From: Bacilli bacterium
GTDB lineage: Bacteria > Bacillota_I > Bacilli_A > RFN20 > CAG-826
Assembly: GCA_024408075.1 (NCBI GenBank)
Contig: JAKSVK010000005.1
Location: forward strand, 4,942 to 68,941
Direction of reading: 5' to 3'
Length of the DNA stretch: 64,000 nucleotides
Each line of letters opens with the position of its first letter. Positions within the stretch are counted from its first letter, which is position 1. Positions 1-64,000 of this stretch are shown here, one piece after another. The notes below the pieces were generated by a model. The model was not told the DNA's origin and did no database searches. It saw only the letters and a program-made list of their open reading frames with translations. The translations under genes were made by a program, and so were the position numbers.

Positions 1-1882
1 CTAAAACATGATCAGAAAAGTATCCATTTAAAATAATTCCTTTCAAATCATATTCGATGCCATAGAATTTCAAAATTCTCTCAATTGATTCTTCATAAGG
101 TTCGATTCTATTCTTATAAGTTAAATTTGAAGTAACTTTAATCGGGGCAAACAAACAAGGGCTAGAATAATATTTGTAAATTCCAGCAACTTTATAAGTA
201 ATATTAGTTCTTGAACTAGTATCAAAAAATGTTAGTTCGCTATTAACACCAACATTATATTTTTCTTGGAAGCCAGAGGAAATAAAAATAGTGTCTTCTT
301 CATAATTTGAAAAATCAATATTTATATATTTGCTGTTATCAACAATACCATACATAGATATAGCGGTTCGTTTATAACCAGATTGTTCATAGTCAAATGA
401 ATACATTCCAAATTTTTCAACGTTTGGTTCGTTACACTCTACTGGTAATTTTAATAAATACATGTCTTCACAAAAAGCTTCGTTTACCACAGTATTTATT
501 TGATTATCAACACAAGTTTTAAGAGAAACTCCTGTTGTAAAAAGAATTGAACCAAGAATAACACCAATAAATAAAAATACGTAATTTGCAAAGTTTTTCA
601 TGAAAATTCTTTCTCTTAATCTTGCAAAAAATCTTTTTTTGTTTTTTAAAACCTTTGTGCCTTGTTGAGAAACGTGCTCAATCTCTCCTTTTAAAAATGC
701 AGATGTCGGTTTTTGAATAAACAAAGCAACAATCAATAATGAAATTGCAAATAATATCACTGATGGAACAATTGTAGTTAATATAAATACATCCCAATAA
801 AAAGGTATCGAAATTAATTTAAAAGAAAATAGTTCTGTGAAAATATTAGCAAATATTGGTGCAAAAACAAAATAACCTAACAAATTACCAACAATTGATG
901 AAATAAGAATTACAAATAAAGGTAATAATAAATAAAACGATGTGAGTTGTGTTCGCGTAATTCCTGTCGCTCTTAAAGTGCCAATTACTTTCGATTCTTC
1001 GATTATTCTTGAAGTTGTATCAATAGAGAAAACAAACGCTATAATAGCAATCATAACGTACACAAATGCTAGAATAATAGGTGTATATTGTGAGGCATAA
1101 TTTTTAGGAGTGCTTATATTTCTATTTTCATTAGCAGGCAAAAACTTAATGACAAAATTCATATCTTTTTTTGTCAGATCATTAATAGTGCTTTTCATTT
1201 CAACAGATATTGCACTTTTTTCTTCATCACTTAATTGTTTGTTAAATTTATATGCATATGAAAAGGTTAAATCATTGACCGGAAATTTTGAAAAAGATTC
1301 GATATTTACATATCCAAGCAAAAATTCTTCAAATTTAAAAGCTATATCAGTGCTAGATTTTCTAATACTAGGAAAATCAGCAAAATAGCCTCTACCAACT
1401 ATATTAAACTGATAATCATTTATTGAAATGGTTTGGCCAATCTCATATTTATTATAATCAGAATAACTATCTTCTAATAAAATTTCATCAACAGCATTTG
1501 GCATGCGCCCACTAACGAGAGATATTTTATTTATTTCGTTACGATTAGTGTAAATATTTACATAATTATTCTCATTATTTTTATTTACAAATTTAACGTT
1601 GTAGTATGAATTATCTTCAATGTTCAAATCAAATTTATCTTCTATAGTTTTTATATTTTCGTCGCCAAACTTAAAGAAAGTTGAAAATTCACCATCTTCA
1701 GCATTTTGTGAGGTTAACATTGAATAATATGATTGATCCACTGCTTGAGTTCCTGTTAGGTAACCAGAAACAAGAGACAATAAAACAATAAGAAATACAT
1801 GCAAAATAAAAAACTTGAAGTAATTCTTTTTATACTCACGAGGTGCTCTTTTTAATATGGTTTTTTGAAAAATGCCTACCAT
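1..1882 (-). CDS. ABC transporter permease, FtsX/MacB-type with large extracytoplasmic domain (partial; C-terminus lies beyond the left window edge)
   Basis: Hand translation of the minus strand from ATG 1882-1880 gives MVGIFQKTILKRAPREYKK... and stays open to position 2 (...GIEYDLKGIILNGYFSDHVL). The pattern is N-terminal TM, ~230 aa loop, then an FtsX-like TM bundle (GTLRATGITRTQLTSFYLL). It overlaps the stop of the upstream ATPase gene by 7 nt. It is missing from the ORF track, consistent with its stop lying outside the window. Confidence 0.8.
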   Translation of the reverse strand, partial: MVGIFQKTILKRAPREYKKNYFKFFILHVFLIVLLSLVSGYLTGTQAVDQSYYSMLTSQNAEDGEFSTFFKFGDENIKTIEDKFDLNIEDNSYYNVKFVNKNNENNYVNIYTNRNEINKISLVSGRMPNAVDEILLEDSYSDYNKYEIGQTISINDYQFNIVGRGYFADFPSIRKSSTDIAFKFEEFLLGYVNIESFSKFPVNDLTFSYAYKFNKQLSDEEKSAISVEMKSTINDLTKKDMNFVIKFLPANENRNISTPKNYASQYTPIILAFVYVMIAIIAFVFSIDTTSRIIEESKVIGTLRATGITRTQLTSFYLLLPLFVILISSIVGNLLGYFVFAPIFANIFTELFSFKLISIPFYWDVFILTTIVPSVILFAISLLIVALFIQKPTSAFLKGEIEHVSQQGTKVLKNKKRFFARLRERIFMKNFANYVFLFIGVILGSILFTTGVSLKTCVDNQINTVVNEAFCEDMYLLKLPVECNEPNVEKFGMYSFDYEQSGYKRTAISMYGIVDNSKYINIDFSNYEEDTIFISSGFQEKYNVGVNSELTFFDTSSRTNITYKVAGIYKYYSSPCLFAPIKVTSNLTYKNRIEPYEESIERILKFYGIEYDLKGIILNGYFSDHVL

Positions 1883-2577
1883 TCGATTTCACTTATTGCT
1901 TTCTTATTATTATTAACTTCATTAGAGACAATAACTCCATCTTTTAAAGTTATAACTCGATCCGCCATTTCTTTGAGTGCGGAGTTATGAGTTACCATTA
2001 TTATTGTCGCTTGATATTTTTGATTTATTTCTTCAAATATGGACAAAACTTCTTTACTAGACTTATAGTCTAATGCTCCAGTAGGTTCGTCTGCTAAAAT
2101 GATATCAGGATTTTTTGCAATGGCTCTACCAATAGAAACACGCTGTTGTTGTCCACCACTAATTTGACGAGGAAATTTTTCTTTATGGTCAGTTAAACCA
2201 AGTGAATCAATTATTTCATCAATATCTAGAGAGTCTTCTACAAGTGAAGCACTTAATGCTATGTTCTCACGTACTGTTAAATTAGGAACTAAATTATAAT
2301 TCTGGAAAACAAAACCAACATTTTTTCTTCTATATTGAGTCGCTTTAGTTTCACTTAAATTAAATAAAGAATATCCATTAATTGTAACTTCACCATCATC
2401 AAACTTATCAATTGCACCTAAGATGTTTAATAAAGTAGACTTGCCACATCCTGAAGGGCCAAGAATGACAACAAATTCCCCTTTGTCAACAGAAAAGGAA
2501 ACATTTTTAAGAGCATAAAATAAATTATCTTTTGAATCACCATATGTTTTATTCAAATTTTTTATTTCAAGTAGCAT
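1876..2577 (-). CDS. ABC transporter ATP-binding protein (MacB/LolD-like)
   Basis: Walker A GPSGCGKST, ABC signature ISGGQQQR and Walker B IILADEPT. AAGGAGGGG Shine-Dalgarno sequence just upstream of the ATG. Confidence 0.9.
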   Translation of the reverse strand: MLLEIKNLNKTYGDSKDNLFYALKNVSFSVDKGEFVVILGPSGCGKSTLLNILGAIDKFDDGEVTINGYSLFNLSETKATQYRRKNVGFVFQNYNLVPNLTVRENIALSASLVEDSLDIDEIIDSLGLTDHKEKFPRQISGGQQQRVSIGRAIAKNPDIILADEPTGALDYKSSKEVLSIFEEINQKYQATIIMVTHNSALKEMADRVITLKDGVIVSNEVNNNKKAISEIEW

Positions 2578-2675
2578 AACGAATCCCCTCCTTATAGTTT
2601 AAACCCGAAACGAAAGAATTAATTGTTATTTTGATTACAACATTTTATTTCTTTCATATTTTACTACACAGTCAA

Positions 2676-2705
2676 TGAAAAACCTATCAATTTACGTGAT
2701 AGGTT
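2676..2705 (-). terminator. Rho-independent terminator-like hairpin about 100 nt upstream of the ABC operon start
   Basis: Minus-strand RNA reads AACCUAUCA-CGUAAAU-UGAUAGGUU followed by UUUCAUUG. The 9-bp perfect stem pairs 2681-2689 with 2697-2705. Confidence 0.5.
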
Positions 2706-3129
2706 CTATTATGCTTGTGATATATCGACCAACTATTGTGATATTTAACACCACTATTAATGTTTGACATATTTCAAAAATAGAAAAAGGATTATTTAAC
2801 CCATCTATTTCATTGCTACAAAAAATAGCAAGTGGTATGAATAAAAAAGTTGTTATAAATTTCCGTTAAAACTCTGCAAAAAGTTAACAAACTGGAGAGC
2901 AGTCTTTTTCTTTTTAAATGAACAACTTTTTAGAACAAAAATTCTCGTCTCTGTTCTATGAATTTTGTCGAGTATATTCTACAAATCTTAATTATTTGTG
3001 TAACGTCAATTGAGATTTTTAGGGTATCGTGTATCGGCAATTGCTGGCATCAAAAGCATAAACACAACTTTAAAAATGCAATTTTTGTCAAACTAAATGC
3101 AACAAATATTGCTTAATTGATTTTACTAG

Positions 3130-3160
3130 AAGAAAAATACCGATTATGTTGCATCGGCAT
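3130..3160 (-). terminator. Terminator-like hairpin 19 nt after the ugd stop (end of polysaccharide locus)
   Basis: Minus-strand RNA reads GCCGAU-GCAACAUA-AUCGGU (one G-U pair) followed by AUUUUUCUUC. Confidence 0.45.
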
Positions 3161-3176
3161 TTTCATCTAACAATTA

Positions 3177-4406
3177 TTAATCTCTTTTAAATATATCTCT
3201 TGAATAAACTTTTTCTTTAATATCATCTATAGATGAATCATATCGATTTGCGATAACTATATGGCTCATCTTTTTAAACTTTTTAAGGTCATTAACAACT
3301 AATGAGCCGAAAAATGTTTCTCCATCTTCAAGAGTAGGCTCATAAACGATAACCTTAGTACCTTTTCCTTTAATTCTTTTCATTATTCCTTGAATGGCAC
3401 TTTGTCTAAAATTATCAGAGTTTGTCTTCATTGATAGACGATATACACCTATAATGATTTCTTTTTCTTTGTTCTTTGAATATTCCTCAAACGGCGAATA
3501 CGAGCCAGCTTTTTCTAAAACTTTATTAGCAATATAATCTTTTCTTGTTTTATTTGATTCCACTATTGCCGATATAAGATTTTGAGGAATATTAGCAAAA
3601 TTAGCAAGTAATTGCTTTGTGTCTTTTGGTAAGCAATATCCTCCATAACCAAATGATGGATTATTATAATGGGTCCCAATACGAGGGTCTAAGCACACAC
3701 CATCAATAATTGATTTTGAATCAAGAGACATGTATTCAGCATATGTATCAAGTTCATTAAAATACGAAACACGCATTGCAAGATATGTGTTTGCAAAAAG
3801 TTTTACTGCTTCTGCTTCTGTTGTCCCCATATACAAAATAGGAACATCTTCTTTTATCGTGTTTTCTTTTAAAAGAGTCGCAAATTCAGAGGCGCGTTCA
3901 TTATTTTTTCCATCAAATCCAACAATAATTCTTGAAGGATATAAATTATCTTCAAGAGCTTTTGATTCTCTTAAGAACTCAGGGGAAAATAAAATATTTG
4001 AGGTTTTATGTTTTTCATTTAATTTTTTTGTAAATCCAACAGGAATTGTTGACTTAATAACAATCGTAGCTTTTTTATTTTGTTTGAGCACTTCTTCAAC
4101 TACGGTTTCAACACTTGATGTATCAAAGAAATTTCTCTTTGAATCATAATTAGTTGGGGTAGCTATTATGACAAAGTCAGCTTGTTTATAAATTGCCTCT
4201 GTCTTAGTGGTCGCAACTAAATGTAATTGTTTTTCTTTAAAATATTTCTCAATATATTCGTCTTTTATAGGAGATATTCTTTTATTTATTTGATCAACTT
4301 TGTCACTAACAATATCAACAAGTTTTACTTCATTAGATAAAGAAAGCAAAACTGAAAGACTAAGTCCAACATAGCCCGCACCAACAATAACTACGTTTTT
4401 GTTCAT
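3177..4406 (-). CDS. ugd: UDP-glucose 6-dehydrogenase
   Basis: [12 protein letters not shown] Rossmann motif and catalytic GGYCLPKD motif. Start trimmed to [11 protein letters not shown] (ATG 4406), which has a GGAG Shine-Dalgarno sequence; the ORF-track start at 4472 overlaps the upstream gene. Confidence 0.9.
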
Positions 4407-4407
4407 G

Positions 4408-5466
4408 TTATTTATCTCCTTTTTTGATAATGTAAAAACTATAATACCATTCTGCAAATTTTGATAAGCCATCTTCCAGAGAAGTCGTTGGTTTATAATT
4501 GAAATCTTTTTCTAATTTACTTGTATCTGCATAGGTAACAGGAACATCTCCAGGTTGCATATCAACGAATTCAAGATGAGAATCAATGTCAAAATTATTA
4601 GGGAGAACTTTAAATTTCTTAAGGTTATCTCCAAGAATATGAACAAAATCTATCAAATTCTTAGGATGATTATTCCCAATGTTATAAATTTTATATGGAG
4701 GAATTGGTAGGCCATCTTCACCATCGCTTTTCTTCGGAGCTTTTGACATTATTTTGATAATTCCATCTACAATATCATCAATATAAGTGAAATCACGTTT
4801 GCAATCACCATGATTAAAGATTTTAATCTTTTCTCCTTTAACAAGCTTATTAGTAAAAGAAAAATAAGCCATATCAGGTCTACCTGCAGGGCCATAAACC
4901 GTAAAAAAGCGTAATCCTGTAGTAGGAATATTGTAAAGTTTTGAGTAGCAATGCGCTAAAAGTTCATCGCATTTTTTTGTTGCTGCATACAAACTTACTG
5001 GGTTATCAACTTTATCATCTTCTGAAAATGGAATTTTTTTACTTCCACCGTAGACCGAAGAGCTTGAAGCATATACTAAATGTTCAACAGGATATTTTCT
5101 ACAAGCCTCTAAAATGTTATAAAAACCAATTAAATTAGATTGAATATAAGCATCTGGATTTTCAATTGAATATCTAACGCCAGCTTGAGCAGCTAAATTC
5201 ACAACAATATCAAAATTATATTCGTTAAACAATTTAAGAAGCGATTGCATATCGCACAAATCGCTTTTAATGAATTTAAAAGAAGATTTACTATCAAGAC
5301 TTTGAATTTCAGACAATCTAAAATTTTTAATTTTAGTATCATAATAATCATTCAAATTATCTAAACCAACTATTAAATAATTAGAGTTAGTACTTAATAA
5401 TTTTTTAACAAGATTGGCTCCAATAAATCCAGCAGCACCAGTAACTAAAATTTTCTTTTCGAACAT
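4408..5466 (-). CDS. NAD-dependent UDP-glucuronate 4-epimerase-like SDR
   Basis: [31 protein letters not shown] and YAATK (YxxxK), which is the typical Cap1J/LpsL-type pattern. Sits directly upstream of ugd. Confidence 0.75.
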
Positions 5467-5485
5467 ATAATCACCACTTCTTTTA

Positions 5486-7393
5486 TTATTTTTTCAAATA
5501 TCCTAATATATCTTCAATTATTAATGATGAATCACCAACAATTAATTTCTGATATTTTTGAACAAATTTCTTATTTTCAAACTTTATCGCAGTAGCTTCA
5601 TCCCTATAAACAAATAAACATTTACTCCAAATTAGAGATTTCTTGGCTTTTTCAACAAAGCTTATATGTGTATTTTTATCACACACAACTATCAAGACAC
5701 TTGTTTTAATCTTTCTAAATTGTTTTGAAAGAATTTTTCGATGGTTTAAATCTTCATAATTAACCACAATGTATGCTGGTTTGTATTCAATTATATCTTG
5801 GATAAGTTTAGTGCGTTGTTCTTCTGTAACTATCTCACTAGGATTAAAAATCATGTTGTTACGTTTCTTGTCATCAATTAATAAACCATCAGCAGCAAAA
5901 TAATAAGAGCTATCAAAATTATCCATAAGCGTTTTGTAATGAACGTCTTCTGGAACAACAATTTCACTTTTTTTATTATTGAATGAAGCAATAATTATTG
6001 TTGAGATTAATGAGATTAATATTGATGTAGGGAAGAAAATTTGATCAGTTAAAGTAAACAAGAATCCGAACATCATTGGGACATAAAAGCCAAAGCGATA
6101 ATTGGTAATTTTTATTCTCTTTTGAAATTTGATTAAACAATAAACAATTAAACCAATAAAAAGTAAAGTTATTGGTAATCCATACCCACATGCAAGTTGG
6201 ACAAAATTGGTGTGTGGAGGGGCAGAAAGAGCATATTCATGCAAAATATTAGTCGCTCCAACACCGAAAAGAACATAATTTGCTTTAGTGAACATTTTAG
6301 AAAAATATTCCGAAATCAAAGTTAAACGATTGCCGGCAGATGAAGCATCTTTTTCAAAGAATCTATTCACAATACGAATTAAAGTTTTAGTATCTATAAG
6401 TGATAGTAAGGATATAAATAATAAAACTGAAAATAAAACAATAAAAGCATCAATTGGTTTTGTTCTTTTATGAATTATTGAAAACACAAGTACTGCAATT
6501 CCTAACAAAATTACAAACAATATAAAACTACGAGAGTTTGTCCAAAAACCGAACAATATAATTACAATGCCAAGAATAATGCATGCAATTTTATCTTTTT
6601 TATTTTGTATAACCGGATAAATAAAATAAGCGGACGCTCCACCAATTAAGGCGCTTAATCCAACATTATTTGAATTTTCACCTATACGCATATCGCTTAC
6701 ATATGGATAAGGAACTTTACATCCAGTATTAACCCAATTTACAGCATTGTCCCTTGAGCCAAAACGATATGAATTTAATAAATTTTTAAAATTAACCCAA
6801 TCATAAGCTCTATGTCGAATACCCCAAATGCCAACTTCAACTACTTGGAAAGTAACTAAAATATAAGTAACAACATACCCAAAAATAAGCATCAAAACGT
6901 GCTTATAATTAAACAACTTTCTATTATAAAAACAAAAACATAAGAAGAATAGAGCACAAAACAAACGAATTGAATCTTTAATGTTTAAATTTCCATAGGC
7001 AAGCGTTAAAACTATTTCTAATAAACAGAAAAATAATGGAACAGAAATTATTAAAATCCATGTTTTAATTGAAAATTTCTTAAAAAATCTAATTATAATA
7101 AAAGCTACCAAAATGCCAAAAATAAATAAATCTGGTAAGCCTATTGCAAACGGAACGGTATAAACAAAAAGATATAAAAAATAATTATTATTTAATAAGA
7201 TCGAAAAAATAAGACAAAAAGCAACAAACAAGTATTTATTTATAGCTATATGAAATACATCTCTTGTTAAACACAAAAGCGGAAGCAATACTAAATACGA
7301 AATAAAAATAATTTTTTGTAGTTTCGATGCATTAAACAAAGACTGCATTTTAAAACTTACTAATTCTAAAGGTTTTTTTAACGCGTTCATCAT
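5486..7393 (-). CDS. Wzy-like polytopic membrane protein (O-antigen/capsule polymerase or ligase family) with a C-terminal ~164-aa soluble extension
   Basis: 635 aa, with more than 10 predicted hydrophobic helices over the first ~470 aa. The sequence then continues from NNKKSEIVVPEDV... to the end without any TM segment. Located between wzx and the uronate genes. Confidence 0.6.
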   Translation of the reverse strand: MMNALKKPLELVSFKMQSLFNASKLQKIIFISYLVLLPLLCLTRDVFHIAINKYLFVAFCLIFSILLNNNYFLYLFVYTVPFAIGLPDLFIFGILVAFIIIRFFKKFSIKTWILIISVPLFFCLLEIVLTLAYGNLNIKDSIRLFCALFFLCFCFYNRKLFNYKHVLMLIFGYVVTYILVTFQVVEVGIWGIRHRAYDWVNFKNLLNSYRFGSRDNAVNWVNTGCKVPYPYVSDMRIGENSNNVGLSALIGGASAYFIYPVIQNKKDKIACIILGIVIILFGFWTNSRSFILFVILLGIAVLVFSIIHKRTKPIDAFIVLFSVLLFISLLSLIDTKTLIRIVNRFFEKDASSAGNRLTLISEYFSKMFTKANYVLFGVGATNILHEYALSAPPHTNFVQLACGYGLPITLLFIGLIVYCLIKFQKRIKITNYRFGFYVPMMFGFLFTLTDQIFFPTSILISLISTIIIASFNNKKSEIVVPEDVHYKTLMDNFDSSYYFAADGLLIDDKKRNNMIFNPSEIVTEEQRTKLIQDIIEYKPAYIVVNYEDLNHRKILSKQFRKIKTSVLIVVCDKNTHISFVEKAKKSLIWSKCLFVYRDEATAIKFENKKFVQKYQKLIVGDSSLIIEDILGYLKK

Positions 7394-7452
7394 TTAATTA
7401 TTCCTAAGCCACTTAAAGTTTATCATAAATAAAGATAAATAGTTAATAACAA

Positions 7453-8940
7453 CTACTTATCTTCCTTTCTATCTTTTTTATGAAAATGGTTTTTAAAGAA
7501 ATTTATAACCTCGAGACGTATATTTAAATAAACATCATTTTTTAATAATTTGCACAATAAAAGATAAATACAAGCGCCAACAACAATTTGGACGACTAGT
7601 AAAACAATGTAGTTTATTTTAATGTAACTTAATCCCAAAACAACACCACCCATAACAACAGCACTTAATATTGTTTTCCATGAATCTTTAAACATGTCAA
7701 ATAAACTGTAACCAATTATTCTTTTTACAGGAATCATAATAACGATTACATCAACCCACATACTAATAGCAAAACCAATTGCTACAGCAATAACACTATT
7801 AAAACAAGCAAGCGAAATAATCAAAATGCCAATCATAATTATTCTTCTAACAATTTCAAGTATAAGGTAAACATTTGATTTTCCAAGTGCTTTAATAGCC
7901 ACTAAATTAGCAGAAGAGAAAGGCATAGTAGCCCAAGCTATAGCTATAAGTTGTAGATAAGGCACGCAAGGTAACCATTTATCTGTTAATAATAATTTAA
8001 CAAGTGGCTCTGCTATTACTAATAATCCAAACATAGCAGGTAAAATTAGCAAAATACTAACTTTTACTGTCTTACTAAGCATATATTTCACTTTCTTCTT
8101 ATCTTCTTGAACAGAGCTTATTGTAGGAAGCATAACGTTTTGTATTGAACTATCTAATGTGGTAGCAATTATATAAGGAATTTGACGGCCTCTATCGTAA
8201 TAAGCCAAATCTGCCTCAGAATATTTTTTCCCAATTATAATTGAGCGAATGTTGTTATAAAAAGCAGTCAGTAATGCGGAAACAAGCATTTTCCAACCGA
8301 AACTAAATAATACTTTGGCTTTTTCCAATGAAAATTTTAATTTTGGAAACCATTTTTGAACAATTGCCATACCAGCGCAAGAAAGCAAACTATGTAACGC
8401 ATAGTAAAGCAAAATAGACCAAACTCCCAAGCCAAGATAAGCTGAAACAATTCCAACAGTTCCTGAAATAACACTAGAAACAATATTTACCAGCATCAAT
8501 TCTTTGAATTTCATTTTCTTTTCTAATCTAGCTGATAAAACAGAACTAAATGGAACAAAGAGCAATGAAAATGAGTAAACTTGAATGATTTTTACTAATG
8601 AATCAGAATGGTAAAACTGACTAATTACTGGCGCACAAAAAAATAGCACCACAACCATTACAGCAGAAACTGCTAAATTAATAATGAAAACAGTAGAAAA
8701 ATCAAGATCATCAACTTCTTTTTTTTGAACAAGAGCTACTTTAAACCCACCAGCAATGATTGTCTGAGAAATATCAACAAAAGCCATAACAATAGCAACA
8801 ATACCAAAATCATTTGGTGACAAAATCCTTGCTAAAACTATGCTAATTATTAAACCAATAGCTTTTGAAATAAGACTTATTATTACAGAATACGCCATTG
8901 ATGACGCTACTACTTTTTTAGTAATTGGTTTAGTTTCCAT
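7453..8940 (-). CDS. wzx: Polysaccharide flippase, MOP/Wzx family
   Basis: 495 aa and highly hydrophobic, with a roughly 12-14 TM pattern. The N-terminus resembles the Polysacc_synt family. Context is a glycan locus. Confidence 0.75.
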   Translation of the reverse strand: METKPITKKVVASSMAYSVIISLISKAIGLIISIVLARILSPNDFGIVAIVMAFVDISQTIIAGGFKVALVQKKEVDDLDFSTVFIINLAVSAVMVVVLFFCAPVISQFYHSDSLVKIIQVYSFSLLFVPFSSVLSARLEKKMKFKELMLVNIVSSVISGTVGIVSAYLGLGVWSILLYYALHSLLSCAGMAIVQKWFPKLKFSLEKAKVLFSFGWKMLVSALLTAFYNNIRSIIIGKKYSEADLAYYDRGRQIPYIIATTLDSSIQNVMLPTISSVQEDKKKVKYMLSKTVKVSILLILPAMFGLLVIAEPLVKLLLTDKWLPCVPYLQLIAIAWATMPFSSANLVAIKALGKSNVYLILEIVRRIIMIGILIISLACFNSVIAVAIGFAISMWVDVIVIMIPVKRIIGYSLFDMFKDSWKTILSAVVMGGVVLGLSYIKINYIVLLVVQIVVGACIYLLLCKLLKNDVYLNIRLEVINFFKNHFHKKDRKEDK

Positions 8941-8986
8941 AATTTTTAAAAATTATATCATTTCAAAATTTTTTTAAAACTTAATT

Positions 8987-10075
8987 CTAATTTTCAATTA
9001 TCTCAAGTAATGTTTTAAATGACTTTTCATCTGAGCAAAAATCAATTATTTTTTTACGAGCGTTGTTGCCCATGTTTTCAATTTGAGAAGTAGACAAATT
9101 AATAGCAGAAATAATGCAGTCACAAATAGATTTTGCATCTCCTGTTTTGGCTAAAAAACCATTTACACCATCATCAATTAAATCTTTTGGTCCAGTTTTA
9201 CAATCAGTTGAAATACAGATTAATTTAGATGCCATTGCTTCAATTAATGAATTAGGAAGTCCTTCATAATCAGACGTCATCAAAAATGCATCAGCATTCT
9301 CATATTCTTTCAGTATTTCAGAAGAATATCCTTTTAAGAAAACAACATTTTCTAATTTTTTTTCTTTAATTATTTTCTCCAATTCTTGAGCATATCGTTC
9401 ATTCCCTTTTCCAAAAATATTTAACTTAATACTTGGATAGTTTTTATGCGCAATTCTGAATGCTTCTATCATTAAGGGATAATTTTTTTGAGGGTTTAGT
9501 CTCCCAGATGCTATAAAATTGCGGATTTCATTAGATAATTTCATCGGTTCATTATCAATTATTTTTGGTGTTAACGGATTGCTAATAACTATGCATTTTT
9601 TTTGATTTTTCTTAGAAAAAAATTTAATTTGTTCATTTGTTTGAACAATAATACAATTTGCTTTATTAAAACATCTTCTCCACAAAAACTTGCAAATTCT
9701 ATTTTTTTGAAAAATATACCATGGATTATTCCTTACAGTTTCTATCCTCTTAAATTTCAGTCCAATCGAAGCAAGATTGCACCAAATTTGAGTAGTAGGT
9801 AGAAAGGAGATAACAACATCAGGTTTCTCTTTTATTAAAATACTGCGATAAGAAAAATATCTATTTATATAACTCATTTTTTGAAAATCATTATATTTTG
9901 AGGTTATCGAAAGAATTTTAACATTAGGAGAAATTTGATATTCGTTTTCTCCTCTTCCGCAAATTAGAATCGAAACATCATAACCAGCTTTGTAAAGCTT
10001 GCTTGACCATATAGAAACAACTCTTTCTGCTCCACCACCAAATAATTGACCAACTGCTAAAATAATTTTTTTCAT
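8987..10075 (-). CDS. Glycosyltransferase, GT4 (GT-B fold)
   Basis: N-terminal GGAERV motif and a C-terminal EX7E-type motif, SDYEGLPNSLIEAMASKL. Confidence 0.8.
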   Translation of the reverse strand: MKKIILAVGQLFGGGAERVVSIWSSKLYKAGYDVSILICGRGENEYQISPNVKILSITSKYNDFQKMSYINRYFSYRSILIKEKPDVVISFLPTTQIWCNLASIGLKFKRIETVRNNPWYIFQKNRICKFLWRRCFNKANCIIVQTNEQIKFFSKKNQKKCIVISNPLTPKIIDNEPMKLSNEIRNFIASGRLNPQKNYPLMIEAFRIAHKNYPSIKLNIFGKGNERYAQELEKIIKEKKLENVVFLKGYSSEILKEYENADAFLMTSDYEGLPNSLIEAMASKLICISTDCKTGPKDLIDDGVNGFLAKTGDAKSICDCIISAINLSTSQIENMGNNARKKIIDFCSDEKSFKTLLEIIEN

Positions 10076-10080
10076 AATTA

Positions 10081-10986
10081 TTAACCTTTTATTACTGGTG
10101 GGAGTTCAATCAAATTTCCCAATGTTAAGTCCCAATTATTTGGAATAAATTTCTTAAATCCACAATCGGAAAAGAATGTATATTCTGAAAAATACACTTT
10201 GTTATTAATAATATAAAAATCGGTACGAATGTGTGGAAAATCAGCACTTAATTTTCTTGCTAAATTCAAAATTTCATCTAGTTTTTTAGGTTTTGGCAAA
10301 ACAATAGAACTATTTGGAAAATTCTGTCTAATATCAAGCTTTTTCCAATTTACATCATAATAATCAACAGTTTCATTTTTTGTTTTATCATTCAAAATTA
10401 CTTGAATAAGTTTTGGTTCGCCACCAAAGTTTAGGACTTTATAAACTGGTAACACATCGTAGTTTCCATCTTTCATATATGTTTCTACCAAAATTCTTGG
10501 TTTTACATTTTTATATGGCCATTCTCTGCCACGATAAAAATAATTCTGTTTCATAAGATTCTTAAACTTTTCCTTATACAAACCAGGTTCAAATTCATTC
10601 TTATTTTTACAAATAACGACGCCACCGCTATTATGGGTTAATTTAATTACAAATTGATTAGGCAGAATATCAAAGTCAATTTCATCAAAAGAATTATAAA
10701 TTCCAATTGAAGGAATAACATATTGTTCACCAATTTTTTCGGAAATAATTTTTTTAACATCATATTTATCTACCATTGTCGAAAAATCTTTTTTACGATA
10801 ATACAGTTTCAGCCATTGAAGTTTTTCATTAAATGTTTTTGGCTGTTTTAAATTTAGTCTTTCGCCAGTTTCAATTTTATAACAAATTTTTAAGTATGTT
10901 TTGTCGTTAATCCAATTTAGAAAACCATGATCACGAAATGAAAAAAATAATTTTTTGAATGTATATTTTTGTTTTCTTTTATTCAT
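10081..10986 (-). CDS. TupA-like ATP-grasp protein (teichuronopeptide-type amidoligase family)
   Basis: Family hallmark FNEKLQWLKLYYRK is present, along with VIKLTHNSGGVVICKN and a C-terminal DFYIINNKVYFSEYTF. Call is by motif recognition only. Confidence 0.65.
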   Translation of the reverse strand: MNKRKQKYTFKKLFFSFRDHGFLNWINDKTYLKICYKIETGERLNLKQPKTFNEKLQWLKLYYRKKDFSTMVDKYDVKKIISEKIGEQYVIPSIGIYNSFDEIDFDILPNQFVIKLTHNSGGVVICKNKNEFEPGLYKEKFKNLMKQNYFYRGREWPYKNVKPRILVETYMKDGNYDVLPVYKVLNFGGEPKLIQVILNDKTKNETVDYYDVNWKKLDIRQNFPNSSIVLPKPKKLDEILNLARKLSADFPHIRTDFYIINNKVYFSEYTFFSDCGFKKFIPNNWDLTLGNLIELPPVIKG

Positions 10987-10993
10987 AATAATC

Positions 10994-12076
10994 TTATTTC
11001 TCCATTATATCTTTAATGTAATTCAGCCATTGCAAATAAATTACATCCGGTTTAAAACTAGCAGCCTTCTTTTTTCCTTCAATAGAAAATTTGTTCTTTA
11101 GACTAATATCTTTTGATAAAGATAGCATTGATTTAGCTAATATTTCAACATTGTTTACAGGTACTAATAATCCATTGACATTGTTTTCAATTAAATATCT
11201 AGGTCCTCCGCACGGACAATCTGTTGAAATGCATGGTGTCCCAGAAGCCAATGCTTCCATTAAAACATTTGGCATTCCTTCAAAATTAGAAGACAAAACA
11301 AACATATCTGCAGTGGAAAGTATCTGTTCAACATTATCAACGTGACCAGACAAACGGACTCTTTCTTGAAGGTTTAACAAAGATATATAATCAAGTAATT
11401 CTTCTTTAATTTTTCCATCTCCATAAATGCTTAATGTAGTCTTAGGATTTTCATTTTTAATTAAATTAAATGCATTAATAAGTAATTTATAATTTTTTTG
11501 TGGCATTAATCTTCCAATAGATATTATATTTCCTTCAATTGGATTTCTACTTATAGAAAAGAATTCTTCTTTCACCGCGTTTAAAATAATTGTTGATTTA
11601 TTTTGCAATTTTTTAGGGAAAAAAGTTTTTGCCTCTTCTGTTTGAAATACACATCCATCAGCTTTTGGCATAAGTTTTTTACTTATCCATTTACCCATTT
11701 TGCCTGAATATACAATTTTTGGATCATTTCTTACAGAAAGAATAGTCTTAACTTTTAATCCCCTGGTAGCAAGTATAGCTCTAAAATTAGGCTCTAACAT
11801 GAATGAAAGAACAACATCAGGCTTCTCCGCTTTGATAATTTTTCTTAATGCTTTAATCCTTTTTATATTTTTAATAAATCTACTTTTATTTTCATTACAT
11901 TTTTCTTCAAGATAAACTCTTTTTACATTATGACAAGTATAATACTCGTTCAGTGTTTTATATGTGTTTACTAAAACAACATCGTTTCCATCTGCTTGAA
12001 ATAAATTTGATAAGTTAGCAACAACGCGTTCAGCTCCACCGTCACTAAGAATGTTTATATAAAAAAGCAATTTCAT
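10994..12076 (-). CDS. Glycosyltransferase, GT4
   Basis: DGGAERV N-terminus and SNFEGMPNVLMEALASGTPCISTD (EX7E). Confidence 0.8.
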   Translation of the reverse strand: MKLLFYINILSDGGAERVVANLSNLFQADGNDVVLVNTYKTLNEYYTCHNVKRVYLEEKCNENKSRFIKNIKRIKALRKIIKAEKPDVVLSFMLEPNFRAILATRGLKVKTILSVRNDPKIVYSGKMGKWISKKLMPKADGCVFQTEEAKTFFPKKLQNKSTIILNAVKEEFFSISRNPIEGNIISIGRLMPQKNYKLLINAFNLIKNENPKTTLSIYGDGKIKEELLDYISLLNLQERVRLSGHVDNVEQILSTADMFVLSSNFEGMPNVLMEALASGTPCISTDCPCGGPRYLIENNVNGLLVPVNNVEILAKSMLSLSKDISLKNKFSIEGKKKAASFKPDVIYLQWLNYIKDIMEK

Positions 12077-12080
12077 TGTT

Positions 12081-13130
12081 CTAATTTCCTTTTCTTACTA
12101 AATATTCCTTTTTAACAGCGTTTTTGTATTTCGCTATATCCATCATTTCATTTGCGGTTTTTAGACAATTTTCAGACATTTCATTGTGAATTTTTATATT
12201 TTCTATAAGTAATATACACTTTTTTGCCAATTCGTTATTTTCCTCACTTAGATAACCATTGTAATTATCTTTTATAACATTTTTAACTCCATCAACTGGA
12301 GTACTAACAACTGGAACGCCTAAAGACAATGCTTCGAGAATACACATTGGTGTTCCTTCCCAATAAGAAGTCATTAACATAACTTTAGAATCTTTTAATA
12401 TTTTATATGGATTTGATTGGAAACCAAGGAAATCAATTTTTTCTTTAATACCCAATCTTGTTGCTTCATCGACAGTTTCTTTTTCTAAATCTCCACTACC
12501 GATTACTGCAATTTTGACATTTGGTTTTAGATCAATAATAGTTTTAAATACATTCATTAATCTGATTGGATTTTTTTGAGTAGTTAATCTTCCTAAATAA
12601 ACAATATCGTATGAGTATTCATTTTTATCTAAAGACATTTTCTGTTTTAATGAATCAATATCTATTATATTATATAAAACTTCACTTTTCTTTTTAAGAA
12701 ACTTATGAAAAGCGTATCCTTCGTAAGAGCTTTGTGAAACCCAAAAAATGTGGTCAAACTTTCTCGATCCGATTAAATAAGCAATTGATTTAACGGATAA
12801 ACCACGAGAATTAAAATTATTGTTATGCACATGCGAAATTAATCTAGTTTTCTTACAACATCTTGAAGCAACAAACGACGCTCTCATATCATGAGCGTGG
12901 ATAATATCTGGTTTTTGTTCTTTGATTACCCTTTTTACTTCTTTTCTAGTTAAAGATTTAATGGGGACAAATTTAATATTTCTTTGTAGTAATTCTTCTT
13001 TGATTTGTCCATCACGGCTGCAATAAAACATTTCAACATTTTTTTCGTCATTAAAAAGATTTATAATTTGGCACACAACATTTTCTGCGCCAGAAAAATG
13101 ATTGCTTTGTAATAAGTGCATAACTTTCAT
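12081..13130 (-). CDS. Glycosyltransferase, GT4
   Basis: FSGAENV N-terminus and SYWEGTPMCILEALSLGVPVVST. Confidence 0.8.
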   Translation of the reverse strand: MKVMHLLQSNHFSGAENVVCQIINLFNDEKNVEMFYCSRDGQIKEELLQRNIKFVPIKSLTRKEVKRVIKEQKPDIIHAHDMRASFVASRCCKKTRLISHVHNNNFNSRGLSVKSIAYLIGSRKFDHIFWVSQSSYEGYAFHKFLKKKSEVLYNIIDIDSLKQKMSLDKNEYSYDIVYLGRLTTQKNPIRLMNVFKTIIDLKPNVKIAVIGSGDLEKETVDEATRLGIKEKIDFLGFQSNPYKILKDSKVMLMTSYWEGTPMCILEALSLGVPVVSTPVDGVKNVIKDNYNGYLSEENNELAKKCILLIENIKIHNEMSENCLKTANEMMDIAKYKNAVKKEYLVRKGN

Positions 13131-14314
13131 GATCGGACCTCTTTCGAATTATGTTTTGTTAAAACTTCTTTGTATATTTTTTTCATTTCTTCTTTTACAA
13201 CTGAGACATCATATTCTTTTATTTTTTCAAGGTTAGATAATTTCATTTTCCTAAGCAAATCTCCATTATTTATAAGGAATTTGATAGAATTTGCAAAGGA
13301 ATTTGAATCTTTAGGATTACATAAAATTCCATTAATTCCATCTTCAATAAGATCAATATTTCCTCTAATGTTTGAAGCGATACACGGTAAACCTGAAGCC
13401 ATTGCTTCCATCAACGATCTAGGCAAACCTTCTTGCAATGTTGTAAATAAGAATATATCGCAAGAAAGCATGATTTCTTTAATGTCTTGTCTAAATCCTA
13501 AAAAATGAATTTGGTTTTCAATGCCTAGTTTTTTTGCTAATGCTTTAAGGCTTTCTAGTTCAGGACCTATACCACAAATCAAATAATGGATGTGGAGATT
13601 ATTGCACGCTTTAATAGCACAAATAGCAGTTAAATAATTTTTCCTTTTTATTAAGTCACCGGCAGAAATTAATGCAATATCATCTTCTTTTAAACCTAAC
13701 TCTTTTCGTTTTTCCTTCCTATCAATAGAAATATTTTCAAAATCTTTTAGCGTTATTCCAACTCCATGAACTTTATAAACTTTTCCACCACTTTTTAATT
13801 TAAATTTCTTTGCAGCTTCATAATCTTCATTATTCATAGTAATTATTGCATCAGTTGAACGGGCTAAACGACGTTCAATAAATTTAAAAACTACGTTTTT
13901 AAATAGTGAACCACCTTTATAAAAATGAAAACCATGAGCAGTATAAATAACCTTATCAACATGATTTTTCTTTCCTATTTGTCTTCCTATTAATCCACCA
14001 ATTGGGGTATTACAGTGAATACATTTGCAATTTGTTTTCTTCACAATCTCATCAAGATTCTTACGAGCTTTACGTATTTCTTTAAAATTAAAAATATTTC
14101 TATACACGCATCCTTCATAAAAGTGAATTGGATAATCACATTTGATTTCTTCGGCATTTTGTCTATTTAAGCTCATATAGCAATCAAAGCCTAAATCAAG
14201 TGCCGCTTCAATAGGAGGCACAGAAAAATTACTTAGTTTAACATCTTCTCGACTGATGTAAGCTTCTAATGAAGGCTTATTTCCGTTTGTAACAAATATA
14301 TATCCGTTTTCCAT
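13127..14314 (-). CDS. Glycosyltransferase, GT4
   Basis: TLQEGLPRSLMEAMASGLPCIASN (EX7E). ATGA overlap with the downstream GT4 gene. Confidence 0.8.
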   Translation of the reverse strand: MENGYIFVTNGNKPSLEAYISREDVKLSNFSVPPIEAALDLGFDCYMSLNRQNAEEIKCDYPIHFYEGCVYRNIFNFKEIRKARKNLDEIVKKTNCKCIHCNTPIGGLIGRQIGKKNHVDKVIYTAHGFHFYKGGSLFKNVVFKFIERRLARSTDAIITMNNEDYEAAKKFKLKSGGKVYKVHGVGITLKDFENISIDRKEKRKELGLKEDDIALISAGDLIKRKNYLTAICAIKACNNLHIHYLICGIGPELESLKALAKKLGIENQIHFLGFRQDIKEIMLSCDIFLFTTLQEGLPRSLMEAMASGLPCIASNIRGNIDLIEDGINGILCNPKDSNSFANSIKFLINNGDLLRKMKLSNLEKIKEYDVSVVKEEMKKIYKEVLTKHNSKEVRS

Positions 14315-14337
14315 ATTAATTTAATGCAATTTGCCTA

Positions 14338-15051
14338 TTAATCTTTCCACAATCTATTTAAATACCTAGTTAAGTTAAAAGGCAAAACATTATGATGAAC
14401 GTCATCAATAACCATGCCTTGTTTTTTAAACTTTTTAACGTAATAAACATTTGAATTAGAGTTCGCGTATTCTTTCCACTGTTTATTTCCTGTTAAGAAC
14501 AACGATTTTTTTCCTTTGGTTACTTCTAGGAATTTTTTGAAATTTTCAAAAGTACAACTAAATGAGTCATTCATTTTAAAGAGTATTTTATTGAAATTCA
14601 TTCTAGTTTTTCTACGATCCCATTTAGATTTAAGATCTTCAAAAGTTTTGTAATGCCAACAAACAAAATCAACATCGCCCAACCTACAATAAACAAATTT
14701 TCTAAAATCAGAACCTTCAAAATCATGTTTTTGATTTCTTTCAACCATCTGATCATAAAAGTGAAATGATTCAAGATCAATTTCTGTTAATTCTTCATTC
14801 ATATAGCGAGGTAAATCTGAAATAAATCTAACAAAATCCTCTGGTGGAAATAACAAATTAGTAGTTGGAGTTTTATATGGAATTTGGTACCTGGAATACA
14901 CTTTCCAATCCCAACAATTATTTGAAATGATAGTAAAATCTTTGTTTTTAAGAAAAATTCGACGAATAGGGCCAAATAACTTATCGGATTTTCTTTGCAT
15001 TTTTATTCGCGTTTTACATATTTTCTTTTTTATATTCATCATGCTCATCAT
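14338..15051 (-). CDS. DUF1919-like exopolysaccharide biosynthesis protein
   Basis: FTIISNNCWDWKVYSRYQIPYKTPTTNLLF resembles the conserved DUF1919 N-terminus seen in EPS loci. The start codon is ambiguous (several Met in the first 18 aa). Confidence 0.5.
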   Translation of the reverse strand: MMSMMNIKKKICKTRIKMQRKSDKLFGPIRRIFLKNKDFTIISNNCWDWKVYSRYQIPYKTPTTNLLFPPEDFVRFISDLPRYMNEELTEIDLESFHFYDQMVERNQKHDFEGSDFRKFVYCRLGDVDFVCWHYKTFEDLKSKWDRRKTRMNFNKILFKMNDSFSCTFENFKKFLEVTKGKKSLFLTGNKQWKEYANSNSNVYYVKKFKKQGMVIDDVHHNVLPFNLTRYLNRLWKD

Positions 15052-15054
15052 TCT

Positions 15055-16122
15055 TTACCTATTTTTGTGAAATTTAATCTTAATTTTTCTTAAAAAGTTA
15101 ATTATGAAACAAGCGTTATCTAACCAAAACGAAGATGTTAGGCAAAATAAAGGCAAATGGATTTTCGAATCGCCTAGTTTAAATCGTTTGAACAATCTAT
15201 GCTTTTTAAGATCTTTTTTATGTTTTTTAAGGAACAACTTATTTTTATGAACTAAAGTTTTGAATTTTAAATGCTTATCACGAGCATTCCCACCTCGCAA
15301 TATAATATCCATAACCACATTGCCCATAAGCCAATAATAGATATTTGACATTTGTCTATTTAAATTCAAATTTTTAGTTCTACAAATATTTAATAAAGTT
15401 TCAATTATGACTTCAAAACCTTCTTGGAAAGGTTTGTCTTTTTTTGTAACTCTGGAATTATTACGCACTCTATGATACAGCATTGCTTCATTACAAAAAC
15501 AGATAGTTGGACAAAATAACGCAATAGAATGATTAAACAAAAGTTCAGATCCATTGTAGGTTTTATTTAATTCAATCATTATTCCAGTATTTTTAACAAA
15601 ATCAGTTCGATACATTTTATTCCATATATCCGAAAGAAGACACTGTTGAGAAATTTCATAAAATTTGTCATATAGAACATCGTTCGTAACAGTTAATTTT
15701 TCGCATGTTATTGGTGGCATAAATCCAATATGAAAATCGTTTTTTCCATCGGTAAAAATATTAATGCCACACACAGAAATATCACCGTCTTTGTCTTTGA
15801 TTGTTTTATATAATTTTTCTATATAATCATTGGATACATAGTCATCAGAATCTACGGATACAAAATATTTTCCTTTAGCTATTTCAATTCCAAATTGTCT
15901 AGATAATCCATTCCCAACATTTTCTCTATGAAAAACTTTAAACCTGCTGTCTTTTAAATATTCATCGCAAATTTTCGCTGAATTATCTGTTGAGCCATCA
16001 TCAATAACTAAGATTTCTAAATTTTTATAAGTCTGATTTAAAACGGAGTCAAGAGTCTCCCTAACATAATTTTCCACATTATAAACTGGAATTATTACAG
16101 ATATTAAATCAAGTTGTTCCAT
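15055..16122 (-). CDS. Glycosyltransferase, GT2
   Basis: ISVIIPVYNVENYVRETLDSVLNQTY, VIDDGSTD and VSVDSDD (DxD). Confidence 0.85.
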   Translation of the reverse strand: MEQLDLISVIIPVYNVENYVRETLDSVLNQTYKNLEILVIDDGSTDNSAKICDEYLKDSRFKVFHRENVGNGLSRQFGIEIAKGKYFVSVDSDDYVSNDYIEKLYKTIKDKDGDISVCGINIFTDGKNDFHIGFMPPITCEKLTVTNDVLYDKFYEISQQCLLSDIWNKMYRTDFVKNTGIMIELNKTYNGSELLFNHSIALFCPTICFCNEAMLYHRVRNNSRVTKKDKPFQEGFEVIIETLLNICRTKNLNLNRQMSNIYYWLMGNVVMDIILRGGNARDKHLKFKTLVHKNKLFLKKHKKDLKKHRLFKRFKLGDSKIHLPLFCLTSSFWLDNACFIINFLRKIKIKFHKNR

Positions 16123-16126
16123 ATAC

Positions 16127-17245
16127 TTATTTTTTCTTCCAATTTTTAATTAATTTTTTAGAAATATCCGCGAATTGCTGAGAATATTCACCAAAAAGAG
16201 GTCCAGTAGCAAGTTGTGAATGATACATTCCAATACCTCTTAAATTCCATTCAATAAAGATTGGATTATCATCTTTATCAATGGTTATATCCCAACCAAT
16301 AATTCCTAACATAGGCATTGATTCATGTGCCTTAAGTGCAAGTTCAATTACCTTTTTATAAGAAGGGACTTTAATCCCTCCAAATTTGACGCCATTTGGA
16401 AGAGTTTGAATTTGTTTTGCATTTTCAAAATATCCAACATCATCTAATTTGCCATTTTCATCAATGCCAATAATAACAACGCCAACTCCTGCCGAAACAT
16501 TTTTATTACACGCTATAGAATCGGTTGTATTACAAAGTAGCGCACTTGACAAAAGTACAGCTTTTCCATTAACAATTGCTGTTACAATCCTCATAGCATT
16601 CACGCTTTTTGGACTTAATTTTTTAAACTCATCACACTGAAGTATTAACTCTTGGATGATGTAATCCTTTTTATAATTGTTGAATATATCATCAACTTCA
16701 TCTTTATTTGAAATAAGTTTAAGATTTTTGCCTTCTCCAGAATCAATGGATGGTTTAACAATTACTGGAAGATTATTCAAAATAATATTTTTAGCATCAT
16801 CAATTTGTACATGAGAATAATTGCTATCAAGAAAATAGCCATTAACATTCCTTAATATTGTTTTTGGAAATGGTAAATTTGGCTGATGTAATTCAAAATA
16901 ATTTTTATCATCCCATGCAGAAACAATCTTTCTATCACTAAGGCCTGGATCTAAATAAACTCGAAATATTTTTTCAGGACAATAACGCACATCAAATTTT
17001 CCATGAACATTTAGCATTATTTCGTGAGTGACAAAATCACTTTTTTTCGGATCTTTAATGCCCCAATAAGATACAATTTCCTTTTTTTCGTTTCTTGTTA
17101 ACTTTTTCCAATTTTTATAATTTGGTTTTGCGTCTTTCAATTGATTAAAAGAATAATGTTTTGACCAATTCCTTCTAAAAGAATCATGAATAAAAGCATC
17201 AAATCTAAGATAGATATTAGTAAAACTAGGCTTTATATAATTCAT
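16127..17245 (-). CDS. ATP-grasp ligase, sugar-transfer-associated type (paralog A)
   Basis: VIVKPSIDSGEGKNLKLI and C-terminal IEWNLRGIGMYHSQLATGPLFGEY. Clearly homologous along its whole length to the adjacent ORF 17242-18357. Confidence 0.6.
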   Translation of the reverse strand: MNYIKPSFTNIYLRFDAFIHDSFRRNWSKHYSFNQLKDAKPNYKNWKKLTRNEKKEIVSYWGIKDPKKSDFVTHEIMLNVHGKFDVRYCPEKIFRVYLDPGLSDRKIVSAWDDKNYFELHQPNLPFPKTILRNVNGYFLDSNYSHVQIDDAKNIILNNLPVIVKPSIDSGEGKNLKLISNKDEVDDIFNNYKKDYIIQELILQCDEFKKLSPKSVNAMRIVTAIVNGKAVLLSSALLCNTTDSIACNKNVSAGVGVVIIGIDENGKLDDVGYFENAKQIQTLPNGVKFGGIKVPSYKKVIELALKAHESMPMLGIIGWDITIDKDDNPIFIEWNLRGIGMYHSQLATGPLFGEYSQQFADISKKLIKNWKKK

Positions 17246-18357
17246 TTTGTTTCCTTCCTAAATACTTCATCTAAAATTTTTTCTGTTAGATCACCGAAAA
17301 ATGGTCCCATTAAAGCTTGAGTATACATTGTGTCAATTTTACGCATATTAACTTCAATTAAAACTATATTTTCATTTTCATCAACACATAAATCAACTCC
17401 AACAAACCTAAAATGACCTGTATACAAACTTACTTTTTTAGCGGTTTCAAGCATACATTCAAAATTAGGAATTTTAATTTGAGACAGAGGCATTCCATCT
17501 GGATGAGTTTTAAGGCGATTACCACTATGAAAATCAGAAGAACTTATTGCGTTTGGCATTATTGTTCCATCTTCATTAATTGGGGCAAGAATGCTAGATT
17601 TTGCACTAACATTATCAACACGACTAGTTCCTGCTCCCATTCTCATAACAGCACTTAAAATATGAACACCATCTTCTAACAACATTGTGGTAACTCTAAC
17701 CGTATTCAAAGATTCAGGATGCATTTTTCCCATTTCCGGATGCTGTTTAATTATTTGCTGAACAACAAAATTTTGTTCTTTTCCATTTAAAAGATTATCG
17801 AGTGCTTTTTTATCGGTTTTTGTATTATAAAATTTAATATTTTTGCCACCACCCGTATCTTGAGAAGGTTTAACTATTACTTCATCATTTTTTAATATAA
17901 TATCCATGGCTTTTTTTGATGTTAGTAATTCGTAATTTTCATCAAACAACAATGAATCAATCTTTCTAACTAATGTTTTTGGTTGTTTAAATTTAGAAAA
18001 AATTAAAGAGTAATTATTTTTATCATTAAAACCATATGATAGTTTTCTAGAATTAAAATGTTGGTCAATTTTAGTTTGCATTATATCTTCAGGAATATAA
18101 CGTGGATCAAACTTGCCAGTCATAAAAGTAAAATATCTAAACCAATTCATTTTTACTTTACAATAAGGTTTCCAATATGCTCGTACAGCTTTTTTCTGTT
18201 TCGAAGTTAGTCTAGGCATTCCTTTTATTAATTTTCTTAGTTGTTTTCTTTTTAAGAAAATAACTCCAATATTCTCAGCTTTAATTGCAGGAGCCTCAAA
18301 CAATTTATAATATAAATTTCTAACTCTTTTACTTATTTTCATCTTTTTGCTCCTCAC
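17242..18357 (-). CDS. ATP-grasp ligase, sugar-transfer-associated type (paralog B)
   Basis: VIVKPSQDTGGGKNIKFY and IEVNMRKIDTMYTQALMGPFFGDL. ATGA overlap with paralog A, and overlaps the end of the PGT gene. Confidence 0.6.
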   Translation of the reverse strand: MRSKKMKISKRVRNLYYKLFEAPAIKAENIGVIFLKRKQLRKLIKGMPRLTSKQKKAVRAYWKPYCKVKMNWFRYFTFMTGKFDPRYIPEDIMQTKIDQHFNSRKLSYGFNDKNNYSLIFSKFKQPKTLVRKIDSLLFDENYELLTSKKAMDIILKNDEVIVKPSQDTGGGKNIKFYNTKTDKKALDNLLNGKEQNFVVQQIIKQHPEMGKMHPESLNTVRVTTMLLEDGVHILSAVMRMGAGTSRVDNVSAKSSILAPINEDGTIMPNAISSSDFHSGNRLKTHPDGMPLSQIKIPNFECMLETAKKVSLYTGHFRFVGVDLCVDENENIVLIEVNMRKIDTMYTQALMGPFFGDLTEKILDEVFRKETK

Positions 18358-18997
18358 TACTTATTACGCTTGATTTACTTTCATCATTTTTAGAAGACTG
18401 ATTTCTATAAACACCTTTATGAGAGAAAACTGTTGGAACAGTCATAAATAATATTTTTAAATCAAGCCATAATGAAATATGTTCAACATAATAAACATCC
18501 GTTTCGCAATGTTTCAAAAATGAAGTTGAATTCCTTCCTTGTGATTGGTCTAATCCTGTTAGTCCAGGAAGAACATTAAACTTTTTTAAATAGAACTTAG
18601 GATATTTTTCAATATTGCCTAATGGGCTAGGCCTTGGTCCAATAAAAGACATTTGACCAATAAGAATATTAAAAATTTGAGGTAATTCATCTATACTAGT
18701 TTTTCTTATAAATTTGCCTACTTTAGTTACTCTAGGGTCATCAATTGAGTTATAGGTAGTCCCGTCTTCATTTCTAATATCTAACGCATCGACTTTCATG
18801 GATCTGAATTTGAGCATTTTAAATTCTTTTATATTTTTTCCAAGTCTTTTATCTAAATAAAATATTGGACCATGATCCTCAATCAATATTGCAATAGCGA
18901 CGGGAATTGTTATAAGCAATACAAAAGGCATTATGATTAGTGAACCTAATATATCAAAAAACCTTTTAATTATTACCCTATAAAACGTTCTCATCAC
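18329..18997 (-). CDS. Small monotopic phosphoglycosyl transferase (bacterial sugar transferase, PglC/WbaP C-terminal type), the initiating enzyme
   Basis: KRFFDILGSLI, KMLKFRSM and DELPQIFNILIGQMSFIGPRP. Confidence 0.85.
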   Translation of the reverse strand: MMRTFYRVIIKRFFDILGSLIIMPFVLLITIPVAIAILIEDHGPIFYLDKRLGKNIKEFKMLKFRSMKVDALDIRNEDGTTYNSIDDPRVTKVGKFIRKTSIDELPQIFNILIGQMSFIGPRPSPLGNIEKYPKFYLKKFNVLPGLTGLDQSQGRNSTSFLKHCETDVYYVEHISLWLDLKILFMTVPTVFSHKGVYRNQSSKNDESKSSVISSEEQKDENK

Positions 18998-19851
18998 TAC
19001 TTATCCTCTAATTTAATTTTTTGTAGACCTTCCCAAAATGAATACAAATGCTTATACCCAGCATTTTTAATTTTTGATGTATCAAAATACGAATTAATTA
19101 TCGTTTCTTTGATTGAATCGTTATATGTCAAATTCCCTACATTGTCAAAACACTCATTGATTTTTGTAGCAACTTCTAAATTAGTTAATGGTTCTCCACT
19201 TCCTAAATTATAGATTTGGTTTGTTGTTTTGAACTCATAAACGCTCCAAACAAGGGCATTGATTACTTCTCCAACATAAATAAAGTCGCGCTTTGCAATG
19301 CTATTCCCGTTTAATAATAGTTTTTCTTTCGCTTTTGCATTATCGATAAAAATTGAAATCATTCTTTTTAAAACGTCCCCACCATAAACAACACTGCATC
19401 TAAAAATTGTGTATTCAATTCCTTTTAAAGAGTAATTTTTAATAAGTTGCTCACATTTTTGTTTAGATATTCCATATGCTGATTGAGGAAATAGTTCTTG
19501 TTCCTCTGTCCAAGGAATAGCCTTTTGATCTGAATAAACTGCAATTGAAGACAAAAATATAATTCTTTTAACATTTGCATTAACCATTGCTTTTAAAATA
19601 TTCTCAGTTAATTTTTCGTTTTCTTTAAATAAAGAGTAATTATTTTCAGTTCCTCTTCTAGCTGCTAAATGAATAATCACATCTGCACCTTTAAAAATAT
19701 TAGCTAAATTATTAACGCTGTAATCGGTGTTTTCTAAGCCATCTTCTTGATCCTTAGTTAACCCAACTATTTCATCTTTTTTGTTTTCTTTTAAATACGA
19801 AAATAATCTACTTCCAATATTTCCAGATGCACCAGTAATAATTATTTTCAT
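18997..19851 (-). CDS. NAD(P)-dependent epimerase/dehydratase/reductase (SDR)
   Basis: IIITGASGNIGSRL and YGISK (YxxxK). Confidence 0.7.
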   Translation of the reverse strand: MKIIITGASGNIGSRLFSYLKENKKDEIVGLTKDQEDGLENTDYSVNNLANIFKGADVIIHLAARRGTENNYSLFKENEKLTENILKAMVNANVKRIIFLSSIAVYSDQKAIPWTEEQELFPQSAYGISKQKCEQLIKNYSLKGIEYTIFRCSVVYGGDVLKRMISIFIDNAKAKEKLLLNGNSIAKRDFIYVGEVINALVWSVYEFKTTNQIYNLGSGEPLTNLEVATKINECFDNVGNLTYNDSIKETIINSYFDTSKIKNAGYKHLYSFWEGLQKIKLEDK

Positions 19852-19852
19852 T

Positions 19853-20953
19853 TTATAACTTCCTAATGTAATACCCTATTTTGTCAAATCTACCATTTAC
19901 TGGACGAATCTCATCTCCATCTTTATAGTAATAGAAATGATAAATTGCATCTCCAGGTAACTCTAATTTTGATCTATCCATTTTTGTATGTGGTTCTTGA
20001 CACCAAAACACTAATTCCATTGGGATGATCTTATCGTTTAATTTGTTGAGTTCACTAACATCATTATTTAATAAATGCTCAAAAGTTAATTTCATCAAGT
20101 TGACATTTGTAGACTTCTCTAAAACATTCCACATATGGCAACCATCAAGTCTAGGTGTAACTTCAATAAGATAGACTTCATTTTTCATTATTTTGAGTTG
20201 GAAATAGGCAGGACCGTTTTCAATTCCTATTCTTTTGCTGCAGTCCTTTACCAAATCAATCATTTTATTTTTTAAGTTGTTATCAAAGGTTTTGCCAGGA
20301 ACAATATGACGATGAATTAAACCTGGGTATTTTTCCCACGTATCTCTATCTGAGGCGACAAAATATCTCAGTTTTCCATCAACAAAATATGCATTAACAG
20401 AAATTTCTGGGCCATCAATATATTTTTCAACAATGACTTTTCCTTGACGAGAAAACTGTTTTGCTTTTTCAAATTTTTCTTCAAGCTCATTTTGGTTATG
20501 AATTATAAATATACCTCTTTGGCCTTGAGAATCTGAAGGTTTTAAGAAAACAGGAAAATCAATCTTAATTGGCTCAACTTCTGATAACACTTGATAAGGA
20601 ATATTACCTTTACATTCACTAGATAATTTATTTCTTAGTTCATTTTTATGATTGCAAATATAAGCAGTTGCTTCACTTACAAAATGAGGCATATTTAAAT
20701 CCTCGCTAATTTTACATGCGACAGGCATTGCTAAATCAGATCCAGCAGAATAAACAACATCAATATTGTTTTTCTTAATATAACTTTTAATCTCTTCAAC
20801 ATTTAATATATCAATAACATCAAAATGATCAGAAGCATCTGCTGCCGGGCCATCTTTACCTCGAGCAATTGTAAATGTCTCATGACCCATTTTTTTAAGC
20901 TCAATTACCGCATCGTATTGAGCAGATGATACTCCAAGAATTAAAACTTTCAT
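19853..20953 (-). CDS. ATP-grasp domain ligase (carbamoyl-phosphate-synthase-L/PylC-like)
   Basis: A pre-ATP-grasp Rossmann N-terminus, then FLKPSDSQGQRGIFII and VEKYIDGPEISVNAYFVDG. ATGA overlap with the aminotransferase gene. Confidence 0.65.
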   Translation of the reverse strand: MKVLILGVSSAQYDAVIELKKMGHETFTIARGKDGPAADASDHFDVIDILNVEEIKSYIKKNNIDVVYSAGSDLAMPVACKISEDLNMPHFVSEATAYICNHKNELRNKLSSECKGNIPYQVLSEVEPIKIDFPVFLKPSDSQGQRGIFIIHNQNELEEKFEKAKQFSRQGKVIVEKYIDGPEISVNAYFVDGKLRYFVASDRDTWEKYPGLIHRHIVPGKTFDNNLKNKMIDLVKDCSKRIGIENGPAYFQLKIMKNEVYLIEVTPRLDGCHMWNVLEKSTNVNLMKLTFEHLLNNDVSELNKLNDKIIPMELVFWCQEPHTKMDRSKLELPGDAIYHFYYYKDGDEIRPVNGRFDKIGYYIRKL

Positions 20954-22236
20954 TTTTTATTTTCCTTGTCTAAATATTTTGAAACCACGCTCTTAAAGCA
21001 TTCGATAACATAATTAACATCTTCATTCGAAAGCTTGCTATATAAAGGAAGTGAAATTTCATTTTCGAATTTAGCATAAGCTATTGGATATTCCTTAATA
21101 TCAAATCCTAAATTTTTGTATGCAGTAAGAAGAGGGAGTGGCTTGAAATGAACATTTGCACAAACTCCAAATTTTGATAATTCAACAATTATCTCATTAC
21201 GTTCTGCACAATTTATACCAGGTATTCTAGTAGCGTAAATGTGTCCTGAACTAATATAATCGTTGGTACAGTGATTTAATGTTTCAATACCTAAAGGTTT
21301 AAAAGCTTTGTCATACATTTTAATAATCTCATGCCTTCTAGAAACCATTTCAGGATATCTTTCTAATTGGCCGAGTCCAATAGCTGCCATGATGTCGGTC
21401 ATGTTGCTTTTATACCATGTTCCAACAACATCATATTCCCAAGCGCCTAATCGTTCTTTTGAATAAGCATCTTTGTTTTGACCATGTAAACTATATAGTT
21501 GAATTTGATGGTATAAATCATCATCATCTATCCCATCAAAATGTTTAAAAGTAAGTGCGCCGCCTTCACCAGTAGTGAAGTTTTTTGTTGCATGAAAAGA
21601 AAACGCGGTAAAATCGGCAATGGTTCCGATTCGTTTTCCTTTATATAAAGCACCTATTGCGTGTGCTGCATCATCAATAATAGCAACTCTTCCTAAGCTC
21701 TTTTGAACTTTTGAGGTTGCTACAAAAATATCTTTTTTTCTATTAACAATTTCAAAAATCTTCTCATAATCGCAAGGAACGCCAGCAATATCTACAGGAA
21801 TAATCGCTTTTGTGTTTTCATTTATTGCTCCTTCAAGTTTTTCATAATTCATTTCAATTGAACCATTTTTATTTGAACAATCAATTAAAACAATTTTGGC
21901 TCCAACATGATTAATAACTGAAGCTGAAGATGTATATGTATAAGCACAAGTTATAACTTCATCTTTAAGACTTCCGCCAGATTGTGGGCCAACACCAAGT
22001 AAACGCAAAGCAATCTCCAAAGAAGCGGTTGCAGAATTAAGGCATACACATCTAGCACATTCTTGTTTCTCTTTGTTAGTAAGATATTCGGCAAGTTTTT
22101 TCTCAAGTAATTTAGTTTTTGGCCCGGTAGTAATCCACCCAGAACGTAAAACCTCAGCGACATTATCAATTTCTAATTGAGATATATCAGGAATTGTAAA
22201 CTTAATTTCTCTTTTTTCCATTTTTAATTGCCTCAA
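20950..22236 (-). CDS. DegT/DnrJ/EryC1/StrS-family sugar aminotransferase (PglE-like)
   Basis: DDAAHAIGA and SFHATKNFTTGEGGAL (PLP lysine motif). Confidence 0.85.
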   Translation of the reverse strand: MRQLKMEKREIKFTIPDISQLEIDNVAEVLRSGWITTGPKTKLLEKKLAEYLTNKEKQECARCVCLNSATASLEIALRLLGVGPQSGGSLKDEVITCAYTYTSSASVINHVGAKIVLIDCSNKNGSIEMNYEKLEGAINENTKAIIPVDIAGVPCDYEKIFEIVNRKKDIFVATSKVQKSLGRVAIIDDAAHAIGALYKGKRIGTIADFTAFSFHATKNFTTGEGGALTFKHFDGIDDDDLYHQIQLYSLHGQNKDAYSKERLGAWEYDVVGTWYKSNMTDIMAAIGLGQLERYPEMVSRRHEIIKMYDKAFKPLGIETLNHCTNDYISSGHIYATRIPGINCAERNEIIVELSKFGVCANVHFKPLPLLTAYKNLGFDIKEYPIAYAKFENEISLPLYSKLSNEDVNYVIECFKSVVSKYLDKENKK

Positions 22237-22239
22237 AAG

Positions 22240-22887
22240 TTAATTGCTCATTCCTTCATCTAACATTTTTACTACTTGAAATCCTTCGGCGTATTCGACT
22301 TCATTTGAATAACCCCAAACATGATTTCTTTCGATATTCATCTCAAAAAGTCTATTCATTCTATTATGTTCTGGGCCATAGTAAGATAATGCCTTTTTCT
22401 TAAGTTCAACAAAATCAGAAATATCCACAAAATAACTTTGCGTAAAATTCATTTCTAGAGCATAGCCATTGCTTACGTATTCTAAAATGTTTTTGCAATG
22501 TCTCGCAGCGGTAAGACAAATTTTATTTGCTTCAACATGATCATTATTCATATCCATTCCAAAATGAATAAATACTGTATCAATGTTGTATTTATAAATT
22601 ATGTTTTCAACTTGTTGCATTATTTCTTTGCTATAAGCAAGGGTTGAACAAGGAACTGGATTTTCATTTTCAATTTCAATAACGCCTAACGCTTTCGAGG
22701 CCATTTTACTCGCATTTTTTGAAGAATCATAAGAAACATTAATGTTTCTTTCTTTAAAATCTGTTTCATTATCAGTAAGTGTGAATTTAAAAACTTTTTT
22801 GCCGTTTTTAACTAGTTTGGCCATCGTTCCACCACAACCTAATTCGGTATCATCGAAATGTGCACCAATAAAAAGTATGTTTTTCAT
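22240..22887 (-). CDS. PIG-L/LmbE-family N-deacetylase
   Basis: ILFIGAHFDDTELGCGGTMAK (AHPDD-type metal motif) and a downstream NNDHVE. Confidence 0.75.
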   Translation of the reverse strand: MKNILFIGAHFDDTELGCGGTMAKLVKNGKKVFKFTLTDNETDFKERNINVSYDSSKNASKMASKALGVIEIENENPVPCSTLAYSKEIMQQVENIIYKYNIDTVFIHFGMDMNNDHVEANKICLTAARHCKNILEYVSNGYALEMNFTQSYFVDISDFVELKKKALSYYGPEHNRMNRLFEMNIERNHVWGYSNEVEYAEGFQVVKMLDEGMSN

Positions 22888-22899
22888 GTTCTACCTCTT

Positions 22900-24054
22900 T
22901 TATTTACTTTCAATTTCTTTAATTATTTTTTTAACAAGTGATTCCATTGTGAAATCAGAGTATTCACTTAAAATATAATCAAAAGGAATTCTTTCTTTAT
23001 TTTTTGACTCTTTAATAAATTTCTCAATTTTGTGTATTTTTTCATCAGTTAGTTCATCGTTTTGATAAACACAGATTTTATTTTGATAATCTTGTAAATA
23101 CTTTGTCCCGCAACAATCTTTAATTTTCTCAATATGCAAAATTGGTTTGCCTGAAGCAATAAAATCAATTACTTTGCTTGGACACATATTTGTAGAATCA
23201 TGTCCCATACTAACCAAAACATCAGCATTAAGCATTACGTTATGTGCATCATTTTGACTAATTCTTTCATGGCAAATGTATTTATCTTGTAACTTTTCTT
23301 TCCATAGATTAATAGTGTTCTCATAATCACCAAGTTTCCCAATTGTGTAAAGCTTTACTGGAAGTGAAATTTTTTCAAATAATCTAAAAATAAAATCTGT
23401 ATTCTCAACACCTAAATAAAAATCACCTAGAAAAACACAGTTTATAAATTTAGGGTCAAAATTGATTGGACATTTATCATTTGTTTTCTTAATTTGACGA
23501 ATGCATGGAAGATGAAAATAAATAATCTTTTCTTTAAACGAAGCATTTTTGTAATCTTCTTCAAATTCTTTTAGAAATAATATTTTATTTGAGCGATTAA
23601 ACGCTTGTTCTTCGAGCTTAATAAATTCTTTCTTCTGTTCCATGCTTATGTGTGGATTATATGCATATGGATCAAACGAAATTGGAATCCATTTACATTT
23701 TCTATCTTTTAAAGCTTCAAATGTTAAAAGATTAACTTCAAATGCTTCTGCAACCGAGAACACACAGTCGTATTTTGTTGTATCAAGAATTTTTCCAATT
23801 GAATAAATAACGTTTCTACATTTTTCAAAACAAATATTTTGTCTTGGATAATCTTTTAGTTTAATGATGTTTACTTTGTTATGTTTGTCTGAATAAGAAA
23901 AAGATTTCCCAGATATCTCAATAGGGAAAACATCAACAGTGTATCCAAGGTTAGTTAAAGCTTCAGCAGTGCGGACAGTAATGCTGGTTGTAGCACTTGA
24001 ATCTGGATAATATGTATCTGTTATAAATAACAATCTTTTTCTAAGGTTTTCCAT
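22900..24054 (-). CDS. GT-B-fold glycosyltransferase-like protein (divergent)
   Basis: LLFITDTYYPDSSATTS N-terminus and C-terminal PSKVIDFIASGKPILH. No clean EX7E motif. Confidence 0.5.
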   Translation of the reverse strand: MENLRKRLLFITDTYYPDSSATTSITVRTAEALTNLGYTVDVFPIEISGKSFSYSDKHNKVNIIKLKDYPRQNICFEKCRNVIYSIGKILDTTKYDCVFSVAEAFEVNLLTFEALKDRKCKWIPISFDPYAYNPHISMEQKKEFIKLEEQAFNRSNKILFLKEFEEDYKNASFKEKIIYFHLPCIRQIKKTNDKCPINFDPKFINCVFLGDFYLGVENTDFIFRLFEKISLPVKLYTIGKLGDYENTINLWKEKLQDKYICHERISQNDAHNVMLNADVLVSMGHDSTNMCPSKVIDFIASGKPILHIEKIKDCCGTKYLQDYQNKICVYQNDELTDEKIHKIEKFIKESKNKERIPFDYILSEYSDFTMESLVKKIIKEIESK

Positions 24055-24062
24055 GCAACTAA

Positions 24063-24071
24063 ATTATAACA
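24063..24071 (-). promoter_or_regulatory. Extended -10 element (TGtTATAAT) 8 nt upstream of ATG 24054
   Basis: The minus strand reads ttgTTATAATttagttgcATG. No Shine-Dalgarno sequence lies between the -10 and the ATG. Confidence 0.35.
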
Positions 24072-24186
24072 ATACTTAAAGTATAGTTATATTAGCGTGA
24101 TATCTCAATTTATTTTTTTGCCACCAAAAATAAAACTTAAAAAATGATAATAATTTTTTAATAGTTAATCCAACAACTATGATAAC

Positions 24187-26067
24187 CTACTTATCGTCTT
24201 TATCAATTGTGTATGTTTCAATTATCGATGCTAATAATTTTTTAACATCAGTGGTTTCTTCCATATTAAACACATTTGAAATAGTTCTAATTTCTTCTTC
24301 GATTGGTTTAATTGATTCTTTTTCTTCTACAAAAATACGTTCATTTTTTGTTCTTGTCTGAGTATTCACATCTAGAAGCAATTCTTCAAACAATTTTTCT
24401 CCGGGTCTTAAACCAGTTTCAATAATCTTAATATCTTTATCAGGGACTAAGCCGGCTTGCCTAATTAACTTAATTGCGAGATCATAAATTTTAACTGGTT
24501 TGCCCATATCCAAAATAAAGATCTCTCCACCTTCTGCATATAACCCACATTGAAGGATTAAACTAACTGCTTCTGGTATAGTCATAAAATATCGAACAAT
24601 ATCTTTATGAGTTAATGTAATAGGTCCACCTTCTTCAATTTGTTTCTTAAATAACGGAACAACTGAACCATTTGAGCCTAAAACATTGCCAAAACGAACT
24701 GCAGCATAAGCTGTATTTTTAGATTTTTCTGAAAAATATTGAATTATGGTTTCTGCAAAGCGCTTTGTTGCACCCATAGTATTTGTAGGTCGAACAGCTT
24801 TATCGGTACTTATTAACACCATTTTCTTAACCTTATATTTATCTGCAAATTTCGCAACATTATATGTACCGATAACATTCGTTCTAATAGCTTCTATAGG
24901 ACAGTCTTCCATTAATGGAACATGTTTATATGCAGCGGCATGATAAATGTAATCTGGCTTATATTTCTTGATAATTTGTTCAACACTAGTTTCGTTATAT
25001 GTTGAGCCAATTAATGCAATAAGTTCAATATCATTAATATTTTCTTTTCTCATTTTACGAATGAGTTCTTGTTGAATGTCATAAGTACAGTTTTCGTAAA
25101 TATCAAAAACAATTAACTTCTTAGGATGCATTTTAAAGATTTGACGCATAAGTTCCGAACCAATGGATCCACCACCACCAGTAACTAAAACTGTTTTACC
25201 TCTTAACATCTCATTAACTTCAGTGTTGTCTAATTTAATTGGATCTCTATTAAGAAGCTCTTCAATATGAACATCCGTTACCTTAATATCTTTTCGAGAA
25301 GATATTTCACTTAAAAGCGGGAGTCTACGAACTCTTACATTACATGCTGATAAGCAATCAACAATTTCGCGAAATCTTTCTTCCGTTAAATTAGCAATTG
25401 CAATAATTGCTTCTTCAATTTCATATTCTTTTGCTATCTTTGAAACGTTACTAATCGGACCGACTACATCAATATTGAAATACGGTGTTCCAAATTTCTT
25501 TTCATCATCATCTACCAATACAACAATATTATTTTCTGACTTTGGATTATTTTTTAAATCATCAATAACAATTTTTGCAGCAGCACCTGCACCAATAAGC
25601 ATCGTGCGAACTCCAAGCTTTCTTTTTTCATTCATTCTTTGTACTACTTTAATTTCTCTAGGTAGATCACGAATAAATATGAGTAATAATAAAATCGCTA
25701 GAGAAGTCAAAAGCCACGTAATAATGTGTTTAGTTGTAAAATGAAGTTCTTTAACTGCAAAAAGAACAATTAAACCTATCAAAGCTGAAATAGAGTAGCC
25801 AATAGCAACTTTAATTCTATCGGTTAAGCAATAGTCATCGTATTGAGTGCGATAAAGCTTAACAAAAGCAAAAATAACAACAGTAATTAAAGCAGTACCA
25901 CTACAGTATAAAAGAATTCCAGTTAATGAACTAGCAAACGCATCTTTTGAGTATGAGCCAAGAAATCCTAAAAATGTTATGCCAAATATAATGGTTATAT
26001 CTAATAATATGTATAATTTTGTTAATGTAAAAAGCTTTTTCATAGATGCCTGATATAATACAGGCAT
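24187..26067 (-). CDS. Membrane-anchored UDP-HexNAc 4,6-dehydratase (CapD/PglF/Polysacc_synt_2)
   Basis: Four N-terminal TM helices, then VLVTGGGGSIGSEL, AAAYKHVP and STDKAVRPTNTMGATKR. The start is ambiguous (ATG 26067 or ATG 26043). Confidence 0.85.
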   Translation of the reverse strand: MPVLYQASMKKLFTLTKLYILLDITIIFGITFLGFLGSYSKDAFASSLTGILLYCSGTALITVVIFAFVKLYRTQYDDYCLTDRIKVAIGYSISALIGLIVLFAVKELHFTTKHIITWLLTSLAILLLLIFIRDLPREIKVVQRMNEKRKLGVRTMLIGAGAAAKIVIDDLKNNPKSENNIVVLVDDDEKKFGTPYFNIDVVGPISNVSKIAKEYEIEEAIIAIANLTEERFREIVDCLSACNVRVRRLPLLSEISSRKDIKVTDVHIEELLNRDPIKLDNTEVNEMLRGKTVLVTGGGGSIGSELMRQIFKMHPKKLIVFDIYENCTYDIQQELIRKMRKENINDIELIALIGSTYNETSVEQIIKKYKPDYIYHAAAYKHVPLMEDCPIEAIRTNVIGTYNVAKFADKYKVKKMVLISTDKAVRPTNTMGATKRFAETIIQYFSEKSKNTAYAAVRFGNVLGSNGSVVPLFKKQIEEGGPITLTHKDIVRYFMTIPEAVSLILQCGLYAEGGEIFILDMGKPVKIYDLAIKLIRQAGLVPDKDIKIIETGLRPGEKLFEELLLDVNTQTRTKNERIFVEEKESIKPIEEEIRTISNVFNMEETTDVKKLLASIIETYTIDKDDK

Positions 26068-26154
26068 TTATATTATATGAAAATTATACAATAATTGAAG
26101 TAATAATTAATTAAGAAACATAATTAGGCTCAAAATCAAAAGAATAAATCTAAA

Positions 26155-27123
26155 TTAATTTGAATTTACTGTTCTATTTTGAAGAAATCCTTTTGATTCA
26201 ATCTTTTTAAATATAATAGGATACAAAGTCATAAATAATAATGGGGTAGACATTTTTAAGAAGAAATGCATTATTCCATTATCTACTATTTTTCCTACCG
26301 GACCCACCAGAAGAGTTTCCCATGCAATATATAAGAATCCGCCAACAACTGCTCTAGCAACTTTTTGAGCTGTTGTTCCATTAGTATCAAATTTAACAAA
26401 TCTTCTTTCAATAAACCAGCCAGTCATAATTCCAAAGAAAACACCTGGATCTTTAAATCCATCCACCGTCATCTTTTTTGGGTCAACAATTAGTTTTCCA
26501 TCAATATAATCTAATGGATAACTTTTTAATGAAATATATAAAAGAAGACCAATGACTAAAATAGTAGCAATAACATAGATTATAATGTCAGCATTTTTAT
26601 ATTTATCGCAAAGATTTAAAAGAAATGCAATTAATACTGAAGAAGCCGCACCAACCGCTAAAGCAACAAGAACATCTTGTGGTGTATGAACTCCTAGATA
26701 TAATCTAGAAAACATTGTCAGTAAGACCATAGCGATTCCAAATACAATTACCCACCAATATTTTTTAAACGCCGCTATCATTCCACCATAAAATCCGGAT
26801 GTCGATGAAACATGTCCGCTAGGAAATGAATATCCAGTTGCAGCACCTAAAGCGCCTGGAACTGGTTTAATTCTTGCATCTCTAACCCAAGGTCTATAAA
26901 CAGAAAATGTGGCCTTAAAAAACGCACCAAAGAAAATTGATGTTCCGTATGAGCATAATATATTAGCTGCTCTTCGTTTACTAAAGTTCCAATAAATAAT
27001 TAAGGCAGGAACCATTATAAAATAATCAACCGCAATTAAAGTTATAAAAAGGAAGAAATTATCAAAACATCCACCTATAGATTCTCTCCAACACTGTATA
27101 CCATATAAAAAATCTAAATCCAT
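26155..27123 (-). CDS. PAP2-family membrane phosphatase
   Basis: PSGHVSS and SRLYLGVHTPQDV motifs. Polytopic. Confidence 0.8.
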   Translation of the reverse strand: MDLDFLYGIQCWRESIGGCFDNFFLFITLIAVDYFIMVPALIIYWNFSKRRAANILCSYGTSIFFGAFFKATFSVYRPWVRDARIKPVPGALGAATGYSFPSGHVSSTSGFYGGMIAAFKKYWWVIVFGIAMVLLTMFSRLYLGVHTPQDVLVALAVGAASSVLIAFLLNLCDKYKNADIIIYVIATILVIGLLLYISLKSYPLDYIDGKLIVDPKKMTVDGFKDPGVFFGIMTGWFIERRFVKFDTNGTTAQKVARAVVGGFLYIAWETLLVGPVGKIVDNGIMHFFLKMSTPLLFMTLYPIIFKKIESKGFLQNRTVNSN

Positions 27124-27187
27124 ACTACAAAACTACAACCTCAAAATTCATTACTTCTATTCATATATTATTTATCCATTTTTCTAC

Positions 27188-28828
27188 TTAACAGAAACGT
27201 TTTGATGCACCGTTGCCAAGTCTTTCAGCCCAAGACATCATCAAATCTTCTCTTCTATTAAAAATATCTTTTTTCATTCCAATTGTGTCAGAAAACACCA
27301 TCGTTTGACGATCATCTTTAGAAAATTTTACCCATTCATGTTCAGTAGTAGATGGGTTACCTGTTTTTGCAAAGTTTACCCACATTTCTTTAATTTGATA
27401 TTTTAATTCACATTCCCTGGCTATAAATGTCTCACCCATATGTTCAAAAGGATTATCAAATAAGTACATCATTTCCGTTCCATGAATAACGCCAAGTTCA
27501 TTATTTACTCCTGGTTTTTCTAAAAAATACATAAATGAATTACCACCAGCATTAGAATGACGGATTGCCATGTTTGTATTTCCTGCGCGGAAATTCAAAT
27601 CATTAGCGTATTGTTGAAGTCTTTCTAATTCATCTTCACCAGATAAAGTATCCATGAATGCATCAAACATAACTTTTTCTTCATCATTTAACATAGTTCT
27701 ATCTTTTCTTACAACCCATCGAAGAGCTTCAGTAAATTTTTCTTTGCTTTGTTCAAAAGGTAAGAAATATTTAACTTCATCTCTATTAGAACCAATTAAT
27801 AAATCAATACCTGCAAGATCTTCGCTTTCCCACATCTTGTACATATCCGCTCTATCTTCAGGTAGAATACGACCATCAAGAAGAGGGAAATTAGCAGCGC
27901 CAAGCATATTTTTTGTATCAATAGCGGTGCCATCCTTAGTTGCTTTTATTAATTGATCTACTGAAAGGTTAAGAAGTTGGTCCATATTTTTGCATCCAGT
28001 AACATGAAGGAAATTTTCAGTTACATGCATTCCATGTTCCATAGTGTCGCAATAAGCAAGACTACTACTTTGTATTATTACTCTATTAAATAAGCCTTTG
28101 CTTCCTTCTATTAAAGGTAAGAAGGAGATGCTAGCAGAGCCAGCTGATTCTCCAAATAATGTAACTTTATTAGGATCTCCTCCAAACGCAGAGATATTTT
28201 TATTAATCCATTTAAGAGCTTCTAATTGATCTAATAATCCAAGGTTAGTTGCATCCTTGTAATTTTCACCACCATCAACCTTTTCAAAATTCATAAATCC
28301 CAAAAATCCTTCGCGGTATTCAATTGTAACGAAAATAACATCAGGATATTGATTAGCAATATGAGAAAGGTCATACAAAGGTGATGAAATTGATTCAGAA
28401 ACAAAACCACCACCATGAATCCAAACCATTACGGGTTTGTTTTTAATGGTAGATTTTTTGCTGTTAAAAACATTTAAAACAAGACAATCTTCCCCAAATT
28501 GTACCGCTCCATTAGTATCATCATTAGTGCCTATCGGCATATGACCAGGTTTAACGGCTGCAAAAGTACCATCATTATCTTCTGCTGGCAATGCTTTTTT
28601 CCAGCGAAGTGACTTTCCTACTGGTTGAGTAGCATATGGAACTCCTCTCCACACAACTATATCTTTACTTTCGTCTCCAACAAATGTCCCATTATTGCAT
28701 TTAGCAGAATTAAATTCCGTAATTTCAGGTATTGGTTCAACAATAGGTGCTGGTTCAGAGGATTTTCCGCATGACGATAAAAGTGAAACTGCCACTATAG
28801 CCCCCATTAATAACGCTCTTTTTTTCAT
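27188..28828 (-). CDS. Type-B carboxylesterase/lipase, predicted lipoprotein
   Basis: Signal peptide with lipobox LLSSC, oxyanion VWIHGGGF and nucleophile elbow GESAGS. Confidence 0.85.
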   Translation of the reverse strand: MKKRALLMGAIVAVSLLSSCGKSSEPAPIVEPIPEITEFNSAKCNNGTFVGDESKDIVVWRGVPYATQPVGKSLRWKKALPAEDNDGTFAAVKPGHMPIGTNDDTNGAVQFGEDCLVLNVFNSKKSTIKNKPVMVWIHGGGFVSESISSPLYDLSHIANQYPDVIFVTIEYREGFLGFMNFEKVDGGENYKDATNLGLLDQLEALKWINKNISAFGGDPNKVTLFGESAGSASISFLPLIEGSKGLFNRVIIQSSSLAYCDTMEHGMHVTENFLHVTGCKNMDQLLNLSVDQLIKATKDGTAIDTKNMLGAANFPLLDGRILPEDRADMYKMWESEDLAGIDLLIGSNRDEVKYFLPFEQSKEKFTEALRWVVRKDRTMLNDEEKVMFDAFMDTLSGEDELERLQQYANDLNFRAGNTNMAIRHSNAGGNSFMYFLEKPGVNNELGVIHGTEMMYLFDNPFEHMGETFIARECELKYQIKEMWVNFAKTGNPSTTEHEWVKFSKDDRQTMVFSDTIGMKKDIFNRREDLMMSWAERLGNGASKRFC

Positions 28829-28914
28829 TACTTTTCGTTTCCTTTCTAAAATTCTTTAGTTTTGCATCAATTTAATAAAACGACCTTATAAGCCGTTTTA
28901 AGAAAGCTCTCTAA

Positions 28915-30411
28915 TTAGAACTGCCAAATCATTATTGTATCTGTATGTTCCCAGAATCTAGCGGTTAATCTCTTTTGAGTACAATTACAAGTAATCGACA
29001 AAGCAGTTGTCCAAATATTTGAATCATCTCTTAAAGGTTTTTCTTCTCCTGCAATATATTTAAGTAATTTTTCTTTAATGCCAGTTTTATTGTAGTACTG
29101 TGTCATTCCTTTTTGTAATTCTTGAAAGTTACGATCATCACTTGCCCAATATAAGTTTGCATTCTCTAAATAGGCCTCATATTCTTTTGAATCCCTTAAA
29201 TCACTTGGATCTTCTGAACCAGCTTTGACTCGATCAGATGCTTCTTTTAGAAGTTGAACTTGTGGGGCTAAAGGATGAGTTGGTTTGTCTGCATAAATAT
29301 CGATATATTTGCCTTCTTCATCAACTGGAATTAATCTAACATTATCACTTCTCCAGTCTAGAGATGGATTTCCATCTTTATCTTTAAAATGAACGGCTCC
29401 TGGTACTCCATTTGCATCAAAATCTTGAGTAGCATATTCAACATTCAATATTTCGTTACGCCACATAATTTTTTCCATCAAATTGGACATATCTTGTTCA
29501 CTTTGAACTTGATCAATTCTTTCAATACCAAATTGAAGTCTTCCATATCCAGATTGACCTTTAGATAAAACATTCCATTTTGGAGTGATGTAATAGTTAC
29601 CTTGTCCGTGTTGGAAAGGTAGATACATAACTTCATTACGTGCAATTTCAATTAATCCATATTCACCAGTCGCATCTCCAATCATAAAGCAAAGATTCCA
29701 GCCTGACGCTACAGACTTATCAAGCATTGTGTAAACATCCAAATCGTTTGTGATATAATCAATAGCTTCTTTTACAGTCGCACAGCTGGCGGTAACAACA
29801 AAAGGAAGAGAAACGGTACAAATTCTATTCTCTGAACCAGGATTTGTTCCACTACAAATCATATAATCTTCAAAGTCTCTCATATTATATTGTATGTATA
29901 GACCTTTTTCATTAAATGAATCGGTAGCTAATAGAGGGAGGGCATTATAATATTCTTCTGAAAGACCACTCTTTCTGAGTAAATCATCATATTTGTCACC
30001 TTCACGGAATAATTGATCATACGTAAAATTTATATTCTTGTATCTAAAACCATCAACAGGTTCAACGTGAGTGACATAACAAGGGTATTGAGAAACTGTT
30101 AAGTCAAGATTTCTTCCAATAATAACATCACCATTATTAGTTTTTGTTCCAAGAGCTGAGCATCCACCACCAGGAAGTTTAGCCCATTTATCATAACGAG
30201 CATTTGCATAAGCTAGAGCTCTATCAAAATCAAAATGAGTGTGTGTGTCAACATCAATAACATAATGTCCTAAGTCAGTGAAATTTTCATACCTTGCATT
30301 TGCAACATCCCATTTATAAATAGCACCTTTAAATGGTTGATTATTGCTATTTCCACCACAACCAACAAGTAAGCCTACAATAGGCAAAAAACATAAAGCA
30401 AATTTTTTCAT
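28915..30411 (-). CDS. Linear amide C-N hydrolase (choloylglycine hydrolase/penicillin V acylase/NAAA-type Ntn family), predicted lipoprotein
   Basis: Lipobox LLVGC (Cys18). An Ntn-type nucleophile context, PGGGCSALGTKTNNGDVIIGRNLDL, has its Cys at residue 84 (codon 30160-30162). The 498 aa length includes ~150 aa beyond a typical family member. Confidence 0.65.
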   Translation of the reverse strand: MKKFALCFLPIVGLLVGCGGNSNNQPFKGAIYKWDVANARYENFTDLGHYVIDVDTHTHFDFDRALAYANARYDKWAKLPGGGCSALGTKTNNGDVIIGRNLDLTVSQYPCYVTHVEPVDGFRYKNINFTYDQLFREGDKYDDLLRKSGLSEEYYNALPLLATDSFNEKGLYIQYNMRDFEDYMICSGTNPGSENRICTVSLPFVVTASCATVKEAIDYITNDLDVYTMLDKSVASGWNLCFMIGDATGEYGLIEIARNEVMYLPFQHGQGNYYITPKWNVLSKGQSGYGRLQFGIERIDQVQSEQDMSNLMEKIMWRNEILNVEYATQDFDANGVPGAVHFKDKDGNPSLDWRSDNVRLIPVDEEGKYIDIYADKPTHPLAPQVQLLKEASDRVKAGSEDPSDLRDSKEYEAYLENANLYWASDDRNFQELQKGMTQYYNKTGIKEKLLKYIAGEEKPLRDDSNIWTTALSITCNCTQKRLTARFWEHTDTIMIWQF

Positions 30412-30545
30412 TATCCTTAATTCCCTTTCTATTTACTTTTTATTATAATAAATAAAACGATTTAAATAAATAAATAAAAAACTTCGGAGTTTCAGCAATT
30501 TAAAAATAGTAAATATTTTAAGAATTTTTTTCCAAAATTTTTAAA

Positions 30546-31100
30546 CTACATATTAAATTCATCTTGAGCAATATATCCAATAGATGTTCTTTTAAATACT
30601 TGTACTGCACCACTTAAGCCATAAATTAACCAAGCAATTCCAAAGATTGTTGCCATAATATATGGTGATTTAATAAATATCATACAAAGAATACCTAAAA
30701 TTAAAGTAATGATTCCTTTAATCAATCTAAATATCCATCTTTTGCCATCGCTATTTTTAATTTCGATTGCTCTTAAAATGTCTATTCCAGCAAATATAGT
30801 TAAAAGAATAATGAAATATAGCATAGCTAACTCAGAATGTTTAATAGTCACAAAAAACGACACTAATCCAAAATCTAATAAAATAATATTGTTAATAAGA
30901 ATTCTTCTACCGCCAATCATATTTTTGGCGCTAGTAAAATAGTACACCAATCCTTTCAAAGCCTTGATTGAAATTAATATACCAATAATAAATGCAATAA
31001 TATCTGAGCTTGAATCAATAGGCAAAATTAAAACAATTACACCAATGCAAATCATAATAAGACTTAAAAATAATTGAAAAAATCGTCTAAATTTACTCAT
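30546..31100 (-). CDS. Polytopic membrane protein (HdeD/DUF308-like?)
   Basis: 184 aa with about 6 hydrophobic helices carrying repeated G/I-rich segments. Its start overlaps the upstream ORF stop by 8 nt. Confidence 0.4.
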   Translation of the reverse strand: MSKFRRFFQLFLSLIMICIGVIVLILPIDSSSDIIAFIIGILISIKALKGLVYYFTSAKNMIGGRRILINNIILLDFGLVSFFVTIKHSELAMLYFIILLTIFAGIDILRAIEIKNSDGKRWIFRLIKGIITLILGILCMIFIKSPYIMATIFGIAWLIYGLSGAVQVFKRTSIGYIAQDEFNM

Positions 31101-32238
31101 GTTTTTTAACCTTTAGTTCGTGTTTAAGGAGTTTCCAATAATCTTTCAATCCATGAATAGAAACTCCGTGATATTCAACTGAATACCCAGCAAGCAAGTT
31201 ATTACTTTTATAAATTCTATTGGTAATCATACTTTTATGCTGAAGTGCTGAATAACAATAATTAGTAAAGTACGTCACATCTTTATTTTTGGCTTTAATA
31301 TGATCATTTTGATATTCAAAAACATCAAATGGTTTAATTTTTGTATGACTTAATTCTTCACCAAATTCTCTCCAATCATCACTAGCATCTAATTGTCTTT
31401 TGCCAATAATAGTTTTCACTCTTTCCTCATATACACCCAGAGGTTCATATGTATTTAATTTAAACTCATCAATTGTACCCCTTAAATACTTCAATGCATA
31501 AACCATTTGGGAAAAAGCATAAAAATAATCACTTGGATTATCTTTAATAATCATTTCATAATCAGCCCAAGCAGGCATATATTTATATTTAATAAATGAA
31601 AGATCTGGTAAATGCCCTGCTCTACCATGTCCTAAATTCATGATGTTGTTCTCATTTGTTTGATATAAAGATTTAGTGTACCTTCTTTTGTCTATATTAT
31701 CCGCCTTACCAAGACTATGAACAAAGTTTAACAAATATTCTTTGCCATTATAAACTTCATAGAAATGACGTTCGGTGTTGTTGATAACAAAAGAAGGTGT
31801 TCCAACAAAATTACGGTGTGCCCAAGTATCGGCTAAAACATGCATTGCCATTCCAACGCCTTCTAAAGAAGCATTTTTAGCAAGTTTAATTGTATCAATG
31901 AGTAATTTACCATTAGGCTGACAAATTAAACGATATTTGCTTCTGTAATTTTTCCCACCACGTTTAACTGGAGCATATAAGTCCCCTGGAAGAAAATGAA
32001 AACATGACCAAATTCTTGTTATTTCTTGTAAGCCTAATACATCAGTATTGAAGTCTATGAGTTCAAAATCAGTTTGAGTTGTAGCTGATGAAGCGGGAAG
32101 GCCTGCAATTTCAAGCATAGTAACACTACAATAATCTACAAAATTAGCAGCATAGGCAATTCTACGCGCTTCTTCACTATTATATCCCGCGATTATAGAG
32201 GCACAATATGTAGCGTAAAAATGAAAATCAGCGTTCAT
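31093..32238 (-). CDS. Hypothetical soluble protein with His/Asp-rich putative metal-binding motifs
   Basis: 381 aa with no signal peptide. Motifs are FHFYATY (N-terminus), CFHFLPGD, MHVLADTWAHRNF and LGHGRAGHLPD. No family is assigned with confidence. Confidence 0.4.
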   Translation of the reverse strand: MNADFHFYATYCASIIAGYNSEEARRIAYAANFVDYCSVTMLEIAGLPASSATTQTDFELIDFNTDVLGLQEITRIWSCFHFLPGDLYAPVKRGGKNYRSKYRLICQPNGKLLIDTIKLAKNASLEGVGMAMHVLADTWAHRNFVGTPSFVINNTERHFYEVYNGKEYLLNFVHSLGKADNIDKRRYTKSLYQTNENNIMNLGHGRAGHLPDLSFIKYKYMPAWADYEMIIKDNPSDYFYAFSQMVYALKYLRGTIDEFKLNTYEPLGVYEERVKTIIGKRQLDASDDWREFGEELSHTKIKPFDVFEYQNDHIKAKNKDVTYFTNYCYSALQHKSMITNRIYKSNNLLAGYSVEYHGVSIHGLKDYWKLLKHELKVKKHE

Positions 32239-32722
32239 ATTTGCCCTCCTTAATCAAATTTTCATATCTTCGTAGTAGAAAAGCAGAAATTATTAATCTA
32301 ATAATAAAATAAAGGAAAATAACTTCGAACACAGAAAAAGCAACGTACAATAAATCCAACTCACGAGAAGTAATTTGAGCATATAAATCATAACCTGTAG
32401 AGAGAATACTAGTTATAGCCAATGGAATAGATAGGATGCAAATTGCAAGACCTCTTTTTTTGTCTTTTTTTCCTTCTTGAATAGAAAAAATTCCGGTTAA
32501 AACAGAAAAGATGTAAAAAAGAGAATAAGTAGTTGTATAAATTGAGACATATGTTATTGCAGATTGTCCATCCATAGTCGGATAATAAGTAGGCAAAATA
32601 TCATAAGCCCAAATAACTGTCTTAACTATACCCCATAAAAGAAAAACAATAATTCCATAGCCACAAGTAGCTAGAACATCTTTATTTTTCCTAATTAGTT
32701 TTTCTATTAAAGATAATTTCAT
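32228..32722 (-). CDS. Small 4-TM membrane protein, first gene of a coupled three-gene operon
   Basis: 164 aa with four hydrophobic segments. Its stop overlaps the next ORF start by 11 nt. Confidence 0.45.
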   Translation of the reverse strand: MKLSLIEKLIRKNKDVLATCGYGIIVFLLWGIVKTVIWAYDILPTYYPTMDGQSAITYVSIYTTTYSLFYIFSVLTGIFSIQEGKKDKKRGLAICILSIPLAITSILSTGYDLYAQITSRELDLLYVAFSVFEVIFLYFIIRLIISAFLLRRYENLIKEGKYER

Positions 32723-32729
32723 TAACTTT

Positions 32730-32758
32730 ATTATATAAATTTGACTTATCTATTTGAA
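32730..32758 (-). promoter_or_regulatory. Sigma-A-type promoter TTCAAA-N17-TATAAT, predicted to give a leaderless mRNA
   Basis: On the minus strand the -35 is at 32758-32753 and the -10 at 32735-32730. Only 7 nt (aaagtta) separate the -10 from ATG 32722, with no Shine-Dalgarno sequence. Confidence 0.45.
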
Positions 32759-32951
32759 TAAGATTTGCATTTTAAAGCAAATTTAATTAATAATTGCTTC
32801 CATAATTTGCCTAATCTTGGGGTTTCCACATAAAGTCTTTTGTGGACATGAATAATACAATATAATTGTATATTTTCACGAATTTTATGCAATTAAAATG
32901 TTTTTAGGGTGAATTTCTTATAAATTAAAAAGCGATTTTTCACCCTAAATT

Positions 32952-32980
32952 TAAAGAAAAATCGGCATAACACCGATTTC
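32952..32980 (-). terminator. Rho-independent terminator of the tRNA(CAU)-tRNA-Ser unit
   Basis: Minus-strand RNA reads AAAUCGG-UGUUAUG-CCGAUUU followed by UUCUUUAAAUUU. An 8-bp hairpin (32998-33016) lies just after tRNA-Ser and before this terminator. Confidence 0.55.
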
Positions 32981-33027
32981 TTTAATTTTATGTTTAATTC
33001 GTCTAAATTAGACGAAACAACATCTAA

Positions 33028-33119
33028 TGGCGGAGAATTAGAGATTCGAACTCTAGCGGGGCTTGCACCCCCTATCGGTTTTCAAGACCGACCCCTTCAG
33101 CCAGCTTGGGTAATTCTCC
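33028..33119 (-). tRNA. tRNA-Ser (anticodon UGA), class II, CCA encoded
   Basis: Hand-folded: GGAGAAT acceptor, anticodon arm TCGGT-CTTGAAA-ACCGA, long variable arm, T-loop TTCGAAT, 3' GCCA. Confidence 0.85.
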
Positions 33120-33123
33120 ATTT

Positions 33124-33198
33124 TGGTGGACCCAGCAGATCCTGACACTGCAACCGCTCGGTTATGGGCCGAGAGCTCTTCCTTTGAGCTATGGGTCC
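33124..33198 (-). tRNA. tRNA with CAU anticodon (Met or lysidine-type Ile2), with atypical conserved positions
   Basis: Perfect 7-bp acceptor GGACCCA/TGGGTCC plus ACCA, and a D-loop with GG. The anticodon loop is CCCATAA (C at position 33) and the T-loop is GTCAGGA rather than TTCRANN. The closing T-stem pair is a T-T mismatch. Confidence 0.6.
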
Positions 33199-33214
33199 TT
33201 ATGACGCAAAAATG

Positions 33215-33223
33215 ATTATACCA
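33215..33223 (-). promoter_or_regulatory. Extended -10 (TGgTATAAT) upstream of tRNA(CAU)
   Basis: The minus strand reads ttttggTATAATcatttttgcgtcataa followed by the tRNA 5' end at 33198. Confidence 0.4.
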
Positions 33224-33286
33224 AAACAAGTTAAAAATAAAAATATAAATTTATAAATAAATATACGAATTTTTATTACTTTAAAA

Positions 33287-33314
33287 TTAAAAAAAGCAAC
33301 CACATCGTGATTGC
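33287..33314 (-). terminator. Rho-independent terminator of mgtC
   Basis: Minus-strand RNA reads GCAAUCAC-GAU-GUGGUUGC (8 bp including one G-U) followed by UUUUUUUAAUUUU. It begins 25 nt after the mgtC stop. Confidence 0.7.
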
Positions 33315-33338
33315 AATTTTATTAAAATAAAAATTCAA

Positions 33339-34109
33339 TTAATGATGGTTTAATACTTGAACGCTTTTAACCGATCCAGTTTTTTCAAGAGCAATAGTAA
33401 GTTCATTAACATCTACTTCTCTGCCATTTTCACCAGCAACTTTAAAAGTTACTTCAACACATTGATCAGAACCATTTTGAATCATTTGAGAATTAATATC
33501 ACTAATTGTGTAATGTAATTCATTACCAATAGTTAATAAATTAGTCATAATTGGAGAAGAAGCATCAGAAATAACAACAAACATTGGATTACTTCTATTA
33601 ACTTTTCTTTCAAGTCTTCTAAATGAAACAAGAATAACCATGACAACTAAGGTGCAAGAAATTGCAAGAACAAAGTTCATGGAACCACATGCAAGACCAA
33701 TTGCCATCACAAGCCAAATTGTAGATGCTGTTGTTAATCCTTTAATTCCACCTTGATTATGAATAATAGCTCCGGCGCCTAAAAATCCAACACCAGTAAC
33801 TACTTGAGCAGCAAGTCTTGCTACATCTCTACTTGATGATCCATCAGCATTAAATGAAACTGCTGCAGGAAATCCATAAATAGATATAATCATTACAATA
33901 CATGAACCAACACCAACTAATAAGTGTGTTCTAAGTCCAGCGCTACGGCCTTTCTTTTCTCTTTCTAAGCCAACTGCTCCACAAAGTAAAACAGATAATA
34001 TAACAGCAATAGTACATAAAATTAAATTGCCCCATGGCCAATCTCCACCTAAATTAAAATTTGAATTAAAAAACTCGGCAATTTTTTGGTCAATTGTAGT
34101 AACTCCCAT
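33339..34109 (-). CDS. mgtC: MgtC/SapB-family membrane protein
   Basis: GLEREKKGRSAGLRTHLLVGVGSC and GAGAIIHNQGGIKGLTTAS, with a C-terminal soluble domain. AAGGAGG Shine-Dalgarno sequence. Confidence 0.85.
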   Translation of the reverse strand: MGVTTIDQKIAEFFNSNFNLGGDWPWGNLILCTIAVILSVLLCGAVGLEREKKGRSAGLRTHLLVGVGSCIVMIISIYGFPAAVSFNADGSSSRDVARLAAQVVTGVGFLGAGAIIHNQGGIKGLTTASTIWLVMAIGLACGSMNFVLAISCTLVVMVILVSFRRLERKVNRSNPMFVVISDASSPIMTNLLTIGNELHYTISDINSQMIQNGSDQCVEVTFKVAGENGREVDVNELTIALEKTGSVKSVQVLNHH

Positions 34110-34202
34110 AAAGGATCCTCCTTAAGTAATTACTTTGATATGAATATTATAACATATATAAATAATAAAATATATTAATAATTATTAATATAGAATAACA
34201 TT

Positions 34203-34276
34203 TGGAGCACCCAGCGGGAATCGAACCCGTATATTCAGCTTGGGAAGCTAACATTCTACCATTGAATTATGGGTGC
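34203..34276 (-). tRNA. tRNA-Gly (anticodon CCC)
   Basis: Hand-folded: GCACCCA acceptor, anticodon loop TTCCCAA, T-loop TTCGATT, discriminator U plus CCA. Confidence 0.8.
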
Positions 34277-34285
34277 TTAAGAGAA

Positions 34286-34307
34286 AGGGCAGCAACTAAG
34301 CTGCCCT
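34286..34307 (-). terminator. GC-rich hairpin between tRNA-Val and tRNA-Gly (attenuator or processing signal)
   Basis: Minus-strand RNA reads AGGGCAGC-UUAGUU-GCUGCCCU followed by UUCUCUUAA and then the tRNA-Gly 5' end. Confidence 0.4.
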
Positions 34308-34319
34308 ATATCATCAATA

Positions 34320-34395
34320 TGGTGGGTACTGACGGGATCGAACCGCCGACCTTCTGTACGTCAAACAGATGCTCTCCCAGCTGAGCTAAATACCC
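34320..34395 (-). tRNA. tRNA-Val (anticodon GAC)
   Basis: Hand-folded: GGGTATT acceptor, anticodon arm TCTGT-TTGACGT-ACAGA, T-loop TTCGATC, ACCA. Confidence 0.8.
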
Positions 34396-34401
34396 AATTT
34401 C

Positions 34402-34478
34402 TGGTGCCGACTATAGGAATTGAACCTACAACCTACTGATTACGATTCAGTTGCTCTACCAGATTAAGCTAAGTCGGC
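34402..34478 (-). tRNA. tRNA-Thr (anticodon CGU)
   Basis: Hand-folded: GCCGACT acceptor, anticodon arm ACTGA-ATCGTAA-TCAGT, T-loop TTCAATT, ACCA. Confidence 0.85.
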
Positions 34479-34494
34479 AACTAACCGCTTTGAT

Positions 34495-34523
34495 ATAATA
34501 TGATAAATTTAATTTTGTTTCAA
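34495..34523 (-). promoter_or_regulatory. Promoter TTGAAA-N17-TATTAT for the tRNA-Thr/Val/Gly unit
   Basis: On the minus strand the -35 is at 34523-34518 and the -10 at 34500-34495. The tRNA-Thr 5' end lies 16 nt downstream of the -10. Confidence 0.5.
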
Positions 34524-34544
34524 TAATTATTGTTATAAATACAC

Positions 34545-34575
34545 TAAAAAATAAAAAACCTTCATAGAAGGTTTA
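34545..34575 (-). terminator. Rho-independent terminator after tRNA-Leu(CAA)
   Basis: Minus-strand RNA reads AAACCUUC-UAU-GAAGGUUU followed by UUUAUUUUUU. Confidence 0.6.
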
Positions 34576-34582
34576 TTATAAA

Positions 34583-34668
34583 TGGTGCCCGAGGACGGAA
34601 TCGAACCGACATGGCTGTTAACCGGAAGATTTTGAGTCTTCTGCGTCTACCAGTTTCACCACTCGGGC
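34583..34668 (-). tRNA. tRNA-Leu (anticodon CAA), class II
   Basis: Hand-folded: GCCCGAG acceptor, anticodon arm GAAGA-CTCAAAA-TCTTC, long variable arm, T-loop TTCGATT, ACCA. Confidence 0.85.
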
Positions 34669-34732
34669 AACGAAATTTATTATATATAAAGAATAAATAA
34701 TATTAAATGTTTTTCAAAAAATAAAACGTGGA

Positions 34733-34815
34733 TGGTGTGGCCAGAGAGACTTGAACTCACATGATTGCTCACTAGCGTCTGAAACTAGCGCGTCTACCAA
34801 TTCCGCCATGACCAC
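34733..34815 (-). tRNA. tRNA-Leu (anticodon CAG), class II
   Basis: Hand-folded: GTGGTCA acceptor, anticodon arm CTAGT-TTCAGAC-GCTAG, variable arm, T-loop TTCAAGT, ACCA. The 5' end is 3 nt after the stop of the upstream CDS. Confidence 0.8.
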
Positions 34816-34818
34816 AAT

Positions 34819-36447
34819 TTATATACCACGTTTCTTGTTTTCTTCTAATTGTAGTTTCTCAAAATTTACCTTGTGATATTTAGTGTAAGGAAGTTTATCA
34901 ACAAACTCAATTTCTTTTGGAATAGCCCAACTAATTAAATTCTTTTTACATTGATCAATAATCTTTTCTTTGTCTTCGCTTGAAGCCACAACGAAAACTT
35001 TTACAGCATGAATTGTTTTTTCGTCAGGAATTTCAATAGCACAACAATTTTTAACAAAAGACAATCTAGAAATAACAGATTCAATTTCATTAGGGAAAAC
35101 CGCAACTCCTGATACTTTAATAACACGTTTTTTACGTGATACAAAGTATACGAATCCATCTTCATCGATGTATCCTACATCTCCTGTTCTTAAATAACCA
35201 TTTTCATAAACATTCTTACTACTTTCTGGATTGTTATAATAACCAATCATGCTTGTTTTGCTTTTAATTGAAATCTCGCCAATTTTATTAGGCTCAAGAA
35301 TATTTCCATCATCATCAAGAATTCTAAAAGATACTCCTTTTAAAGGATAACCAACCGATCCATATTTATGATGAGCATGAGTATTAACGGCAGAAACAGA
35401 AAGAACTTCAGTTAAACCATACCCTTCAAACAAGCGGCATTTACTCTTATGTTTCACCATCAAATTATCAAAATTTTCTTTAATAACAGATGAAAGTGAG
35501 TCGCCACCTGAAAAGCATGAACATAAATTCTTAATATATTTATTTTTAGCAAAACCATTATCACTAATTAATGTTTTATAAACAGTAGGAACAGCACAAA
35601 TACATGAGCAGACTTTTATCCTACGCATAGGTCGTGAAATTTGAGATGGTCTATATTTAGGAATCAAAACTATACCCATCCTATTAACTAATGGAGCATG
35701 CATAGACATACAAAGACCAAAACCATGGAAACTTGGAAGAATACTAATTAGTGGTTTTCCAATAAGCTCTTCTTCACTCATGCACATTATTTCAGGTGTT
35801 AATTCTGCTGTGTAATTAAATGGGGTAGATGAAAGCATAATGGTTTTAGATTCACCAGTTGTAGAAGCACTATGAAGTAAAACGCATGGTTCATTATGAG
35901 TTAAGACAATTTCCTGAGAAGGTGTCTTATTTGTTTTAAATTTTCTATAGAAATTAAATCTTGTATTAGTACTTAATGCTCTTTTTTGAGCTTTAGATGC
36001 TAAATCATAAACAGTTCTTAAAGCTTTATCAAAAAAGTATGTTTGAATATCACATAAAACAATATTTCCATCAAATTTCTTATAATCATTAATTTGTTTA
36101 TAAACTTTTCGATCAAGTAAAAATGCTACTTTACAATTAGACTCATTATAAAATTTTTGCATTCCTGCCATTGGAGTATGAGGATGCACCATGTTACAAA
36201 TTGCTCCAATTTTATTTACAGCATAAAGTAAGATGATAGTCTGTGGAATATTAGGAAGCGAAATTAAAACTGTATCACCTTTCGAAACAAAATAATCGTT
36301 TTGAAGAATAGAAGCCATACGTTCAATCTGAGCATCTAATTTTCCATAAGAAATTTTAGTAGAAAAATAATAGATAGCTGTTGCATTTGGATTGGCATCA
36401 GCTGCTCTTTTGAATGCTTGATAGAGGGTTAAATCTGTAAGTTTCAT
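34819..36447 (-). CDS. Adenylate-forming (ANL) acyl-CoA/acyl-AMP ligase
   Basis: A3-like LLHSASTTGESKTIML, GYGLTE, LRTGDVGYIDEDGF and VSRKKRVIKVSG, with a C-terminal Lys region PYTKYHKV. Confidence 0.8.
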   Translation of the reverse strand: MKLTDLTLYQAFKRAADANPNATAIYYFSTKISYGKLDAQIERMASILQNDYFVSKGDTVLISLPNIPQTIILLYAVNKIGAICNMVHPHTPMAGMQKFYNESNCKVAFLLDRKVYKQINDYKKFDGNIVLCDIQTYFFDKALRTVYDLASKAQKRALSTNTRFNFYRKFKTNKTPSQEIVLTHNEPCVLLHSASTTGESKTIMLSSTPFNYTAELTPEIMCMSEEELIGKPLISILPSFHGFGLCMSMHAPLVNRMGIVLIPKYRPSQISRPMRRIKVCSCICAVPTVYKTLISDNGFAKNKYIKNLCSCFSGGDSLSSVIKENFDNLMVKHKSKCRLFEGYGLTEVLSVSAVNTHAHHKYGSVGYPLKGVSFRILDDDGNILEPNKIGEISIKSKTSMIGYYNNPESSKNVYENGYLRTGDVGYIDEDGFVYFVSRKKRVIKVSGVAVFPNEIESVISRLSFVKNCCAIEIPDEKTIHAVKVFVVASSEDKEKIIDQCKKNLISWAIPKEIEFVDKLPYTKYHKVNFEKLQLEENKKRGI

Positions 36448-36449
36448 AT

Positions 36450-37220
36450 CTATTTAATAATAGCGCCAATTCCCATAAAAACAATTGTAAATATAATTTC
36501 GTGCGCAATATAAACAATTAAAGTATGCCTGCCAAGAAAACAAATTGGTCTTTCCCAATCTCTTTTTTTAAATAAATGTGGGGTTTTTGCAAAAAATTTC
36601 CTAGCAAAAATCGCTCCAATGAATAAAGCGATGATATAAGGAAACAGTGGCAAATAATCAGCAACATATCCATTTTTAATTGGATCAACATGACTGAATA
36701 AAATTGATTGAAAATGATTGAATTCATTTGTAACTGTTGTACGTTGAGAAAGTAGGACAAAAAAGTACATCAACATAAGTGCTCCAGTAACTAACCACAG
36801 ATTCTTGTTAGATAAATGTTGAAACACTGAATATATCAAAATTGAAAGTGAAATTACGAGAAGAATATTACAATCTATTTTAATCACTCGATTATTAAAT
36901 ATAGGGAGTAGTTGTAGAGAATAAGTGGCAATTGTAATCAATATACAAATAGCGAATAATATCGCTCCACGTTTTTTATTATTCCTTGAAAGAGTGCATG
37001 AAATTCCGCACGTAAACATAAAAGCAAATAACACCAATTGTCTCATTACCAATCTGAATGTAGATGTCCAATAACTAGATAAAAATGGCTGGGCAGAATT
37101 AAAACAATAGAAATTAATTGACCAAACAAGATGATCAATAATCACAAGTAAAATCAAAAAACCACGAAATAAGTCTAATTCATGGATTCTTTTTTCAAAT
37201 GCTTCAGATTTCTTTTTCAT
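36450..37220 (-). CDS. DUF1624/HGSNAT-like polytopic membrane acyltransferase
   Basis: RIHELDLFRGFLILLVIIDHL N-terminal motif, about 8 TM. Start trimmed to ATG 37220 (MKKKSEAF...) because the ORF-track TTG start at 37256 lies inside tRNA-Pro. Confidence 0.6.
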   Translation of the reverse strand: MKKKSEAFEKRIHELDLFRGFLILLVIIDHLVWSINFYCFNSAQPFLSSYWTSTFRLVMRQLVLFAFMFTCGISCTLSRNNKKRGAILFAICILITIATYSLQLLPIFNNRVIKIDCNILLVISLSILIYSVFQHLSNKNLWLVTGALMLMYFFVLLSQRTTVTNEFNHFQSILFSHVDPIKNGYVADYLPLFPYIIALFIGAIFARKFFAKTPHLFKKRDWERPICFLGRHTLIVYIAHEIIFTIVFMGIGAIIK

Positions 37221-37226
37221 ACTTTT

Positions 37227-37303
37227 TGGTCGGGAAGACGAGATTTGAACTCGCAACCTCCAACACCCGAAATTGGCGCGCTACCAAGTTACGCTACTTC
37301 CCG
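37227..37303 (-). tRNA. tRNA-Pro (anticodon CGG)
   Basis: Hand-folded: CGGGAAG acceptor, anticodon arm CCAAT-TTCGGGT-GTTGG with G37, T-loop TTCAAAT, ACCA. It starts 3 nt after the polC stop and ends 6 nt before the next ATG. Confidence 0.85.
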
Positions 37304-37306
37304 ATA

Positions 37307-40300
37307 TTAAAAATCAAATAATGAGAGTTGGTCATTCTCATTTAATTCGTCAAGCACGCCTAAATCAGAAAGATCTTTAACGTTGGTGCTCGTAAGTTTT
37401 GTTCGTTTTAACAAATCTTCTTTAGAAGAGAATGGTTTATTTTTTCTTTCCTCCACTACTGTAATCGCGTTGTTTTCGCCTAAACCGTCAATTGTAATAA
37501 AAGGCGGAATTAACATTTTATTTTTATGATCAATGACAAAATTCACTGCATCAGATTTATATAATGAAATATTTCCAAATTTATATCCACGCTCAACCAT
37601 TTCTAGTGCAATTTGAAGCGTCTTATATTGTTCTTCTTCTTTTGGAGAAAGCTTTGCACCACCACGTTTTTCTTGAGTTCTTAATTGTTCAAGACGATCA
37701 ACAATTGATTCATATCCTTTAATCATTGGAATAATGTCAAATTGTTTACTGCGTACTGAGAAGAAAGTAGCATAAAATTCAAGTGGATAATGTACTTTAA
37801 AATAACCAACACGGATTGCCATAGTAACATATGCAACAGCGTGTCCTTTAGGGAACAAATATTGAATTTTATTACATGAATCTATGTAGTACTGTGGAAC
37901 GTTATGAGCAGTCATAACTTCTACATATTCTTGTTTAAGTCCATTACCATGTCGAACATCTTCCATGATTGCAAATGAAATGCTGGAAGGTATCCCTTTA
38001 CCAATTAAGTAAGTCATAATATCATCACGACATCCAATAACTTCTCTTAATGTAGCAGTTTTATTATTAATCAAAGTTTCAGCGTTTCCATTCCAAACAT
38101 CCGTTCCATGAGATAGACCTGAAATAATAACTAAATCAGCGAATGTTGTTGGATGAGTTTTTTCTAAGATTCCTCTAACGAAATCAGTACCAAATTCAGG
38201 AATTGCCATTGCTCCTGTTTCTTGATGCAAATAATTACTTTCAAGTTTTAATGGTTCAGAAGAGGAGAATAATTTCAAAACTTCAGGATCATTCATTGGT
38301 ATTTCATCAATATTTTTTCCTGCTAAATCACACATCATTTTTAAAGCCATAGGATCAAGGTGTCCTAGCATATCAAGTTTTAAAATTGTGTCGTGAATGG
38401 AATGGAAATCAAAATGGGTTGTTTTCCAAGAAGAATCAATTTCATCTGCAGGCCACTGAATCGGTGTAAAATCATACACTTCATGATCTTTAGGAATAAC
38501 AACAATACCACCTGGATGTTGACCAGTAGTACGTTTTACTCCAACGCATCCAGAAGCAAGATATTCAATTTTAGCTTTCGGATATGTATTAGGATCTATG
38601 CCCATTCTTTCAAGATATCCACGAGCAAAACCAAAAGCTGTTTTTTCTGCAACAGTTTCAATTGTTCCTGCTCTAAAGACCTTATCAGCACCTAAAAGAG
38701 TTTTGGTATGCTCGTGGGCGCGAGCTTGGTAATCACGAGGGAAGTTTAAGTCAATATCAGGAACCTTCTCAGCATGGAATCCTAAGAATGTTTCAAAAGG
38801 AATATCTTGGCCATCCCTAATTAACTCTTCACCACAACATGGACACTTTTTATTTGGTAAATCAAAGCCTGATTTAATATCAGGGTATTCATCTTTGCCC
38901 CATTCAAGATGATGACATTTTGGACAAATATAATGAGGAGGTAATGGATTAACTTCAGTAATTCCTGCCATTGTAGCAGCAAAAGAAGAACCAACAGAAC
39001 CACGGGATCCAACAATATAGCCATCTTCATTAGACATTTTCACCAATTTATGAGCAATATAATAAATAACAGAATATCCGTTTGAAATAATACCGTTAAG
39101 TTCAGTATCTAAACGAGTTTGAATAAATTCAGGAAGTGGATCTCCATAAAGCTTTTTAGCGTTTGTGTAACACATTTCTCTAAGAATGTTTTCACTGTTA
39201 TCAATTTTTGGTGTGTAAAGCTTATCATTAGGAACAGGTTTAAGTGACTCAATCATGTCAGCAACTTTATTTGTGTTTGTAATAACGATTTCTTTTGCTA
39301 AATCTTCATCTAAAAATGAAAATGCATCCAACATTTCTTTTGTTGAACGATAATGTTGATCTGGGTTTTCAAAATGAGGCATCTTAGAACGAGCATAAGG
39401 GTTTAATGGGTGGTTCATCTTACCAACTTGAGGTGCAGAGATATAAATATCTCTAAATATTTTTTCACGAGGAGATAAATAATGAACATCACCTGTTGCA
39501 CACACCATTTTTCCAGCTTCTTTTGCAGCTGAAATAATGTCACAAATATTGCGTTTAACTTCATCTTCACTTAGTTCATCCATATTGACTAAAATTGAAT
39601 AGTTTTCTGGTGGTTGAACTTCGATATAATCATAAAATTTACAAGTATTTACTAACCTTTCATGATTGTAATATCTTGAGGTTTCAAAAACTTCACCATT
39701 AAGGCAAGCAGAGCCTAGTAGTAAGTTTGTTCTATATTCATTTAAAACTCTACGAGGCACAATTGGAGTTGCAGAAACATACTCAATATTAGATATAGAA
39801 ACTAATTTGTATAAATCTCTAAGTCCTTCTTTATTTTTTGCTAAAGCAACAACGTGCATTGCTCTTAAGTGAGGCAATAATTTTTTATCAATTTCAAGTT
39901 TAGCTAATTCACTATGTTTTAAAGACAAATTTTTAACAGTTAATTTACCTAAAAGAACATGCCAAACTTCTCCTAAAACGAAAGCATCGTAATCTGCTCT
40001 ATGAGCGCTTTCCTCATCATAAACAACTTCAAGGTGATTACATAATGCGCCTAATCTATGTGTTTTACTTTCAGGGAACAAATATCTACTTAATGCAAGA
40101 GTATCAACTACACCATTTTTAAGTGGTTCATAACCATTGCTAACTAATGCTTCATTTAAGAACGAACAGTCGAATTGAGCATTATGTGTAACTAAAATAG
40201 AATCACCAATAAACTCCAAAATCTTCGGCAAAACCTCATTTATTTTTGGTTTTCCTTCAAGCATCGAGTCATCAATGTTAGTTAATCTAGCAATCTTTGC

Positions 40301-41740
40301 ATCGATATGAGTTTCTGGATTTATTAATATATCAAGTCGGTCAACTTCAGTACCGCCTGAAATCTTAACAGCACCAAATTCAATGATCTTATTATATCTT
40401 GCACTTAATCCTGTAGTTTCTAAGTCGAACACTACATAAGTGGCTTTATTTAATATTGTTTCTTTAGGGTTATAAATGAATTTAATTTCATCATCAATCA
40501 TGTAAAATTCACAGCCGTAAAGCATCTTAATTCCAGTTTTCTTTTCTGCTTTTTGAGCATCAGGAAATCCTTGAACGCAGCCATGATCAGTAATAGCCAT
40601 AGCAGTATGGCCAAGAGCTTTAGCATATTGAGCATATGAAATCATTTCACTTACACCATCTTGTGTAGACATTGTTGAGTGAAGATGTAATTCTACACGA
40701 TTTTGCTCATAATCTTCTTTTTTAATTTCATCAGAAACGATGATATCAATTAAATGAATTTTAATTTGAAGAGTATGAGAAAAATCGTCAACATAAGCAA
40801 CCCCACGAACTCTTACTTCAGGTTTATCTTTTAAGCGAGAAACTAGTTCAGAATTAATGCTTGAATTTTCATAACACCAACCAACAATCGCACCACCAAA
40901 TTGATCAGCAATACCAAGTGTTAGCCTTACATAAGTTCCTCTTGCAACTTCTTCTACTTTATAAATTCTTCCATTAAAGTCAACATGGTCACTTTCTGCA
41001 GTAATATCATCAATTTTTTCAATGTAATCATATTTACCGCGTCGATTAAGACGAGCTCTTTCTCTTTCTTTGTCCATGAGCTCTTTATTTTTTCTCATTT
41101 CCTCAAGAAAACGATCTTCAACTAAATGGTTAAGTTCTTTTTGTTCTTCTTCAATTTGTTTTAAAGTGTCATTTCTATCACTAACTTCTTCAATAACGTT
41201 AGTATCAGCTATATCTTGTTGAGCAATTTCTTCAGCAGCAGCTTTAGTTTGTTCTTTTATTTTTTCATCAACAACTACTTCTTCTTTTTTCTCAACAAGA
41301 ACTGTTTCAAGAGAAATAAAATCGTAAGAAATAAATTTTAAAAATTCTTTAAAATCGATAATGACATTGTCATATCCACAAGCTTCTTCTTCGCTAGTAA
41401 AAGTTATCAAAACTGTCTCTTCATTTTTCTTTGCTATATTTAAAGAACAAATTAAATGATAAATAGATTGATACCAACCTTTAAAAAGTTCAACTACATC
41501 ATCAGAAGTTGGTTTTTTGTTATAAACAAACCTTAAAGTATAAGTGTAATTATCAATCGTATTTAATCCTTGTTGGAATCGTTCAAGTAATGGATATTCC
41601 CAAGGAGTATCTTTGACAATAATCATATCAATTTGGTTATGATTAAAACGATTTCTGCTCACTACTTCAAAATCCATATCAAAAGACTCACAATCTGTGA
41701 TTTTTATAGATTTTAAAAAGCTAAGCATTTTTTCTTTCAT
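37307..41740 (-). CDS. polC: DNA polymerase III alpha subunit, PolC type
   Basis: 1477 aa. PHP motif ELHLHSTMSTQDG, exonuclease VVFDLETTGL, zinc module CPKCHHLEW...CPCCGEEL and a polymerase core. Confidence 0.97.
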   Translation of the reverse strand: MKEKMLSFLKSIKITDCESFDMDFEVVSRNRFNHNQIDMIIVKDTPWEYPLLERFQQGLNTIDNYTYTLRFVYNKKPTSDDVVELFKGWYQSIYHLICSLNIAKKNEETVLITFTSEEEACGYDNVIIDFKEFLKFISYDFISLETVLVEKKEEVVVDEKIKEQTKAAAEEIAQQDIADTNVIEEVSDRNDTLKQIEEEQKELNHLVEDRFLEEMRKNKELMDKERERARLNRRGKYDYIEKIDDITAESDHVDFNGRIYKVEEVARGTYVRLTLGIADQFGGAIVGWCYENSSINSELVSRLKDKPEVRVRGVAYVDDFSHTLQIKIHLIDIIVSDEIKKEDYEQNRVELHLHSTMSTQDGVSEMISYAQYAKALGHTAMAITDHGCVQGFPDAQKAEKKTGIKMLYGCEFYMIDDEIKFIYNPKETILNKATYVVFDLETTGLSARYNKIIEFGAVKISGGTEVDRLDILINPETHIDAKIARLTNIDDSMLEGKPKINEVLPKILEFIGDSILVTHNAQFDCSFLNEALVSNGYEPLKNGVVDTLALSRYLFPESKTHRLGALCNHLEVVYDEESAHRADYDAFVLGEVWHVLLGKLTVKNLSLKHSELAKLEIDKKLLPHLRAMHVVALAKNKEGLRDLYKLVSISNIEYVSATPIVPRRVLNEYRTNLLLGSACLNGEVFETSRYYNHERLVNTCKFYDYIEVQPPENYSILVNMDELSEDEVKRNICDIISAAKEAGKMVCATGDVHYLSPREKIFRDIYISAPQVGKMNHPLNPYARSKMPHFENPDQHYRSTKEMLDAFSFLDEDLAKEIVITNTNKVADMIESLKPVPNDKLYTPKIDNSENILREMCYTNAKKLYGDPLPEFIQTRLDTELNGIISNGYSVIYYIAHKLVKMSNEDGYIVGSRGSVGSSFAATMAGITEVNPLPPHYICPKCHHLEWGKDEYPDIKSGFDLPNKKCPCCGEELIRDGQDIPFETFLGFHAEKVPDIDLNFPRDYQARAHEHTKTLLGADKVFRAGTIETVAEKTAFGFARGYLERMGIDPNTYPKAKIEYLASGCVGVKRTTGQHPGGIVVIPKDHEVYDFTPIQWPADEIDSSWKTTHFDFHSIHDTILKLDMLGHLDPMALKMMCDLAGKNIDEIPMNDPEVLKLFSSSEPLKLESNYLHQETGAMAIPEFGTDFVRGILEKTHPTTFADLVIISGLSHGTDVWNGNAETLINNKTATLREVIGCRDDIMTYLIGKGIPSSISFAIMEDVRHGNGLKQEYVEVMTAHNVPQYYIDSCNKIQYLFPKGHAVAYVTMAIRVGYFKVHYPLEFYATFFSVRSKQFDIIPMIKGYESIVDRLEQLRTQEKRGGAKLSPKEEEQYKTLQIALEMVERGYKFGNISLYKSDAVNFVIDHKNKMLIPPFITIDGLGENNAITVVEERKNKPFSSKEDLLKRTKLTSTNVKDLSDLGVLDELNENDQLSLFDF

Positions 41741-41743
41741 AGA

Positions 41744-43309
41744 TTAAATAAATGTGATTACATCCTTAATTACAATTAATATCATCAGCGAGAACAATAA
41801 AATAAGTCCAATCGCAGAAGCCCAAGTTTTAAATTTATTTGGAAGTTCTTTTCGAGTCACTCCTTCAATTACTGTGACAAGTAAGTGCCATCCATCTAGG
41901 CCTGGGAAAGGCAAAAGATTAACAATCGCTAAATTTACTGAAATCATTGCCCAGAAAAATAAATATTGTCCAAATCCATTTTCTTTTAATGTCTGTGTGG
42001 TTGTAACACCAATTGCAATAATTCCTCCAACATCTTTCCATGCTTCTGAGGAGCTAAATAATTTAGCAAGACCACGTCCAATCAAAGTTGCTGAATCAGC
42101 AAAATCAGTAAACGTATTTTTAAACACTTCTTTTCCACTAATTCGATATGAATCTATTCTTAAATTTAGTCCCAAATCTATAGGTAAATAAGTACGTGTT
42201 CCAATTTGTGTAACTTCAATATCTTGAAAGAAAATTTTCTTACTTGGGCTTTCATCATTTTCACTTTTTTCAACAAAAAAGCTGACTTTTGTAGGGAAAT
42301 TTTCTTTATCTTGACTAATAAAGTAATTCTTACTGATGTCAATCGAAGAGAACTTAAATTGATCTTCTTCACCCTCTAAATACAAGATGTTATTGTCCTT
42401 TTTGATTTCGCCAACAACTTCAAAAGTTTGATATTTAGGAATGCAGTAATTTGACCCACCTTTAATTGGAAGTCTAAGCTGTAAAATGTTGTTTGCATTT
42501 CCACGATAATCTTGTCCAATACTAAATATTAAAGTACCACTTTGATTTTCGTTGATTGTGATAGAAGTTAAAGAATATCCTCTAACTTTGTATTGAACAC
42601 CTTCTTCATATTCACCATTAACAATTTCTTCAATTGTCTTTTCTGGTGCAATCAAAATTGATTCTTCATTTACATTAATTTTTTCATATCCAACAACACG
42701 TGTACTTACGGCAGTGTCTGATAAGGTAATTGAAGAATAATCGGCCCCAAAAAAGATTGTTTTATTTAAAGACGAATCTTCATATTCAAGAAGAGCTTCA
42801 TTATCATATAAAACTAATGAACTAGCATTAGTTGAATAATACATTGAAAATAATGTATCACCATTTTTAAGACCAAGATTTGAAGCAATTGAATTAGGAG
42901 TAACATTCACTTGATATGTATATATAACATTTTTAGGAAAAGCTGCTTCATAAATGAAGAACATTACAATTGCTAAAATCATGTTCATAATAACACCAGC
43001 GGACATAATAATTGCTTTTTTCCACTTCTTAGTGTTATTAAGTGACCTTGAAGGATCTACATTCACCCCTTCAGGAACGGTGTCATCTTCTCCATACATT
43101 GAAACAAATCCACCAAATGGAATTGCTCTTATAGAGAAAGCAGTTTCTCCGCCTTTTCTTTTTCTAGAAAATAATTTTGGTCCAAATCCAATTGAATATT
43201 CAAAACAATAGACTTTAAACATTTTGGCAGTCATTAAATGGCCTAATTCGTGAATCATAATTAATAGGCCAAGAAAAACAATAAATAATAATATATAAAC
43301 AACTATCAT
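41744..43309 (-). CDS. rseP: RIP site-2 metalloprotease RseP/RasP family (enlarged ectodomain)
   Basis: HELGHL zinc motif near the N-terminus, a PDZ-like NLGLKNGDTLFSM, and C-terminal NLLPFPGLDG. The length is 521 aa. Confidence 0.85.
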   Translation of the reverse strand: MIVVYILLFIVFLGLLIMIHELGHLMTAKMFKVYCFEYSIGFGPKLFSRKRKGGETAFSIRAIPFGGFVSMYGEDDTVPEGVNVDPSRSLNNTKKWKKAIIMSAGVIMNMILAIVMFFIYEAAFPKNVIYTYQVNVTPNSIASNLGLKNGDTLFSMYYSTNASSLVLYDNEALLEYEDSSLNKTIFFGADYSSITLSDTAVSTRVVGYEKINVNEESILIAPEKTIEEIVNGEYEEGVQYKVRGYSLTSITINENQSGTLIFSIGQDYRGNANNILQLRLPIKGGSNYCIPKYQTFEVVGEIKKDNNILYLEGEEDQFKFSSIDISKNYFISQDKENFPTKVSFFVEKSENDESPSKKIFFQDIEVTQIGTRTYLPIDLGLNLRIDSYRISGKEVFKNTFTDFADSATLIGRGLAKLFSSSEAWKDVGGIIAIGVTTTQTLKENGFGQYLFFWAMISVNLAIVNLLPFPGLDGWHLLVTVIEGVTRKELPNKFKTWASAIGLILLFSLMILIVIKDVITFI

Positions 43310-44460
43310 TAACGATTGCCCTCCTTAATTAAATCTAAAGCAATTTTTGTTGCCTGTTCGTGTGAAAGTTTTAATTCTTCTAAAGAAGGAGAAGAAATAT
43401 ATTTTGCTCTTTTAAGAGTTTCAAAAATAACTTCTTCTAGTCTTAAGAAAGAAATTTTATCTTCAAGAAATGCTCTATTTGCTACTTCATTGGCAGCATT
43501 AATAATTGCACCTACATTTCCGCCTTTATCAATAACCTCTTTAGCAAGTCCAACAAGCGGATAACGATTGATATCAAATTTATGAAAATGTAAGTCTTTT
43601 AAATCATCAAATTTTGTAAACACAGTTGTATCAAAAGGAATGTTTCCCTGATAAAGAGCAAATTTAATTGGATTTCTCATATCAGGTTTATTAATTTCAC
43701 CTCTAATTAATCCGTCTTTATATTTAACAGCGCTATGAAGCATGCTTTCATCATGTAAAACAACTTCAACTTGCTCATATTTATAACCAAACAAATAATA
43801 TGCTTCCATTATTTCAAAACCTTTATTCATCATCGAAGCACAATCAATTGTTATCTTATTACCCATATTCCATGTTGGATGTTTTAAGGCGTCGTTTTTA
43901 GTAACATTAACTAGTTGATCTCTTTTTAAGTTTCTAAAAGCTCCACCTGAAGCAGTAATATAAAGTTTATCAACGTTCTTATCATCAACTTTTAAACATT
44001 TCCAAATAGCACTATGTTCGCTATCAATTGGATAAAGTGTGCCATTATATTCTTTTAATAACTTATTAATAAGTTCACCGCCAATGACAAGTGATTCCTT
44101 ATTGGCGAGAGCTAATAATTTATGATTTTTTATTGCAGTTACTGATGGAAGCAACCCAACATATCCAACTAAAGCATTAACCACCATTTCACATTTACTT
44201 AACGTAATTAAAGAAGATAAATTTTCTTCTCCTGAAACGAAATTAACAGAAGGATATTTTTTATGAAATTCTTCAACTAAACTAGCATCTTTAAGATAAA
44301 CATCGCTAACTTTTGGGTTATCTTTTAATATTTGATCAATTTTATCTGTTTGCTTTCCAACAGAAAAACTAACTAATGTGAAATCTTTTGGATTTTGTTT
44401 AATCACATCAAGAGTTTGACTACCAATACTGCCAGAAGCACCCAATAAACAAATATTCAT
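43309..44460 (-). CDS. dxr: 1-deoxy-D-xylulose 5-phosphate reductoisomerase
   Basis: MNICLLGASGSIGSQTLDV at the trimmed start (ATG 44460, directly after the cdsA stop), plus DSEHSAIWKC and NKGFE motifs. Confidence 0.92.
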   Translation of the reverse strand: MNICLLGASGSIGSQTLDVIKQNPKDFTLVSFSVGKQTDKIDQILKDNPKVSDVYLKDASLVEEFHKKYPSVNFVSGEENLSSLITLSKCEMVVNALVGYVGLLPSVTAIKNHKLLALANKESLVIGGELINKLLKEYNGTLYPIDSEHSAIWKCLKVDDKNVDKLYITASGGAFRNLKRDQLVNVTKNDALKHPTWNMGNKITIDCASMMNKGFEIMEAYYLFGYKYEQVEVVLHDESMLHSAVKYKDGLIRGEINKPDMRNPIKFALYQGNIPFDTTVFTKFDDLKDLHFHKFDINRYPLVGLAKEVIDKGGNVGAIINAANEVANRAFLEDKISFLRLEEVIFETLKRAKYISSPSLEELKLSHEQATKIALDLIKEGNR

Positions 44461-44461
44461 A

Positions 44462-45547
44462 TTAGAAAAGAAGTTCCTTCCAAGGGATGTTATCAAATGA
44501 TTGGTGATTAATTGTTGTAAACATAAATACGAAGATTGAAGCAACAATTGCAGAGAATATCATTGAATCAAGTCGATCTAAAACTCCACCATGACCAGGA
44601 ATTAACTTTCCATAATCTTTAATTCCAAAATTTCTTTTAATAGAAGAAAACACGAAATCACCTAGAGTTGCAGCTAGAGGAATAACTAAAGACAAAATAA
44701 GAATACAGTACCAGTCAACTTGTAATGTTGATTCAGGCAAAATACTAATTCCGCCAGCAGTTAAACCTATTCCAATTGCAGATGAAATTAAAAATGAAAG
44801 AATGATTCCGCCAATAAATCCTTCCCAGGTTTTTTTAGGTGAAATTCTTTCATTCATTTTATTTTTTCCAAAGAATATTCCGACAAAGTATGCACAAGTA
44901 TCAGTTAAAAGAGATGAAACAATTACGAATATAATTAGCATGCTCGATTTTAGCGTATTGTCTACGTTAAATACAAAGGCTTGCTCTGTAGTATCTAAGC
45001 TCTTAAAAGGAGCATATCTTAAATAAAATAAACATTGAAATCCAAATCCTAGTAATATGCCCATTGTGATTAAAAATGCTGCATCCGGAACAGTAAAATC
45101 TTTAAACATAACGGTTAAAAAGAATAATAGGAAAAAGCCAAAAACAACAACAATAATCGGTAACACTAACGAATAAAAGTGTGAGTCAATCTTGGAAATA
45201 TCTATGCTTCCTCCTAAAACTAGATCTTTAAAAAGAGGCCAATAAGCAATCAACGCAATAAAACAAAATATTGCAAAGAAAACTAATGGATTTCTCTTAT
45301 TACATACACCAAGAATTTCATATGTAGCAATAATTAAGGCAATGGTAACAAGACCAAAATAAATCCAGTCTCCTAAAATAACGCAAGGAACAACAATGGC
45401 AATTAGGACAATTGCACTTATTATTCGAGTTAACATCGAAGTTTTTGCAGCATTATTTAGATGGTTACGTTTTGCAAATAAATTGTGTTCAGAAACTTCA
45501 TTCTTATTGTTTCTATTAACAACATTTCTATTATTTTTCGTCATCAT
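44462..45547 (-). CDS. cdsA: Phosphatidate cytidylyltransferase
   Basis: SSIKRNFGIKDYGKLIPGHGGVLDRLDS signature. Start placed at ATGATG 45547/45544, preceded by GGAGG and overlapping the uppS stop. It has an unusually long, basic N-terminal region. Confidence 0.88.
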   Translation of the reverse strand: MMTKNNRNVVNRNNKNEVSEHNLFAKRNHLNNAAKTSMLTRIISAIVLIAIVVPCVILGDWIYFGLVTIALIIATYEILGVCNKRNPLVFFAIFCFIALIAYWPLFKDLVLGGSIDISKIDSHFYSLVLPIIVVVFGFFLLFFLTVMFKDFTVPDAAFLITMGILLGFGFQCLFYLRYAPFKSLDTTEQAFVFNVDNTLKSSMLIIFVIVSSLLTDTCAYFVGIFFGKNKMNERISPKKTWEGFIGGIILSFLISSAIGIGLTAGGISILPESTLQVDWYCILILSLVIPLAATLGDFVFSSIKRNFGIKDYGKLIPGHGGVLDRLDSMIFSAIVASIFVFMFTTINHQSFDNIPWKELLF

Positions 45548-46259
45548 TAATACCTCCAAATCTTCTATTTCGCGAATAATATTCATTTATACATTTTCTA
45601 AATTCTTCTTTAGTAAAATCAGGCCAAGGAATTTCTGGGAAAATAAATTCCGCATATGCAAGTTGCCAAGGAAGATAATTGCTTGTCCTTAATTCACCTG
45701 AAGTTCTAATTAATAAATCAACGTCAGGCAATCCTGCTGTATATAAATGATTAGAAAAAGCATTTTCATCAATATCTTCAATTTTAATTTTATTGTTTTT
45801 AACTTCTTCAGCTAATAATTTAGCTGCTCTAACAATTTCAGCTTTTCCACCATAATTAAGGCAAATATTAAAAACAAAATTTTTGCATTCTTTAGTCTTT
45901 TCAATAGCTTCATTTATGGTTTTTTGTGTTTTTTTAGGTAAGGCAGAAATGTCTCCGCTAATAATAACTCTTGAACCGTCTTTAATAATTCTCTTAATTT
46001 GTTTCTTAAAAAAGATATCTAAGTAATTGAAAAGATGGTTGATTTCATCTTTTGGACGATTCCAATTTTCTGTGGAGAAAGCATATAAAGACATTACTTT
46101 AATATCTTGAGCCAAGCATTCTTCATATATATCGATAATACGATCGCATCCAGCTTTATGACCTAAATGACGTGGAAGTCCACGACGTTTGGCCCAGCGT
46201 CCATTGCCGTCCATAATAAACGCAACATGTTTTAATTTAATTTCTTTTGATTTTGCCAT
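45531..46259 (-). CDS. uppS: Undecaprenyl (isoprenyl) diphosphate synthase
   Basis: HVAFIMDGNGRWA, LYAFSTENWNRP and RTSGELRTSNYLPWQ. Start trimmed to MAKSKEIKLKH (ATG 46259). Confidence 0.93.
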   Translation of the reverse strand: MAKSKEIKLKHVAFIMDGNGRWAKRRGLPRHLGHKAGCDRIIDIYEECLAQDIKVMSLYAFSTENWNRPKDEINHLFNYLDIFFKKQIKRIIKDGSRVIISGDISALPKKTQKTINEAIEKTKECKNFVFNICLNYGGKAEIVRAAKLLAEEVKNNKIKIEDIDENAFSNHLYTAGLPDVDLLIRTSGELRTSNYLPWQLAYAEFIFPEIPWPDFTKEEFRKCINEYYSRNRRFGGINDDEK

Positions 46260-46273
46260 ACTGTAATTAGTAT

Positions 46274-46300
46274 ACAATAAAAGTGCGCCCGAGCGCACTC
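46274..46300 (-). terminator. Hairpin terminator/attenuator between frr and uppS
   Basis: Minus-strand RNA reads AGUGCGC-UCGG-GCGCACU followed by UUUAUUG. Confidence 0.55.
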
Positions 46301-46347
46301 TTAATGTTGATTTTTTTCTAAAAAGAAAATATTTGAATTAAATAAGG

Positions 46348-46893
46348 TTAAATTGACATGATTTCTTTTTCTTTTTCGCTGACAATTAAATCTGCTTCTT
46401 TTGTAGCATCATCAGTTACTTTTTGAATGTCATCTTGTGCTTTTTTTAGCATGTCTTCTGTGTAAGAATCGTCAATTTTTAAAACGTCCATGTAATCACG
46501 TCTAACATTTCTAATTGCAATCTTAGCATCTTCTAAATATTTTCTAGCTTGTTTAGCAATATCTCTTCTTCTTTCTTCAGTTAATGCTGGAATGATAAGT
46601 CTAACTAAATTTCCTTCATTAACTGGATTGATTCCTAAATTTGAAGCTGAGATTGCGCTGATAATATTTTTAACATCGTTCTTATCATAAGGTTTAATAA
46701 GAAGTTGTCTTGGTTCAGGAACACTAATGGAAGCAATTTGATTTAATGGAGTAGGACTGCCATAATAATCAACTTCAATTCCGTTAAGCATTGCAGGTGA
46801 AGCTCTACCAGTTCTTAGTGTTGTTAAATTACCTTTAAGAGCTTCTAGACATTTAAGCATTTTTTCATTTGCTTCTGTTGCATACATATCCAT
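46348..46893 (-). CDS. frr: Ribosome recycling factor
   Basis: 181 aa with LRTGRASPAMLNGIEVDYYG and IRNVRRD. Confidence 0.95.
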   Translation of the reverse strand: MDMYATEANEKMLKCLEALKGNLTTLRTGRASPAMLNGIEVDYYGSPTPLNQIASISVPEPRQLLIKPYDKNDVKNIISAISASNLGINPVNEGNLVRLIIPALTEERRRDIAKQARKYLEDAKIAIRNVRRDYMDVLKIDDSYTEDMLKKAQDDIQKVTDDATKEADLIVSEKEKEIMSI

Positions 46894-46896
46894 ATT

Positions 46897-47616
46897 TTAT
46901 TTCTCCTTTTTACATATGGTTCCGACATTGATTCCATGTGCAGCTTTTTGAAAATTCTCCGGGTTTTGCATGGAAAATACAAGAATTTCGATATTTGTTT
47001 GTTCAATCATTTCGATTGCTGAGCGATCCATAATTTGGATGTTTTTTTCTTTCATTTCATTAAATGTAATTGTGGAATAAAACTTCGCATCTTTGTAAAT
47101 TGTTGGGTCTTTATCATAGACTCCTTTGACACCATTTTTGCCCATCAAAATTGCGTCACAATTTGTTTCAATAGCACGTAATGTTGCCGCAGTATCTGTT
47201 GTGAAAAATGGTTTCCCAGTTCCTCCAGCTAAGAAGCAAATTACGCCTTTGCTTAATTCTTTTTTTGCTTCATCAGCATCATAAGGTTTTGTCACTCCTT
47301 CAATAGCAGGAATGGCGCTATAAACCGAGCTTTCAAGTCCCATCTTTTTAATCGCACTACTCATAGCAACAGCGTTAATCACAGTGCCGAGCATACCCAT
47401 AAAATCTGCTGGAACTCTTTCAATTCCGATCTTTTCAGCGACCTTGCCTCTCCAAATGTTGCCTGCGCCAATAACAATGGCAACTTCAAGGCCTTCATCA
47501 TGAAGCACTTTGATTTTTTCACAAAGTGAATTAAGCATTTCTACGTCGATGATGTTATCACTATTTTTGATTCCTAATGCTTCGCCGCTTAGTTTAAGTA
47601 AAACACGTTTATACAT
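46897..47616 (-). CDS. pyrH: UMP kinase
   Basis: YKRVLLKLSGEAL, GAGNIWRG and TTDTAA. Confidence 0.95.
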   Translation of the reverse strand: MYKRVLLKLSGEALGIKNSDNIIDVEMLNSLCEKIKVLHDEGLEVAIVIGAGNIWRGKVAEKIGIERVPADFMGMLGTVINAVAMSSAIKKMGLESSVYSAIPAIEGVTKPYDADEAKKELSKGVICFLAGGTGKPFFTTDTAATLRAIETNCDAILMGKNGVKGVYDKDPTIYKDAKFYSTITFNEMKEKNIQIMDRSAIEMIEQTNIEILVFSMQNPENFQKAAHGINVGTICKKEK

Positions 47617-47631
47617 CGGTGGACCTCCTAG

Positions 47632-47661
47632 TAAAAAAGAAACACGAAATCATCGTGTTCC
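47632..47661 (-). terminator. Rho-independent terminator/attenuator between tsf and pyrH
   Basis: Minus-strand RNA reads AACACGA-UGAUU-UCGUGUU followed by UCUUUUUUAC. Confidence 0.65.
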
Positions 47662-47668
47662 TTAATAT

Positions 47669-48547
47669 TTATTTTGATTGAGCCATGACTTCGCTTGCGA
47701 AATCATCTTTTCTCTTTTCAATTCCTTCGCCAACTTGGTAACGAACAAATTTGTTAATCTTAACTTTCTTTTCTAATAAGACTTGACCAACTGTCTTGCT
47801 ATCATCAAGTAAGAATGGTTGAGATTCAAGTGCCATTTCAGAGAAGTACTTGTTAATTTTTCCTTCAAGAATCTTTTCTAATACTGGAGCTGGTTTATTA
47901 GCAAGCTTTTCATCAGTCTTAGCAGCTTCTTTTTGAATTTGCATTTCATGTTCTCTAATTTCAGCAGGAACATCTTCAAGTTTAAGATATTGAGGATTAT
48001 TAGCAGCAATATGCATTGCAAGTTGCTTTGCAAGTTCTTCATCAGCACCTTCAGCAACTAAACCAACAGCAATCTTTCCACCCATATGGATGTAAGAACC
48101 AATAATGCCATTTCCTTTTTCTAATATTTCAAATCTTCTTAAGTCGAATTTTTCACCCATCTTAACTGTTGCATCAGTAAATAGTCCTTCAGTAAGAGCT
48201 TTTGCTTCTTCAACAGTAGCAGGTCTTTTTTCAAGAATAACTCTAGCTACACTTTCAACTAAATCGTGGAATGCTTCACCTTTTGCAACGAAGTCTGTTT
48301 CACAGTTTACTTCGATTACAACAGTAGTTCCGCATGTGCATTTGTTACATTTAACAGCAAGTGCTAAACCTTCTGCAGCAATACGATCTGCTTTTTTAGC
48401 AGCTTTTGCTAATCCTTTTTCTCTAAGCCAATCTCCGGCTTTATCTAAATCGCAATCATTAGCAAGTAAAGCACCTTTACAGTCCATAAGGCCTGCACCT
48501 GTACGTTCACGTAATACTTTGATTAAATCAATTAAGCTATCTGCCAT
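47669..48547 (-). CDS. tsf: Elongation factor Ts
   Basis: LRERTGAGLMDCKGAL UBA-like N-terminus, and ETDFVAKG. Confidence 0.95.
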   Translation of the reverse strand: MADSLIDLIKVLRERTGAGLMDCKGALLANDCDLDKAGDWLREKGLAKAAKKADRIAAEGLALAVKCNKCTCGTTVVIEVNCETDFVAKGEAFHDLVESVARVILEKRPATVEEAKALTEGLFTDATVKMGEKFDLRRFEILEKGNGIIGSYIHMGGKIAVGLVAEGADEELAKQLAMHIAANNPQYLKLEDVPAEIREHEMQIQKEAAKTDEKLANKPAPVLEKILEGKINKYFSEMALESQPFLLDDSKTVGQVLLEKKVKINKFVRYQVGEGIEKRKDDFASEVMAQSK

Positions 48548-48549
48548 AA

Positions 48550-49566
48550 TTATTTGGCCTCTTCTTCAGCCTTCACTTCTTCAGTTACAGCTTCTTCTTT
48601 TGCAGCTGCTTCTTTTGCAGCGGCTCTTTTTTCTCTAAATGCTGCTTTAGCTGCTTGTTCTTTTTCAAAAGCTTCTTGTCTAGCAGCTCTTTCTGCACGA
48701 ATACGAGCTAATTTTTCAGCATTTTCTTTATCTGTTTGTTTAATGACATCTTTCATGGTTGCTTCTGGAGCATCATCTTTAGTATATGCGACAACTGGAA
48801 GACCACCTTTTGATTCAACAATTGCATCAGCAATTACAGCTAAGATTAAGCTAACACTTCTGATAGCATCATCATTTGCTGGAATTGGATAATCAACCAT
48901 ATCTGGATCACTGTTTGTGTCAATAATAGCAAACACTGGAATTCCTAATTTCTTAGCTTCGTGAACAGCGTTATATTCAACGGATGGATCAACGACAAAT
49001 AATGCGTTAGGAACCTTTCTCATTTCTTTAATACCCTCTAAGTTCTTAGAAAGTTTTTCTTTTTCCTTACGGAGTTGAGCAGCTTCGAGTTTTGGAAGTA
49101 AATCTAATTCTCCAGCTTCTTCTCTTCTTTCTAATTCTTTGAGGTATTTAATTCTACCTTGAATTGTTTTGAAGTTTGTTAATGTACCACCAAGCCATCT
49201 GTTAGTGATATAGAAACTTCCTGAACGTAATGCTTCAGCTTCAACAGCTTCAACACATTGTTTCTTAGTACCAACAAAGAGAACTTTACCACCATTATCA
49301 ACGATTTCTTTCATTGCTTTATAAGCAGTTTCTGCTAATTGACAGGTTTTCTCTAAGTCAATAATGTAAATACCGTTTCTTGGAGCATAGATGAATTTCT
49401 TCATTTTTGGGTTCCATTTACGGGTTTGATGTCCAAAGTGAACTCCTGCTTCTAAACATTTTAAAATTGTTAAGACAGGTGCTTTTGGATCACTAATAAC
49501 TGCTTCCATTGCTGGTGCAGCTTCTGCAGGTTTTTCTTCTACTGCAACTTTCTTTTCTTCGCTCAT
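48550..49566 (-). CDS. rpsB: 30S ribosomal protein S2, with N- and C-terminal charged extensions
   Basis: Core LEAGVHFGHQTRKWNPKM. Start set at MSEEKK (ATG 49566), 7 nt after AAGGAGG. The tail beyond the conserved core is about 85 aa and rich in Ala/Glu/Lys. Confidence 0.93.
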   Translation of the reverse strand: MSEEKKVAVEEKPAEAAPAMEAVISDPKAPVLTILKCLEAGVHFGHQTRKWNPKMKKFIYAPRNGIYIIDLEKTCQLAETAYKAMKEIVDNGGKVLFVGTKKQCVEAVEAEALRSGSFYITNRWLGGTLTNFKTIQGRIKYLKELERREEAGELDLLPKLEAAQLRKEKEKLSKNLEGIKEMRKVPNALFVVDPSVEYNAVHEAKKLGIPVFAIIDTNSDPDMVDYPIPANDDAIRSVSLILAVIADAIVESKGGLPVVAYTKDDAPEATMKDVIKQTDKENAEKLARIRAERAARQEAFEKEQAAKAAFREKRAAAKEAAAKEEAVTEEVKAEEEAK

Positions 49567-49666
49567 TTTGAGCCTCCTTATGTTATTGCCTCCACTGCTT
49601 CGAACAACCGCCCTAAGCATAAATGCTTAGACAAAGGAAGTTGAATCCACAGTGTGTGTTGTCTCT
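49567..49666 (-). promoter_or_regulatory. Structured 5' leader of rpsB-tsf (candidate autoregulatory element)
   Basis: 7-bp hairpin CUAAGCA-UUUA-UGCUUAG (49613-49630). A second GGAGG lies 16 nt upstream of the real Shine-Dalgarno sequence, and an upstream CUUCC could pair with either one. Confidence 0.3.
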
Positions 49667-49695
49667 ATATAAATAGAGCGGTATTATGTTATCAA
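49667..49695 (-). promoter_or_regulatory. Candidate promoter TTGATA-N17-TTATAT for rpsB
   Basis: On the minus strand the -35 is at 49695-49690 and the -10 at 49672-49667. Confidence 0.35.
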
Positions 49696-49720
49696 AATAT
49701 GTGTCCCTAAACAAGAAAAA

Positions 49721-50623
49721 TTATTTTTTCTTTGCTCTTGGGTGACAATTTTCATACTCTTTTTTCATTGTTTCAACGGAAACATGAGTATAGATTTGGG
49801 TAGTATTTATACTTTCGTGCCCAAGCATTTCTTGAATTGTTCTTAAATCTGCTCCTCTTTCTAATAAATGAGTAGCAAAAGAATGTCTAAAAATATGAGG
49901 ATGAAGACCTAAAACTAAGCCATTTTTTTCTTCAATTTCATTTATTATTAGTTCTAATCCTCTAACAGTTAATTGTTCGCCATTATTATTTAATAATAAA
50001 TATGTAGACTGATGTACTGATTTAGAGAGCAAAGACAATCTATCTCCATCAATATATTTTTTTAAATCTTTTTTACATTCTTCACTAAAAGGAACTACTC
50101 TTTCTTTATTTCCTTTTCCGATAACTCTAATCATTCTTTGAGTTAATGAGATAGTTTGCATTTTTAAGTTAACAAGTTCGCTTGCTCTTATGCCCGTAAA
50201 ATAAAGTATAGAAATAATTGCTTGATCTCGTGATGCTAATTCATCAGTTCGACTACGATTTTTTTCAAATAAATCTTGAATTTGTTCTCGTGTTAACGAA
50301 CGAGGAAATTTTGTCTCACATTTAGGTGAATTAACATAGTTAAAAGGATTAAAATTAAGTTCTTTTTTAATAACTAAGTATCGATAAAATTGTTTCAAAG
50401 CAGATAATCTTCTTTTACAACTTCGTTTTGAAATTCCATTTTCTAACTCAACTGTTAAAAAGTTTCTAATTACTGCTGAATCAACCTCGTCCATCATGAT
50501 GTCTTCAGAAAAAATGTAATTCAAAAACTTTTCAATATCGCGACGATAACTATCAACAGTCATCTCACTATAATTTCTATTAACTTTTAAATAATCTAAA
50601 AAATCATTCAATGGTTTGTTCAT
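49721..50623 (-). CDS. xerC: Tyrosine recombinase XerC/CodV-type
   Basis: GIRASEL, HIFRHSFATHLL and GHESINTTQIYTHV. It occupies the conserved position after topA. Confidence 0.88.
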   Translation of the reverse strand: MNKPLNDFLDYLKVNRNYSEMTVDSYRRDIEKFLNYIFSEDIMMDEVDSAVIRNFLTVELENGISKRSCKRRLSALKQFYRYLVIKKELNFNPFNYVNSPKCETKFPRSLTREQIQDLFEKNRSRTDELASRDQAIISILYFTGIRASELVNLKMQTISLTQRMIRVIGKGNKERVVPFSEECKKDLKKYIDGDRLSLLSKSVHQSTYLLLNNNGEQLTVRGLELIINEIEEKNGLVLGLHPHIFRHSFATHLLERGADLRTIQEMLGHESINTTQIYTHVSVETMKKEYENCHPRAKKK

Positions 50624-50633
50624 AATTTTATGA

Positions 50634-50660
50634 TATCAAAAAAGGACTAATTAGTCCTTT
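50634..50660 (-). terminator. Hairpin overlapping the topA stop codon (terminator/attenuator before xerC)
   Basis: Minus-strand RNA reads AAAGGAC-UAAUUA-GUCCUUU followed by UUUGAUAUC. The topA TAA lies in the loop. Confidence 0.45.
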
Positions 50661-52735
50661 CTTTTTTTAATTTTTTCCATATGTTTACATTTTGGATAAT
50701 TACTACAACCAAGGAAGTAACCATATGATCCTTTTTTCTTTACTAAATATCCATCCTCACAATCAGGACATTTTTTAACATATTCAGGTTCATTTTGTTT
50801 TGCTAATGAAACATGATATTTACATTTTGGATAACCACTACAGGCAATAAATTTTTTGCCATTTTTAATTCTTTCGACTAATGGTTTACCACATTCTGGA
50901 CAATTTTCGCCAGTATAAACCACTTCTTTCGCTTCTTTTTTGACATATGTACAATCAGGATAATTTGAGCATGCAATGAACTTACCGTTTTTTCCTTCTT
51001 TATACACTAATGGGTGACCACATTTTGGACACATTTCACCAGTTGGAACTAGTTCATCAGCATACATTCTGACATATCCATCTTCCACCATTTTTGTAAA
51101 TGGTTTATAAAATTTAGTTAAAATTTCTGTTGATGTAGTCTTGCCTTCTTGAATTGAGTCAAGCTTGCTTTCCATGTCAGCAGTATATTTAGCATCAACG
51201 ATTTCTGGGAAATATTTATTTAAAACAATTGAGGTCTTAGTTCCTTGTTCAGTTGAAGTAAATAACCCTTTATCTTCAGAAACATATTTTCTCTTTTTTA
51301 AAGTAGCAATTGTTGAAGCATATGTTGAAGGACGGCCAATTCCAATTTCTTCCATTAATGAAACAACTTTAGCCTCGCTGTATCTTGCTGGTGGAACTGT
51401 AAATTTTTGTTCTGCAGTCTTACTAACAAGTTCAAAAGTATCATTAACATTTATACTTGGGAAAATAGTTTGTTCTTCTTCATCATATTTGTATAAAAGT
51501 TCATAACCAGGGAAAATGGTTCTATTGAAATTAAGTTTAAAAATATAGCCATTATTTTCTAGATTGATGCTTAACACTTCTTGTTTTTTAGCTTTCATTA
51601 AGCTAGCAATTGCTCTTCTATATATTAATTTATATAGATTATATTGATCAGGTGATAAGTATTGTCTAATTGATTCAGGAGTTCTGTGGTTGCTTGTAGG
51701 TCTAATAGCTTCGTGAGCTTCTTGTGCTAAAACAGAAATTTTTCCTTTTTTTATTGTACCAATAAAATCTTGACCAAAAGTTTCTTTAATATAAGCAGTT
51801 GCTTTTTCAACGTAAGTTGATGAAAGTCTTGTGTCATCAGTACGAATATAAGTAATTAAACCTGTATGCTCACCATTAATTTGAATACCTTCATAAAGTG
51901 ATTGAGAAACACTGGCTGTTTTTGCAGTTGAAAAATGCAATTTAGCAAATGCTTCTTGTTGTAGAGTTGAGGTCTTAAAAGGTGGTTTACTTTCCACTGA
52001 TTTAACACTTCTATCTATCGAAATAACTTTAAAAGTATTTCCTAAAGAATTAATAATTTTATCAGCTTCTTTTTGACTATTTATGTCTTTATTACCTGCT
52101 TTATCAGAAACATAATTTACTTTAATAATTTCATTATCAAGCTTTGCTTCTGTTAAAATTTCATAATATTCTTGAGGCACAAATGAATTAATTTCATCAT
52201 CATGATCAACAATAAGTTTTAATGTTGCAGATTGAACTCTTCCAGCACTCTTTGAATGGATTTTTCGATTAACTAATGCTGAAAGTTTAAAACCAATAAT
52301 TCTATCTAAAATTCTTCTTGCTTCTTGAGAAGAAACGAGGTTTAAATCAATAGTCCTTGGATTAGCCAAAGCATTAGTAATAGATTCACGAGTAATTTCG
52401 TGGAATTCTAAACGTTTATTTGTCTCAATATTTAAATTTAAAACTTGAGCTAAGTGCCAAGCGATTGCTTCCCCTTCACGATCAGGGTCGGTTGCAAGAA
52501 TAACTTCATCAGCTTTTCTAGCTAAATCTTTGAGCTCTTTTACAACTTTTTGCTTATCCTTATTAATAATATAAATAGGAGCAAACTCATTATCTACATC
52601 TACACCTAGGCCTCCACGACCACGCGTAGATAAGTCTCTAATATGTCCAAGTGATGCCTTAACAACATATTCTTCGCCAAGGTATCTTTGGATTGTATTG
52701 CATTTAGCAGGTGATTCAACGATGACTAACTTCAT
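50651..52735 (-). CDS. topA: DNA topoisomerase I
   Basis: Toprim N-terminus LVIVESPAKCNTI, ATDPDREGEAI, an active-site Tyr region, and three or four C-terminal CxxC zinc ribbons. Confidence 0.96.
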   Translation of the reverse strand: MKLVIVESPAKCNTIQRYLGEEYVVKASLGHIRDLSTRGRGGLGVDVDNEFAPIYIINKDKQKVVKELKDLARKADEVILATDPDREGEAIAWHLAQVLNLNIETNKRLEFHEITRESITNALANPRTIDLNLVSSQEARRILDRIIGFKLSALVNRKIHSKSAGRVQSATLKLIVDHDDEINSFVPQEYYEILTEAKLDNEIIKVNYVSDKAGNKDINSQKEADKIINSLGNTFKVISIDRSVKSVESKPPFKTSTLQQEAFAKLHFSTAKTASVSQSLYEGIQINGEHTGLITYIRTDDTRLSSTYVEKATAYIKETFGQDFIGTIKKGKISVLAQEAHEAIRPTSNHRTPESIRQYLSPDQYNLYKLIYRRAIASLMKAKKQEVLSINLENNGYIFKLNFNRTIFPGYELLYKYDEEEQTIFPSINVNDTFELVSKTAEQKFTVPPARYSEAKVVSLMEEIGIGRPSTYASTIATLKKRKYVSEDKGLFTSTEQGTKTSIVLNKYFPEIVDAKYTADMESKLDSIQEGKTTSTEILTKFYKPFTKMVEDGYVRMYADELVPTGEMCPKCGHPLVYKEGKNGKFIACSNYPDCTYVKKEAKEVVYTGENCPECGKPLVERIKNGKKFIACSGYPKCKYHVSLAKQNEPEYVKKCPDCEDGYLVKKKGSYGYFLGCSNYPKCKHMEKIKKRKD

Positions 52736-52836
52736 ACGGATATTAATTATGTTGATTTACTCAGTATTTTTCAACGACAAAAAGCATTATATATATCCTT
52801 AAATAGTAAGTATTTAAGTAAGCCTAATAAGAAATT

Positions 52837-53607
52837 TTATCGGAAAAAATCGTTAACATCGTCCGCGCTTTCAACAAGTCTTGCTCCTTCTTTTAAAAAC
52901 AAGTTACATGCCGAATCTCCAAAATTTTCACTTGGCAAACATAAAATTTCTTTTCCTAAATTAATAGCATATCCAGCAGTAATCACAGACCCACTTTTTT
53001 TCGCTGCTTCAGGAATTAAAACTACATCAGATAAACCAGCAATTATTCTATTTCTTGGTGGAAAATTTTCTTGCTTTGGCGGAACATTATCTGGATATTC
53101 AGTTATAACCAAGTTATTTTTCTTAATTTTTGAACAAAGTTCTTCATTTTCAGTTGGAAAACAATAATTTAATCCACTTCCAATAACAGCAATCGTCTTT
53201 TTCCCACTATCCAAAGCAGCCTGATGGGCAACTCCATCAATTCCTGCAGCTAATCCAGATACAATCAAAATATCGTTATTAAGTTGTTTTACTATTTCTC
53301 TTGTTTTGACTTTAAACTTTTCACTAGCTTTTCGTGAGCCAACAACAGCCAAACACTTGTCTATATTTGAAAGTAAGCTAAGATCTCCTTGATAAAATAA
53401 AACAAATGGCGGACGATACACTTGTCTTAATCGTTCAGGATATTCGCTATCTAAAATAGTAATAGCTTTACAGTGAGTTTTATTTAGTATAGCTTCTAAC
53501 TCGTTTTCATCAATAAGACTCCTGTATTGATTTACGGCATTAAAAATTAGCGTCCAATCGCCATTATATTTAATTGATAACGCTATAAGTATATTTTTAG
53601 CATCCAT
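52837..53607 (-). CDS. dprA: DNA processing protein DprA/Smf (short form)
   Basis: VVGSRKAS and SGLAAGIDGVAHQAAL Rossmann core. At 256 aa it has little beyond the core domain. Confidence 0.85.
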   Translation of the reverse strand: MDAKNILIALSIKYNGDWTLIFNAVNQYRSLIDENELEAILNKTHCKAITILDSEYPERLRQVYRPPFVLFYQGDLSLLSNIDKCLAVVGSRKASEKFKVKTREIVKQLNNDILIVSGLAAGIDGVAHQAALDSGKKTIAVIGSGLNYCFPTENEELCSKIKKNNLVITEYPDNVPPKQENFPPRNRIIAGLSDVVLIPEAAKKSGSVITAGYAINLGKEILCLPSENFGDSACNLFLKEGARLVESADDVNDFFR

Positions 53608-53653
53608 AAAAATCTCCTCTCACTATATATAGAGGGGGACTTTTATCAATTTT

Positions 53654-54274
53654 CTAAAATAATTTTACTTTTTTTATAAAAAATTTTTTAACAGGAGCAT
53701 ATGAAAATCGATAAAGTCCCTTGATTGGACCAAGAGAATTTAATATTTCCATATGCAATTTAGTTCCATAACCTTTATGTTTTGCAATTTTATATTCAGG
53801 ATACTTTTTATCAAGTTCATAACAAATATGATCACGAGTAACTTTTGCCATTATCGATGCTGCTGCAATACACATTGCTTTTGCATCTCCATGAATAATA
53901 GCTTCAAAAGGTAAGTCGGTTTAAATTTTTACAGCGTCAGTTAAAATCATATCGTATTCATGATCAAGTTTTTCAAGAGCTAAAATCATTGCTTTTCTTG
54001 AAGCGTTTAAAATATTAATTTGATCAATTTCTTCAGCAGAAACCTCGCAAACTGCCCATGAAATCGCATTTTCTTTTATTATTTGATAAGCTTTTTCGCG
54101 TTGCTTTTCAGTTAGCTGTTTTGAATCATTAATTAAGTCACATTTAAAGTCTTTAGGTAAAATTACTGCACCTGCAACGACAGGACCAAGTAGGCAACCT
54201 CTACCAGCTTCATCGCATCCTGCAATAAATTTTATCTTATTTGAATAATATTGTTGTTCGTAATCTAAGCTCAT
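53654..54274 (-). pseudogene. rnhB: Ribonuclease HII interrupted by a single in-frame TAA (53921-53923)
   Basis: The upstream part carries CDEAGRGCLLGPVVAGAVIL and ends ...LTDAVKI. After the TAA the same frame continues TDLPFEAIIHGDAKAMCIAAASIMAKVTRD...HKGYGT. The two ORF-track pieces (53921-54274 and 53654-53875) are in one frame. Confidence 0.8.
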
Positions 54275-55110
54275 TTTAATTCAAGAGAAATGCGTCCAAG
54301 CTTTCCATCTTTAAACTCTTTTAGTAAAACGATTTCAGCTTTTTCTATATCAGGTTCTCCGCCACTAATAAGTCCTCTTCTAGTAGCAATTTTCTCTAAA
54401 GTTTCTTCTACTGAAGTAATTTCTGAAATTCCAAATCTCTCATCTAAAGATGAAGGATAATGTTTTTTTAAAAAATCTAGTAAATATGAACAAAGATAAT
54501 TGTTAGGTAAAATATCTTCTTTAATGGAGCCAAGAAGAGCAAGAATAGTAGCTACATTTTTATCCTCATAATTCATTGGGAGGATACCTGGAGTATCAAG
54601 TAAAATAAAGTCTTTATCAACCTTAATAAATTGGTCACCTTTTGTATATCCTGGTTTGTTTTGAACTCCAGCAACATTTCGTTTTGCAAGCAAGTTTACT
54701 AAGGATGATTTTCCAACATTTGGTATTCCAATAATCATAGCTTTAATTGGTTGTGGTTTCATGCCTTTAGCTATTTCTTTTCGATGCTTCTCTTCACCCA
54801 TTTTTAAGACTTCAGAAATAAGTATTTTTCTTGCATTAGAATTTGTAATATTTAAAGAAATTACCTGGGATTTGCAGTCTTTATATGAATTTAGCCACTT
54901 TTTTGTGACCTCTTCATCTGCCAAATCATTTTTAGTAAAAACATATAATCTTTTTTTGTTTTTTATTGCAGATTCTAAAAACGGATTAAGCGAACTAGAA
55001 GGTGCACGAGCATCTAAAAGTTCAATTACTACATCCACTATTTTTAATTTTTCCTCAACATTATTGAGGGCTTTTTTCATATGTCCCGGAAACCAATGTA
55101 TGTCTGCCAT
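54271..55110 (-). CDS. rbgA: Ribosome biogenesis GTPase A (YlqF/RbgA, circularly permuted)
   Basis: HWFPGHM, TKNDL (G4) placed before GIPNVGKSS (G1), and DTPG. Confidence 0.92.
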   Translation of the reverse strand: MADIHWFPGHMKKALNNVEEKLKIVDVVIELLDARAPSSSLNPFLESAIKNKKRLYVFTKNDLADEEVTKKWLNSYKDCKSQVISLNITNSNARKILISEVLKMGEEKHRKEIAKGMKPQPIKAMIIGIPNVGKSSLVNLLAKRNVAGVQNKPGYTKGDQFIKVDKDFILLDTPGILPMNYEDKNVATILALLGSIKEDILPNNYLCSYLLDFLKKHYPSSLDERFGISEITSVEETLEKIATRRGLISGGEPDIEKAEIVLLKEFKDGKLGRISLELK

Positions 55111-55113
55111 AAG

Positions 55114-55857
55114 TTAAAAATTGTACATTCCTTTAATAGGTTTTTTATCAACTAAATTGCCTGAGCCATCCACAACAGCAGTTCCTTCAATTTGCACTAC
55201 TTTTCCTTGTAGATAATTTCTTGAAACATAATCTTTTTCACTTCTATTACCAAAGCAGTCATTTGAGACACACCAGTTATCACCCATCAGATAATACTCA
55301 TCGTTATGGAGCTGTATGTCTTGAAAAGTTCTTTTTTTGAAGCTGCTATGAAAATTAATACAAGTAAGAAAAGTTTTGGAAACTCTAACATCGTCTGGAG
55401 TTGTAAAAGAAACATATTGTTCCTCTGGATCAATGGTTCCAGTAGTCACAGAAACGCCACCATTAGGATTAACAGCAGTAAATGTATAAGTGTTTTCACT
55501 CCAAGTTAAAGAAATTTTTTCGCCAGGTAATCCCCAAACACGCTTAATGATGTAAGAGCCTTCATCAGATGCAGTCCATCCTTTTGGATAATAAGTAATC
55601 ACAACGTCAAAGCGGCTTAAACTATCAATTGTTCTAGAACTCTTATCGGCTTTCCCGTAATGGTTTCGTCCTTCACTAGAAATTGTTCCACCCTTTAAAG
55701 TAGGATACATTGAATCACCACTAACATAGATTTGTTCATAATAACGACGTGAAAATAAATAACATGCAGTTACAACGACTCCACAAAGTAATGCAAAAAT
55801 CAAAACTGCATAAAATGTATTCTGAAATTTTTCATTTTTGTAAAATTTCTTATCCAT
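55114..55857 (-). CDS. lepB: Signal peptidase I (S26)
   Basis: N-terminal TM, SGDSMYPTL (Ser box), IKRVWGLPGE (Lys box) and GDNWCVSNDC. Confidence 0.85.
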   Translation of the reverse strand: MDKKFYKNEKFQNTFYAVLIFALLCGVVVTACYLFSRRYYEQIYVSGDSMYPTLKGGTISSEGRNHYGKADKSSRTIDSLSRFDVVITYYPKGWTASDEGSYIIKRVWGLPGEKISLTWSENTYTFTAVNPNGGVSVTTGTIDPEEQYVSFTTPDDVRVSKTFLTCINFHSSFKKRTFQDIQLHNDEYYLMGDNWCVSNDCFGNRSEKDYVSRNYLQGKVVQIEGTAVVDGSGNLVDKKPIKGMYNF

Positions 55858-55893
55858 AACAATTAAATTATATAACTATTACTTATTTTTGCA

Positions 55894-55920
55894 TTAAAAA
55901 AGACCAATTTCTTGGTCTCT
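55894..55920 (-). terminator. Rho-independent terminator of rplS
   Basis: Minus-strand RNA reads AGACCAA-GAAA-UUGGUCU followed by UUUUUUAAUG. Confidence 0.7.
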
Positions 55921-55936
55921 TTTATGCTAATTTGAA

Positions 55937-56284
55937 TTAAAGAACTTCTTTAATACGTGCAGCTTTACCTGAACGTTTGCGGAGGTAAGAGATTTTATTT
56001 CTTCTTACTCTACCCTTGCGGACAACTTCAATACTCGCAATACTTGGAGAATGAAGTGGGAAGGTTCTTTCCACACCGATGCCGCTTGACATCTTACGAA
56101 CGGTAAACGTAGCATTAACACCGCCACCTCTTCTTTGCATAACAATTCCTTGGAATGCTTGAATTCTGGATTTGTTACCTTCGATAATACGAACAGAAAC
56201 CTTGACTTCGTCACCAGATTTAAATTCTGGAATATCTGTTCTGAGTTGGGATGCAGTGATTTCTTCGACTAAACGATTATTCAT
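55937..56284 (-). CDS. rplS: 50S ribosomal protein L19
   Basis: [16 protein letters not shown] and RIQAFQGIV. Start trimmed to MNNRLVEE (ATG 56284), 8 nt after AAGGAGG. Confidence 0.95.
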
Positions 56285-56370
56285 CTTGTACGCCTCCTTA
56301 GAAAAACTATCTCTAGGCATTCATTCTCATTTTGACAGCGGAATACCCGTAGCACATTAAGTGCTTGAAT
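56285..56370 (-). promoter_or_regulatory. rplS 5' leader with hairpin (candidate L19 autoregulatory leader)
   Basis: About 85 nt UTR containing AGCAC-UUAAU-GUGCU. L19 leaders are known upstream of rplS in Bacillota, but homology was not tested. Confidence 0.3.
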
Positions 56371-56398
56371 ATAATATCACGTTAGGTAAAAATGTAAA
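56371..56398 (-). promoter_or_regulatory. rplS promoter TTTACA-N16-TATTAT with TG extension
   Basis: The minus strand reads TTTACAtttttacctaacgTGaTATTAT. Confidence 0.45.
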
Positions 56399-56471
56399 AT
56401 ACTTTTTGTAAAACAAACAAAACAAATTATTCATAGCAGTAAAGCAGATTTTAACCGTAAAGTAAAAATAC

Positions 56472-56500
56472 TTGACACCATATAATCTATATAATAATAT
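56472..56500 (+). promoter_or_regulatory. rpsP operon promoter TTGACA-N17-TAATAT
   Basis: On the plus strand the -35 is at 56472-56477 and the -10 at 56495-56500. AGGAGG precedes ATG 56527. Confidence 0.55.
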
Positions 56501-56526
56501 ATACGAGCAAATTAGGAGGAACTAAT

Positions 56527-56799
56527 ATGGCAGTAAAAATTAGATTAACAAGAATTGGACGTCATAAGGATCCATTCTTCCGTATCGTAGCAGCTGACTC
56601 ACGTTATTCAAGAGATGGCAGATACATTGAACAAATTGGATATTTTGATCCATCCAAAGGTGTTGAAAGTGCTGTTATTGATGAAGAATTAGCAATGAAA
56701 TGGTTAAAATTAGGTGCTACTCCATCTGATACAGTTAAAGCAATGTTCAACCGTAAAGGTTTAAACGCTAAACTTGTTGAAGCAAAGAAAGGTAAGTAA
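56527..56799 (+). CDS. rpsP: 30S ribosomal protein S16
   Basis: MAVKIRLTRIGRHKDPFFRIVAADSR. Confidence 0.96.
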   Translation: MAVKIRLTRIGRHKDPFFRIVAADSRYSRDGRYIEQIGYFDPSKGVESAVIDEELAMKWLKLGATPSDTVKAMFNRKGLNAKLVEAKKGK

Positions 56800-56804
56800 T
56801 TACT

Positions 56805-57068
56805 ATGGATTACGAAAAGATAGTTCATTCAATTATTGATGATATCGTTTCCGAACCAGAATCAGTTTTAATAAGAGTTAGTGAAGAAGGAACAAAAGAT
56901 GTTCTTGTCATCATTGCCGCAGAAACAGATGACACAGCTAGATTAATCGGACACAAAGGCATTATTGCAAATGCAATCCGTGAAGTCATCAGTGTCGCTG
57001 GTAAAAGTGAAAATAAAAGAATTCACGTCAAATTCGAATCATTCGATGAAGAGAAAACAGAGGATTAA
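56805..57068 (+). CDS. KH-domain RNA-binding protein (YlqC family)
   Basis: LIGHKGIIANAIREV (GxxG KH motif). It holds the conserved position between rpsP and rimM. Confidence 0.85.
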   Translation: MDYEKIVHSIIDDIVSEPESVLIRVSEEGTKDVLVIIAAETDDTARLIGHKGIIANAIREVISVAGKSENKRIHVKFESFDEEKTED

Positions 57069-57092
57069 TTCCTCTTTTTTTGAAATTGCATT

Positions 57093-57602
57093 ATGGAATA
57101 TTTAAGTTTAGGAAAAATTTTAGACTCATTTGGTTTAGATGGAACTTTGAAAATTTATTCCACTACAACTAACGGAAAAATGCGTTATAAAACAGGCGCA
57201 ACAGTTTTTCTATTTAATCCTAAAAACAATGAAAGAACTGAATGCAAAGTTTTAAACTACAGGCATAATGGATTATTTGATTTTGTTAAGCTTGATAAAA
57301 TTCAAAATAAAGATGATGCAATTTCAAAAAAAGGATGCGAAATTCATGTTGAAAAAAATCAAAATGATTTGCAAAAAGGACAATACTATTTTTGTGATCT
57401 TGTTGGATGCAAAATTTTAGATAATTTAGGAAAAAACCTAGGAATTGTTAGTGAAATTGAAGAATTCCCTGCACAACTCACCCTCAGAGTTAAAAGGGAT
57501 AAACAGGAAGATTTCTTTGTACCATTTGTTAAGGAATTTATCAAGGAAGTCGATATCACAAAGAAAGTCATAGTGATTAATGTTATAGAGGGCTTATTAT
57601 GA
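57093..57602 (+). CDS. rimM: 16S rRNA processing protein RimM
   Basis: LGKILDSFGLDGTLKI N-terminus, a PRC-barrel C-terminus, and the conserved operon position. Confidence 0.9.
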   Translation: MEYLSLGKILDSFGLDGTLKIYSTTTNGKMRYKTGATVFLFNPKNNERTECKVLNYRHNGLFDFVKLDKIQNKDDAISKKGCEIHVEKNQNDLQKGQYYFCDLVGCKILDNLGKNLGIVSEIEEFPAQLTLRVKRDKQEDFFVPFVKEFIKEVDITKKVIVINVIEGLL

Positions 57603-58363
57603 AAATTAAGATTTTAACCTTATTTCCTGAAATGTTTGATGGATTTTTAACTAATTCTATTATCAAAAGAGCAATTGCTAAAAAGATAGTTAAAATCCAA
57701 ATAATTAATATTAGGGATTATACAAAAGATAAATATGGAAGAGTTGATTCTGCACCTGTTGGTGGCGGAGCTGGTTTAATAATGAAATGCCAGCCAATTA
57801 TTGATGTATTGAAGAAGAATTCTACTAAAAATTCTACAAAAATTATGCTTTCACCTAGAGGAACACAATTTAGTCAATCAATGGCTCATGTTTTATCAAA
57901 AGAAAAAGAAATAATTTTATTATGTGGACACTATGAAGGTATTGATGAGCGTGTAAATAAATATATTGATAAGCAAATTTCAATTGGTGACTATATTTTA
58001 ACTGGTGGCGAATTAGGATCTATGGTTATTAGTGATGCAATTATTAGATTACTTGATGGAGCAATTGCTAATGAATCAACCGAACAAGAATCTTATGAAA
58101 ATGGATTACTAGAATATCCTCAATATACTGAACCATATGATTTTAATGGAGATAAAATACCAGATATTTTATATTCAGGAAATCATCAAGCCATTGCTAA
58201 ATGGAGACAAAAACAATCCTTACAAATCACAAAGCAAAACCGTCCAGATTTGTTTAATAAATATGAACTTACTAAACAAGATAAAAAACTTTTAGATGAA
58301 GGTAATAAAAAAGCAAGCTGGGAGCTTGCCGCTATAGAAAAAGGAAAAAAATTTATAAAATAA
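57599..58363 (+). CDS. trmD: tRNA (guanine37-N1)-methyltransferase
   Basis: ILTLFPEMF, VGGGAGLIMK, CGHYEGIDERV and YILTGGELGSMV. Confidence 0.96.
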   Translation: MKIKILTLFPEMFDGFLTNSIIKRAIAKKIVKIQIINIRDYTKDKYGRVDSAPVGGGAGLIMKCQPIIDVLKKNSTKNSTKIMLSPRGTQFSQSMAHVLSKEKEIILLCGHYEGIDERVNKYIDKQISIGDYILTGGELGSMVISDAIIRLLDGAIANESTEQESYENGLLEYPQYTEPYDFNGDKIPDILYSGNHQAIAKWRQKQSLQITKQNRPDLFNKYELTKQDKKLLDEGNKKASWELAAIEKGKKFIK

Positions 58364-58365
58364 AT

Positions 58366-59724
58366 TTAAAATCCCATTCCTCCACCAAAACCGCCAAGAC
58401 CTCCTGGTGGCATTCTTCCTGTTTTTCGATAATTTTCAACTTGTTTCATTGCTTGTTTCATTTGATCAAATCTTTTTAAAACAGCATTAACATCGCTAAC
58501 TTGTTTACCAGATCCTTTTGCGATTCTAATTTTTCTCGTATATTGCAATATTTCAGGATGTTTTCTTTCTTCAGGAGTCATTGAATTAATAACAATTTCA
58601 AATCTTTTCATTTGATCTTCAGCCATTTTTGTTTGCTCTGGAGTAATTTTAGGCATTCCTGGAATAAGTTTCATTAATCCACCTAATGATCCAAGTTTTT
58701 GAACTTGTTTCATTTGTCCTAACATATCGTTAAGATCAAATTTGCCGCTCATCATTTTATTGGCTGCTTTTTTAGCCGATTCTTCGTCGATTTGTTCTTG
58801 TGCTTTTTCAACAAGAGTCATGACATCTCCCATGCCCAAAATACGATCAGCCATACGATCCGGATGGAAGACATCTAAATCAGATACTTTTTCGCCAACA
58901 CCAGCAAATTTAATTGGAACGCCAGTCATATGGCGAATACTTAAAGCAGCACCGCCTCTAGCATCACCATCTAACTTAGACATAATAATTCCAGTTAAAG
59001 GTGTTTTTTCATTAAAGGCTTGAGCCACATTTACAGCATCTTGTCCACTCATTGCATCAACTAATAAAATAGTTTCATCAGGTTGAACATCATTTTTAAT
59101 GTTATTAATTTCAGTCATTAAATCTTCATCAATAGTAATACGACCAGCGGTATCGATAATCAATACATCATAATGCTCGTTATAAGCAATAATTTTAGCT
59201 TCTTTTGCTATTTCTACAGGAGAAATATTTGTTCCTTTATTAATAACTTGAACACCAACAGTTTTTCCAATAGCACAAAGTTGCTCAATAGCAGCAGGAC
59301 GATAGACGTCACAAGCAGCTAAAAGCACTTTCTTATTGAGCTTATTTTTCATTAAATATGCTAATTTACCAGCACTAGTTGTTTTACCACTACCTTGAAG
59401 ACCAACTAACATAATAATGGTAGGTTTATTTGAATTATATTTAACTTCAGTTTCACCACCACCAAGAAGTGTTTCAAGTTCATCATGAACAATCTTGGTA
59501 ATCATTTGACTTGGATTTAATTTATTTAAAACATCTTGACCAATTGCTTTTTCTTTTACGTTATTAATAAACTCTTTAACAACTTTAAAATTAACATCAG
59601 CTTCCAACAAAGCAATGCGAATTTCTTTAAGCATGTCTTCCATGTTTGACTCGCTTAAACGAGCTTGTCCACGGAGCTTTTTAAAGACGTTAGATAACTT
59701 ATCAGTCAAGCTTTCAAATGCCAT
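58366..59724 (-). CDS. ffh: Signal recognition particle protein Ffh
   Basis: GLQGSGKTTSAGKLA, DTAGR and a Met-rich M domain. Confidence 0.96.
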   Translation of the reverse strand: MAFESLTDKLSNVFKKLRGQARLSESNMEDMLKEIRIALLEADVNFKVVKEFINNVKEKAIGQDVLNKLNPSQMITKIVHDELETLLGGGETEVKYNSNKPTIIMLVGLQGSGKTTSAGKLAYLMKNKLNKKVLLAACDVYRPAAIEQLCAIGKTVGVQVINKGTNISPVEIAKEAKIIAYNEHYDVLIIDTAGRITIDEDLMTEINNIKNDVQPDETILLVDAMSGQDAVNVAQAFNEKTPLTGIIMSKLDGDARGGAALSIRHMTGVPIKFAGVGEKVSDLDVFHPDRMADRILGMGDVMTLVEKAQEQIDEESAKKAANKMMSGKFDLNDMLGQMKQVQKLGSLGGLMKLIPGMPKITPEQTKMAEDQMKRFEIVINSMTPEERKHPEILQYTRKIRIAKGSGKQVSDVNAVLKRFDQMKQAMKQVENYRKTGRMPPGGLGGFGGGMGF

Positions 59725-60049
59725 AATCTAAATCCTTTTCAATTTCTTCAATTTCATTAATTTCCCTGCAATTCAAGGCTTTTTCTTTTAAATTTGATAA
59801 TTTTTGATGAATTTTAGTATTTCTTTCGAGTAGATGAAAATGAGATTCTAATTCATCTAATTTATTCATTCCTTTAGTAAGCGCATCCTCAACAGCACTC
59901 TTACTAATTTGTCTATTTTCTGCTATTTCACTTAATGACAAATCAAACAAAAAATAATCGTTTACAATTTCTTGTTGAGTAGAAGAAAGTTCTGACTTAT
60001 ATAGTGAATAAAGTTTGGAATATTTAAGAGTCTTTTCTAATTTTTCCAT
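59714..60049 (-). CDS. ylxM: YlxM/UPF0122 HTH protein (SRP-associated)
   Basis: LSSTQQEIVNDYFLFDLSLSEIAE. It holds the conserved position between ftsY and ffh. Confidence 0.85.
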   Translation of the reverse strand: MEKLEKTLKYSKLYSLYKSELSSTQQEIVNDYFLFDLSLSEIAENRQISKSAVEDALTKGMNKLDELESHFHLLERNTKIHQKLSNLKEKALNCREINEIEEIEKDLDYGI

Positions 60050-60050
60050 C

Positions 60051-61019
60051 TTATTCTCCTATGCAAAGTCCATACAAATATTTATCTAAATCAAATGGTT
60101 TTAAATCTTCCATTTTTTCACCTAAGCCAATAAATCTAACAGGAGTGCCAAGTTCATCTCTAATAGCTAAAATGATTCCACCTTTTGAAGTACCATCCAT
60201 TTTAGTGATAACAACACCTGTTAAAGGAGTAATTTCTGAGAATGCTTTTGCTTGAACTACTCCATTTTGTCCAGTAGTCGCATCAATAATTAAGAATGTT
60301 TCTTGAGGACCATTAGCAATCTCTTTTGAGATGACTCTTTTTATTTTGCTTAATTCATCCATTAAATTTTGTTTGTTTTGTAATCTACCAGCAGTATCAA
60401 CAATTAATAAATCAATGTTGTTATTTTTAGCATATTTAACACCGTCGTAGACAACAGAAGCAGGATCAGCGTTTTCGTTTCCTTTAATTACAGGAATATT
60501 AAGCCTATCTCCCCAAATACATAATTGTTCAATTGCTCCAGCTCTAAAAGTATCTCCAGCAACCAAAGCAACACTTTTTCCTTGTTTTAAATATCTATTA
60601 GCAATCTTAGCAATGGTTGTTGTTTTTCCAACACCATTAACTCCAACTACAAGCAAAACAGTAGTTTGATTATCAAATGAAATATCAGTAATTGAAGAGC
60701 CTTTCTTTGAATAATCTTCAAAAAGCAAATCAATCAATAAACTATTTATTTCTTCTGCATCGTTAATTTTCTTTTCTCTAGATTCTATTAGAAGTTCATC
60801 AATAACTTTTAAAGTTAAATTTACACCAACATCACTTTCAATAAGAATTTCTTCTAATTGTTCAAAGTATTCTTGGTTAACTTTTTTATATTTCTTACTA
60901 AGGTTTGTAAGTTTGTTAGAAAAAAACTCACGGGATTTTTCCATTCCCTGTGAATAAGCTTCAACTTCTTTTTCTTCTTTTTTAGCAAATTTATTCTTTA
61001 AGAAAGAAATAAGTCCCAT
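60051..61019 (-). CDS. ftsY: SRP receptor FtsY (short form)
   Basis: GVNGVGKTTTIAKIA, DTAGR and TKMDGTSKGG. Confidence 0.95.
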   Translation of the reverse strand: MGLISFLKNKFAKKEEKEVEAYSQGMEKSREFFSNKLTNLSKKYKKVNQEYFEQLEEILIESDVGVNLTLKVIDELLIESREKKINDAEEINSLLIDLLFEDYSKKGSSITDISFDNQTTVLLVVGVNGVGKTTTIAKIANRYLKQGKSVALVAGDTFRAGAIEQLCIWGDRLNIPVIKGNENADPASVVYDGVKYAKNNNIDLLIVDTAGRLQNKQNLMDELSKIKRVISKEIANGPQETFLIIDATTGQNGVVQAKAFSEITPLTGVVITKMDGTSKGGIILAIRDELGTPVRFIGLGEKMEDLKPFDLDKYLYGLCIGE

Positions 61020-61702
61020 TAGATACTCCTCTTGTTAAGTGCATCGCGTGCAGCTTCTTCTTCAGCTTGCTTTTTAGACTTCCCAGAACCAGATCCTAAA
61101 ACAATACCGTTATATTTTACTTGTACAAAAAATGTACGATCATGTGCCGGGCCTTCTTCATCAATTAAAACATATTGGACTGCATCTCGATATTCAGCTT
61201 GAATCTCTTCTTGTAATTTAGTCTTAGGATCAACTAAATCGTCTAAGTTATAATCAATGATTTTTGATTCAAATTGAGCCCTAATATACTCAAACGCAAC
61301 ATCAATTCCACAAGTTAAATAAATTGCACCAGTCAATGCTTCAAATACATCTTCAAGAATCTTATCAGAATTAAGTATTTGTTTTTCATTAATTGATGGG
61401 CCAGTTTTTATATATTCATGTAAAGAAATATCTCTAGCAAAAGAGGCTAAACCTTTAGAGCAAACTAAAGTTGATCTTAATTTAGTCATAACACCTTGGC
61501 TCATCGATGGATGATGTTTAAAAATTAAATCAGCAACAACAAATCCAATAACACTATCACCTACAAATTCAAGTCTCTCATAATCGTGATGTTTTGTATT
61601 ATTTTGTGAGTTACAAGATGGATGAGTAATAGCCAAATCAAAATGCTCTAATGAATCAGGTTTAATATTAAATTTTGCCAGCAATTCTACGATATTTTTC
61701 AT
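61019..61702 (-). CDS. rnc: Ribonuclease III
   Basis: ERLEFVGDSV signature and a C-terminal dsRBD ending GSGKSKKQAEEEAARDAL. Confidence 0.95.
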   Translation of the reverse strand: MKNIVELLAKFNIKPDSLEHFDLAITHPSCNSQNNTKHHDYERLEFVGDSVIGFVVADLIFKHHPSMSQGVMTKLRSTLVCSKGLASFARDISLHEYIKTGPSINEKQILNSDKILEDVFEALTGAIYLTCGIDVAFEYIRAQFESKIIDYNLDDLVDPKTKLQEEIQAEYRDAVQYVLIDEEGPAHDRTFFVQVKYNGIVLGSGSGKSKKQAEEEAARDALNKRSI

Positions 61703-62667
61703 TATTTTAATCCTTTTTCAATTTTTTCTACGACTTTTGAATCAACTAAATTTTTAGCAACATTCATCGCACATTCGAAAGAATATGCATCACTATTTCC
61801 ATGTGCTTTAACAACTACTCCATTAATACCTAAAAGCATTGCTCCACCAGTGGATTTGTAATCCATAGTTTCACTCATATCTTTTACGCCTTTACGAACA
61901 TGAAGATATCCAAGTTTTGTCCAAAGATTCTTTTTAAAGATATTTTTAATCATTCCAGACATCATCTTTGCAGTGCCTTCAATGCTCTTAAGTAAAACAT
62001 TACCTGTAAAGCCATCTGTGACAATTACATCAGCTTCACCAGAAAGAACGTTTCTAGCTTCTATATTACCTTTAAAGTTTGAATTATTTTTAAGTAAATT
62101 AAATGCTTGTTTACCAGTTGGAGATCCTTTTCCTTCCTCAGTACCATTTGAAAGTAAATAAATTTTAGGATCATTAATACCAAATACGGCTTTAACATAT
62201 TCACTTCCCATAATTGCAAATTGATTTAATTCTTCAGGAGAATTTTCGTTTGAAGCTCCAATGTCTAGTATAACAACTTTTTTTCCTTTTATTTTAGTTG
62301 GAAAAGGTGCAATTAAAGCAGCACGTTTAACATTTGTTGATGTTTTAAGTGATAAAGTTGCAGCTGATAAAAATCCTCCAGTTGAACCGGCAGAAATAAC
62401 AGCATCAGCTCCTCTATTTTTCATTTCATTAATAGCAACGAACATAGAAGAATTTCTCATTCTCATTACTTCAAGAGGTCCAGCTTCCATTGGAACTATA
62501 TCAGGAGCATGTATGATTTCACATTTATCACTTATTTCTTTTAATTCAGCTTCATTTCCAACGGCAATAACTTCAACATCTGAATTTTTATTAAGAAAAG
62601 CAACAATAGCCTTTTTAATTTCACTACTTCCGAGATCGCTTCCTAAAGTATCAACAACAATTTTCAT
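61702..62667 (-). CDS. plsX: Phosphate acyltransferase PlsX
   Basis: MKIVVDTLGSD, SAGSTGG and VKAHGNS. Confidence 0.93.
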   Translation of the reverse strand: MKIVVDTLGSDLGSSEIKKAIVAFLNKNSDVEVIAVGNEAELKEISDKCEIIHAPDIVPMEAGPLEVMRMRNSSMFVAINEMKNRGADAVISAGSTGGFLSAATLSLKTSTNVKRAALIAPFPTKIKGKKVVILDIGASNENSPEELNQFAIMGSEYVKAVFGINDPKIYLLSNGTEEGKGSPTGKQAFNLLKNNSNFKGNIEARNVLSGEADVIVTDGFTGNVLLKSIEGTAKMMSGMIKNIFKKNLWTKLGYLHVRKGVKDMSETMDYKSTGGAMLLGINGVVVKAHGNSDAYSFECAMNVAKNLVDSKVVEKIEKGLK

Positions 62668-62749
62668 ATTTGATTACCTTTATACGTTCATTATCATAAC
62701 ATGATATAAGCAAAATAACATCACGCAAATGTTTATGCACGCACTTGTA

Positions 62750-62775
62750 TTAAAAAAGCTCTCTACGAGAGCTTA
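62750..62775 (-). terminator. Rho-independent terminator after yloV
   Basis: Minus-strand RNA reads AAGCUCUC-GUA-GAGAGCUU followed by UUUUAAUAC. It begins 4 nt after the stop codon. Confidence 0.7.
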
Positions 62776-62778
62776 TTT

Positions 62779-64000
62779 TTATTCAACACCAACAAGGAAT
62801 GAATAGACCGGTTGATCGCCTTGTTTAATATCAATATTTAAGTCTGGATATAATTCGTTAATGTGTTTTTTAATTGGAAGGATTTCTTCTCTTTTAACAG
62901 AATCACCTAAGATTAATGTTAGTAATGAGGAATCATCATCAACCATTTGGCCAACTAAAGTATATAAGCATTCATTTCTATCGCTTGTTCCACAAATGAT
63001 GTCTTTTTCATAAACACCAATGAAATCATCTTTCTTAATTTTGATTCCTTTAATCTCACAGTCTCTGATTGAATAAGTGATTTCACCAGATTTAACATTT
63101 TTAAGAGAAGATTTCATTGCTTTAAAGTTATTTTCAGGAGTAGTTTCGCTATCAAATGATAATGCAGCAACAATTCCTTGAGGGATTGTCTTGCAAGGAA
63201 TAACGAAAGCATTAATTCCTTCTTCAGCAACTAAATCACAGGCTTGTGAGGCAGCCATAACAATGTTTGAATTATTTGGAAGAATAAAGACATTTTTAGC
63301 ATTAGCAGCTTTAATAGCTTTAACAAAATCTTCACTAGATGGATTCATTGTTTGTCCACCATCAACTATATTGTCAACACCTATTTCATTAAACATATTT
63401 GCAAGTCCATTACCACTGCAAACAGAAATAAGTCCGTATTTCTTTTCTGGTTCTTTTTTAACTAAATCTTGAGTGACTTCAATATTTGCACCATTTTCTA
63501 ATGCATGATGTTGTTCAGTCATATTTTCAATCTTTAATTTAAGGAATTCACCAAACTGTTGAGCATAATTTAAAATCTCACCAGGAGTTAAAGTATGAAC
63601 ATGAACTTTTAAAATATCTTCGTCAACAACTAAAACTAATGATTTACCATGAGCTGATAACCAATCGGTAGTTATTTTTTGATTAAATGGTTTTTTAACT
63701 GTATCAGGTCCTAAAGACATAATGAATTCAGTACAATAACCAAATTCTTCGCCTTCCATTTGAGCTGCTGCAGCTTTTTGTGCATTTTTAGGTGTTTTAT
63801 CTTCAGCTTTATTGACGAATTTGCCAATACTTGCAAGATACATACCTTCAATGATTCTAACTAATCCAGCGCCTCCACTATCTACAACTCCAACTTCTTT
63901 AAGAATAGGCAAAAGTTCAGGAGTTCTTTCAAGAGAAGATTGAGCAGCTTTATAGAGAATTTCAAAAGCTTTATCTATACTAGTTCCACTATCAACTTTT
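62779..64000 (-). CDS. DAK2-domain fusion protein YloV-like (partial; N-terminus lies beyond the right window edge)
   Basis: GVVDSGGAGL and a C-terminal DegV/Dak-phosphatase-like half. The frame stays open upstream of the ORF-track TTG (63912) to position 64000 (...KVDSGTSIDKAFEILYKAAQSSLERTPELLPILKE). Confidence 0.8.
   Translation of the reverse strand, partial: KVDSGTSIDKAFEILYKAAQSSLERTPELLPILKEVGVVDSGGAGLVRIIEGMYLASIGKFVNKAEDKTPKNAQKAAAAQMEGEEFGYCTEFIMSLGPDTVKKPFNQKITTDWLSAHGKSLVLVVDEDILKVHVHTLTPGEILNYAQQFGEFLKLKIENMTEQHHALENGANIEVTQDLVKKEPEKKYGLISVCSGNGLANMFNEIGVDNIVDGGQTMNPSSEDFVKAIKAANAKNVFILPNNSNIVMAASQACDLVAEEGINAFVIPCKTIPQGIVAALSFDSETTPENNFKAMKSSLKNVKSGEITYSIRDCEIKGIKIKKDDFIGVYEKDIICGTSDRNECLYTLVGQMVDDDSSLLTLILGDSVKREEILPIKKHINELYPDLNIDIKQGDQPVYSFLVGVE

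Follow-up and report, generated by a model that had tools for sequence, protein, structure and literature searches.

A compact Wzx/Wzy-type glycan operon with four ATP-grasp ligases from a horse-gut Bacilli bacterium

Layout and gene content

The window, by which we mean the whole 64-kb stretch of DNA analyzed, comes from the MAG of a horse-gut "Bacilli bacterium", an organism known from metagenome only. At 3177–26067 its minus strand carries one compact glycan operon of the Wzx/Wzy type, about 23 kb long. Gene identities were assigned by Pfam profile matches, with NCBIfam, the PDB, AlphaFold models and Foldseek also compared. Coordinates and Pfam matches confirm the initial annotation in its description of a packed, co-oriented set of 20 genes, with all 20 ORFs on the minus strand at the coordinates it gave, and intergenic gaps range from −14 to +59 nt with the exception of 132 nt after CapD. 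From the high-coordinate end, and starting with a gene directly upstream of the operon, the features are (all minus strand; Pfam family and match value in brackets):

26155..27123, minus, PAP2 phosphatase, directly upstream of the operon (PAP2, 4.2e-15)
24187..26067, minus, PglF/CapD-type UDP-GlcNAc 4,6-dehydratase, membrane-anchored, 626 aa (Polysacc_synt_2, 6.6e-118)
22900..24054, minus, GTBq, orphan GT-B (GT4-like) glycosyltransferase paired with PIG-L (assigned by AlphaFold/Foldseek)
22240..22887, minus, PIG-L family de-N-acetylase (PIG-L, 1.3e-14)
20950..22236, minus, DegT/PseC-type sugar 4-aminotransferase (DegT_DnrJ_EryC1, 6.5e-85)
19853..20953, minus, ATP-grasp_4 ligase, Pyl-like, 366 aa (ATP-grasp_4, 2.7e-16; CPSase_L_D2, 2e-10)
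18997..19851, minus, short extended SDR, 284 aa (Epimerase, 4.7e-39)
18329..18997, minus, small monotopic phosphoglycosyltransferase (PGT), the initiating enzyme (Bac_transf, 1.9e-60)
17242..18357, minus, ATPgrasp_ST ligase A, ST_A (PF14397, 8.1e-40)
16127..17245, minus, ATPgrasp_ST ligase B, ST_B (PF14397, 1.3e-31)
15055..16122, minus, GT2 glycosyltransferase (Glycos_transf_2, 1.8e-37)
14338..15051, minus, DUF1919 protein (PF08942, 4.4e-29)
13127..14314, minus, GT4 glycosyltransferase (d), probable second-sugar transferase (Glycos_transf_1, 7.8e-39)
12081..13130, minus, GT4 glycosyltransferase (c) (Glycos_transf_1, 1.1e-35)
10994..12076, minus, GT4 glycosyltransferase (b) (Glycos_transf_1, 8.9e-36)
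10081..10986, minus, TupA-like ATP-grasp ligase (PF14305, 6.4e-58, profile positions 1–240 of 241)
8987..10075, minus, GT4 glycosyltransferase (a) (Glycos_transf_1, 7.1e-37)
7453..8940, minus, Wzx (MOP) flippase (Polysacc_synt_3, 2.7e-91; 13 TM-like segments)
5486..7393, minus, Wzy-like polymerase, 635 aa (Wzy_C, 9.4e-7; 11 TM-like segments)
4408..5466, minus, extended SDR, probable UDP-glucuronate 4-epimerase (Epimerase, 3.1e-58)
3177..4472, minus, Ugd, UDP-glucose 6-dehydrogenase (three UDPG_MGDP_dh domains; TIGR03026, 314 bits vs cutoff 190)

The dehydratase has four TM-like segments at its N-terminus and the small PGT a single hydrophobic segment at the same end. The Wzy-like protein, 66% identical to its counterpart in the related locus L001, is sub-threshold for Wzy_C in Pfam (29.2 bits vs a cutoff of 31.7), and the true start of Ugd is probably M23, at about 4406. 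The PAP2 phosphatase, SepP-like at 8e-13 (under the cutoff for that family) and missing from the related loci L001 and L059, is possibly an undecaprenyl-diphosphatase-like accessory whose operon membership is uncertain. No chain-length regulator (CpsC/D), exporter, Wzz or LCP ligase is encoded in the 64-kb window. Where seven glycosyltransferases had been claimed, we find six (the GT2, four GT4 enzymes and GTBq), because 14338–15051 matches DUF1919 and not a recognized glycosyltransferase family. This DUF1919 protein has the uncharacterized 2g6t as its best PDB match and recurs in EPS and capsule loci; no function for it was found in the literature. GTBq belongs to a family of 63 proteins among 5.8 billion and shows no significant Pfam match (Glycos_transf_1, E = 1e-3), and its AlphaFold model (pLDDT 88) aligns in Foldseek at TM 0.70 with the GT-B GT4 enzymes 6eji, MshA and BshA.

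The ligases and their neighborhood in related loci

That the operon holds four ATP-grasp ORFs of three subtypes was borne out by HMM searches, which placed all four above the Pfam thresholds. Each is full-length and retains the canonical motifs (Lys, Mg-binding and Arg). The ATP-grasp_4 ligase scores 60 bits in Pfam (cutoff 27) and comes closest in the PDB to 4dim (deposited under the name phosphoribosylglycinamide synthetase) and to 3vot, an L-amino-acid ligase. In the stand-alone TupA-like ligase (301 aa), K115, E168, R254, D256 and E268 are invariant among 12 homologues. ST_A and ST_B are 28% identical, and K163, D322, E335, N337 and R339 are invariant in ATPgrasp_ST, both paralogues included (alignment A1). 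ATPgrasp_ST is a large family (about 6,560 clusters) in which fused double-ST proteins also exist, and full-text literature searches found no paper and no solved structure for PF14397; its profile matches that of TupA only locally, over 38 columns. PF14397 owes its name, "sugar-transfer associated ATP-grasp", to its occurrence beside sugar transferases, and the two window genes likewise follow one directly. The AlphaFold model of ST_A (pLDDT 90.8) retrieves Ddl, VanA, RimK and L-amino-acid ligases in Foldseek, the TM-score to these known ligases being just about 0.4 because the N-terminal 120 residues form a novel helical domain. Established here are the identities of the genes, the integrity of the catalytic motifs, the fold of ST_A as an ATP-grasp, and a conserved gene order, described next.

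Ligase genes were counted in 36 non-redundant related loci, each at least 15 kb and all from gut MAGs. Every one of the 36 holds two to seven ATP-grasp genes, 11 hold at least four, and six have the same three-family mix as the window. The statement that typical capsule or O-antigen loci have none or one ligase thus fails for this family of loci, and four ligases are no outlier within the lineage. A core recurs in the order aminotransferase, ATP-grasp, small PGT, ATPgrasp_ST: in 34 of 35 loci DegT is followed downstream, within two genes, by one of ATP-grasp_4 type, and ST_A comes immediately after the PGT in 40 of 46, usually with a gap of at most 26 nt (in the window, ST_A begins before the PGT gene ends). 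The locus L058, with an ATP-grasp_4 protein 84% identical to that of the window, has the identical four-ligase set in identical order, TupA included, and the TupA-like gene is missing from the syntenic L001; a gene for modular decoration would be expected to come and go in this way between close relatives. The short SDR occupies the same position in L001, L005, L006, L054, L056 and L058, and the Ugd–SDR pair is kept in L007 at 64–67% identity. The ST_A+ST_B pair is conserved across phyla; PGA_cap is frequent in related loci, where it replaces ST_B, so that the two are nearly mutually exclusive. New here are the figures for the coupling of ATPgrasp_ST to the PGT, for ST_A/ST_B pairing and for this near-exclusion.

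Characterized relatives and a proposed three-stage assembly

The reading that we favor, with modest confidence, is that of a single operon for a Wzx/Wzy heteropolysaccharide, with a repeat unit of at most seven sugars, one for the PGT and one for each of the six glycosyltransferases, in which four active ATP-dependent carboxylate–amine ligases act at three stages; we infer every substrate and the reaction order. In the UDP-yelosamine pathway of B. cereus, encoded by a cassette of 4,6-dehydratase, aminotransferase Pat, ATP-grasp enzyme Pyl and small PGT, Pyl forms the bond between 2-oxoglutarate and a UDP-4-amino sugar. The window ATP-grasp_4 protein is 57% identical to one from B. luti (B. cereus group) and 60% identical to one from M. 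gnavus, both found in CapD–DegT–ATP-grasp–SDR–small-PGT cassettes, that of M. gnavus being interrupted by IS elements; orthology to Pyl is drawn through the B. luti homologue and not through Pyl of strain ATCC 14579 itself. Window and B. luti share the order CapD-type dehydratase (41% identity), DegT aminotransferase (55%), ATP-grasp, short SDR (34%), small PGT (54%) and GT4 (the (d) enzyme, 49%), the last lying directly after the PGT in B. luti. The B. luti cassette, unlike the window operon, has a hexapeptide acetyltransferase between aminotransferase and ligase and CpsC/D/B regulators upstream, whereas ATPgrasp_ST, TupA, PIG-L and GTBq are all present in the window and absent from B. luti. 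In 16 of 33 related loci, too, a GNAT or hexapeptide acetyltransferase lies at most two genes from the aminotransferase and adjoins the ligase, and these cases contradict the initial suggestion that ATP-grasp chemistry takes the place of acetyl-CoA chemistry.

From this analogy the 366-aa ligase is predicted to catalyze N4-acylation of a UDP-4-amino-4,6-dideoxy-HexNAc. Stage 1, modeled on the characterized analogue, would proceed in solution: CapD would dehydrate UDP-GlcNAc, DegT would aminate C4, and the ATP-grasp_4 ligase would use a carboxylic acid to acylate this 4-amino group while the sugar is still UDP-linked, in the manner of Pyl with 2-oxoglutarate. The neighboring short SDR (best PDB match 3m2p, a B. 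cereus "UDP-GlcNAc 4-epimerase", 1.8e-42) may afterwards act on either the sugar or its acyl substituent, and the small PGT would load the resulting sugar onto undecaprenyl phosphate.

Stage 2, for which synteny is our one guide, would take place at the membrane face, where the ATPgrasp_ST pair, putatively translationally coupled to the PGT, would lengthen amide-linked substituents on the first lipid-linked sugars or introduce new ones. One candidate site is a free carboxylate remaining from stage 1. Bacteroidales loci have the ST_A/ST_B pair with a hexapeptide acetyltransferase instead of an ATP-grasp_4-type gene, and the ST enzymes are therefore not universally dependent on the stage 1 product. 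An alternative site would be a GlcN amine, were GTBq to add GlcNAc and PIG-L to deacetylate it. This follows the logic of bacillithiol and mycothiol synthesis, in which a GT4 enzyme (BshA/MshA) and a PIG-L deacetylase (BshB/MshB) precede an amine-acylating ligase; in the window an enzyme of GT-B/GT4 fold adjoins PIG-L and co-occurs with the extra ligase ST_B. The best NCBIfam match of PIG-L is BshB1 (5.9e-20, under its cutoff), and loci with GTBq and PIG-L contain ST_B in six of six cases vs 13 of 46 (Fisher p = 0.0013, uncorrected for phylogeny, from which the association is not independent). The resemblance is one of fold and logic alone, every family score being sub-cutoff: the acceptor here would be a lipid-linked glycan and the ligase is an ATP-grasp enzyme, whereas bacillithiol and mycothiol are built on malate or inositol with a ligase of the BshC or MshC type.

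In stage 3, which follows family precedent, Ugd and the 4-epimerase would provide UDP-GlcA or UDP-GalA, and the TupA-like ligase would amidate the C6 carboxylate of the uronic acid while the chain is being built. The UDP-GlcA 4-epimerase call for 4408..5466 is plausible, its second-best PDB match being B. cereus 6zl6 (1.3e-48), behind 5u4q (2e-105). The precedent is the HS:2 capsule of Campylobacter jejuni, where the C-terminal TupA-like domain of Cj1438, of the same family PF14305, amidates GlcA ahead of the next glycosyl transfer, with ethanolamine-P or serinol-P as amine partner. Both loci encode uronic-acid supply by Ugd, and the position of the window gene among glycosyltransferase genes fits amidation during chain assembly as in HS:2; amidation of a uronic-acid carboxylate is predicted from this analogy. 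Cj1438, however, is a GT2–linker–ATP-grasp fusion serving an ABC-transporter-type (group 2-like) capsule, whereas the window ligase is stand-alone in a Wzx/Wzy locus, and C. jejuni has a dedicated phosphatase, Cj1435; neither a Cj1435-like phosphatase nor a serinol pathway gene was found by Pfam among the locus genes.

An amide-decorated polymer, as initially proposed, is likely by analogy, and the amino-acid partners that went with the proposal are not required, Pyl using 2-oxoglutarate and Cj1438 ethanolamine-P or serinol-P. The teichuronopeptide of Bacillus halodurans likewise pairs a TupA-family ligase with a uronic-acid-containing polymer. A strictly teichuronopeptide-like product finds no support, as Pfam identified no PgsB/CapB-type or PGA_cap gene among the genes of the locus.

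Competing readings

It is doubtful, if credible, that the locus makes not a capsule but a lipid-linked oligosaccharide destined for protein (S-layer or general O-glycosylation) or, as a teichuronic-type secondary polymer, for the wall; the 635-aa Wzy_C protein would then be a ligase or oligosaccharyltransferase, and the ligase chemistry could stay unchanged. Wzy_C, sub-threshold here, is common to polymerases, WaaL ligases and O-oligosaccharyltransferases, and in NCBIfam GT4 (a) resembles PglH and PglJ while the top match of Wzx is an "O-glycosylation flippase" and TuaB is a further match (each sub-cutoff). These NCBIfam matches, however, all lie far under cutoff, and six glycosyltransferases with Wzx and a multi-TM Wzy_C protein form the normal layout for a Wzy-dependent repeat unit. 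CpsC/D, Wzz and LCP genes, present in the B. luti locus and lacking in the window, may sit elsewhere, the MAG being fragmented.

We consider it unlikely that at least one ATP-grasp enzyme makes a soluble precursor, for instance a dipeptide, which another enzyme attaches, or that one ST paralogue is non-catalytic. The close solved relative 3vot does join free amino acids, and many clostridial loci carry two ATP-grasp_4-type ligases in tandem; against this, the locus encodes nothing else, whether FemX-type or acyl-CoA ligase, that could plausibly do the attaching, and the characterized analogues Pyl and the C-terminal domain of Cj1438 work directly on the sugar. A fixed, divergent ST pair, in a family with known fusions, would suit a non-catalytic partner, but both paralogues retain every invariant catalytic residue.

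Compared with the favored reading of four active ligases, it is most improbable that these are redundant or decaying paralogues left by capsule-locus recombination, with at most one amide substituent on the polymer: the loci are mosaic, with TupA, CapD and PAP2 coming and going among relatives at 64–94% identity, and the M. gnavus cassette is broken, but all four window ligases are intact members of three different families with little similarity between ST and TupA or within the ST pair, L058 keeps the four-gene set and its order, and the ST_A+ST_B pair persists across phyla.

Gene content and genomic setting of the operon

Every long ORF called between positions 3177 and 26067 lies on the minus strand, and the 20 genes involved are listed here in the order of transcription.

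Genes of the glycan operon (all minus strand; assigned by Pfam match unless stated otherwise)
1. CapD/PglF dehydratase, membrane-anchored
2. 22900–24054, orphan protein GTBq, 384 aa, no significant family match
3. PIG-L deacetylase
4. DegT aminotransferase
5. 19853–20953, ATP-grasp_4 ligase, 366 aa (60.0 bits, cutoff 27)
6. Short SDR, 284 aa
7. 18329–18997, small initiating phosphoglycosyltransferase (PGT), 222 aa (Bac_transf, 1.9e-60)
8. 17242–18357, ATPgrasp_ST ligase ST_A (137.2 bits, cutoff 31.4)
9. 16127–17245, ATPgrasp_ST ligase ST_B (110.3 bits, cutoff 31.4)
10. GT2 glycosyltransferase
11. DUF1919 protein
12–14. Three GT4 glycosyltransferases
15. 10081–10986, ATPgrasp_TupA ligase (6.4e-58, 196.5 bits, cutoff 25)
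16. Fourth GT4 glycosyltransferase
17. Wzx flippase of the MOP family (Polysacc_synt_3, 2.7e-91)
18. Wzy_C-like membrane protein, 635 aa (Wzy_C, 29.2 bits, cutoff 31.7)
19. Extended SDR (Pfam; PDB match 6zl6)
20. Ugd (TIGR03026, 314 bits)

Intergenic gaps range from −14 to +59 nt, with a stretch of 132 nt after capD as the sole exception, and because of this tight packing the 20 genes very probably form one operon. Each ATP-grasp assignment was made by comparing the family HMM score with the Pfam curated threshold, which all four ligase ORFs exceed, and the observation in the initial annotation of a 20-gene glycan operon with four ATP-grasp ligases is therefore correct, with two adjustments. 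Its gene calls hold and its seven glycosyltransferases become six: the DUF1919 protein was dropped since its family is not a recognised glycosyltransferase (evidence neither for nor against a hidden acetyltransferase was obtained), and GTBq is counted as a GT-B enzyme by structure prediction. The Wzy candidate has 11 TM-like segments and scores under the Pfam cutoff for Wzy_C. The ORFs scanned over the whole window include neither CpsC/D or Wzz, as chain-length regulator or tyrosine kinase, nor an LCP attachment enzyme; the related Bacillus luti locus does carry chain-length regulator/LCP-type genes. Promoter and terminator scans at both operon ends returned sites no more numerous than in shuffled sequence, and the operon boundaries are therefore not defined by them.

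The G+C content is about 29% throughout the window and uniform (~0.28–0.32) across operon and flanks, and what remains of the window carries core chromosomal genes of Firmicutes (polC, rseP, dxr, cdsA, uppS, frr, pyrH, tsf, rpsB, xerC, topA, dprA and a tRNA cluster). On the grounds of this uniform composition and the adjoining core genes we rejected the possibility that the operon is a mobile island. Directly upstream (26155–30411), separating the operon from the core genes, lie genes for a PAP2 phosphatase with weak likeness to SepP-type undecaprenyl-diphosphatase, a 546-aa carboxylesterase and a 498-aa protein of the choloylglycine hydrolase family. Downstream, at window positions 1–2577, is an ABC transporter, composed of an ATPase (1876–2577) followed by an FtsX-like permease ORF of >620 aa that extends beyond the window start; these genes are outside the glycan operon. 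Between the tRNA cluster and polC (34819–37256) we found genes for an acyl-adenylate-forming enzyme (AMP-binding) and for a membrane acyltransferase of 268 aa (HGSNAT/Acyl_transf_3-like); the annotated TTG start of the latter is probably wrong because the 5′ end of the ORF overlaps tRNA-Pro (37227–37303).

The four ATP-grasp ligases

Sequence conservation is consistent with four intact enzymes. ST_A and ST_B, which share 28% identity, both retain the residues K163, D322, E335, N337 and R339, invariant in an alignment of 33 ATPgrasp_ST sequences; the TupA-like ligase, matched over positions 1–240 of the 241-position PF14305 profile, belongs to an alignment of 12 sequences in which K115, E168, R254, D256 and E268 are invariant; and the ATP-grasp_4 ligase carries KPS...GQRG and IEVTPR motifs, with 4dim (deposited as phosphoribosylglycinamide synthetase) and L-amino-acid ligase 3vot as its best solved matches. 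A PDB sequence search gave no solved relative of ST_A or of the TupA-like ligase. The fold was examined for ST_A, as the one ligase of the four. Its AlphaFold model (pLDDT 90.8) has Foldseek matches of probability 1.0 to RimK, to L-amino-acid ligases and to Ddl and VanA, which are D-Ala-D-Ala and D-Ala-D-lactate ligases. The TM score is only ~0.4, since a basic domain made up entirely of helices (residues 1 to ~120) stands in for the usual N-domain.

The ATP-grasp_4 label covers two ligase types, one of ~400 aa resembling L-amino-acid ligases, which resides beside a GNAT gene in most clostridial loci and is just 22–24% identical to the window enzyme, and the 366-aa type of the window, which accompanies a short SDR. 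The window ligase is 57% identical over its full length to HGH7179063.1 from B. luti and shares 60% identity with a protein of Mediterraneibacter gnavus; the cassettes encoding these (CapD-DegT-(acetyltransferase or IS)-ATP-grasp-SDR-small-PGT) have the same order as the window (CapD ... DegT-ATP-grasp-SDR-PGT). Dehydratase and C4 aminotransferase genes thus precede the ligase gene and a small PGT gene follows it, as in a Pyl-type cassette. Judged by sequence and gene order, the window ligase is probably orthologous to Pyl, the ATP-grasp enzyme of Bacillus cereus that joins 2-oxoglutarate to a UDP-4-amino sugar (PMC11257628). PMC8987622 cites the original paper, the title of which also names this chemistry. 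The sequence cluster of the B. luti protein holds no member from B. cereus ATCC 14579. Two loci of M. gnavus, a cultured human gut species (L056 and L057), combine a Pyl-like cassette with a TupA-like ligase, have an IS (DDE transposase) between aminotransferase and ligase, and contain further transposase genes along the locus.

For the TupA-like ligase the functional guide is Cj1438 of Campylobacter jejuni. Its C-terminal domain (Cj1438C) converts the C6 carboxylate of glucuronic acid in the growing chain into an amide before the next sugar is attached, with ethanolamine-P or serinol-P as the amine donor (PMC11800379). Attachment of amino acids to surface polysaccharides is the predicted role of TupA-like enzymes such as Proteus WemR (PMC13419641). 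A uronic acid target would be available, since the locus encodes Ugd and an extended SDR, the best solved relatives of which are 5u4q and then the B. cereus UDP-glucuronate 4-epimerase 6zl6 (1e-48). The 20 operon genes include no HAD or other phosphatase and no extra aminotransferase that could stand in for Cj1435 and Cj1437 in supplying a phosphorylated amine donor, and the amine donor is therefore probably different from that of Cj1438. With 2-oxoglutarate as the partner of Pyl and phosphorylated amino alcohols as those of Cj1438C, the assumption in the initial annotation that amino acids are ligated does not stand, and its analogy to teichuronopeptide is set aside as well, there being no match to PgsB/CapB or PGA_cap within the operon.

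ATPgrasp_ST is a large family: among 1.84 billion representative proteins a profile search recovered 6,560 clusters at E ≤1e-10. Cultured bacteria have distant members too, one example being the EPS cluster of a Lactococcus garvieae plasmid (strain FDAARGOS_1002, CP066001.1). Full-text literature searches returned neither a paper on ATPgrasp_ST/PF14397 nor a solved structure, nor anything on amide-linked amino acids as products of polysaccharide gene clusters. Profile–profile comparison of ST with TupA gave a local match of 38 columns only (E 0.003, probability 9.5%), and the biochemistry of TupA is therefore not transferable to ST by homology. Three features suggest that ST enzymes may work at the membrane and modify the first sugar or sugars while these are lipid-linked: the fixed position after the PGT gene (see below), an N-terminal domain that is basic and helical, and a weak resemblance to glutamate ligases of the RimK type. 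There are Bacteroidales loci that possess ST_A and ST_B and lack the ATP-grasp_4-type gene, so the ST substrate is not always the product of that ligase.

Recurrence of the architecture in related loci

A scan of one genome per species produced 49 loci encoding ST relatives, all 49 from MAGs and mostly from animal gut Bacteroidales and Clostridia, in which ORFs were labeled by iterative searches seeded with the window proteins; duplicate contigs were removed. Among the 36 loci of ≥15 kb, which were chosen for carrying ST, two ATP-grasp genes are found in 12, three in 13, four in seven, five in two, six in one and seven in one, numbers that are lower bounds since only 10 kb on either side was covered; the three-family mix of the window recurs in six of the 36. 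Four ligases are thus not the exceptional count that the initial annotation took them for, and its expectation of "none or one" may fit well-studied pathogens but does not fit the lineage at hand. In one close relative (L058) the ATP-grasp_4 ligase is 84% identical to that of the window and the gene order is the same, including the TupA gene between GT4 genes, while a second (L001) is 64–90% identical gene by gene and misses only TupA, CapD, PAP2 and the esterase. Census and gene order therefore identify the architecture as a recurrent class, not a one-off. Directly upstream of the operon L001 has a distant homologue (27% identical) of the choloylglycine hydrolase family protein, with no PAP2 or esterase gene between.

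The recurring core runs from DegT via an optional GNAT/hexapeptide acetyltransferase, one or two ATP-grasp_4-type ligases and an optional SDR to the small PGT, ST_A, and then ST_B or a PGA_cap protein. ST_A follows the PGT immediately in 40 of 46 loci, nearly always with a gap of ≤26 nt, and an ATP-grasp_4-type gene lies at most two genes after DegT in 34 of 35. PGA_cap (CapA-like, of the poly-gamma-glutamate capsule family) holds the place of ST_B after ST_A in L003, L015, L023, L027, L031, L034, L035, L037, L039 and L045. PGA_cap and ST_B exclude each other almost completely, with a single exception in 52 loci. Of 33 related loci, 16 have acetyltransferase genes beside the ligase genes, as does the B. 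luti cassette, which speaks against the proposal that ATP-grasp enzymes substitute for acetyl-CoA chemistry.

Two loci fall outside the gut-anaerobe pattern by taxon, L052 (Nocardioides sp. MAG), a 105-nt fragment at a contig end, and L020 (Planctomycetaceae MAG), on a contig that nearly equals a Christensenellaceae contig in length (52,365 and 52,366 bases); both may be binning artefacts. In a Bacteroidales MAG from horse faeces (L002/L038), the polysaccharide genes are interspersed with SLFN_AlbA_2/HATPase_c_4, 23S_rRNA_IVP and DUF4325/HATPase_c_2 genes that have no relation to glycan synthesis, and a type III CRISPR Cas10/Cas6 pair is located just upstream.

Proposed product and the GT-B/PIG-L pair

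The operon product is most likely a Wzx/Wzy-assembled heteropolysaccharide with several amide-linked substituents, and the general prediction of an amide-decorated polymer stands. Some would be installed at the nucleotide-sugar stage by the Pyl-like ligase, others at the lipid-linked stage by the ST pair, perhaps on an amine exposed by GTBq and the PIG-L deacetylase, and the TupA-like ligase would amidate a uronic acid.

The AlphaFold model of GTBq (pLDDT 88) aligns with GT4 enzymes such as MshA and BshA at a TM score of 0.70, pointing to a GT-B enzyme by structure prediction only; its hhalign match to the window GT4 enzymes is weak (E 0.007, probability 5.6%) and a PDB profile search gave no solved relative. 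Of 5.8 billion proteins 63 belong to this family, which has no Pfam model and no member from a cultured organism. Among the labeled loci the PIG-L gene usually adjoins that of GTBq, and the six loci with this pair all have ST_B (Fisher p=0.0013, without correction for common descent).

A bolder and rather improbable reading is that the core (aminotransferase, ATP-grasp ligase, small PGT, one to four ATPgrasp_ST enzymes, with or without PGA_cap) builds a short, peptide-like oligo-amide stepwise on the lipid-linked first amino sugar. If true, this would be a "stem peptide" on a Wzy-polymerised glycan made independently of ribosome and Mur ligases, and an undescribed class of glycopeptide surface polymer displayed by many uncultured gut anaerobes, with ATPgrasp_ST as the first known ATP-grasp ligases using undecaprenyl-diphosphate-linked substrates. 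Such peptide-like side chains would add a new charged or zwitterionic decoration to gut glycans. The window operon is a compact example of the recurrent coupling of small PGT and ATPgrasp_ST. Its main value is as a well-defined entry to an abundant, apparently unstudied ligase family and, because the neighbors resemble the characterised Pyl and Cj1438C, it offers a defined route to a first function for ATPgrasp_ST. Surface glycans of gut anaerobes influence phage susceptibility and host immune recognition, and those of uncultured Bacilli, Oscillospiraceae and Bacteroidales are, to our knowledge, almost entirely uncharacterised.

The most extreme architecture is that of two loci from Ruminococcus sp. 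MAGs (L046 and L047), in which a DegT-PGT pair is followed by six or seven consecutive ATP-grasp genes (two or three ATP-grasp_4/L-amino-acid-ligase-type genes ahead of four ST genes) together with PGA_cap proteins, which makes these two the strongest candidates for an extended peptide-like side chain. ST domains also occur in longer proteins of 447–1208 aa (L049 from a Vescimonas sp. MAG, P0304, P0306, P0350 and P0393), some of which, with two matched stretches, are tandem double-ST fusions.

Follow-up and report, generated by a model that had tools for sequence, protein, structure and literature searches.

A probable UDP-yelosamine-type initiating-sugar cassette and a separate GT4-like/PIG-L gene pair in a bacterial capsule locus

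Positions 18329-26067 of the window, i.e., the whole 64,000-nt stretch of DNA analyzed here, most likely hold two functional units (probability roughly 0.7). Unit A comprises five genes that open a capsule locus and represent the type of initiating-sugar cassette known from Pat/Pyl (UDP-yelosamine) of Bacillus cereus, while unit B is a pair of genes. Gene content, homology, synteny, and phylogeny were established directly, whereas the acid used, the SDR step, and the PIG-L substrate are inferred. The gene positions reported in a preliminary description of this DNA were confirmed, and every one of the named genes lies on the minus strand. This kind of cassette is already known: it was characterized biochemically in 2014 and is present in at least 39 loci of public genomes. 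What is described here is a further copy and no new kind of system, and the novelty originally attached to it has to be given up. The host is an uncultured, wall-less gut or rumen bacterium with a 1-Mb genome (94.5% complete), and the reading assigns the first steps of its capsule pathway to known chemistry.

The reference system is found in B. cereus ATCC 14579, where, by the account of Hwang et al. (2014) given in PMC11626204, Pat and Pyl are encoded directly upstream of the small phosphoglycosyl transferase (PGT) Q814Z7 and produce UDP-FucNAc4N-2-oxoglutarate. In the same account, UDP-yelosamine arises when Pyl, the ATP-grasp enzyme, couples 2-oxoglutarate to the product of the aminotransferase Pat, UDP-4-amino-FucNAc (Hwang et al., J Biol Chem 2014, in PMC11626204). 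The PGT cluster containing Q814Z7 also retains this ATP-grasp gene in its neighborhood (PMC11626204). BC5270 is the PGT, BC5271 carries the annotation “UDP-GlcNAc 4-epimerase”, and BC5272 and BC5273 fall within the BC5263-79 EPS cluster. The gene order of BC5274-BC5270 (PglF-type dehydratase, Pat, Pyl, the BC5271 SDR, and Q814Z7) is identical to that of unit A. Sequence identities were measured against L090, a B. cereus EPS locus in the matching chromosomal position of a strain other than ATCC 14579; PDB entry 3M2P provides an additional link. Between the window and L090 the five genes are collinear, with protein identities of 46% (dehydratase), 54% (aminotransferase), 53% (ATP-grasp), 33% (SDR), and 59% (PGT). 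Unlike the B. cereus locus, the window has a GT4-like/PIG-L pair between the dehydratase and aminotransferase genes, and its PGT gene has two ATPgrasp_ST genes fused to it on the 3′ side.

The first gene of unit A (24187-26067) encodes a PglF/CapD/WbpM-type membrane UDP-GlcNAc 4,6-dehydratase of 626 aa (Polysacc_synt_2, 393.6 bits, plus CoA_binding_3), whose reaction, like those of the aminotransferase and the PGT, rests on established knowledge of the respective family. Four hydrophobic segments occur at its N-terminus, and it carries the motifs TDK421 and MGATK431. Since TDKxnMx3K is the PglF-type motif (PMC8987622), both the motif and the membrane N-terminus place the enzyme in the PglF type. 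The aminotransferase gene (20950-22236) encodes a Pat/Spr1654-type PLP enzyme (DegT, 286 bits) of 428 aa if read from the TTG at 22236; translation probably begins instead at the ATG at 22221, preceded by a GAGG, for a product of 423 aa. The SFHAxK lysine is kept (SFHATK). The best solved relative is the pneumococcal Spr1654 (6EWJ, E 4e-144, over the full length), an enzyme assigned to the AATGal pathway (PMC5936713). Because the aminotransferase is closest to Spr1654, the sugar is probably galacto-configured and not bacillosamine, as first proposed; its 54% identity to the L090 enzyme, whose type yields a galacto 4-amino sugar, points the same way. In the second step of the pathway the enzyme would use glutamate as donor and release 2-oxoglutarate. 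Its predicted product is UDP-4-amino-4,6-dideoxy-GalNAc (FucNAc4N/AATGal), with a stereochemistry suggested by sequence relationships. The resemblance to the Campylobacter PglF-PglE-PglD-PglC pathway for UDP-diNAcBac thus extends to the logic of dehydratase, aminotransferase, and small PGT, and to the TDK/Mx3K motif of PglF. In contrast, the aminotransferase groups with Spr1654/Pat (galacto 4-amine) and not with PglE, and PglD is absent from the window.

The lack of PglD had been pointed out in the preliminary description and was borne out. No hexapeptide-repeat gene occurs in the 64,000-nt window, and no protein encoded anywhere in the genome reaches the cut-off of TIGR03570 (NeuD/PglB/VioB). 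Three hexapeptide-repeat proteins are encoded elsewhere, and these are WbbJ-like, Vat/CatB-like, and GlmU-C-like. A canonical acetyltransferase outside the locus, together with a diacetamido product, had been named as a finding that would count against the proposal; the PglD/NeuD-family N-acetyltransferase of the PglFEDC diNAcBac pathway was found neither in the window nor in the rest of the 94.5%-complete genome. The B. cereus UDP-yelosamine genes likewise do without PglD.

The place that PglD would take, between the aminotransferase and the PGT, is occupied by a Pyl-type ATP-grasp carboxylate-amine ligase of 366 aa (19853-20953; ATP-grasp_4, 60 bits). The start codon of its gene and the stop codon of the aminotransferase gene share an ATGA, an overlap that was confirmed in the sequence. 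The ligase shares 53% identity over 370 aligned columns with P0165, the ATP-grasp protein of a B. cereus EPS locus. An AF2 model (pLDDT 91.5) has L-amino-acid ligases and PurT as its nearest folds. In a phylogenetic tree, the window protein falls with those of B. cereus and B. luti in a PGT-linked clade of 39 rows (support 97/83). This clade is strongly conserved, with 110 invariant columns and 69% mean column identity among 14 sequences from distant taxa. Synteny was assessed across 43 loci with ATP-grasp genes at least 44.5% identical. A PGT gene lies 3′ of the ATP-grasp gene in all 42 clade loci, and an aminotransferase gene (at least 45% identity) lies 5′ of it in 34 of 40. As originally suggested, a ligase takes the place of the acetyltransferase. 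Judged by its sequence and gene order relative to Pat/Pyl in B. cereus, the ATP-grasp enzyme most likely attaches a non-acetyl acid to the 4-amine of the UDP-sugar ahead of lipid transfer. Acetylation and ligation are not strictly alternatives, however, since six clade-1 loci have a hexapeptide-repeat gene between the aminotransferase and ATP-grasp genes.

The locus also includes uronic-acid genes, encoding a UDP-sugar dehydrogenase and a 4-epimerase, which would suit a ligase that forms an amide on a uronic acid in the repeat unit. The primer would then keep a free 4-amine, like the AATGal found in pneumococcal teichoic acid. Free-amine AATGal is indeed a known primer (PMC5936713; PMC11626204). 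Nonetheless, this role is very improbable: the ATP-grasp gene stays locked between the aminotransferase and PGT genes while downstream glycosyltransferase and uronic-acid genes vary, a second ATP-grasp clade adjoins aminotransferases of dTDP-sugar pathways, and the B. cereus enzyme, as reported in PMC11626204, works on a UDP-4-amino sugar.

In the third step, the Pyl-type ligase would convert a carboxylic acid to its acyl phosphate and couple the acid to the 4-amine. By precedent, 2-oxoglutarate is the predicted acid, and the aminotransferase step would supply it as co-product. An identity of 53% to the B. cereus locus enzyme does not fix acid specificity, and the same cassette logic could serve glycerate (as in Neisseria GATDH), pyruvate, oxaloacetate/malate, succinate, or an amino acid. 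The nearest folds of the ligase, L-amino-acid ligases, would accommodate this, and amide-linked malic and 2-hydroxyglutaric acids are found on such sugars in nature. Moreover, the PglB2 ATP-grasp domain of Neisseria meningitidis transfers a glyceroyl group to produce the glyceramido-acetamido-trideoxyhexose GATDH (PMC11130364), which shows that such a transfer exists. Still, a different acid is unlikely: the conservation of the clade fits one common substrate, and 2-oxoglutarate is made in place by the preceding enzyme. PglB2 had been cited at the outset as the precedent for unit A. It is a real one (PMC11130364), in that the pathway to a 4-amino-trideoxyhexose primer again uses an ATP-grasp in place of the acetyltransferase, but it is more distant than B. 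cereus. In Neisseria, ligase and PGT form one polypeptide and the transferred group is glyceroyl, whereas in the window the two are separate genes with an SDR gene between them.

That SDR gene (18997-19851) encodes an extended SDR of the BC5271/3M2P type (284 aa; Epimerase, 134.7 bits). Among solved structures, its best match is 3M2P (E 1.8e-42), which is ~90% identical to the L090 SDR, while the window protein shares only 33% identity with the latter. Its motifs are GASGNIG, LTK33, and YGISK126, and LTK33 suggests that it is probably an NADPH-dependent reductase. Both this gene (19851-18997) and the 384-aa gene of unit B (24054-22900) had been passed over in the preliminary description. The SDR gene lies immediately 3′ of the ATP-grasp gene in 38 of 42 clade-1 loci and 22 of 39 clade-2 loci. 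Because it accompanies the ligase so constantly in both clades, the SDR is an obvious enzyme to assay.

In the fourth step, this ligase-coupled SDR would tailor the acylated sugar. The preferred guess, offered tentatively, is that it reduces the 2-oxo group in the acyl arm, converting a 2-oxoglutaryl to a 2-hydroxyglutaryl amide. Extended SDRs mostly work on the sugar ring, so a ketone in the acyl arm would be an unusual target. If the guess is correct, the reaction would provide the biosynthetic route to 2-hydroxyglutaramido-trideoxyhexose, a sugar known from the O-antigen of Tenacibaculum maritimum. Alternatively, the SDR could be a C4 ketoreductase (CapN/WreQ/Preq-like) that converts the 4-keto intermediate to QuiNAc or FucNAc, so that either sugar could start chains. 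The NADPH dependence suggested by LTK33 would fit this role, as would the adjacency of the SDR and PGT genes, which resembles that of capN and capM in S. aureus. Such a reductase exists in B. cereus in the form of Preq (PMC4514872). This function is nevertheless rather unlikely, as the SDR co-varies with the ATP-grasp gene and not with the PGT: the 22 clade-2 loci that have it 3′ of the ligase lack the PGT, it is lost together with the ATP-grasp gene in L096 and L094, and L035 and L042 lack it yet keep the aminotransferase, ATP-grasp, and PGT genes.

The last gene of unit A (18329-18997) encodes a small monotopic PGT of 222 aa (Bac_transf, 203.9 bits), with the motifs DELP103 and PRP121 and a single hydrophobic hairpin at residues 8-47. 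From established family knowledge, it is predicted to place the modified sugar-1-phosphate on undecaprenyl phosphate, which would be the fifth step and yield the primer of a Wzx/Wzy capsule. The slot between the aminotransferase and PGT genes is exchangeable: instead of a Pyl-type ligase with its SDR, it can contain a formyltransferase or a hexapeptide acyltransferase. For instance, the sister locus L096 retains the GT4-like, PIG-L, and aminotransferase genes at 71-84% identity, and keeps the genes 3′ of the PGT as well (ATPgrasp_ST371-like, 51%; ST372-like, GT2, and DUF1919, 66-70%). In place of the ATP-grasp and SDR genes, however, it has a formyltransferase and a different ATP-grasp gene, and its PGT is merely 50% identical. 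The PGT of L094, which has a hexapeptide acyltransferase in the slot, is 35% identical, compared with 59% for that of L090. PGT similarity tracks slot content, which helps in predicting PGT substrates.

Unit B lies within the interval and begins with an unannotated gene (22900-24054) whose 384-aa product has no Pfam or NCBIfam matches and belongs to a small family of 63 proteins. The predicted fold (AF2, pLDDT 88.6) is that of a GT-B/GT4-like retaining glycosyltransferase, with MshA, BshA, WaaG, and PimB′ as the best Foldseek matches (E 1e-12 to 1e-9; probability 1.00 and TM 0.65-0.72 against MshA, BshA, and WaaG). The second gene (22240-22887) encodes a PIG-L/LmbE-family de-N-acetylase of 215 aa (PIG-L, 55 bits; BshB1 model, 72 bits) with the metal-binding motifs AHFDD and NNDH. 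Its best solved relative is BshB1 (6P2T, E 7e-13), and the nearest solved relatives deacetylate GlcNAc glycosides. The pairing recalls MshA/MshB, BshA/BshB, and PIG-A/PIG-L, each a GT4 GlcNAc transferase with a PIG-L de-N-acetylase. Unit B differs from these in its placement in a capsule locus, in a GT4-like protein too divergent for Pfam, and in the lack of a thiol-ligase partner. By the logic of MshA/MshB or BshA/BshB, it would add GlcNAc to the growing glycan and then remove its N-acetyl group.

According to the preliminary description, PIG-L could instead strip the 2-N-acetyl group of the initiating sugar, leaving one or both amines to carry non-acetyl acyl groups. PIG-L does directly precede the aminotransferase, both in the window and in L096, and extra ATP-grasp ligases are encoded 3′ of the PGT. 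Its partner, however, is the GT4-like gene and not the aminotransferase. The two adjoin in 10 of 11 contexts (the window, L010, L011, L095/L103, L096, L100, L102, L104, L105, and L106), including loci with a hexapeptide acyltransferase or a formyltransferase in the slot, or in which no aminotransferase is visible. The pair follows the ATPgrasp_ST genes in L010 and L011, L095, L103, and L106 have neither an aminotransferase nor this type of PGT in view, and L094 carries a hexapeptide acyltransferase too. PIG-L is missing from all 39 B. cereus-type cassettes that fall outside the sub-lineage of the window, and its nearest characterized relatives act on GlcNAc glycosides. Deacetylation of the primer is accordingly improbable. 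By its genomic contexts, the GT4-like/PIG-L pair is a unit separate from the cassette, and PIG-L is no stand-in for PglD. The proposal of a non-acetyl N-acyl primer is kept for the 4-amine, where a non-acetyl acid is likely, but not for a C2 amine freed by PIG-L.

The amine that PIG-L frees would be a plausible substrate of the downstream ATPgrasp_ST ligases. Three further ATP-grasp genes lie just downstream (18357-17242, 17245-16127, and 10986-10081). Given these ligases and the uronic-acid genes, several amide bonds would be made, and the assignments could be permuted. A chain of reactions joining the two units can also be imagined, in which the SDR makes the 2-hydroxyglutaryl amide, the BshA-like GT4 adds GlcNAc to its hydroxyl, and PIG-L deacetylates that residue. 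In that case the acyl arm would form part of the capsule backbone, which would carry a bacillithiol-like GlcN-hydroxyacid link. The complete chain is a remote prospect and much less likely than the SDR step by itself, because the GT4-like/PIG-L pair also occurs in loci lacking a Pyl-type ligase.

With respect to distribution, the cassette was found in none of 40 relatives of the host. Its nearest copies occur in Bacteroidales and Ruminococcus, which shows that it moves across phyla.

The window (G+C ~30%) carries a single minus-strand polysaccharide locus that extends from 26067 down to ~3177. Its first gene encodes a PglF/CapD-type membrane dehydratase (26067–24187; Polysacc_synt_2, 393.6 bits; TDK421 and MGATK431 motifs; four hydrophobic segments), followed on the same strand by a 384-aa protein without a Pfam or NCBIfam match (24054–22900), a PIG-L protein (22887–22240; 55 bits), a DegT aminotransferase (22236–20950), an ATP-grasp enzyme (20953–19853) whose gene shares an ATGA overlap with that of the aminotransferase, an extended SDR of 284 aa (19851–18997; Epimerase, 134.7 bits) and a small monotopic PGT (18997–18329; Bac_transf, 204 bits; DELP and PRP motifs). 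The domain matches, motifs and overlap confirm the gene content given in the preliminary description. The aminotransferase ORF was called from a TTG at 22236, and its likely start is an ATG five codons later, at 22221, with GAGG before it. Further 3′ of the PGT are two ATPgrasp_ST genes, a GT2, a DUF1919 gene, GT4s, a TupA-like ATP-grasp, a flippase, a Wzy-like gene, an epimerase and a UDP-sugar dehydrogenase. A promoter and terminator scan gave no signal above shuffles, so operon limits were drawn from gene spacing only. Directly 5′ of the dehydratase is a PAP2-family phosphatase (26155–27123, minus strand), which may serve the locus as an undecaprenyl-diphosphate phosphatase.

The dehydratase, aminotransferase, ATP-grasp, SDR and PGT genes are the same five, in the same order, as those of the B. 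cereus Pat/Pyl cassette, and the core of the interval is a further member of this already known family. As stated in passages of PMC11626204, which cites 2014 work, UDP-yelosamine (UDP-D-FucNAc-4N-2-oxoglutarate) is made in B. cereus ATCC 14579 by enzymes encoded directly 5′ of the small PGT Q814Z7, and a Pyl-type ATP-grasp is largely present beside the PGTs of the similarity cluster that includes Q814Z7. BC5270 is annotated as a PGT and BC5271 as a "UDP-GlcNAc 4-epimerase", and the EPS cluster BC5263–79 also includes BC5272 and BC5273. The same cassette occurs at the mbl-fabZ...lytR EPS locus of another B. cereus strain (L090), where the SDR is ~90% identical to PDB 3M2P, a structure bearing the BC5271 annotation name. 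The five window proteins are collinear with L090 at 46, 54, 53, 33 and 59% identity (dehydratase, aminotransferase, ATP-grasp, SDR and PGT, respectively), values measured on a strain other than the characterised ATCC 14579 and linked to it through the L090 locus and 3M2P. In Mediterraneibacter gnavus, Bacillus luti and B. cereus, this five-gene order heads capsule/EPS loci. This synteny and homology support one part of the earlier interpretation, namely that the ATP-grasp enzyme most likely acts as an N-acyl ligase in the place of PglD.

The ATP-grasp family is strongly conserved and comprises 1221 proteins at E ≤ 0.001, of which the best 120 are all at least 54% identical, and 110 columns are invariant across 14 distant members. 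Among solved folds, the AF2 model (pLDDT 91.5) is closest to carboxylate-amine ligases, namely L-amino-acid ligases and PurT. Loci were divided by ligase identity to the window's enzyme into clade 1 (at least 44.5%, 43 loci) and clade 2 (39–44%). A PGT lies within 2.6 kb downstream of the ligase in 42/42 clade 1 loci and 1/36 of clade 2, an aminotransferase at least 45% identical lies upstream in 34/40 and 1/38, and an SDR lies directly 3′ in 38/42 and 22/39. The maximum-likelihood tree resolves the PGT-linked clade (39 rows, support 97/83), whose members include the window, B. cereus and B. luti. Clade 2 ligases adjoin other sugar aminotransferases, as in a Vibrio locus with the order RmlB-RmlA-GT56-ligase-SDR-hexapeptide protein-DegT. 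Since clade 2 ligase-SDR pairs have these other neighbors, the pair seems to be a transferable module that N-acylates 4-amino sugars. Two clade 2 loci (L056:5924-12823 and L073:6893-11554) have a triad of ATP-grasp, SDR and hexapeptide protein beside DegT, which probably serves to N-acylate dTDP-4-amino sugars.

The SDR carries GASGNIG and YGISK motifs and a basic residue (LTK33; LTRS in 3M2P) at a position that is acidic in NAD-dependent epimerases, a substitution characteristic of NADPH reductases, which points to such an activity here. The pathway offers just two ketones for reduction, one at C4 of the dehydratase product and the other the 2-oxo group on the acyl arm; the latter is favored because the SDR co-varies with the ligase. 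Reduction of the acyl-arm 2-oxo group is offered as a tentative hypothesis, at somewhat less than even odds. Among known natural residues is a 4-[(S)-2-hydroxyglutar-5-ylamido]-trideoxyhexose (PMC3210612). A CapD-CapN-CapM (FucNAc) reading of the dehydratase, SDR and PGT was not adopted as the main one, as the SDR follows the ATP-grasp gene and not the PGT.

The place between aminotransferase and PGT varies among related loci. On a sister contig (L096), the GT4-like (71% identical), PIG-L (84%) and aminotransferase (71%) genes match those of the window, as do genes after the PGT (ATPgrasp_ST371-like, 51%; ATPgrasp_ST372-like, 70%; GT2, 66%; DUF1919, 66%). The slot itself (L096:5044-6929) has no SDR; it holds a formyltransferase resembling PurN/ArnA together with another kind of ATP-grasp, which matches LAL_C2, the L-amino-acid-ligase C-terminal domain. 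The PGT of L096 is only 50% identical to that of the window. This comparison is a clear case of one N-acyl cassette being exchanged for another. In a Bacteroidaceae locus (L094), a hexapeptide acyltransferase fills the slot and the PGT is 35% identical to the window's. From these contents and identities, the slot would encode the 4-N-acyl group, with the SDR accompanying the Pyl-type ligase and the PGT tracking the acyl group. Ligation and acetylation are not strictly exclusive, since in six clade 1 loci (L009:7239-7994, L040, L039, L025, L012 and L019) the aminotransferase and ligase genes are separated by an additional one for a hexapeptide-repeat protein. Four of these proteins are ~250 aa and of Vat/phosphonate type; the other two are WbbJ-like, that of L012 being ~180 aa and that of L019 only fragmented ORFs of 90 and 140 aa.

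The absence of a PglD-like acetyltransferase, noted earlier for the window, holds across the genome (94.5% complete), where the NeuD/PglB/VioB model had no match over its cut-off. Hexapeptide-repeat proteins outside the window are WbbJ-like (contig C8), Vat/CatB-like (C38) and GlmU-C-like (C1). A canonical acetyltransferase elsewhere in the genome was considered; the candidate, the C8 gene beside another PGT and LicD, encodes a WbbJ-like protein of 165 aa without the PglD N-domain.

The best solved relative of the aminotransferase is Spr1654 (6EWJ; E 4e-144, full length, PLP lysine conserved), with ArnB, perosamine synthase and PseC scoring far lower. Spr1654 is a pneumococcal enzyme assigned to UDP-AATGal synthesis (PMC5936713). 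Given this match and the 54% identity to the aminotransferase of the B. cereus locus, whose product is a FucNAc 4-amine, a galacto configuration is more likely than the bacillosamine-type sugar first proposed.

The 384-aa protein is confidently modelled as a GT-B enzyme (AF2 pLDDT 88.6), with MshA, BshA, WaaG and PimB′ as best matches. Searching the PDB with a profile of its family (63 members; four loci in a metagenome scan) gave no match, and its placement comes from the fold search alone. Among solved structures, PIG-L is closest to BshB1 and diacetylchitobiose deacetylases. Its gene adjoins that of the 384-aa protein in the window, L010, L011, L095/L103, L096, L100, L102, L104, L105 and L106, and the two are apart only in L094. 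They follow the ATPgrasp_ST genes, rather than preceding the aminotransferase, in L010 and L011, belong in L095 and L106 to ABC-transporter loci that show no aminotransferase nearby, and co-occur with ATPgrasp_ST (372-type) and GT2 (355-type) genes. Because adjacency is kept while position varies, even where no aminotransferase is in view, the pair is a unit separate from the core cassette. PIG-L does not replace PglD, and no evidence was found for its suggested action on the C2 amine of the primer. Most simply, the GT4-like enzyme would add GlcNAc and PIG-L would then de-N-acetylate it, as in the MshAB, BshAB and PIG-A/PIG-L pathways. The two ATPgrasp_ST genes after the PGT (16127–18357, minus strand) are diverged paralogues with overlapping starts. 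Co-occurrence of the 372-type with the pair and GT2 in unrelated loci (L094, L096, L100, L105 and L011) suggests that these ligases may acylate the amine freed by PIG-L.

No MraY match was found in the 94.5% complete genome, and UppS scores over its cut-off on the same contig as the locus (window 45555–46232, minus strand). These results suggest a wall-less, Mollicutes-like host that retains undecaprenyl phosphate for surface glycans (capsule, teichoic-like). None of 40 relatives has a Pyl-type ligase and one of 40 has a close aminotransferase; the nearest ligases in the tree belong to Bacteroidales and Ruminococcus MAGs. The island was gained by horizontal transfer. This 1-Mb genome contains several glycan loci. 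Another dehydratase of the PglF type, sharing 81% identity with that of the window, runs off a contig end (C52:34963-36360), and further small PGTs are located on contigs C8 (with the WbbJ-like acetyltransferase, GT4, LicD and a flippase), C47 and C3.

What the first reader, a model, noticed from the sequence alone, without database searches (positions are those of the whole stretch)
34733..37309. tRNA-punctuated cassette: polC, 3 nt, tRNA-Pro, 6 nt, two CDSs, 3 nt, tRNA-Leu, with no room for promoters or terminators
The polC stop (37307-37309) is 3 nt from the tRNA-Pro(CGG) 5' end (37303). The tRNA 3' CCA (37227) is 6 nt from the ATG of the DUF1624 gene (37220). The DUF1624 and ANL-ligase genes are 2 nt apart. 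The ligase stop (34819-34821) is 3 nt from the tRNA-Leu(CAG) 5' end (34815). The first clear terminator comes only after the next tRNA-Leu(CAA), at 34545-34575. The simplest reading is one long transcript from the polC operon, which RNase P and 3' processing cut into mRNAs and tRNAs. The DUF1624 mRNA would then start about 6 nt before its ATG and have no Shine-Dalgarno sequence, so the tRNA excision would create a leaderless mRNA. This resembles mitochondrial tRNA punctuation and is unusual for bacterial protein-coding genes.
Basis: seen in the sequence. Interest (0 to 1): 0.58.

Follow-up and report, generated by a model that had tools for sequence, protein, structure and literature searches.

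The report
tRNA-punctuated tail of the polC operon
In this small-genome rumen bacterium two rare-codon tRNA genes are wedged, with gaps of only 3-6 bases, between polC and a two-gene acylation cassette, so all are almost certainly made as one RNA and cut apart at the tRNAs; that would leave the first cassette gene with a near-leaderless message, an arrangement kept throughout the genus but not yet shown by RNA data.

Summary

It is not chance. In 17 genus species with both junctions readable, the gaps are 2-14 nt (polC to tRNA), 6-14 nt (tRNA to ATG; 30 in one) and 3-23 nt (ligase to tRNA-Leu). None has an SD before the acyltransferase; about half have one before the ligase.

Co-transcription from upstream is well supported by comparison:
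- There is no promoter space and no conserved promoter hidden in the polC 3' end.
- Two congeners end the unit with a terminator straight after tRNA-Pro.

Release of a near-leaderless mRNA is plausible but inferred:
- About 9% of this genome's genes carry a -10 box placed for transcription to start at or within a base of the ATG.
- Homologues in sister genera have such promoters.
- 16 of 17 genus members do not.

One correction: the unit probably ends just after tRNA-Leu(CAG), not after tRNA-Leu(CAA).

No RNA data were available. This scan has noted similar tRNA-abutted genes on other DNA (CPR bacteria, WOR-3, a phage, an archaeon). I rate it a new variant of a known kind, of moderate interest.

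The parts
41744..43309 (-). rseP-type M50 site-2 protease. It is 3 nt upstream of polC, its ATG overlaps the upstream ORF's stop (TAATG), and it is part of a long co-directional gene string.
   Evidence: Pfam Peptidase_M50, 2.2e-54; ORF map and junction sequence.
37307..41740 (-). polC (DNA polymerase III alpha, Gram-positive type), with TAA stop at 37307-37309.
   Evidence: Pfam DNA_pol3_alpha, RNase_T, PHP, finger and HHH_6 domains; sequence.
37304..37306 (-). 3-nt spacer TAT between the polC stop and the tRNA-Pro 5' end; the inferred RNase P cut lies at its 3' edge.
   Evidence: Sequence. The same gap is 2-14 nt in the 23 family genomes compared.
37227..37303 (-). tRNA-Pro(CGG) with encoded CCA. 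It is a functional tRNA that reads one of the rarest codons in the genome.
   Evidence: ARAGORN; Rfam 59.6 bits; many compensatory changes in the anticodon, T and acceptor stems across 24 relatives; CCG is 3.4% of Pro codons.
37221..37226 (-). 6-nt spacer AAAAGT with no SD and no -10 box; the inferred site of the 3' endonucleolytic cut that frees the mRNA.
   Evidence: Sequence; comparison of 17 species.
36450..37220 (-). DUF1624/HGSNAT_cat membrane acyltransferase, 256 aa, ATG start.
   Evidence: Pfam PF07786, 6.1e-29, residues 11-241; alignment A1 with 76% mean column identity.
34819..36447 (-). AMP-binding (ANL) ligase, 542 aa. Its ATG lies 2 nt after the upstream TAG, so translation is probably coupled.
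   Evidence: Pfam AMP-binding 1.6e-57 and AMP-binding_C; sequence. Congeners with longer gaps carry GGAGG-type SDs here.
34816..34818 (-). 3-nt spacer ATT between the ligase stop and the tRNA-Leu(CAG) 5' end.
   Evidence: Sequence; 3-23 nt in congeners.
34733..34815 (-). tRNA-Leu(CAG) with encoded CCA; CUG is 0.9% of Leu codons.
   Evidence: ARAGORN; Rfam 49.6 bits; codon counts.
34715..34732 (-). 3' flank UCCACGUUU followed by a U-run. It pairs with GAAACGUGG at 34826-34834 in the ligase 3' end, so this is a possible terminator with the tRNA as its loop.
   Evidence: MFE and centroid folds. Most congeners have a discrete hairpin plus T-run at this position.
34679..34706 (-). Promoter-like TTAATA-16-TATAAT ending about 10 nt before tRNA-Leu(CAA).
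   Evidence: Consensus scan, 10 of 12 matches. The scan's total of sites is at chance level, so this is only a lead.
34583..34668 (-). tRNA-Leu(CAA), probably a separate unit, followed by a hairpin terminator at 34556-34574.

Best explanation
The cassette is the tail of the long co-directional ...dxr-like ORF, rseP, polC gene string. None of the four junctions has a promoter or terminator. RNA polymerase therefore reads from polC through tRNA-Pro(CGG), the acyltransferase, the ligase and tRNA-Leu(CAG), and probably stops at the U-run just behind that tRNA.

RNase P (type B RNA present) cuts at each tRNA 5' end. This separates the polC mRNA from tRNA-Pro and the cassette mRNA from tRNA-Leu.

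All 39 tRNA genes encode CCA and no RNase Z was found. The 3' side of tRNA-Pro must therefore be opened by another endonuclease in the A/U-rich 6-nt spacer (RNase Y or RNase J, both present), after which PNPase trims back to CCA.

The downstream product is a bicistronic acyltransferase-ligase mRNA with a 5'-monophosphate and a leader of at most 6 nt. It would be translated by the SD-independent, leaderless-type route that this organism uses for roughly a tenth of its genes. The ligase would follow by termination-reinitiation across the 2-nt gap.

The two tRNAs read the rarest Pro and Leu codons, so riding on a low-level housekeeping transcript matches their low demand.

Shown: the anatomy, its conservation, the enzyme inventory and the leaderless-promoter signature. 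Inferred: transcript continuity, the cut sites and the mode of initiation.
For: The anatomy is exact.

Conservation:
- polC stop to tRNA-Pro(CGG) is 2-14 nt in all 22 genus genomes with a polC match (one more had none) and in the sister genus compared, but not in other families of the order.
- tRNA to ATG is 6-14 nt (30 in one) and never has an SD in 17 species, while the next gene has GGAGG-type SDs in about half of them.
- Ligase to tRNA-Leu(CAG) is 3-23 nt, mostly followed by a terminator.
- G003 and G015 end the unit with a terminator directly after tRNA-Pro. The tRNA therefore belongs to the polC unit.

No promoter:
- Synonymous sites are not unusually conserved in the last 45 polC codons.
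- Promoter-like hits in the region are at or below shuffle expectation, 45 against 53.
- Only 1 of 17 species has a -10 box placed for a start at the ATG.

Leaderless competence:
- Among 289 genes without an SD, a -10-like hexamer ends exactly 7 nt before the A of the ATG in 35. Flanking positions mostly have 6-14, and genes with an SD have 0.
- 50 genes qualify at -6 to -8, and 16 of them have an extended TG.
- Homologues in other genera carry TATTAT, TATAAT or TATAGT 7-8 nt before the start.

Machinery:
- RNase P RNA type B scores 263.6 bits.
- RNase Y, RNase J1/J2 and PNPase are present.
- RNase Z, RNase R and stand-alone RNase PH were not found.
- All tRNA genes encode CCA.

Further points:
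- The start region is unpaired in the fold.
- Precedents exist: RNase P separates secG mRNA from leuU tRNA in E. coli (PMC2241853). RNase E cuts directly after CCA of the E. coli proline tRNAs (PMC5291269). In S. pneumoniae 9% of operons are leaderless and efficiently translated (PMC6212727).
Against: - There is no RNA evidence of any kind: no RNA run holds the stretch, and the runs laid are kept only as contigs, which cannot show transcript ends or continuity.
- A 6-14 nt leader is not strictly leaderless. By general knowledge from E. coli, extra 5' nucleotides lower leaderless initiation.
- In G015 the cassette sits elsewhere, without tRNA-Pro or polC upstream, and still has no SD or obvious -10. 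The gene can therefore be expressed without a tRNA in front.
- About half of this genome's genes lack an SD anyway.
- The synonymous-site test is weak against a promoter lying further upstream in polC.
- The nuclease that would cut in a 6-nt spacer is unidentified.
Confidence: 0.6

Rival explanations
1. The tRNA-mRNA chimera is the working message. RNase P cuts at the tRNA 5' end, but tRNA-Pro often stays attached to the acyltransferase mRNA. There its folded body, with the paired 5' end, shields the message from RNase J1, and ribosomes initiate internally 6 nt behind it. On this reading, maturing the tRNA and making a functional mRNA compete for each transcript.
For: No RNase Z was found, and CCA-encoded tRNAs normally need a downstream cut. 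In a 6-nt spacer that cut has little room. RNase J1/J2 are present. By general knowledge, 5'-terminal structures stabilise mRNAs in Bacillus. The AUG region itself is unpaired.
Against: By general knowledge of mRNA path length, a folded tRNA beginning 7 nt before the AUG would clash with the 30S platform. There is no SD to anchor the subunit, and no multi-domain S1 protein was found. The tRNA shows covariation typical of a working tRNA that must be released.
Confidence: 0.17
2. An unrecognised promoter embedded in the polC coding region (or in the tRNA) drives tRNA-Pro and the cassette as a primary transcript, independently of polC expression.
For: AT-rich coding DNA offers many weak -10-like sites. 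Internal promoters in long operons are common (general knowledge). One species, G005, has TATTAT placed for a start at the ATG.
Against: Synonymous sites are not unusually conserved in the last 45 codons of polC. Promoter-like sites are not enriched. Positions -12 to -7 before the ATG read CGACCA in the window. 16 of 17 species lack a -10 placed for a start at the ATG. The T-loop TTCAAA with a 17-nt spacer would put the start site beyond the ATG in most species (own reading).
Confidence: 0.15
3. The tightness is only a by-product of genome streamlining of a variable insertion slot between tRNA-Pro(CGG) and tRNA-Leu(CAG). The cassette is expressed at whatever low level read-through allows, and no particular processing or initiation mode has been selected.
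For: The cargo between the two tRNAs differs between lineages. L057 has the acyltransferase alone, with its own terminator and promoter. L058 and L060 have extra ORFs. G004 has another gene, and G003 and G015 have nothing. The genome is 1.04 Mb.
Against: This is compatible with the best explanation rather than opposed to it. The cassette proteins are under clear purifying selection. The SD-free short spacer persists across 17 diverged species while the neighbouring junction gains SDs.
Confidence: 0.08

Closest known systems
E. coli mixed mRNA-tRNA operons: secG-leuU, the tufB operon (thrU-tyrU-glyT-thrT-tufB) and metY-nusA-infB
   Same: A tRNA and protein-coding genes share one transcription unit with no promoter or terminator between them. 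For secG-leuU, RNase P separates the mRNA from the tRNA (PMC2241853). The other two operons I cite from my own knowledge.
   Different: In E. coli the CDS that follows a tRNA has a normal leader with an SD (own knowledge, not checked here). Here the ATG is 6 nt from the CCA with no SD, tRNAs sit on both sides of the cassette, and the organism is a small-genome Bacilli lineage with RNase Y/J instead of RNase E.
Mitochondrial tRNA punctuation (Ojala, Montoya and Attardi 1981; own knowledge, listed among the references of PMC4633059)
   Same: tRNAs abut coding regions in a polycistronic precursor. Excising them would define the mRNA ends and leave an mRNA with little or no leader, translated without an SD.
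   Different: Only a few junctions in this genome are of this kind. No RNase Z was found and CCA is encoded. Stop codons are complete. A 6-14 nt leader remains. Most genes have their own promoters.
Promoter-generated leaderless mRNAs in Bacilli, e.g. Streptococcus pneumoniae D39 (9% of operons; PMC6212727)
   Same: The same genome shows the matching signature, a -10 box 6 nt before the ATG in 35-50 genes, and homologues of this very gene in sister genera have it.
   Different: In the window, and in 16 of 17 congeners, no -10 box is in place. The short 5' end would have to come from RNA processing, not from transcription initiation.
Earlier notes of this scan on tRNA-abutted genes (Levybacteria, Parcubacteria, WOR-3, a large phage, an archaeon)
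   Same: Genes start a few bases behind a co-directional tRNA without an SD, and are read as leaderless mRNAs made by processing. One first-reader note describes polC-tRNA-Pro-permease-tRNA-Arg in another genome.
   Different: Those are AI notes on other DNA and I did not check them. This case is in Bacilli, has tRNAs on both flanks of a defined two-gene cassette, and has a sister-genus comparison showing a promoter-driven leaderless state.

Membership tests
Bacterial mixed tRNA-mRNA operon (secG-leuU type) | tRNA and CDS are co-directional, with no room for a promoter or terminator between them. | tested here: met
   The gaps are 3, 6, 2 and 3 nt. They are tight in 17 or more species.
Bacterial mixed tRNA-mRNA operon (secG-leuU type) | A single transcript spans the CDS and the tRNA. 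| not testable with these tools
   No RNA run holds the stretch. The runs laid are kept as contigs, which cannot show transcripts.
Bacterial mixed tRNA-mRNA operon (secG-leuU type) | RNase P is available to separate the mRNA from the tRNA. | tested here: met
   RNase P RNA type B scores 263.6 bits, above the gathering score. Cleavage itself was not shown.
Mitochondrial-type tRNA punctuation | tRNAs directly flank the coding regions on both sides. | tested here: met
   tRNA-Pro lies 6 nt before the cassette and tRNA-Leu 3 nt after it.
Mitochondrial-type tRNA punctuation | RNase Z makes the cut at the tRNA 3' end. | tested here: not met
   TIGR02651 finds no match above its cut-off. The best hit (38 bits) is an RNase J paralogue. 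The assembly is 94.5% complete. All 39 tRNA genes encode CCA.
Mitochondrial-type tRNA punctuation | Punctuation is the general, genome-wide way of making mRNA ends. | tested here: not met
   Only one of 39 tRNAs has a CDS start within 14 nt downstream. Four have a CDS stop within 5 nt upstream.
Leaderless mRNA | The 5' UTR is too short for an SD, no SD is present, and the start codon is AUG. | tested here: inconclusive
   The spacer is at most 6 nt, there is no SD, and the start is ATG in all 17 species. The real 5' end is unknown.
Leaderless mRNA | The organism translates leaderless mRNAs. | tested here: met
   The evidence is indirect: a sharp -10 peak ending 7 nt before the ATG in 35 SD-less genes, against 0 in SD genes.
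Leaderless mRNA | The 5' end is made by transcription initiation at the start codon. | tested here: not met
   Positions -12 to -7 read CGACCA. 16 of 17 species lack a suitably placed -10 box.

The most novel reading that the evidence does not exclude
In this Bacilli genus, excision of tRNA-Pro(CGG) is the obligatory step that creates the translatable, near-leaderless 5' end of the acyltransferase-ligase mRNA. A promoter-made leaderless gene, the state seen in sister genera, would then have been converted into a processing-made one. That would be a bacterial counterpart of mitochondrial tRNA punctuation that works without RNase Z. It would also tie the output of a membrane acylation cassette to polC-operon transcription and to tRNA processing. 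The nearly dispensable rare-codon tRNA may be kept partly as the processing signal.
Probability: 0.3. Interest if true: 0.65.

Novelty: new variant of a known kind. Interest (0 to 1): 0.45.

Why it matters
If confirmed, this would be a clean bacterial example in which tRNA processing, not a promoter, makes the 5' end of a translated mRNA. It comes with a natural before-and-after comparison, because sister genera make the same gene's leaderless mRNA from a promoter. It would also raise the question of which nuclease cuts behind CCA-encoded tRNAs in Firmicutes-like bacteria that lack RNase Z, RNase PH and RNase R. It further suggests a general rule for streamlined genomes: minor isoacceptors, here mostly with C at the first anticodon position, lose their own promoters and ride on housekeeping mRNAs. 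For annotation, it warns that genes abutting tRNAs are real and that their starts should not be moved in search of an SD.

Tried and rejected
- RNA evidence: no RNA holder was listed for the stretch. Laying four runs gave only contigs of runs not recorded as RNA, from near-identical strains, which say nothing about transcripts.
- The first scan of genome contigs with the single protein found nothing. The scan with the alignment worked.
- An upstream in-frame TTG start at 37256 inside the tRNA is rejected, because the spacer lengths are not in frame between species.
- The GGAGG inside the window's tRNA-Pro as a distant SD is rejected. It lies 37 nt from the ATG and is not conserved in congeners.
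- A promoter using the T-loop TTCAAA as -35 and the spacer as -10 is rejected. It would place the start beyond the ATG in most species (own reading).
- A leaderless-type -10 before the ATG is absent in 16 of 17 species.
- A conserved promoter embedded in the polC 3' end shows no synonymous-site signal. This is a weak test.
- The A/U pairing of the tRNA-Pro flanks (UUUUUA with AAAAAG) is not conserved and I treat it as chance.
The library is incomplete, so this is not proof of absence.


Full report
**What is there.** All features lie on the minus strand.
- polC (37307-41740) has the Pfam domains DNA_pol3_alpha, RNase_T, PHP, finger and HHH_6, and ends with TAA.
- Three bases (TAT) follow, then tRNA-Pro(CGG) at 37227-37303 with encoded CCA.
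- Six bases (AAAAGT) follow, then the ATG of a 256-aa HGSNAT_cat/DUF1624 membrane acyltransferase (36450-37220).
- Two bases follow, then a 542-aa AMP-binding ligase (34819-36447).
- Three bases (ATT) follow, then tRNA-Leu(CAG) at 34733-34815.

Every coordinate in the finding is correct. The ATG at 37220 is the true start. The Pfam match begins at residue 11 and invariant residues begin at F8. The only upstream in-frame start lies inside the tRNA, in a frame that is not kept between species. Upstream, rseP lies 3 nt before polC, and its ATG overlaps the stop of the next ORF (TAATG). That ORF heads a long string of co-directional ORFs.

**The organism.** The window belongs to a 1.04-Mb, 31% GC assembly of 52 contigs, 94.5% complete, using the standard genetic code. 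Relatives are uncultured rumen and gut MAGs. Their records are titled Bacilli bacterium, uncultured Erysipelotrichaceae or Bacillales bacterium.

**Conservation.** The acyltransferase was found in 17 of 22 other species of the genus. Two more show its start at contig ends.
- In 17 species where the junctions can be read (the window's genome among them), polC stop to tRNA-Pro(CGG) is 2-14 nt.
- tRNA CCA to ATG is 6, 6, 6, 6, 6, 8, 8, 9, 9, 10, 10, 12, 12, 14, 14, 14 and 30 nt, and none of these spacers has an SD.
- The ligase junction carries GGAGG, AGGAG or GAGG motifs in about half of the species and is otherwise within a few nt of the upstream stop.
- Ligase stop to tRNA-Leu(CAG) is 3-23 nt. 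In most species a classical hairpin with a T-run follows that tRNA.

polC followed by tRNA-Pro(CGG) is present in all 22 genus genomes with a polC match (one more genome had none) and in the sister genus compared (G024). It is also present in three more distant loci. It is absent from the other families of the order, where polC is followed by a terminator, another gene, or a tRNA-Ala with its own promoter.

In G003 and G015 a terminator follows tRNA-Pro directly, so the tRNA is the last gene of the polC unit there. The cargo between the two tRNAs differs between lineages. The genus therefore seems to have compacted a variable slot.

tRNA-Pro shows many compensatory changes in three stems, so it is a working tRNA.

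**Is there a hidden promoter?**
- Promoter-like sites across 33-44 kb are no more frequent than in shuffles: 45 found against a mean of 53.
- Codon-level synonymous variation in the last 45 polC codons is at or above the gene's mean, at 0.96-1.42 bits against 0.94. No conserved embedded element is visible there. This test is weak for more distant sites.
- Positions -12 to -7 before the ATG read CGACCA.
- Only one congener (G005) has a -10 box placed for a start at the ATG.

Read-through from upstream is therefore the simplest source of these RNAs.

**Can such an mRNA be translated?**
- The 16S rRNA has the CCUCC tail.
- Only about 46% of 539 ORFs with unambiguous starts have a 4-mer SD, against 8% background.
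- Among the 289 without an SD, a -10-like hexamer ends exactly 7 nt before the A of the ATG in 35 genes. Neighbouring positions mostly have 6-14, and none of the SD genes has one there.
- 50 genes qualify at -6 to -8, and 16 of those have an extended TG.

This is the signature of transcription starting on the start codon, at a frequency like the 9% measured in S. pneumoniae (PMC6212727). No multi-domain S1 protein was found.

Homologues of the acyltransferase in other genera sit behind such promoters:
- L057 has a terminator after tRNA-Pro, then TATTAT, 7 nt and ATG.
- G024 has TATAAT, 8 nt and ATG.
- L058 has TATAGT, 7 nt and GTG.

The gene thus looks leaderless by promoter in relatives. In this genus it keeps the SD-free short 5' side but has a tRNA where the promoter was.

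**Processing machinery.**
- Present: RNase P RNA type B, RNase Y, RNase J1 and J2, PNPase and a CCA-adding-type nucleotidyltransferase domain.
- Not found: RNase Z, RNase R and stand-alone RNase PH.
- All 39 tRNA genes encode CCA.

The 3' cut therefore cannot be the mitochondrial RNase Z step. A cut by RNase Y or J in the A/U spacer followed by PNPase trimming is the inferred route. It is analogous to RNase E cutting right behind CCA of the E. coli proline tRNAs (PMC5291269). RNase P separating an mRNA from a downstream tRNA is documented for secG-leuU (PMC2241853).

**Where the unit ends.** In the window the ligase's last codons (GAAACGUGG) pair with UCCACGUUU directly behind the tRNA-Leu(CAG) CCA, and a U-run follows. 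Together with the terminators at this place in congeners, this suggests termination here. A 10/12 promoter-like site before tRNA-Leu(CAA) points the same way.

**A genome-wide habit.** Other singleton tRNAs, most of them with C at the first anticodon position, also sit just behind co-directional ORF stops:
- Gln(CTG) at 4 nt
- Arg(TCG) at 5 nt
- Arg(CCT) at 12 nt
- Ala(CGC) at 18 nt
- Glu(CTC) at 21 nt

CCG is 3.4% of Pro codons and CUG 0.9% of Leu codons. Low-demand tRNAs riding on mRNA operons is a coherent reading.

**Limits.** No RNA data could be brought to bear. G015 shows that the cassette can live without the tRNA in front and still lacks an SD. A 6-14 nt leader is not a 5'-terminal AUG. 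My confidence is about 0.75 for co-transcription and about 0.5 for processing-made near-leaderless translation.

**Earlier notes.** This scan has noted comparable tRNA-abutted genes on other DNA. I did not check those notes.

Noticed in passing
window 34715-34732 with 34826-34834: The flanks of tRNA-Leu(CAG) form a 9-bp helix (GAAACGUGG with UCCACGUUU) that is followed by a U-run. This looks like an intrinsic terminator whose loop is a whole tRNA. Congeners have ordinary hairpin terminators at this place instead.
   Followed up: partly
G000:C12:20131-20207 (L095:1832-1908, minus strand): This is a second punctuated junction: gatB, a GalE-like epimerase, 12 nt, tRNA-Arg(CCU), 25 nt of A/T without an SD, then an MBOAT (DltB-like) membrane O-acyltransferase. 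A membrane acyltransferase again follows a rare-codon tRNA.
   Followed up: partly
whole genome G000: There is a strong leaderless-promoter signature. 35-50 genes have a -10 hexamer ending 6-8 nt before the ATG, and only about 46% of genes have an SD.
   Followed up: yes
whole genome G000: RNase Z, RNase R and stand-alone RNase PH were not found, while all 39 tRNA genes encode CCA. PNPase, RNase Y and RNase J1/J2 are present. The tRNA 3' maturation route in this lineage is open.
   Followed up: partly
L057, L058, L060, G003, G004, G015 loci: The interval between tRNA-Pro(CGG) and tRNA-Leu(CAG) holds different cargo in different lineages: nothing, the acyltransferase alone, or extra ORFs. In G015 the cassette with tRNA-Leu(CAG) has moved to another contig. 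No integrase was seen in the stretches read.
   Followed up: partly
G000:C19:2954-3030 and G000:C23:52661-52736: tRNA-Arg(TCG) lies 5 nt after a Na+/H+ exchanger gene and 41 nt, with GGAGG, before a rubrerythrin gene. tRNA-Gln(CTG) lies 4 nt after a choline-kinase/NifU fusion ORF.
   Followed up: partly
window 37222: One low-depth contig of another sample carries an extra T in the 6-nt tRNA-to-ATG spacer. This may be strain-level length variation (depth 2.3, possibly an error).
   Followed up: no
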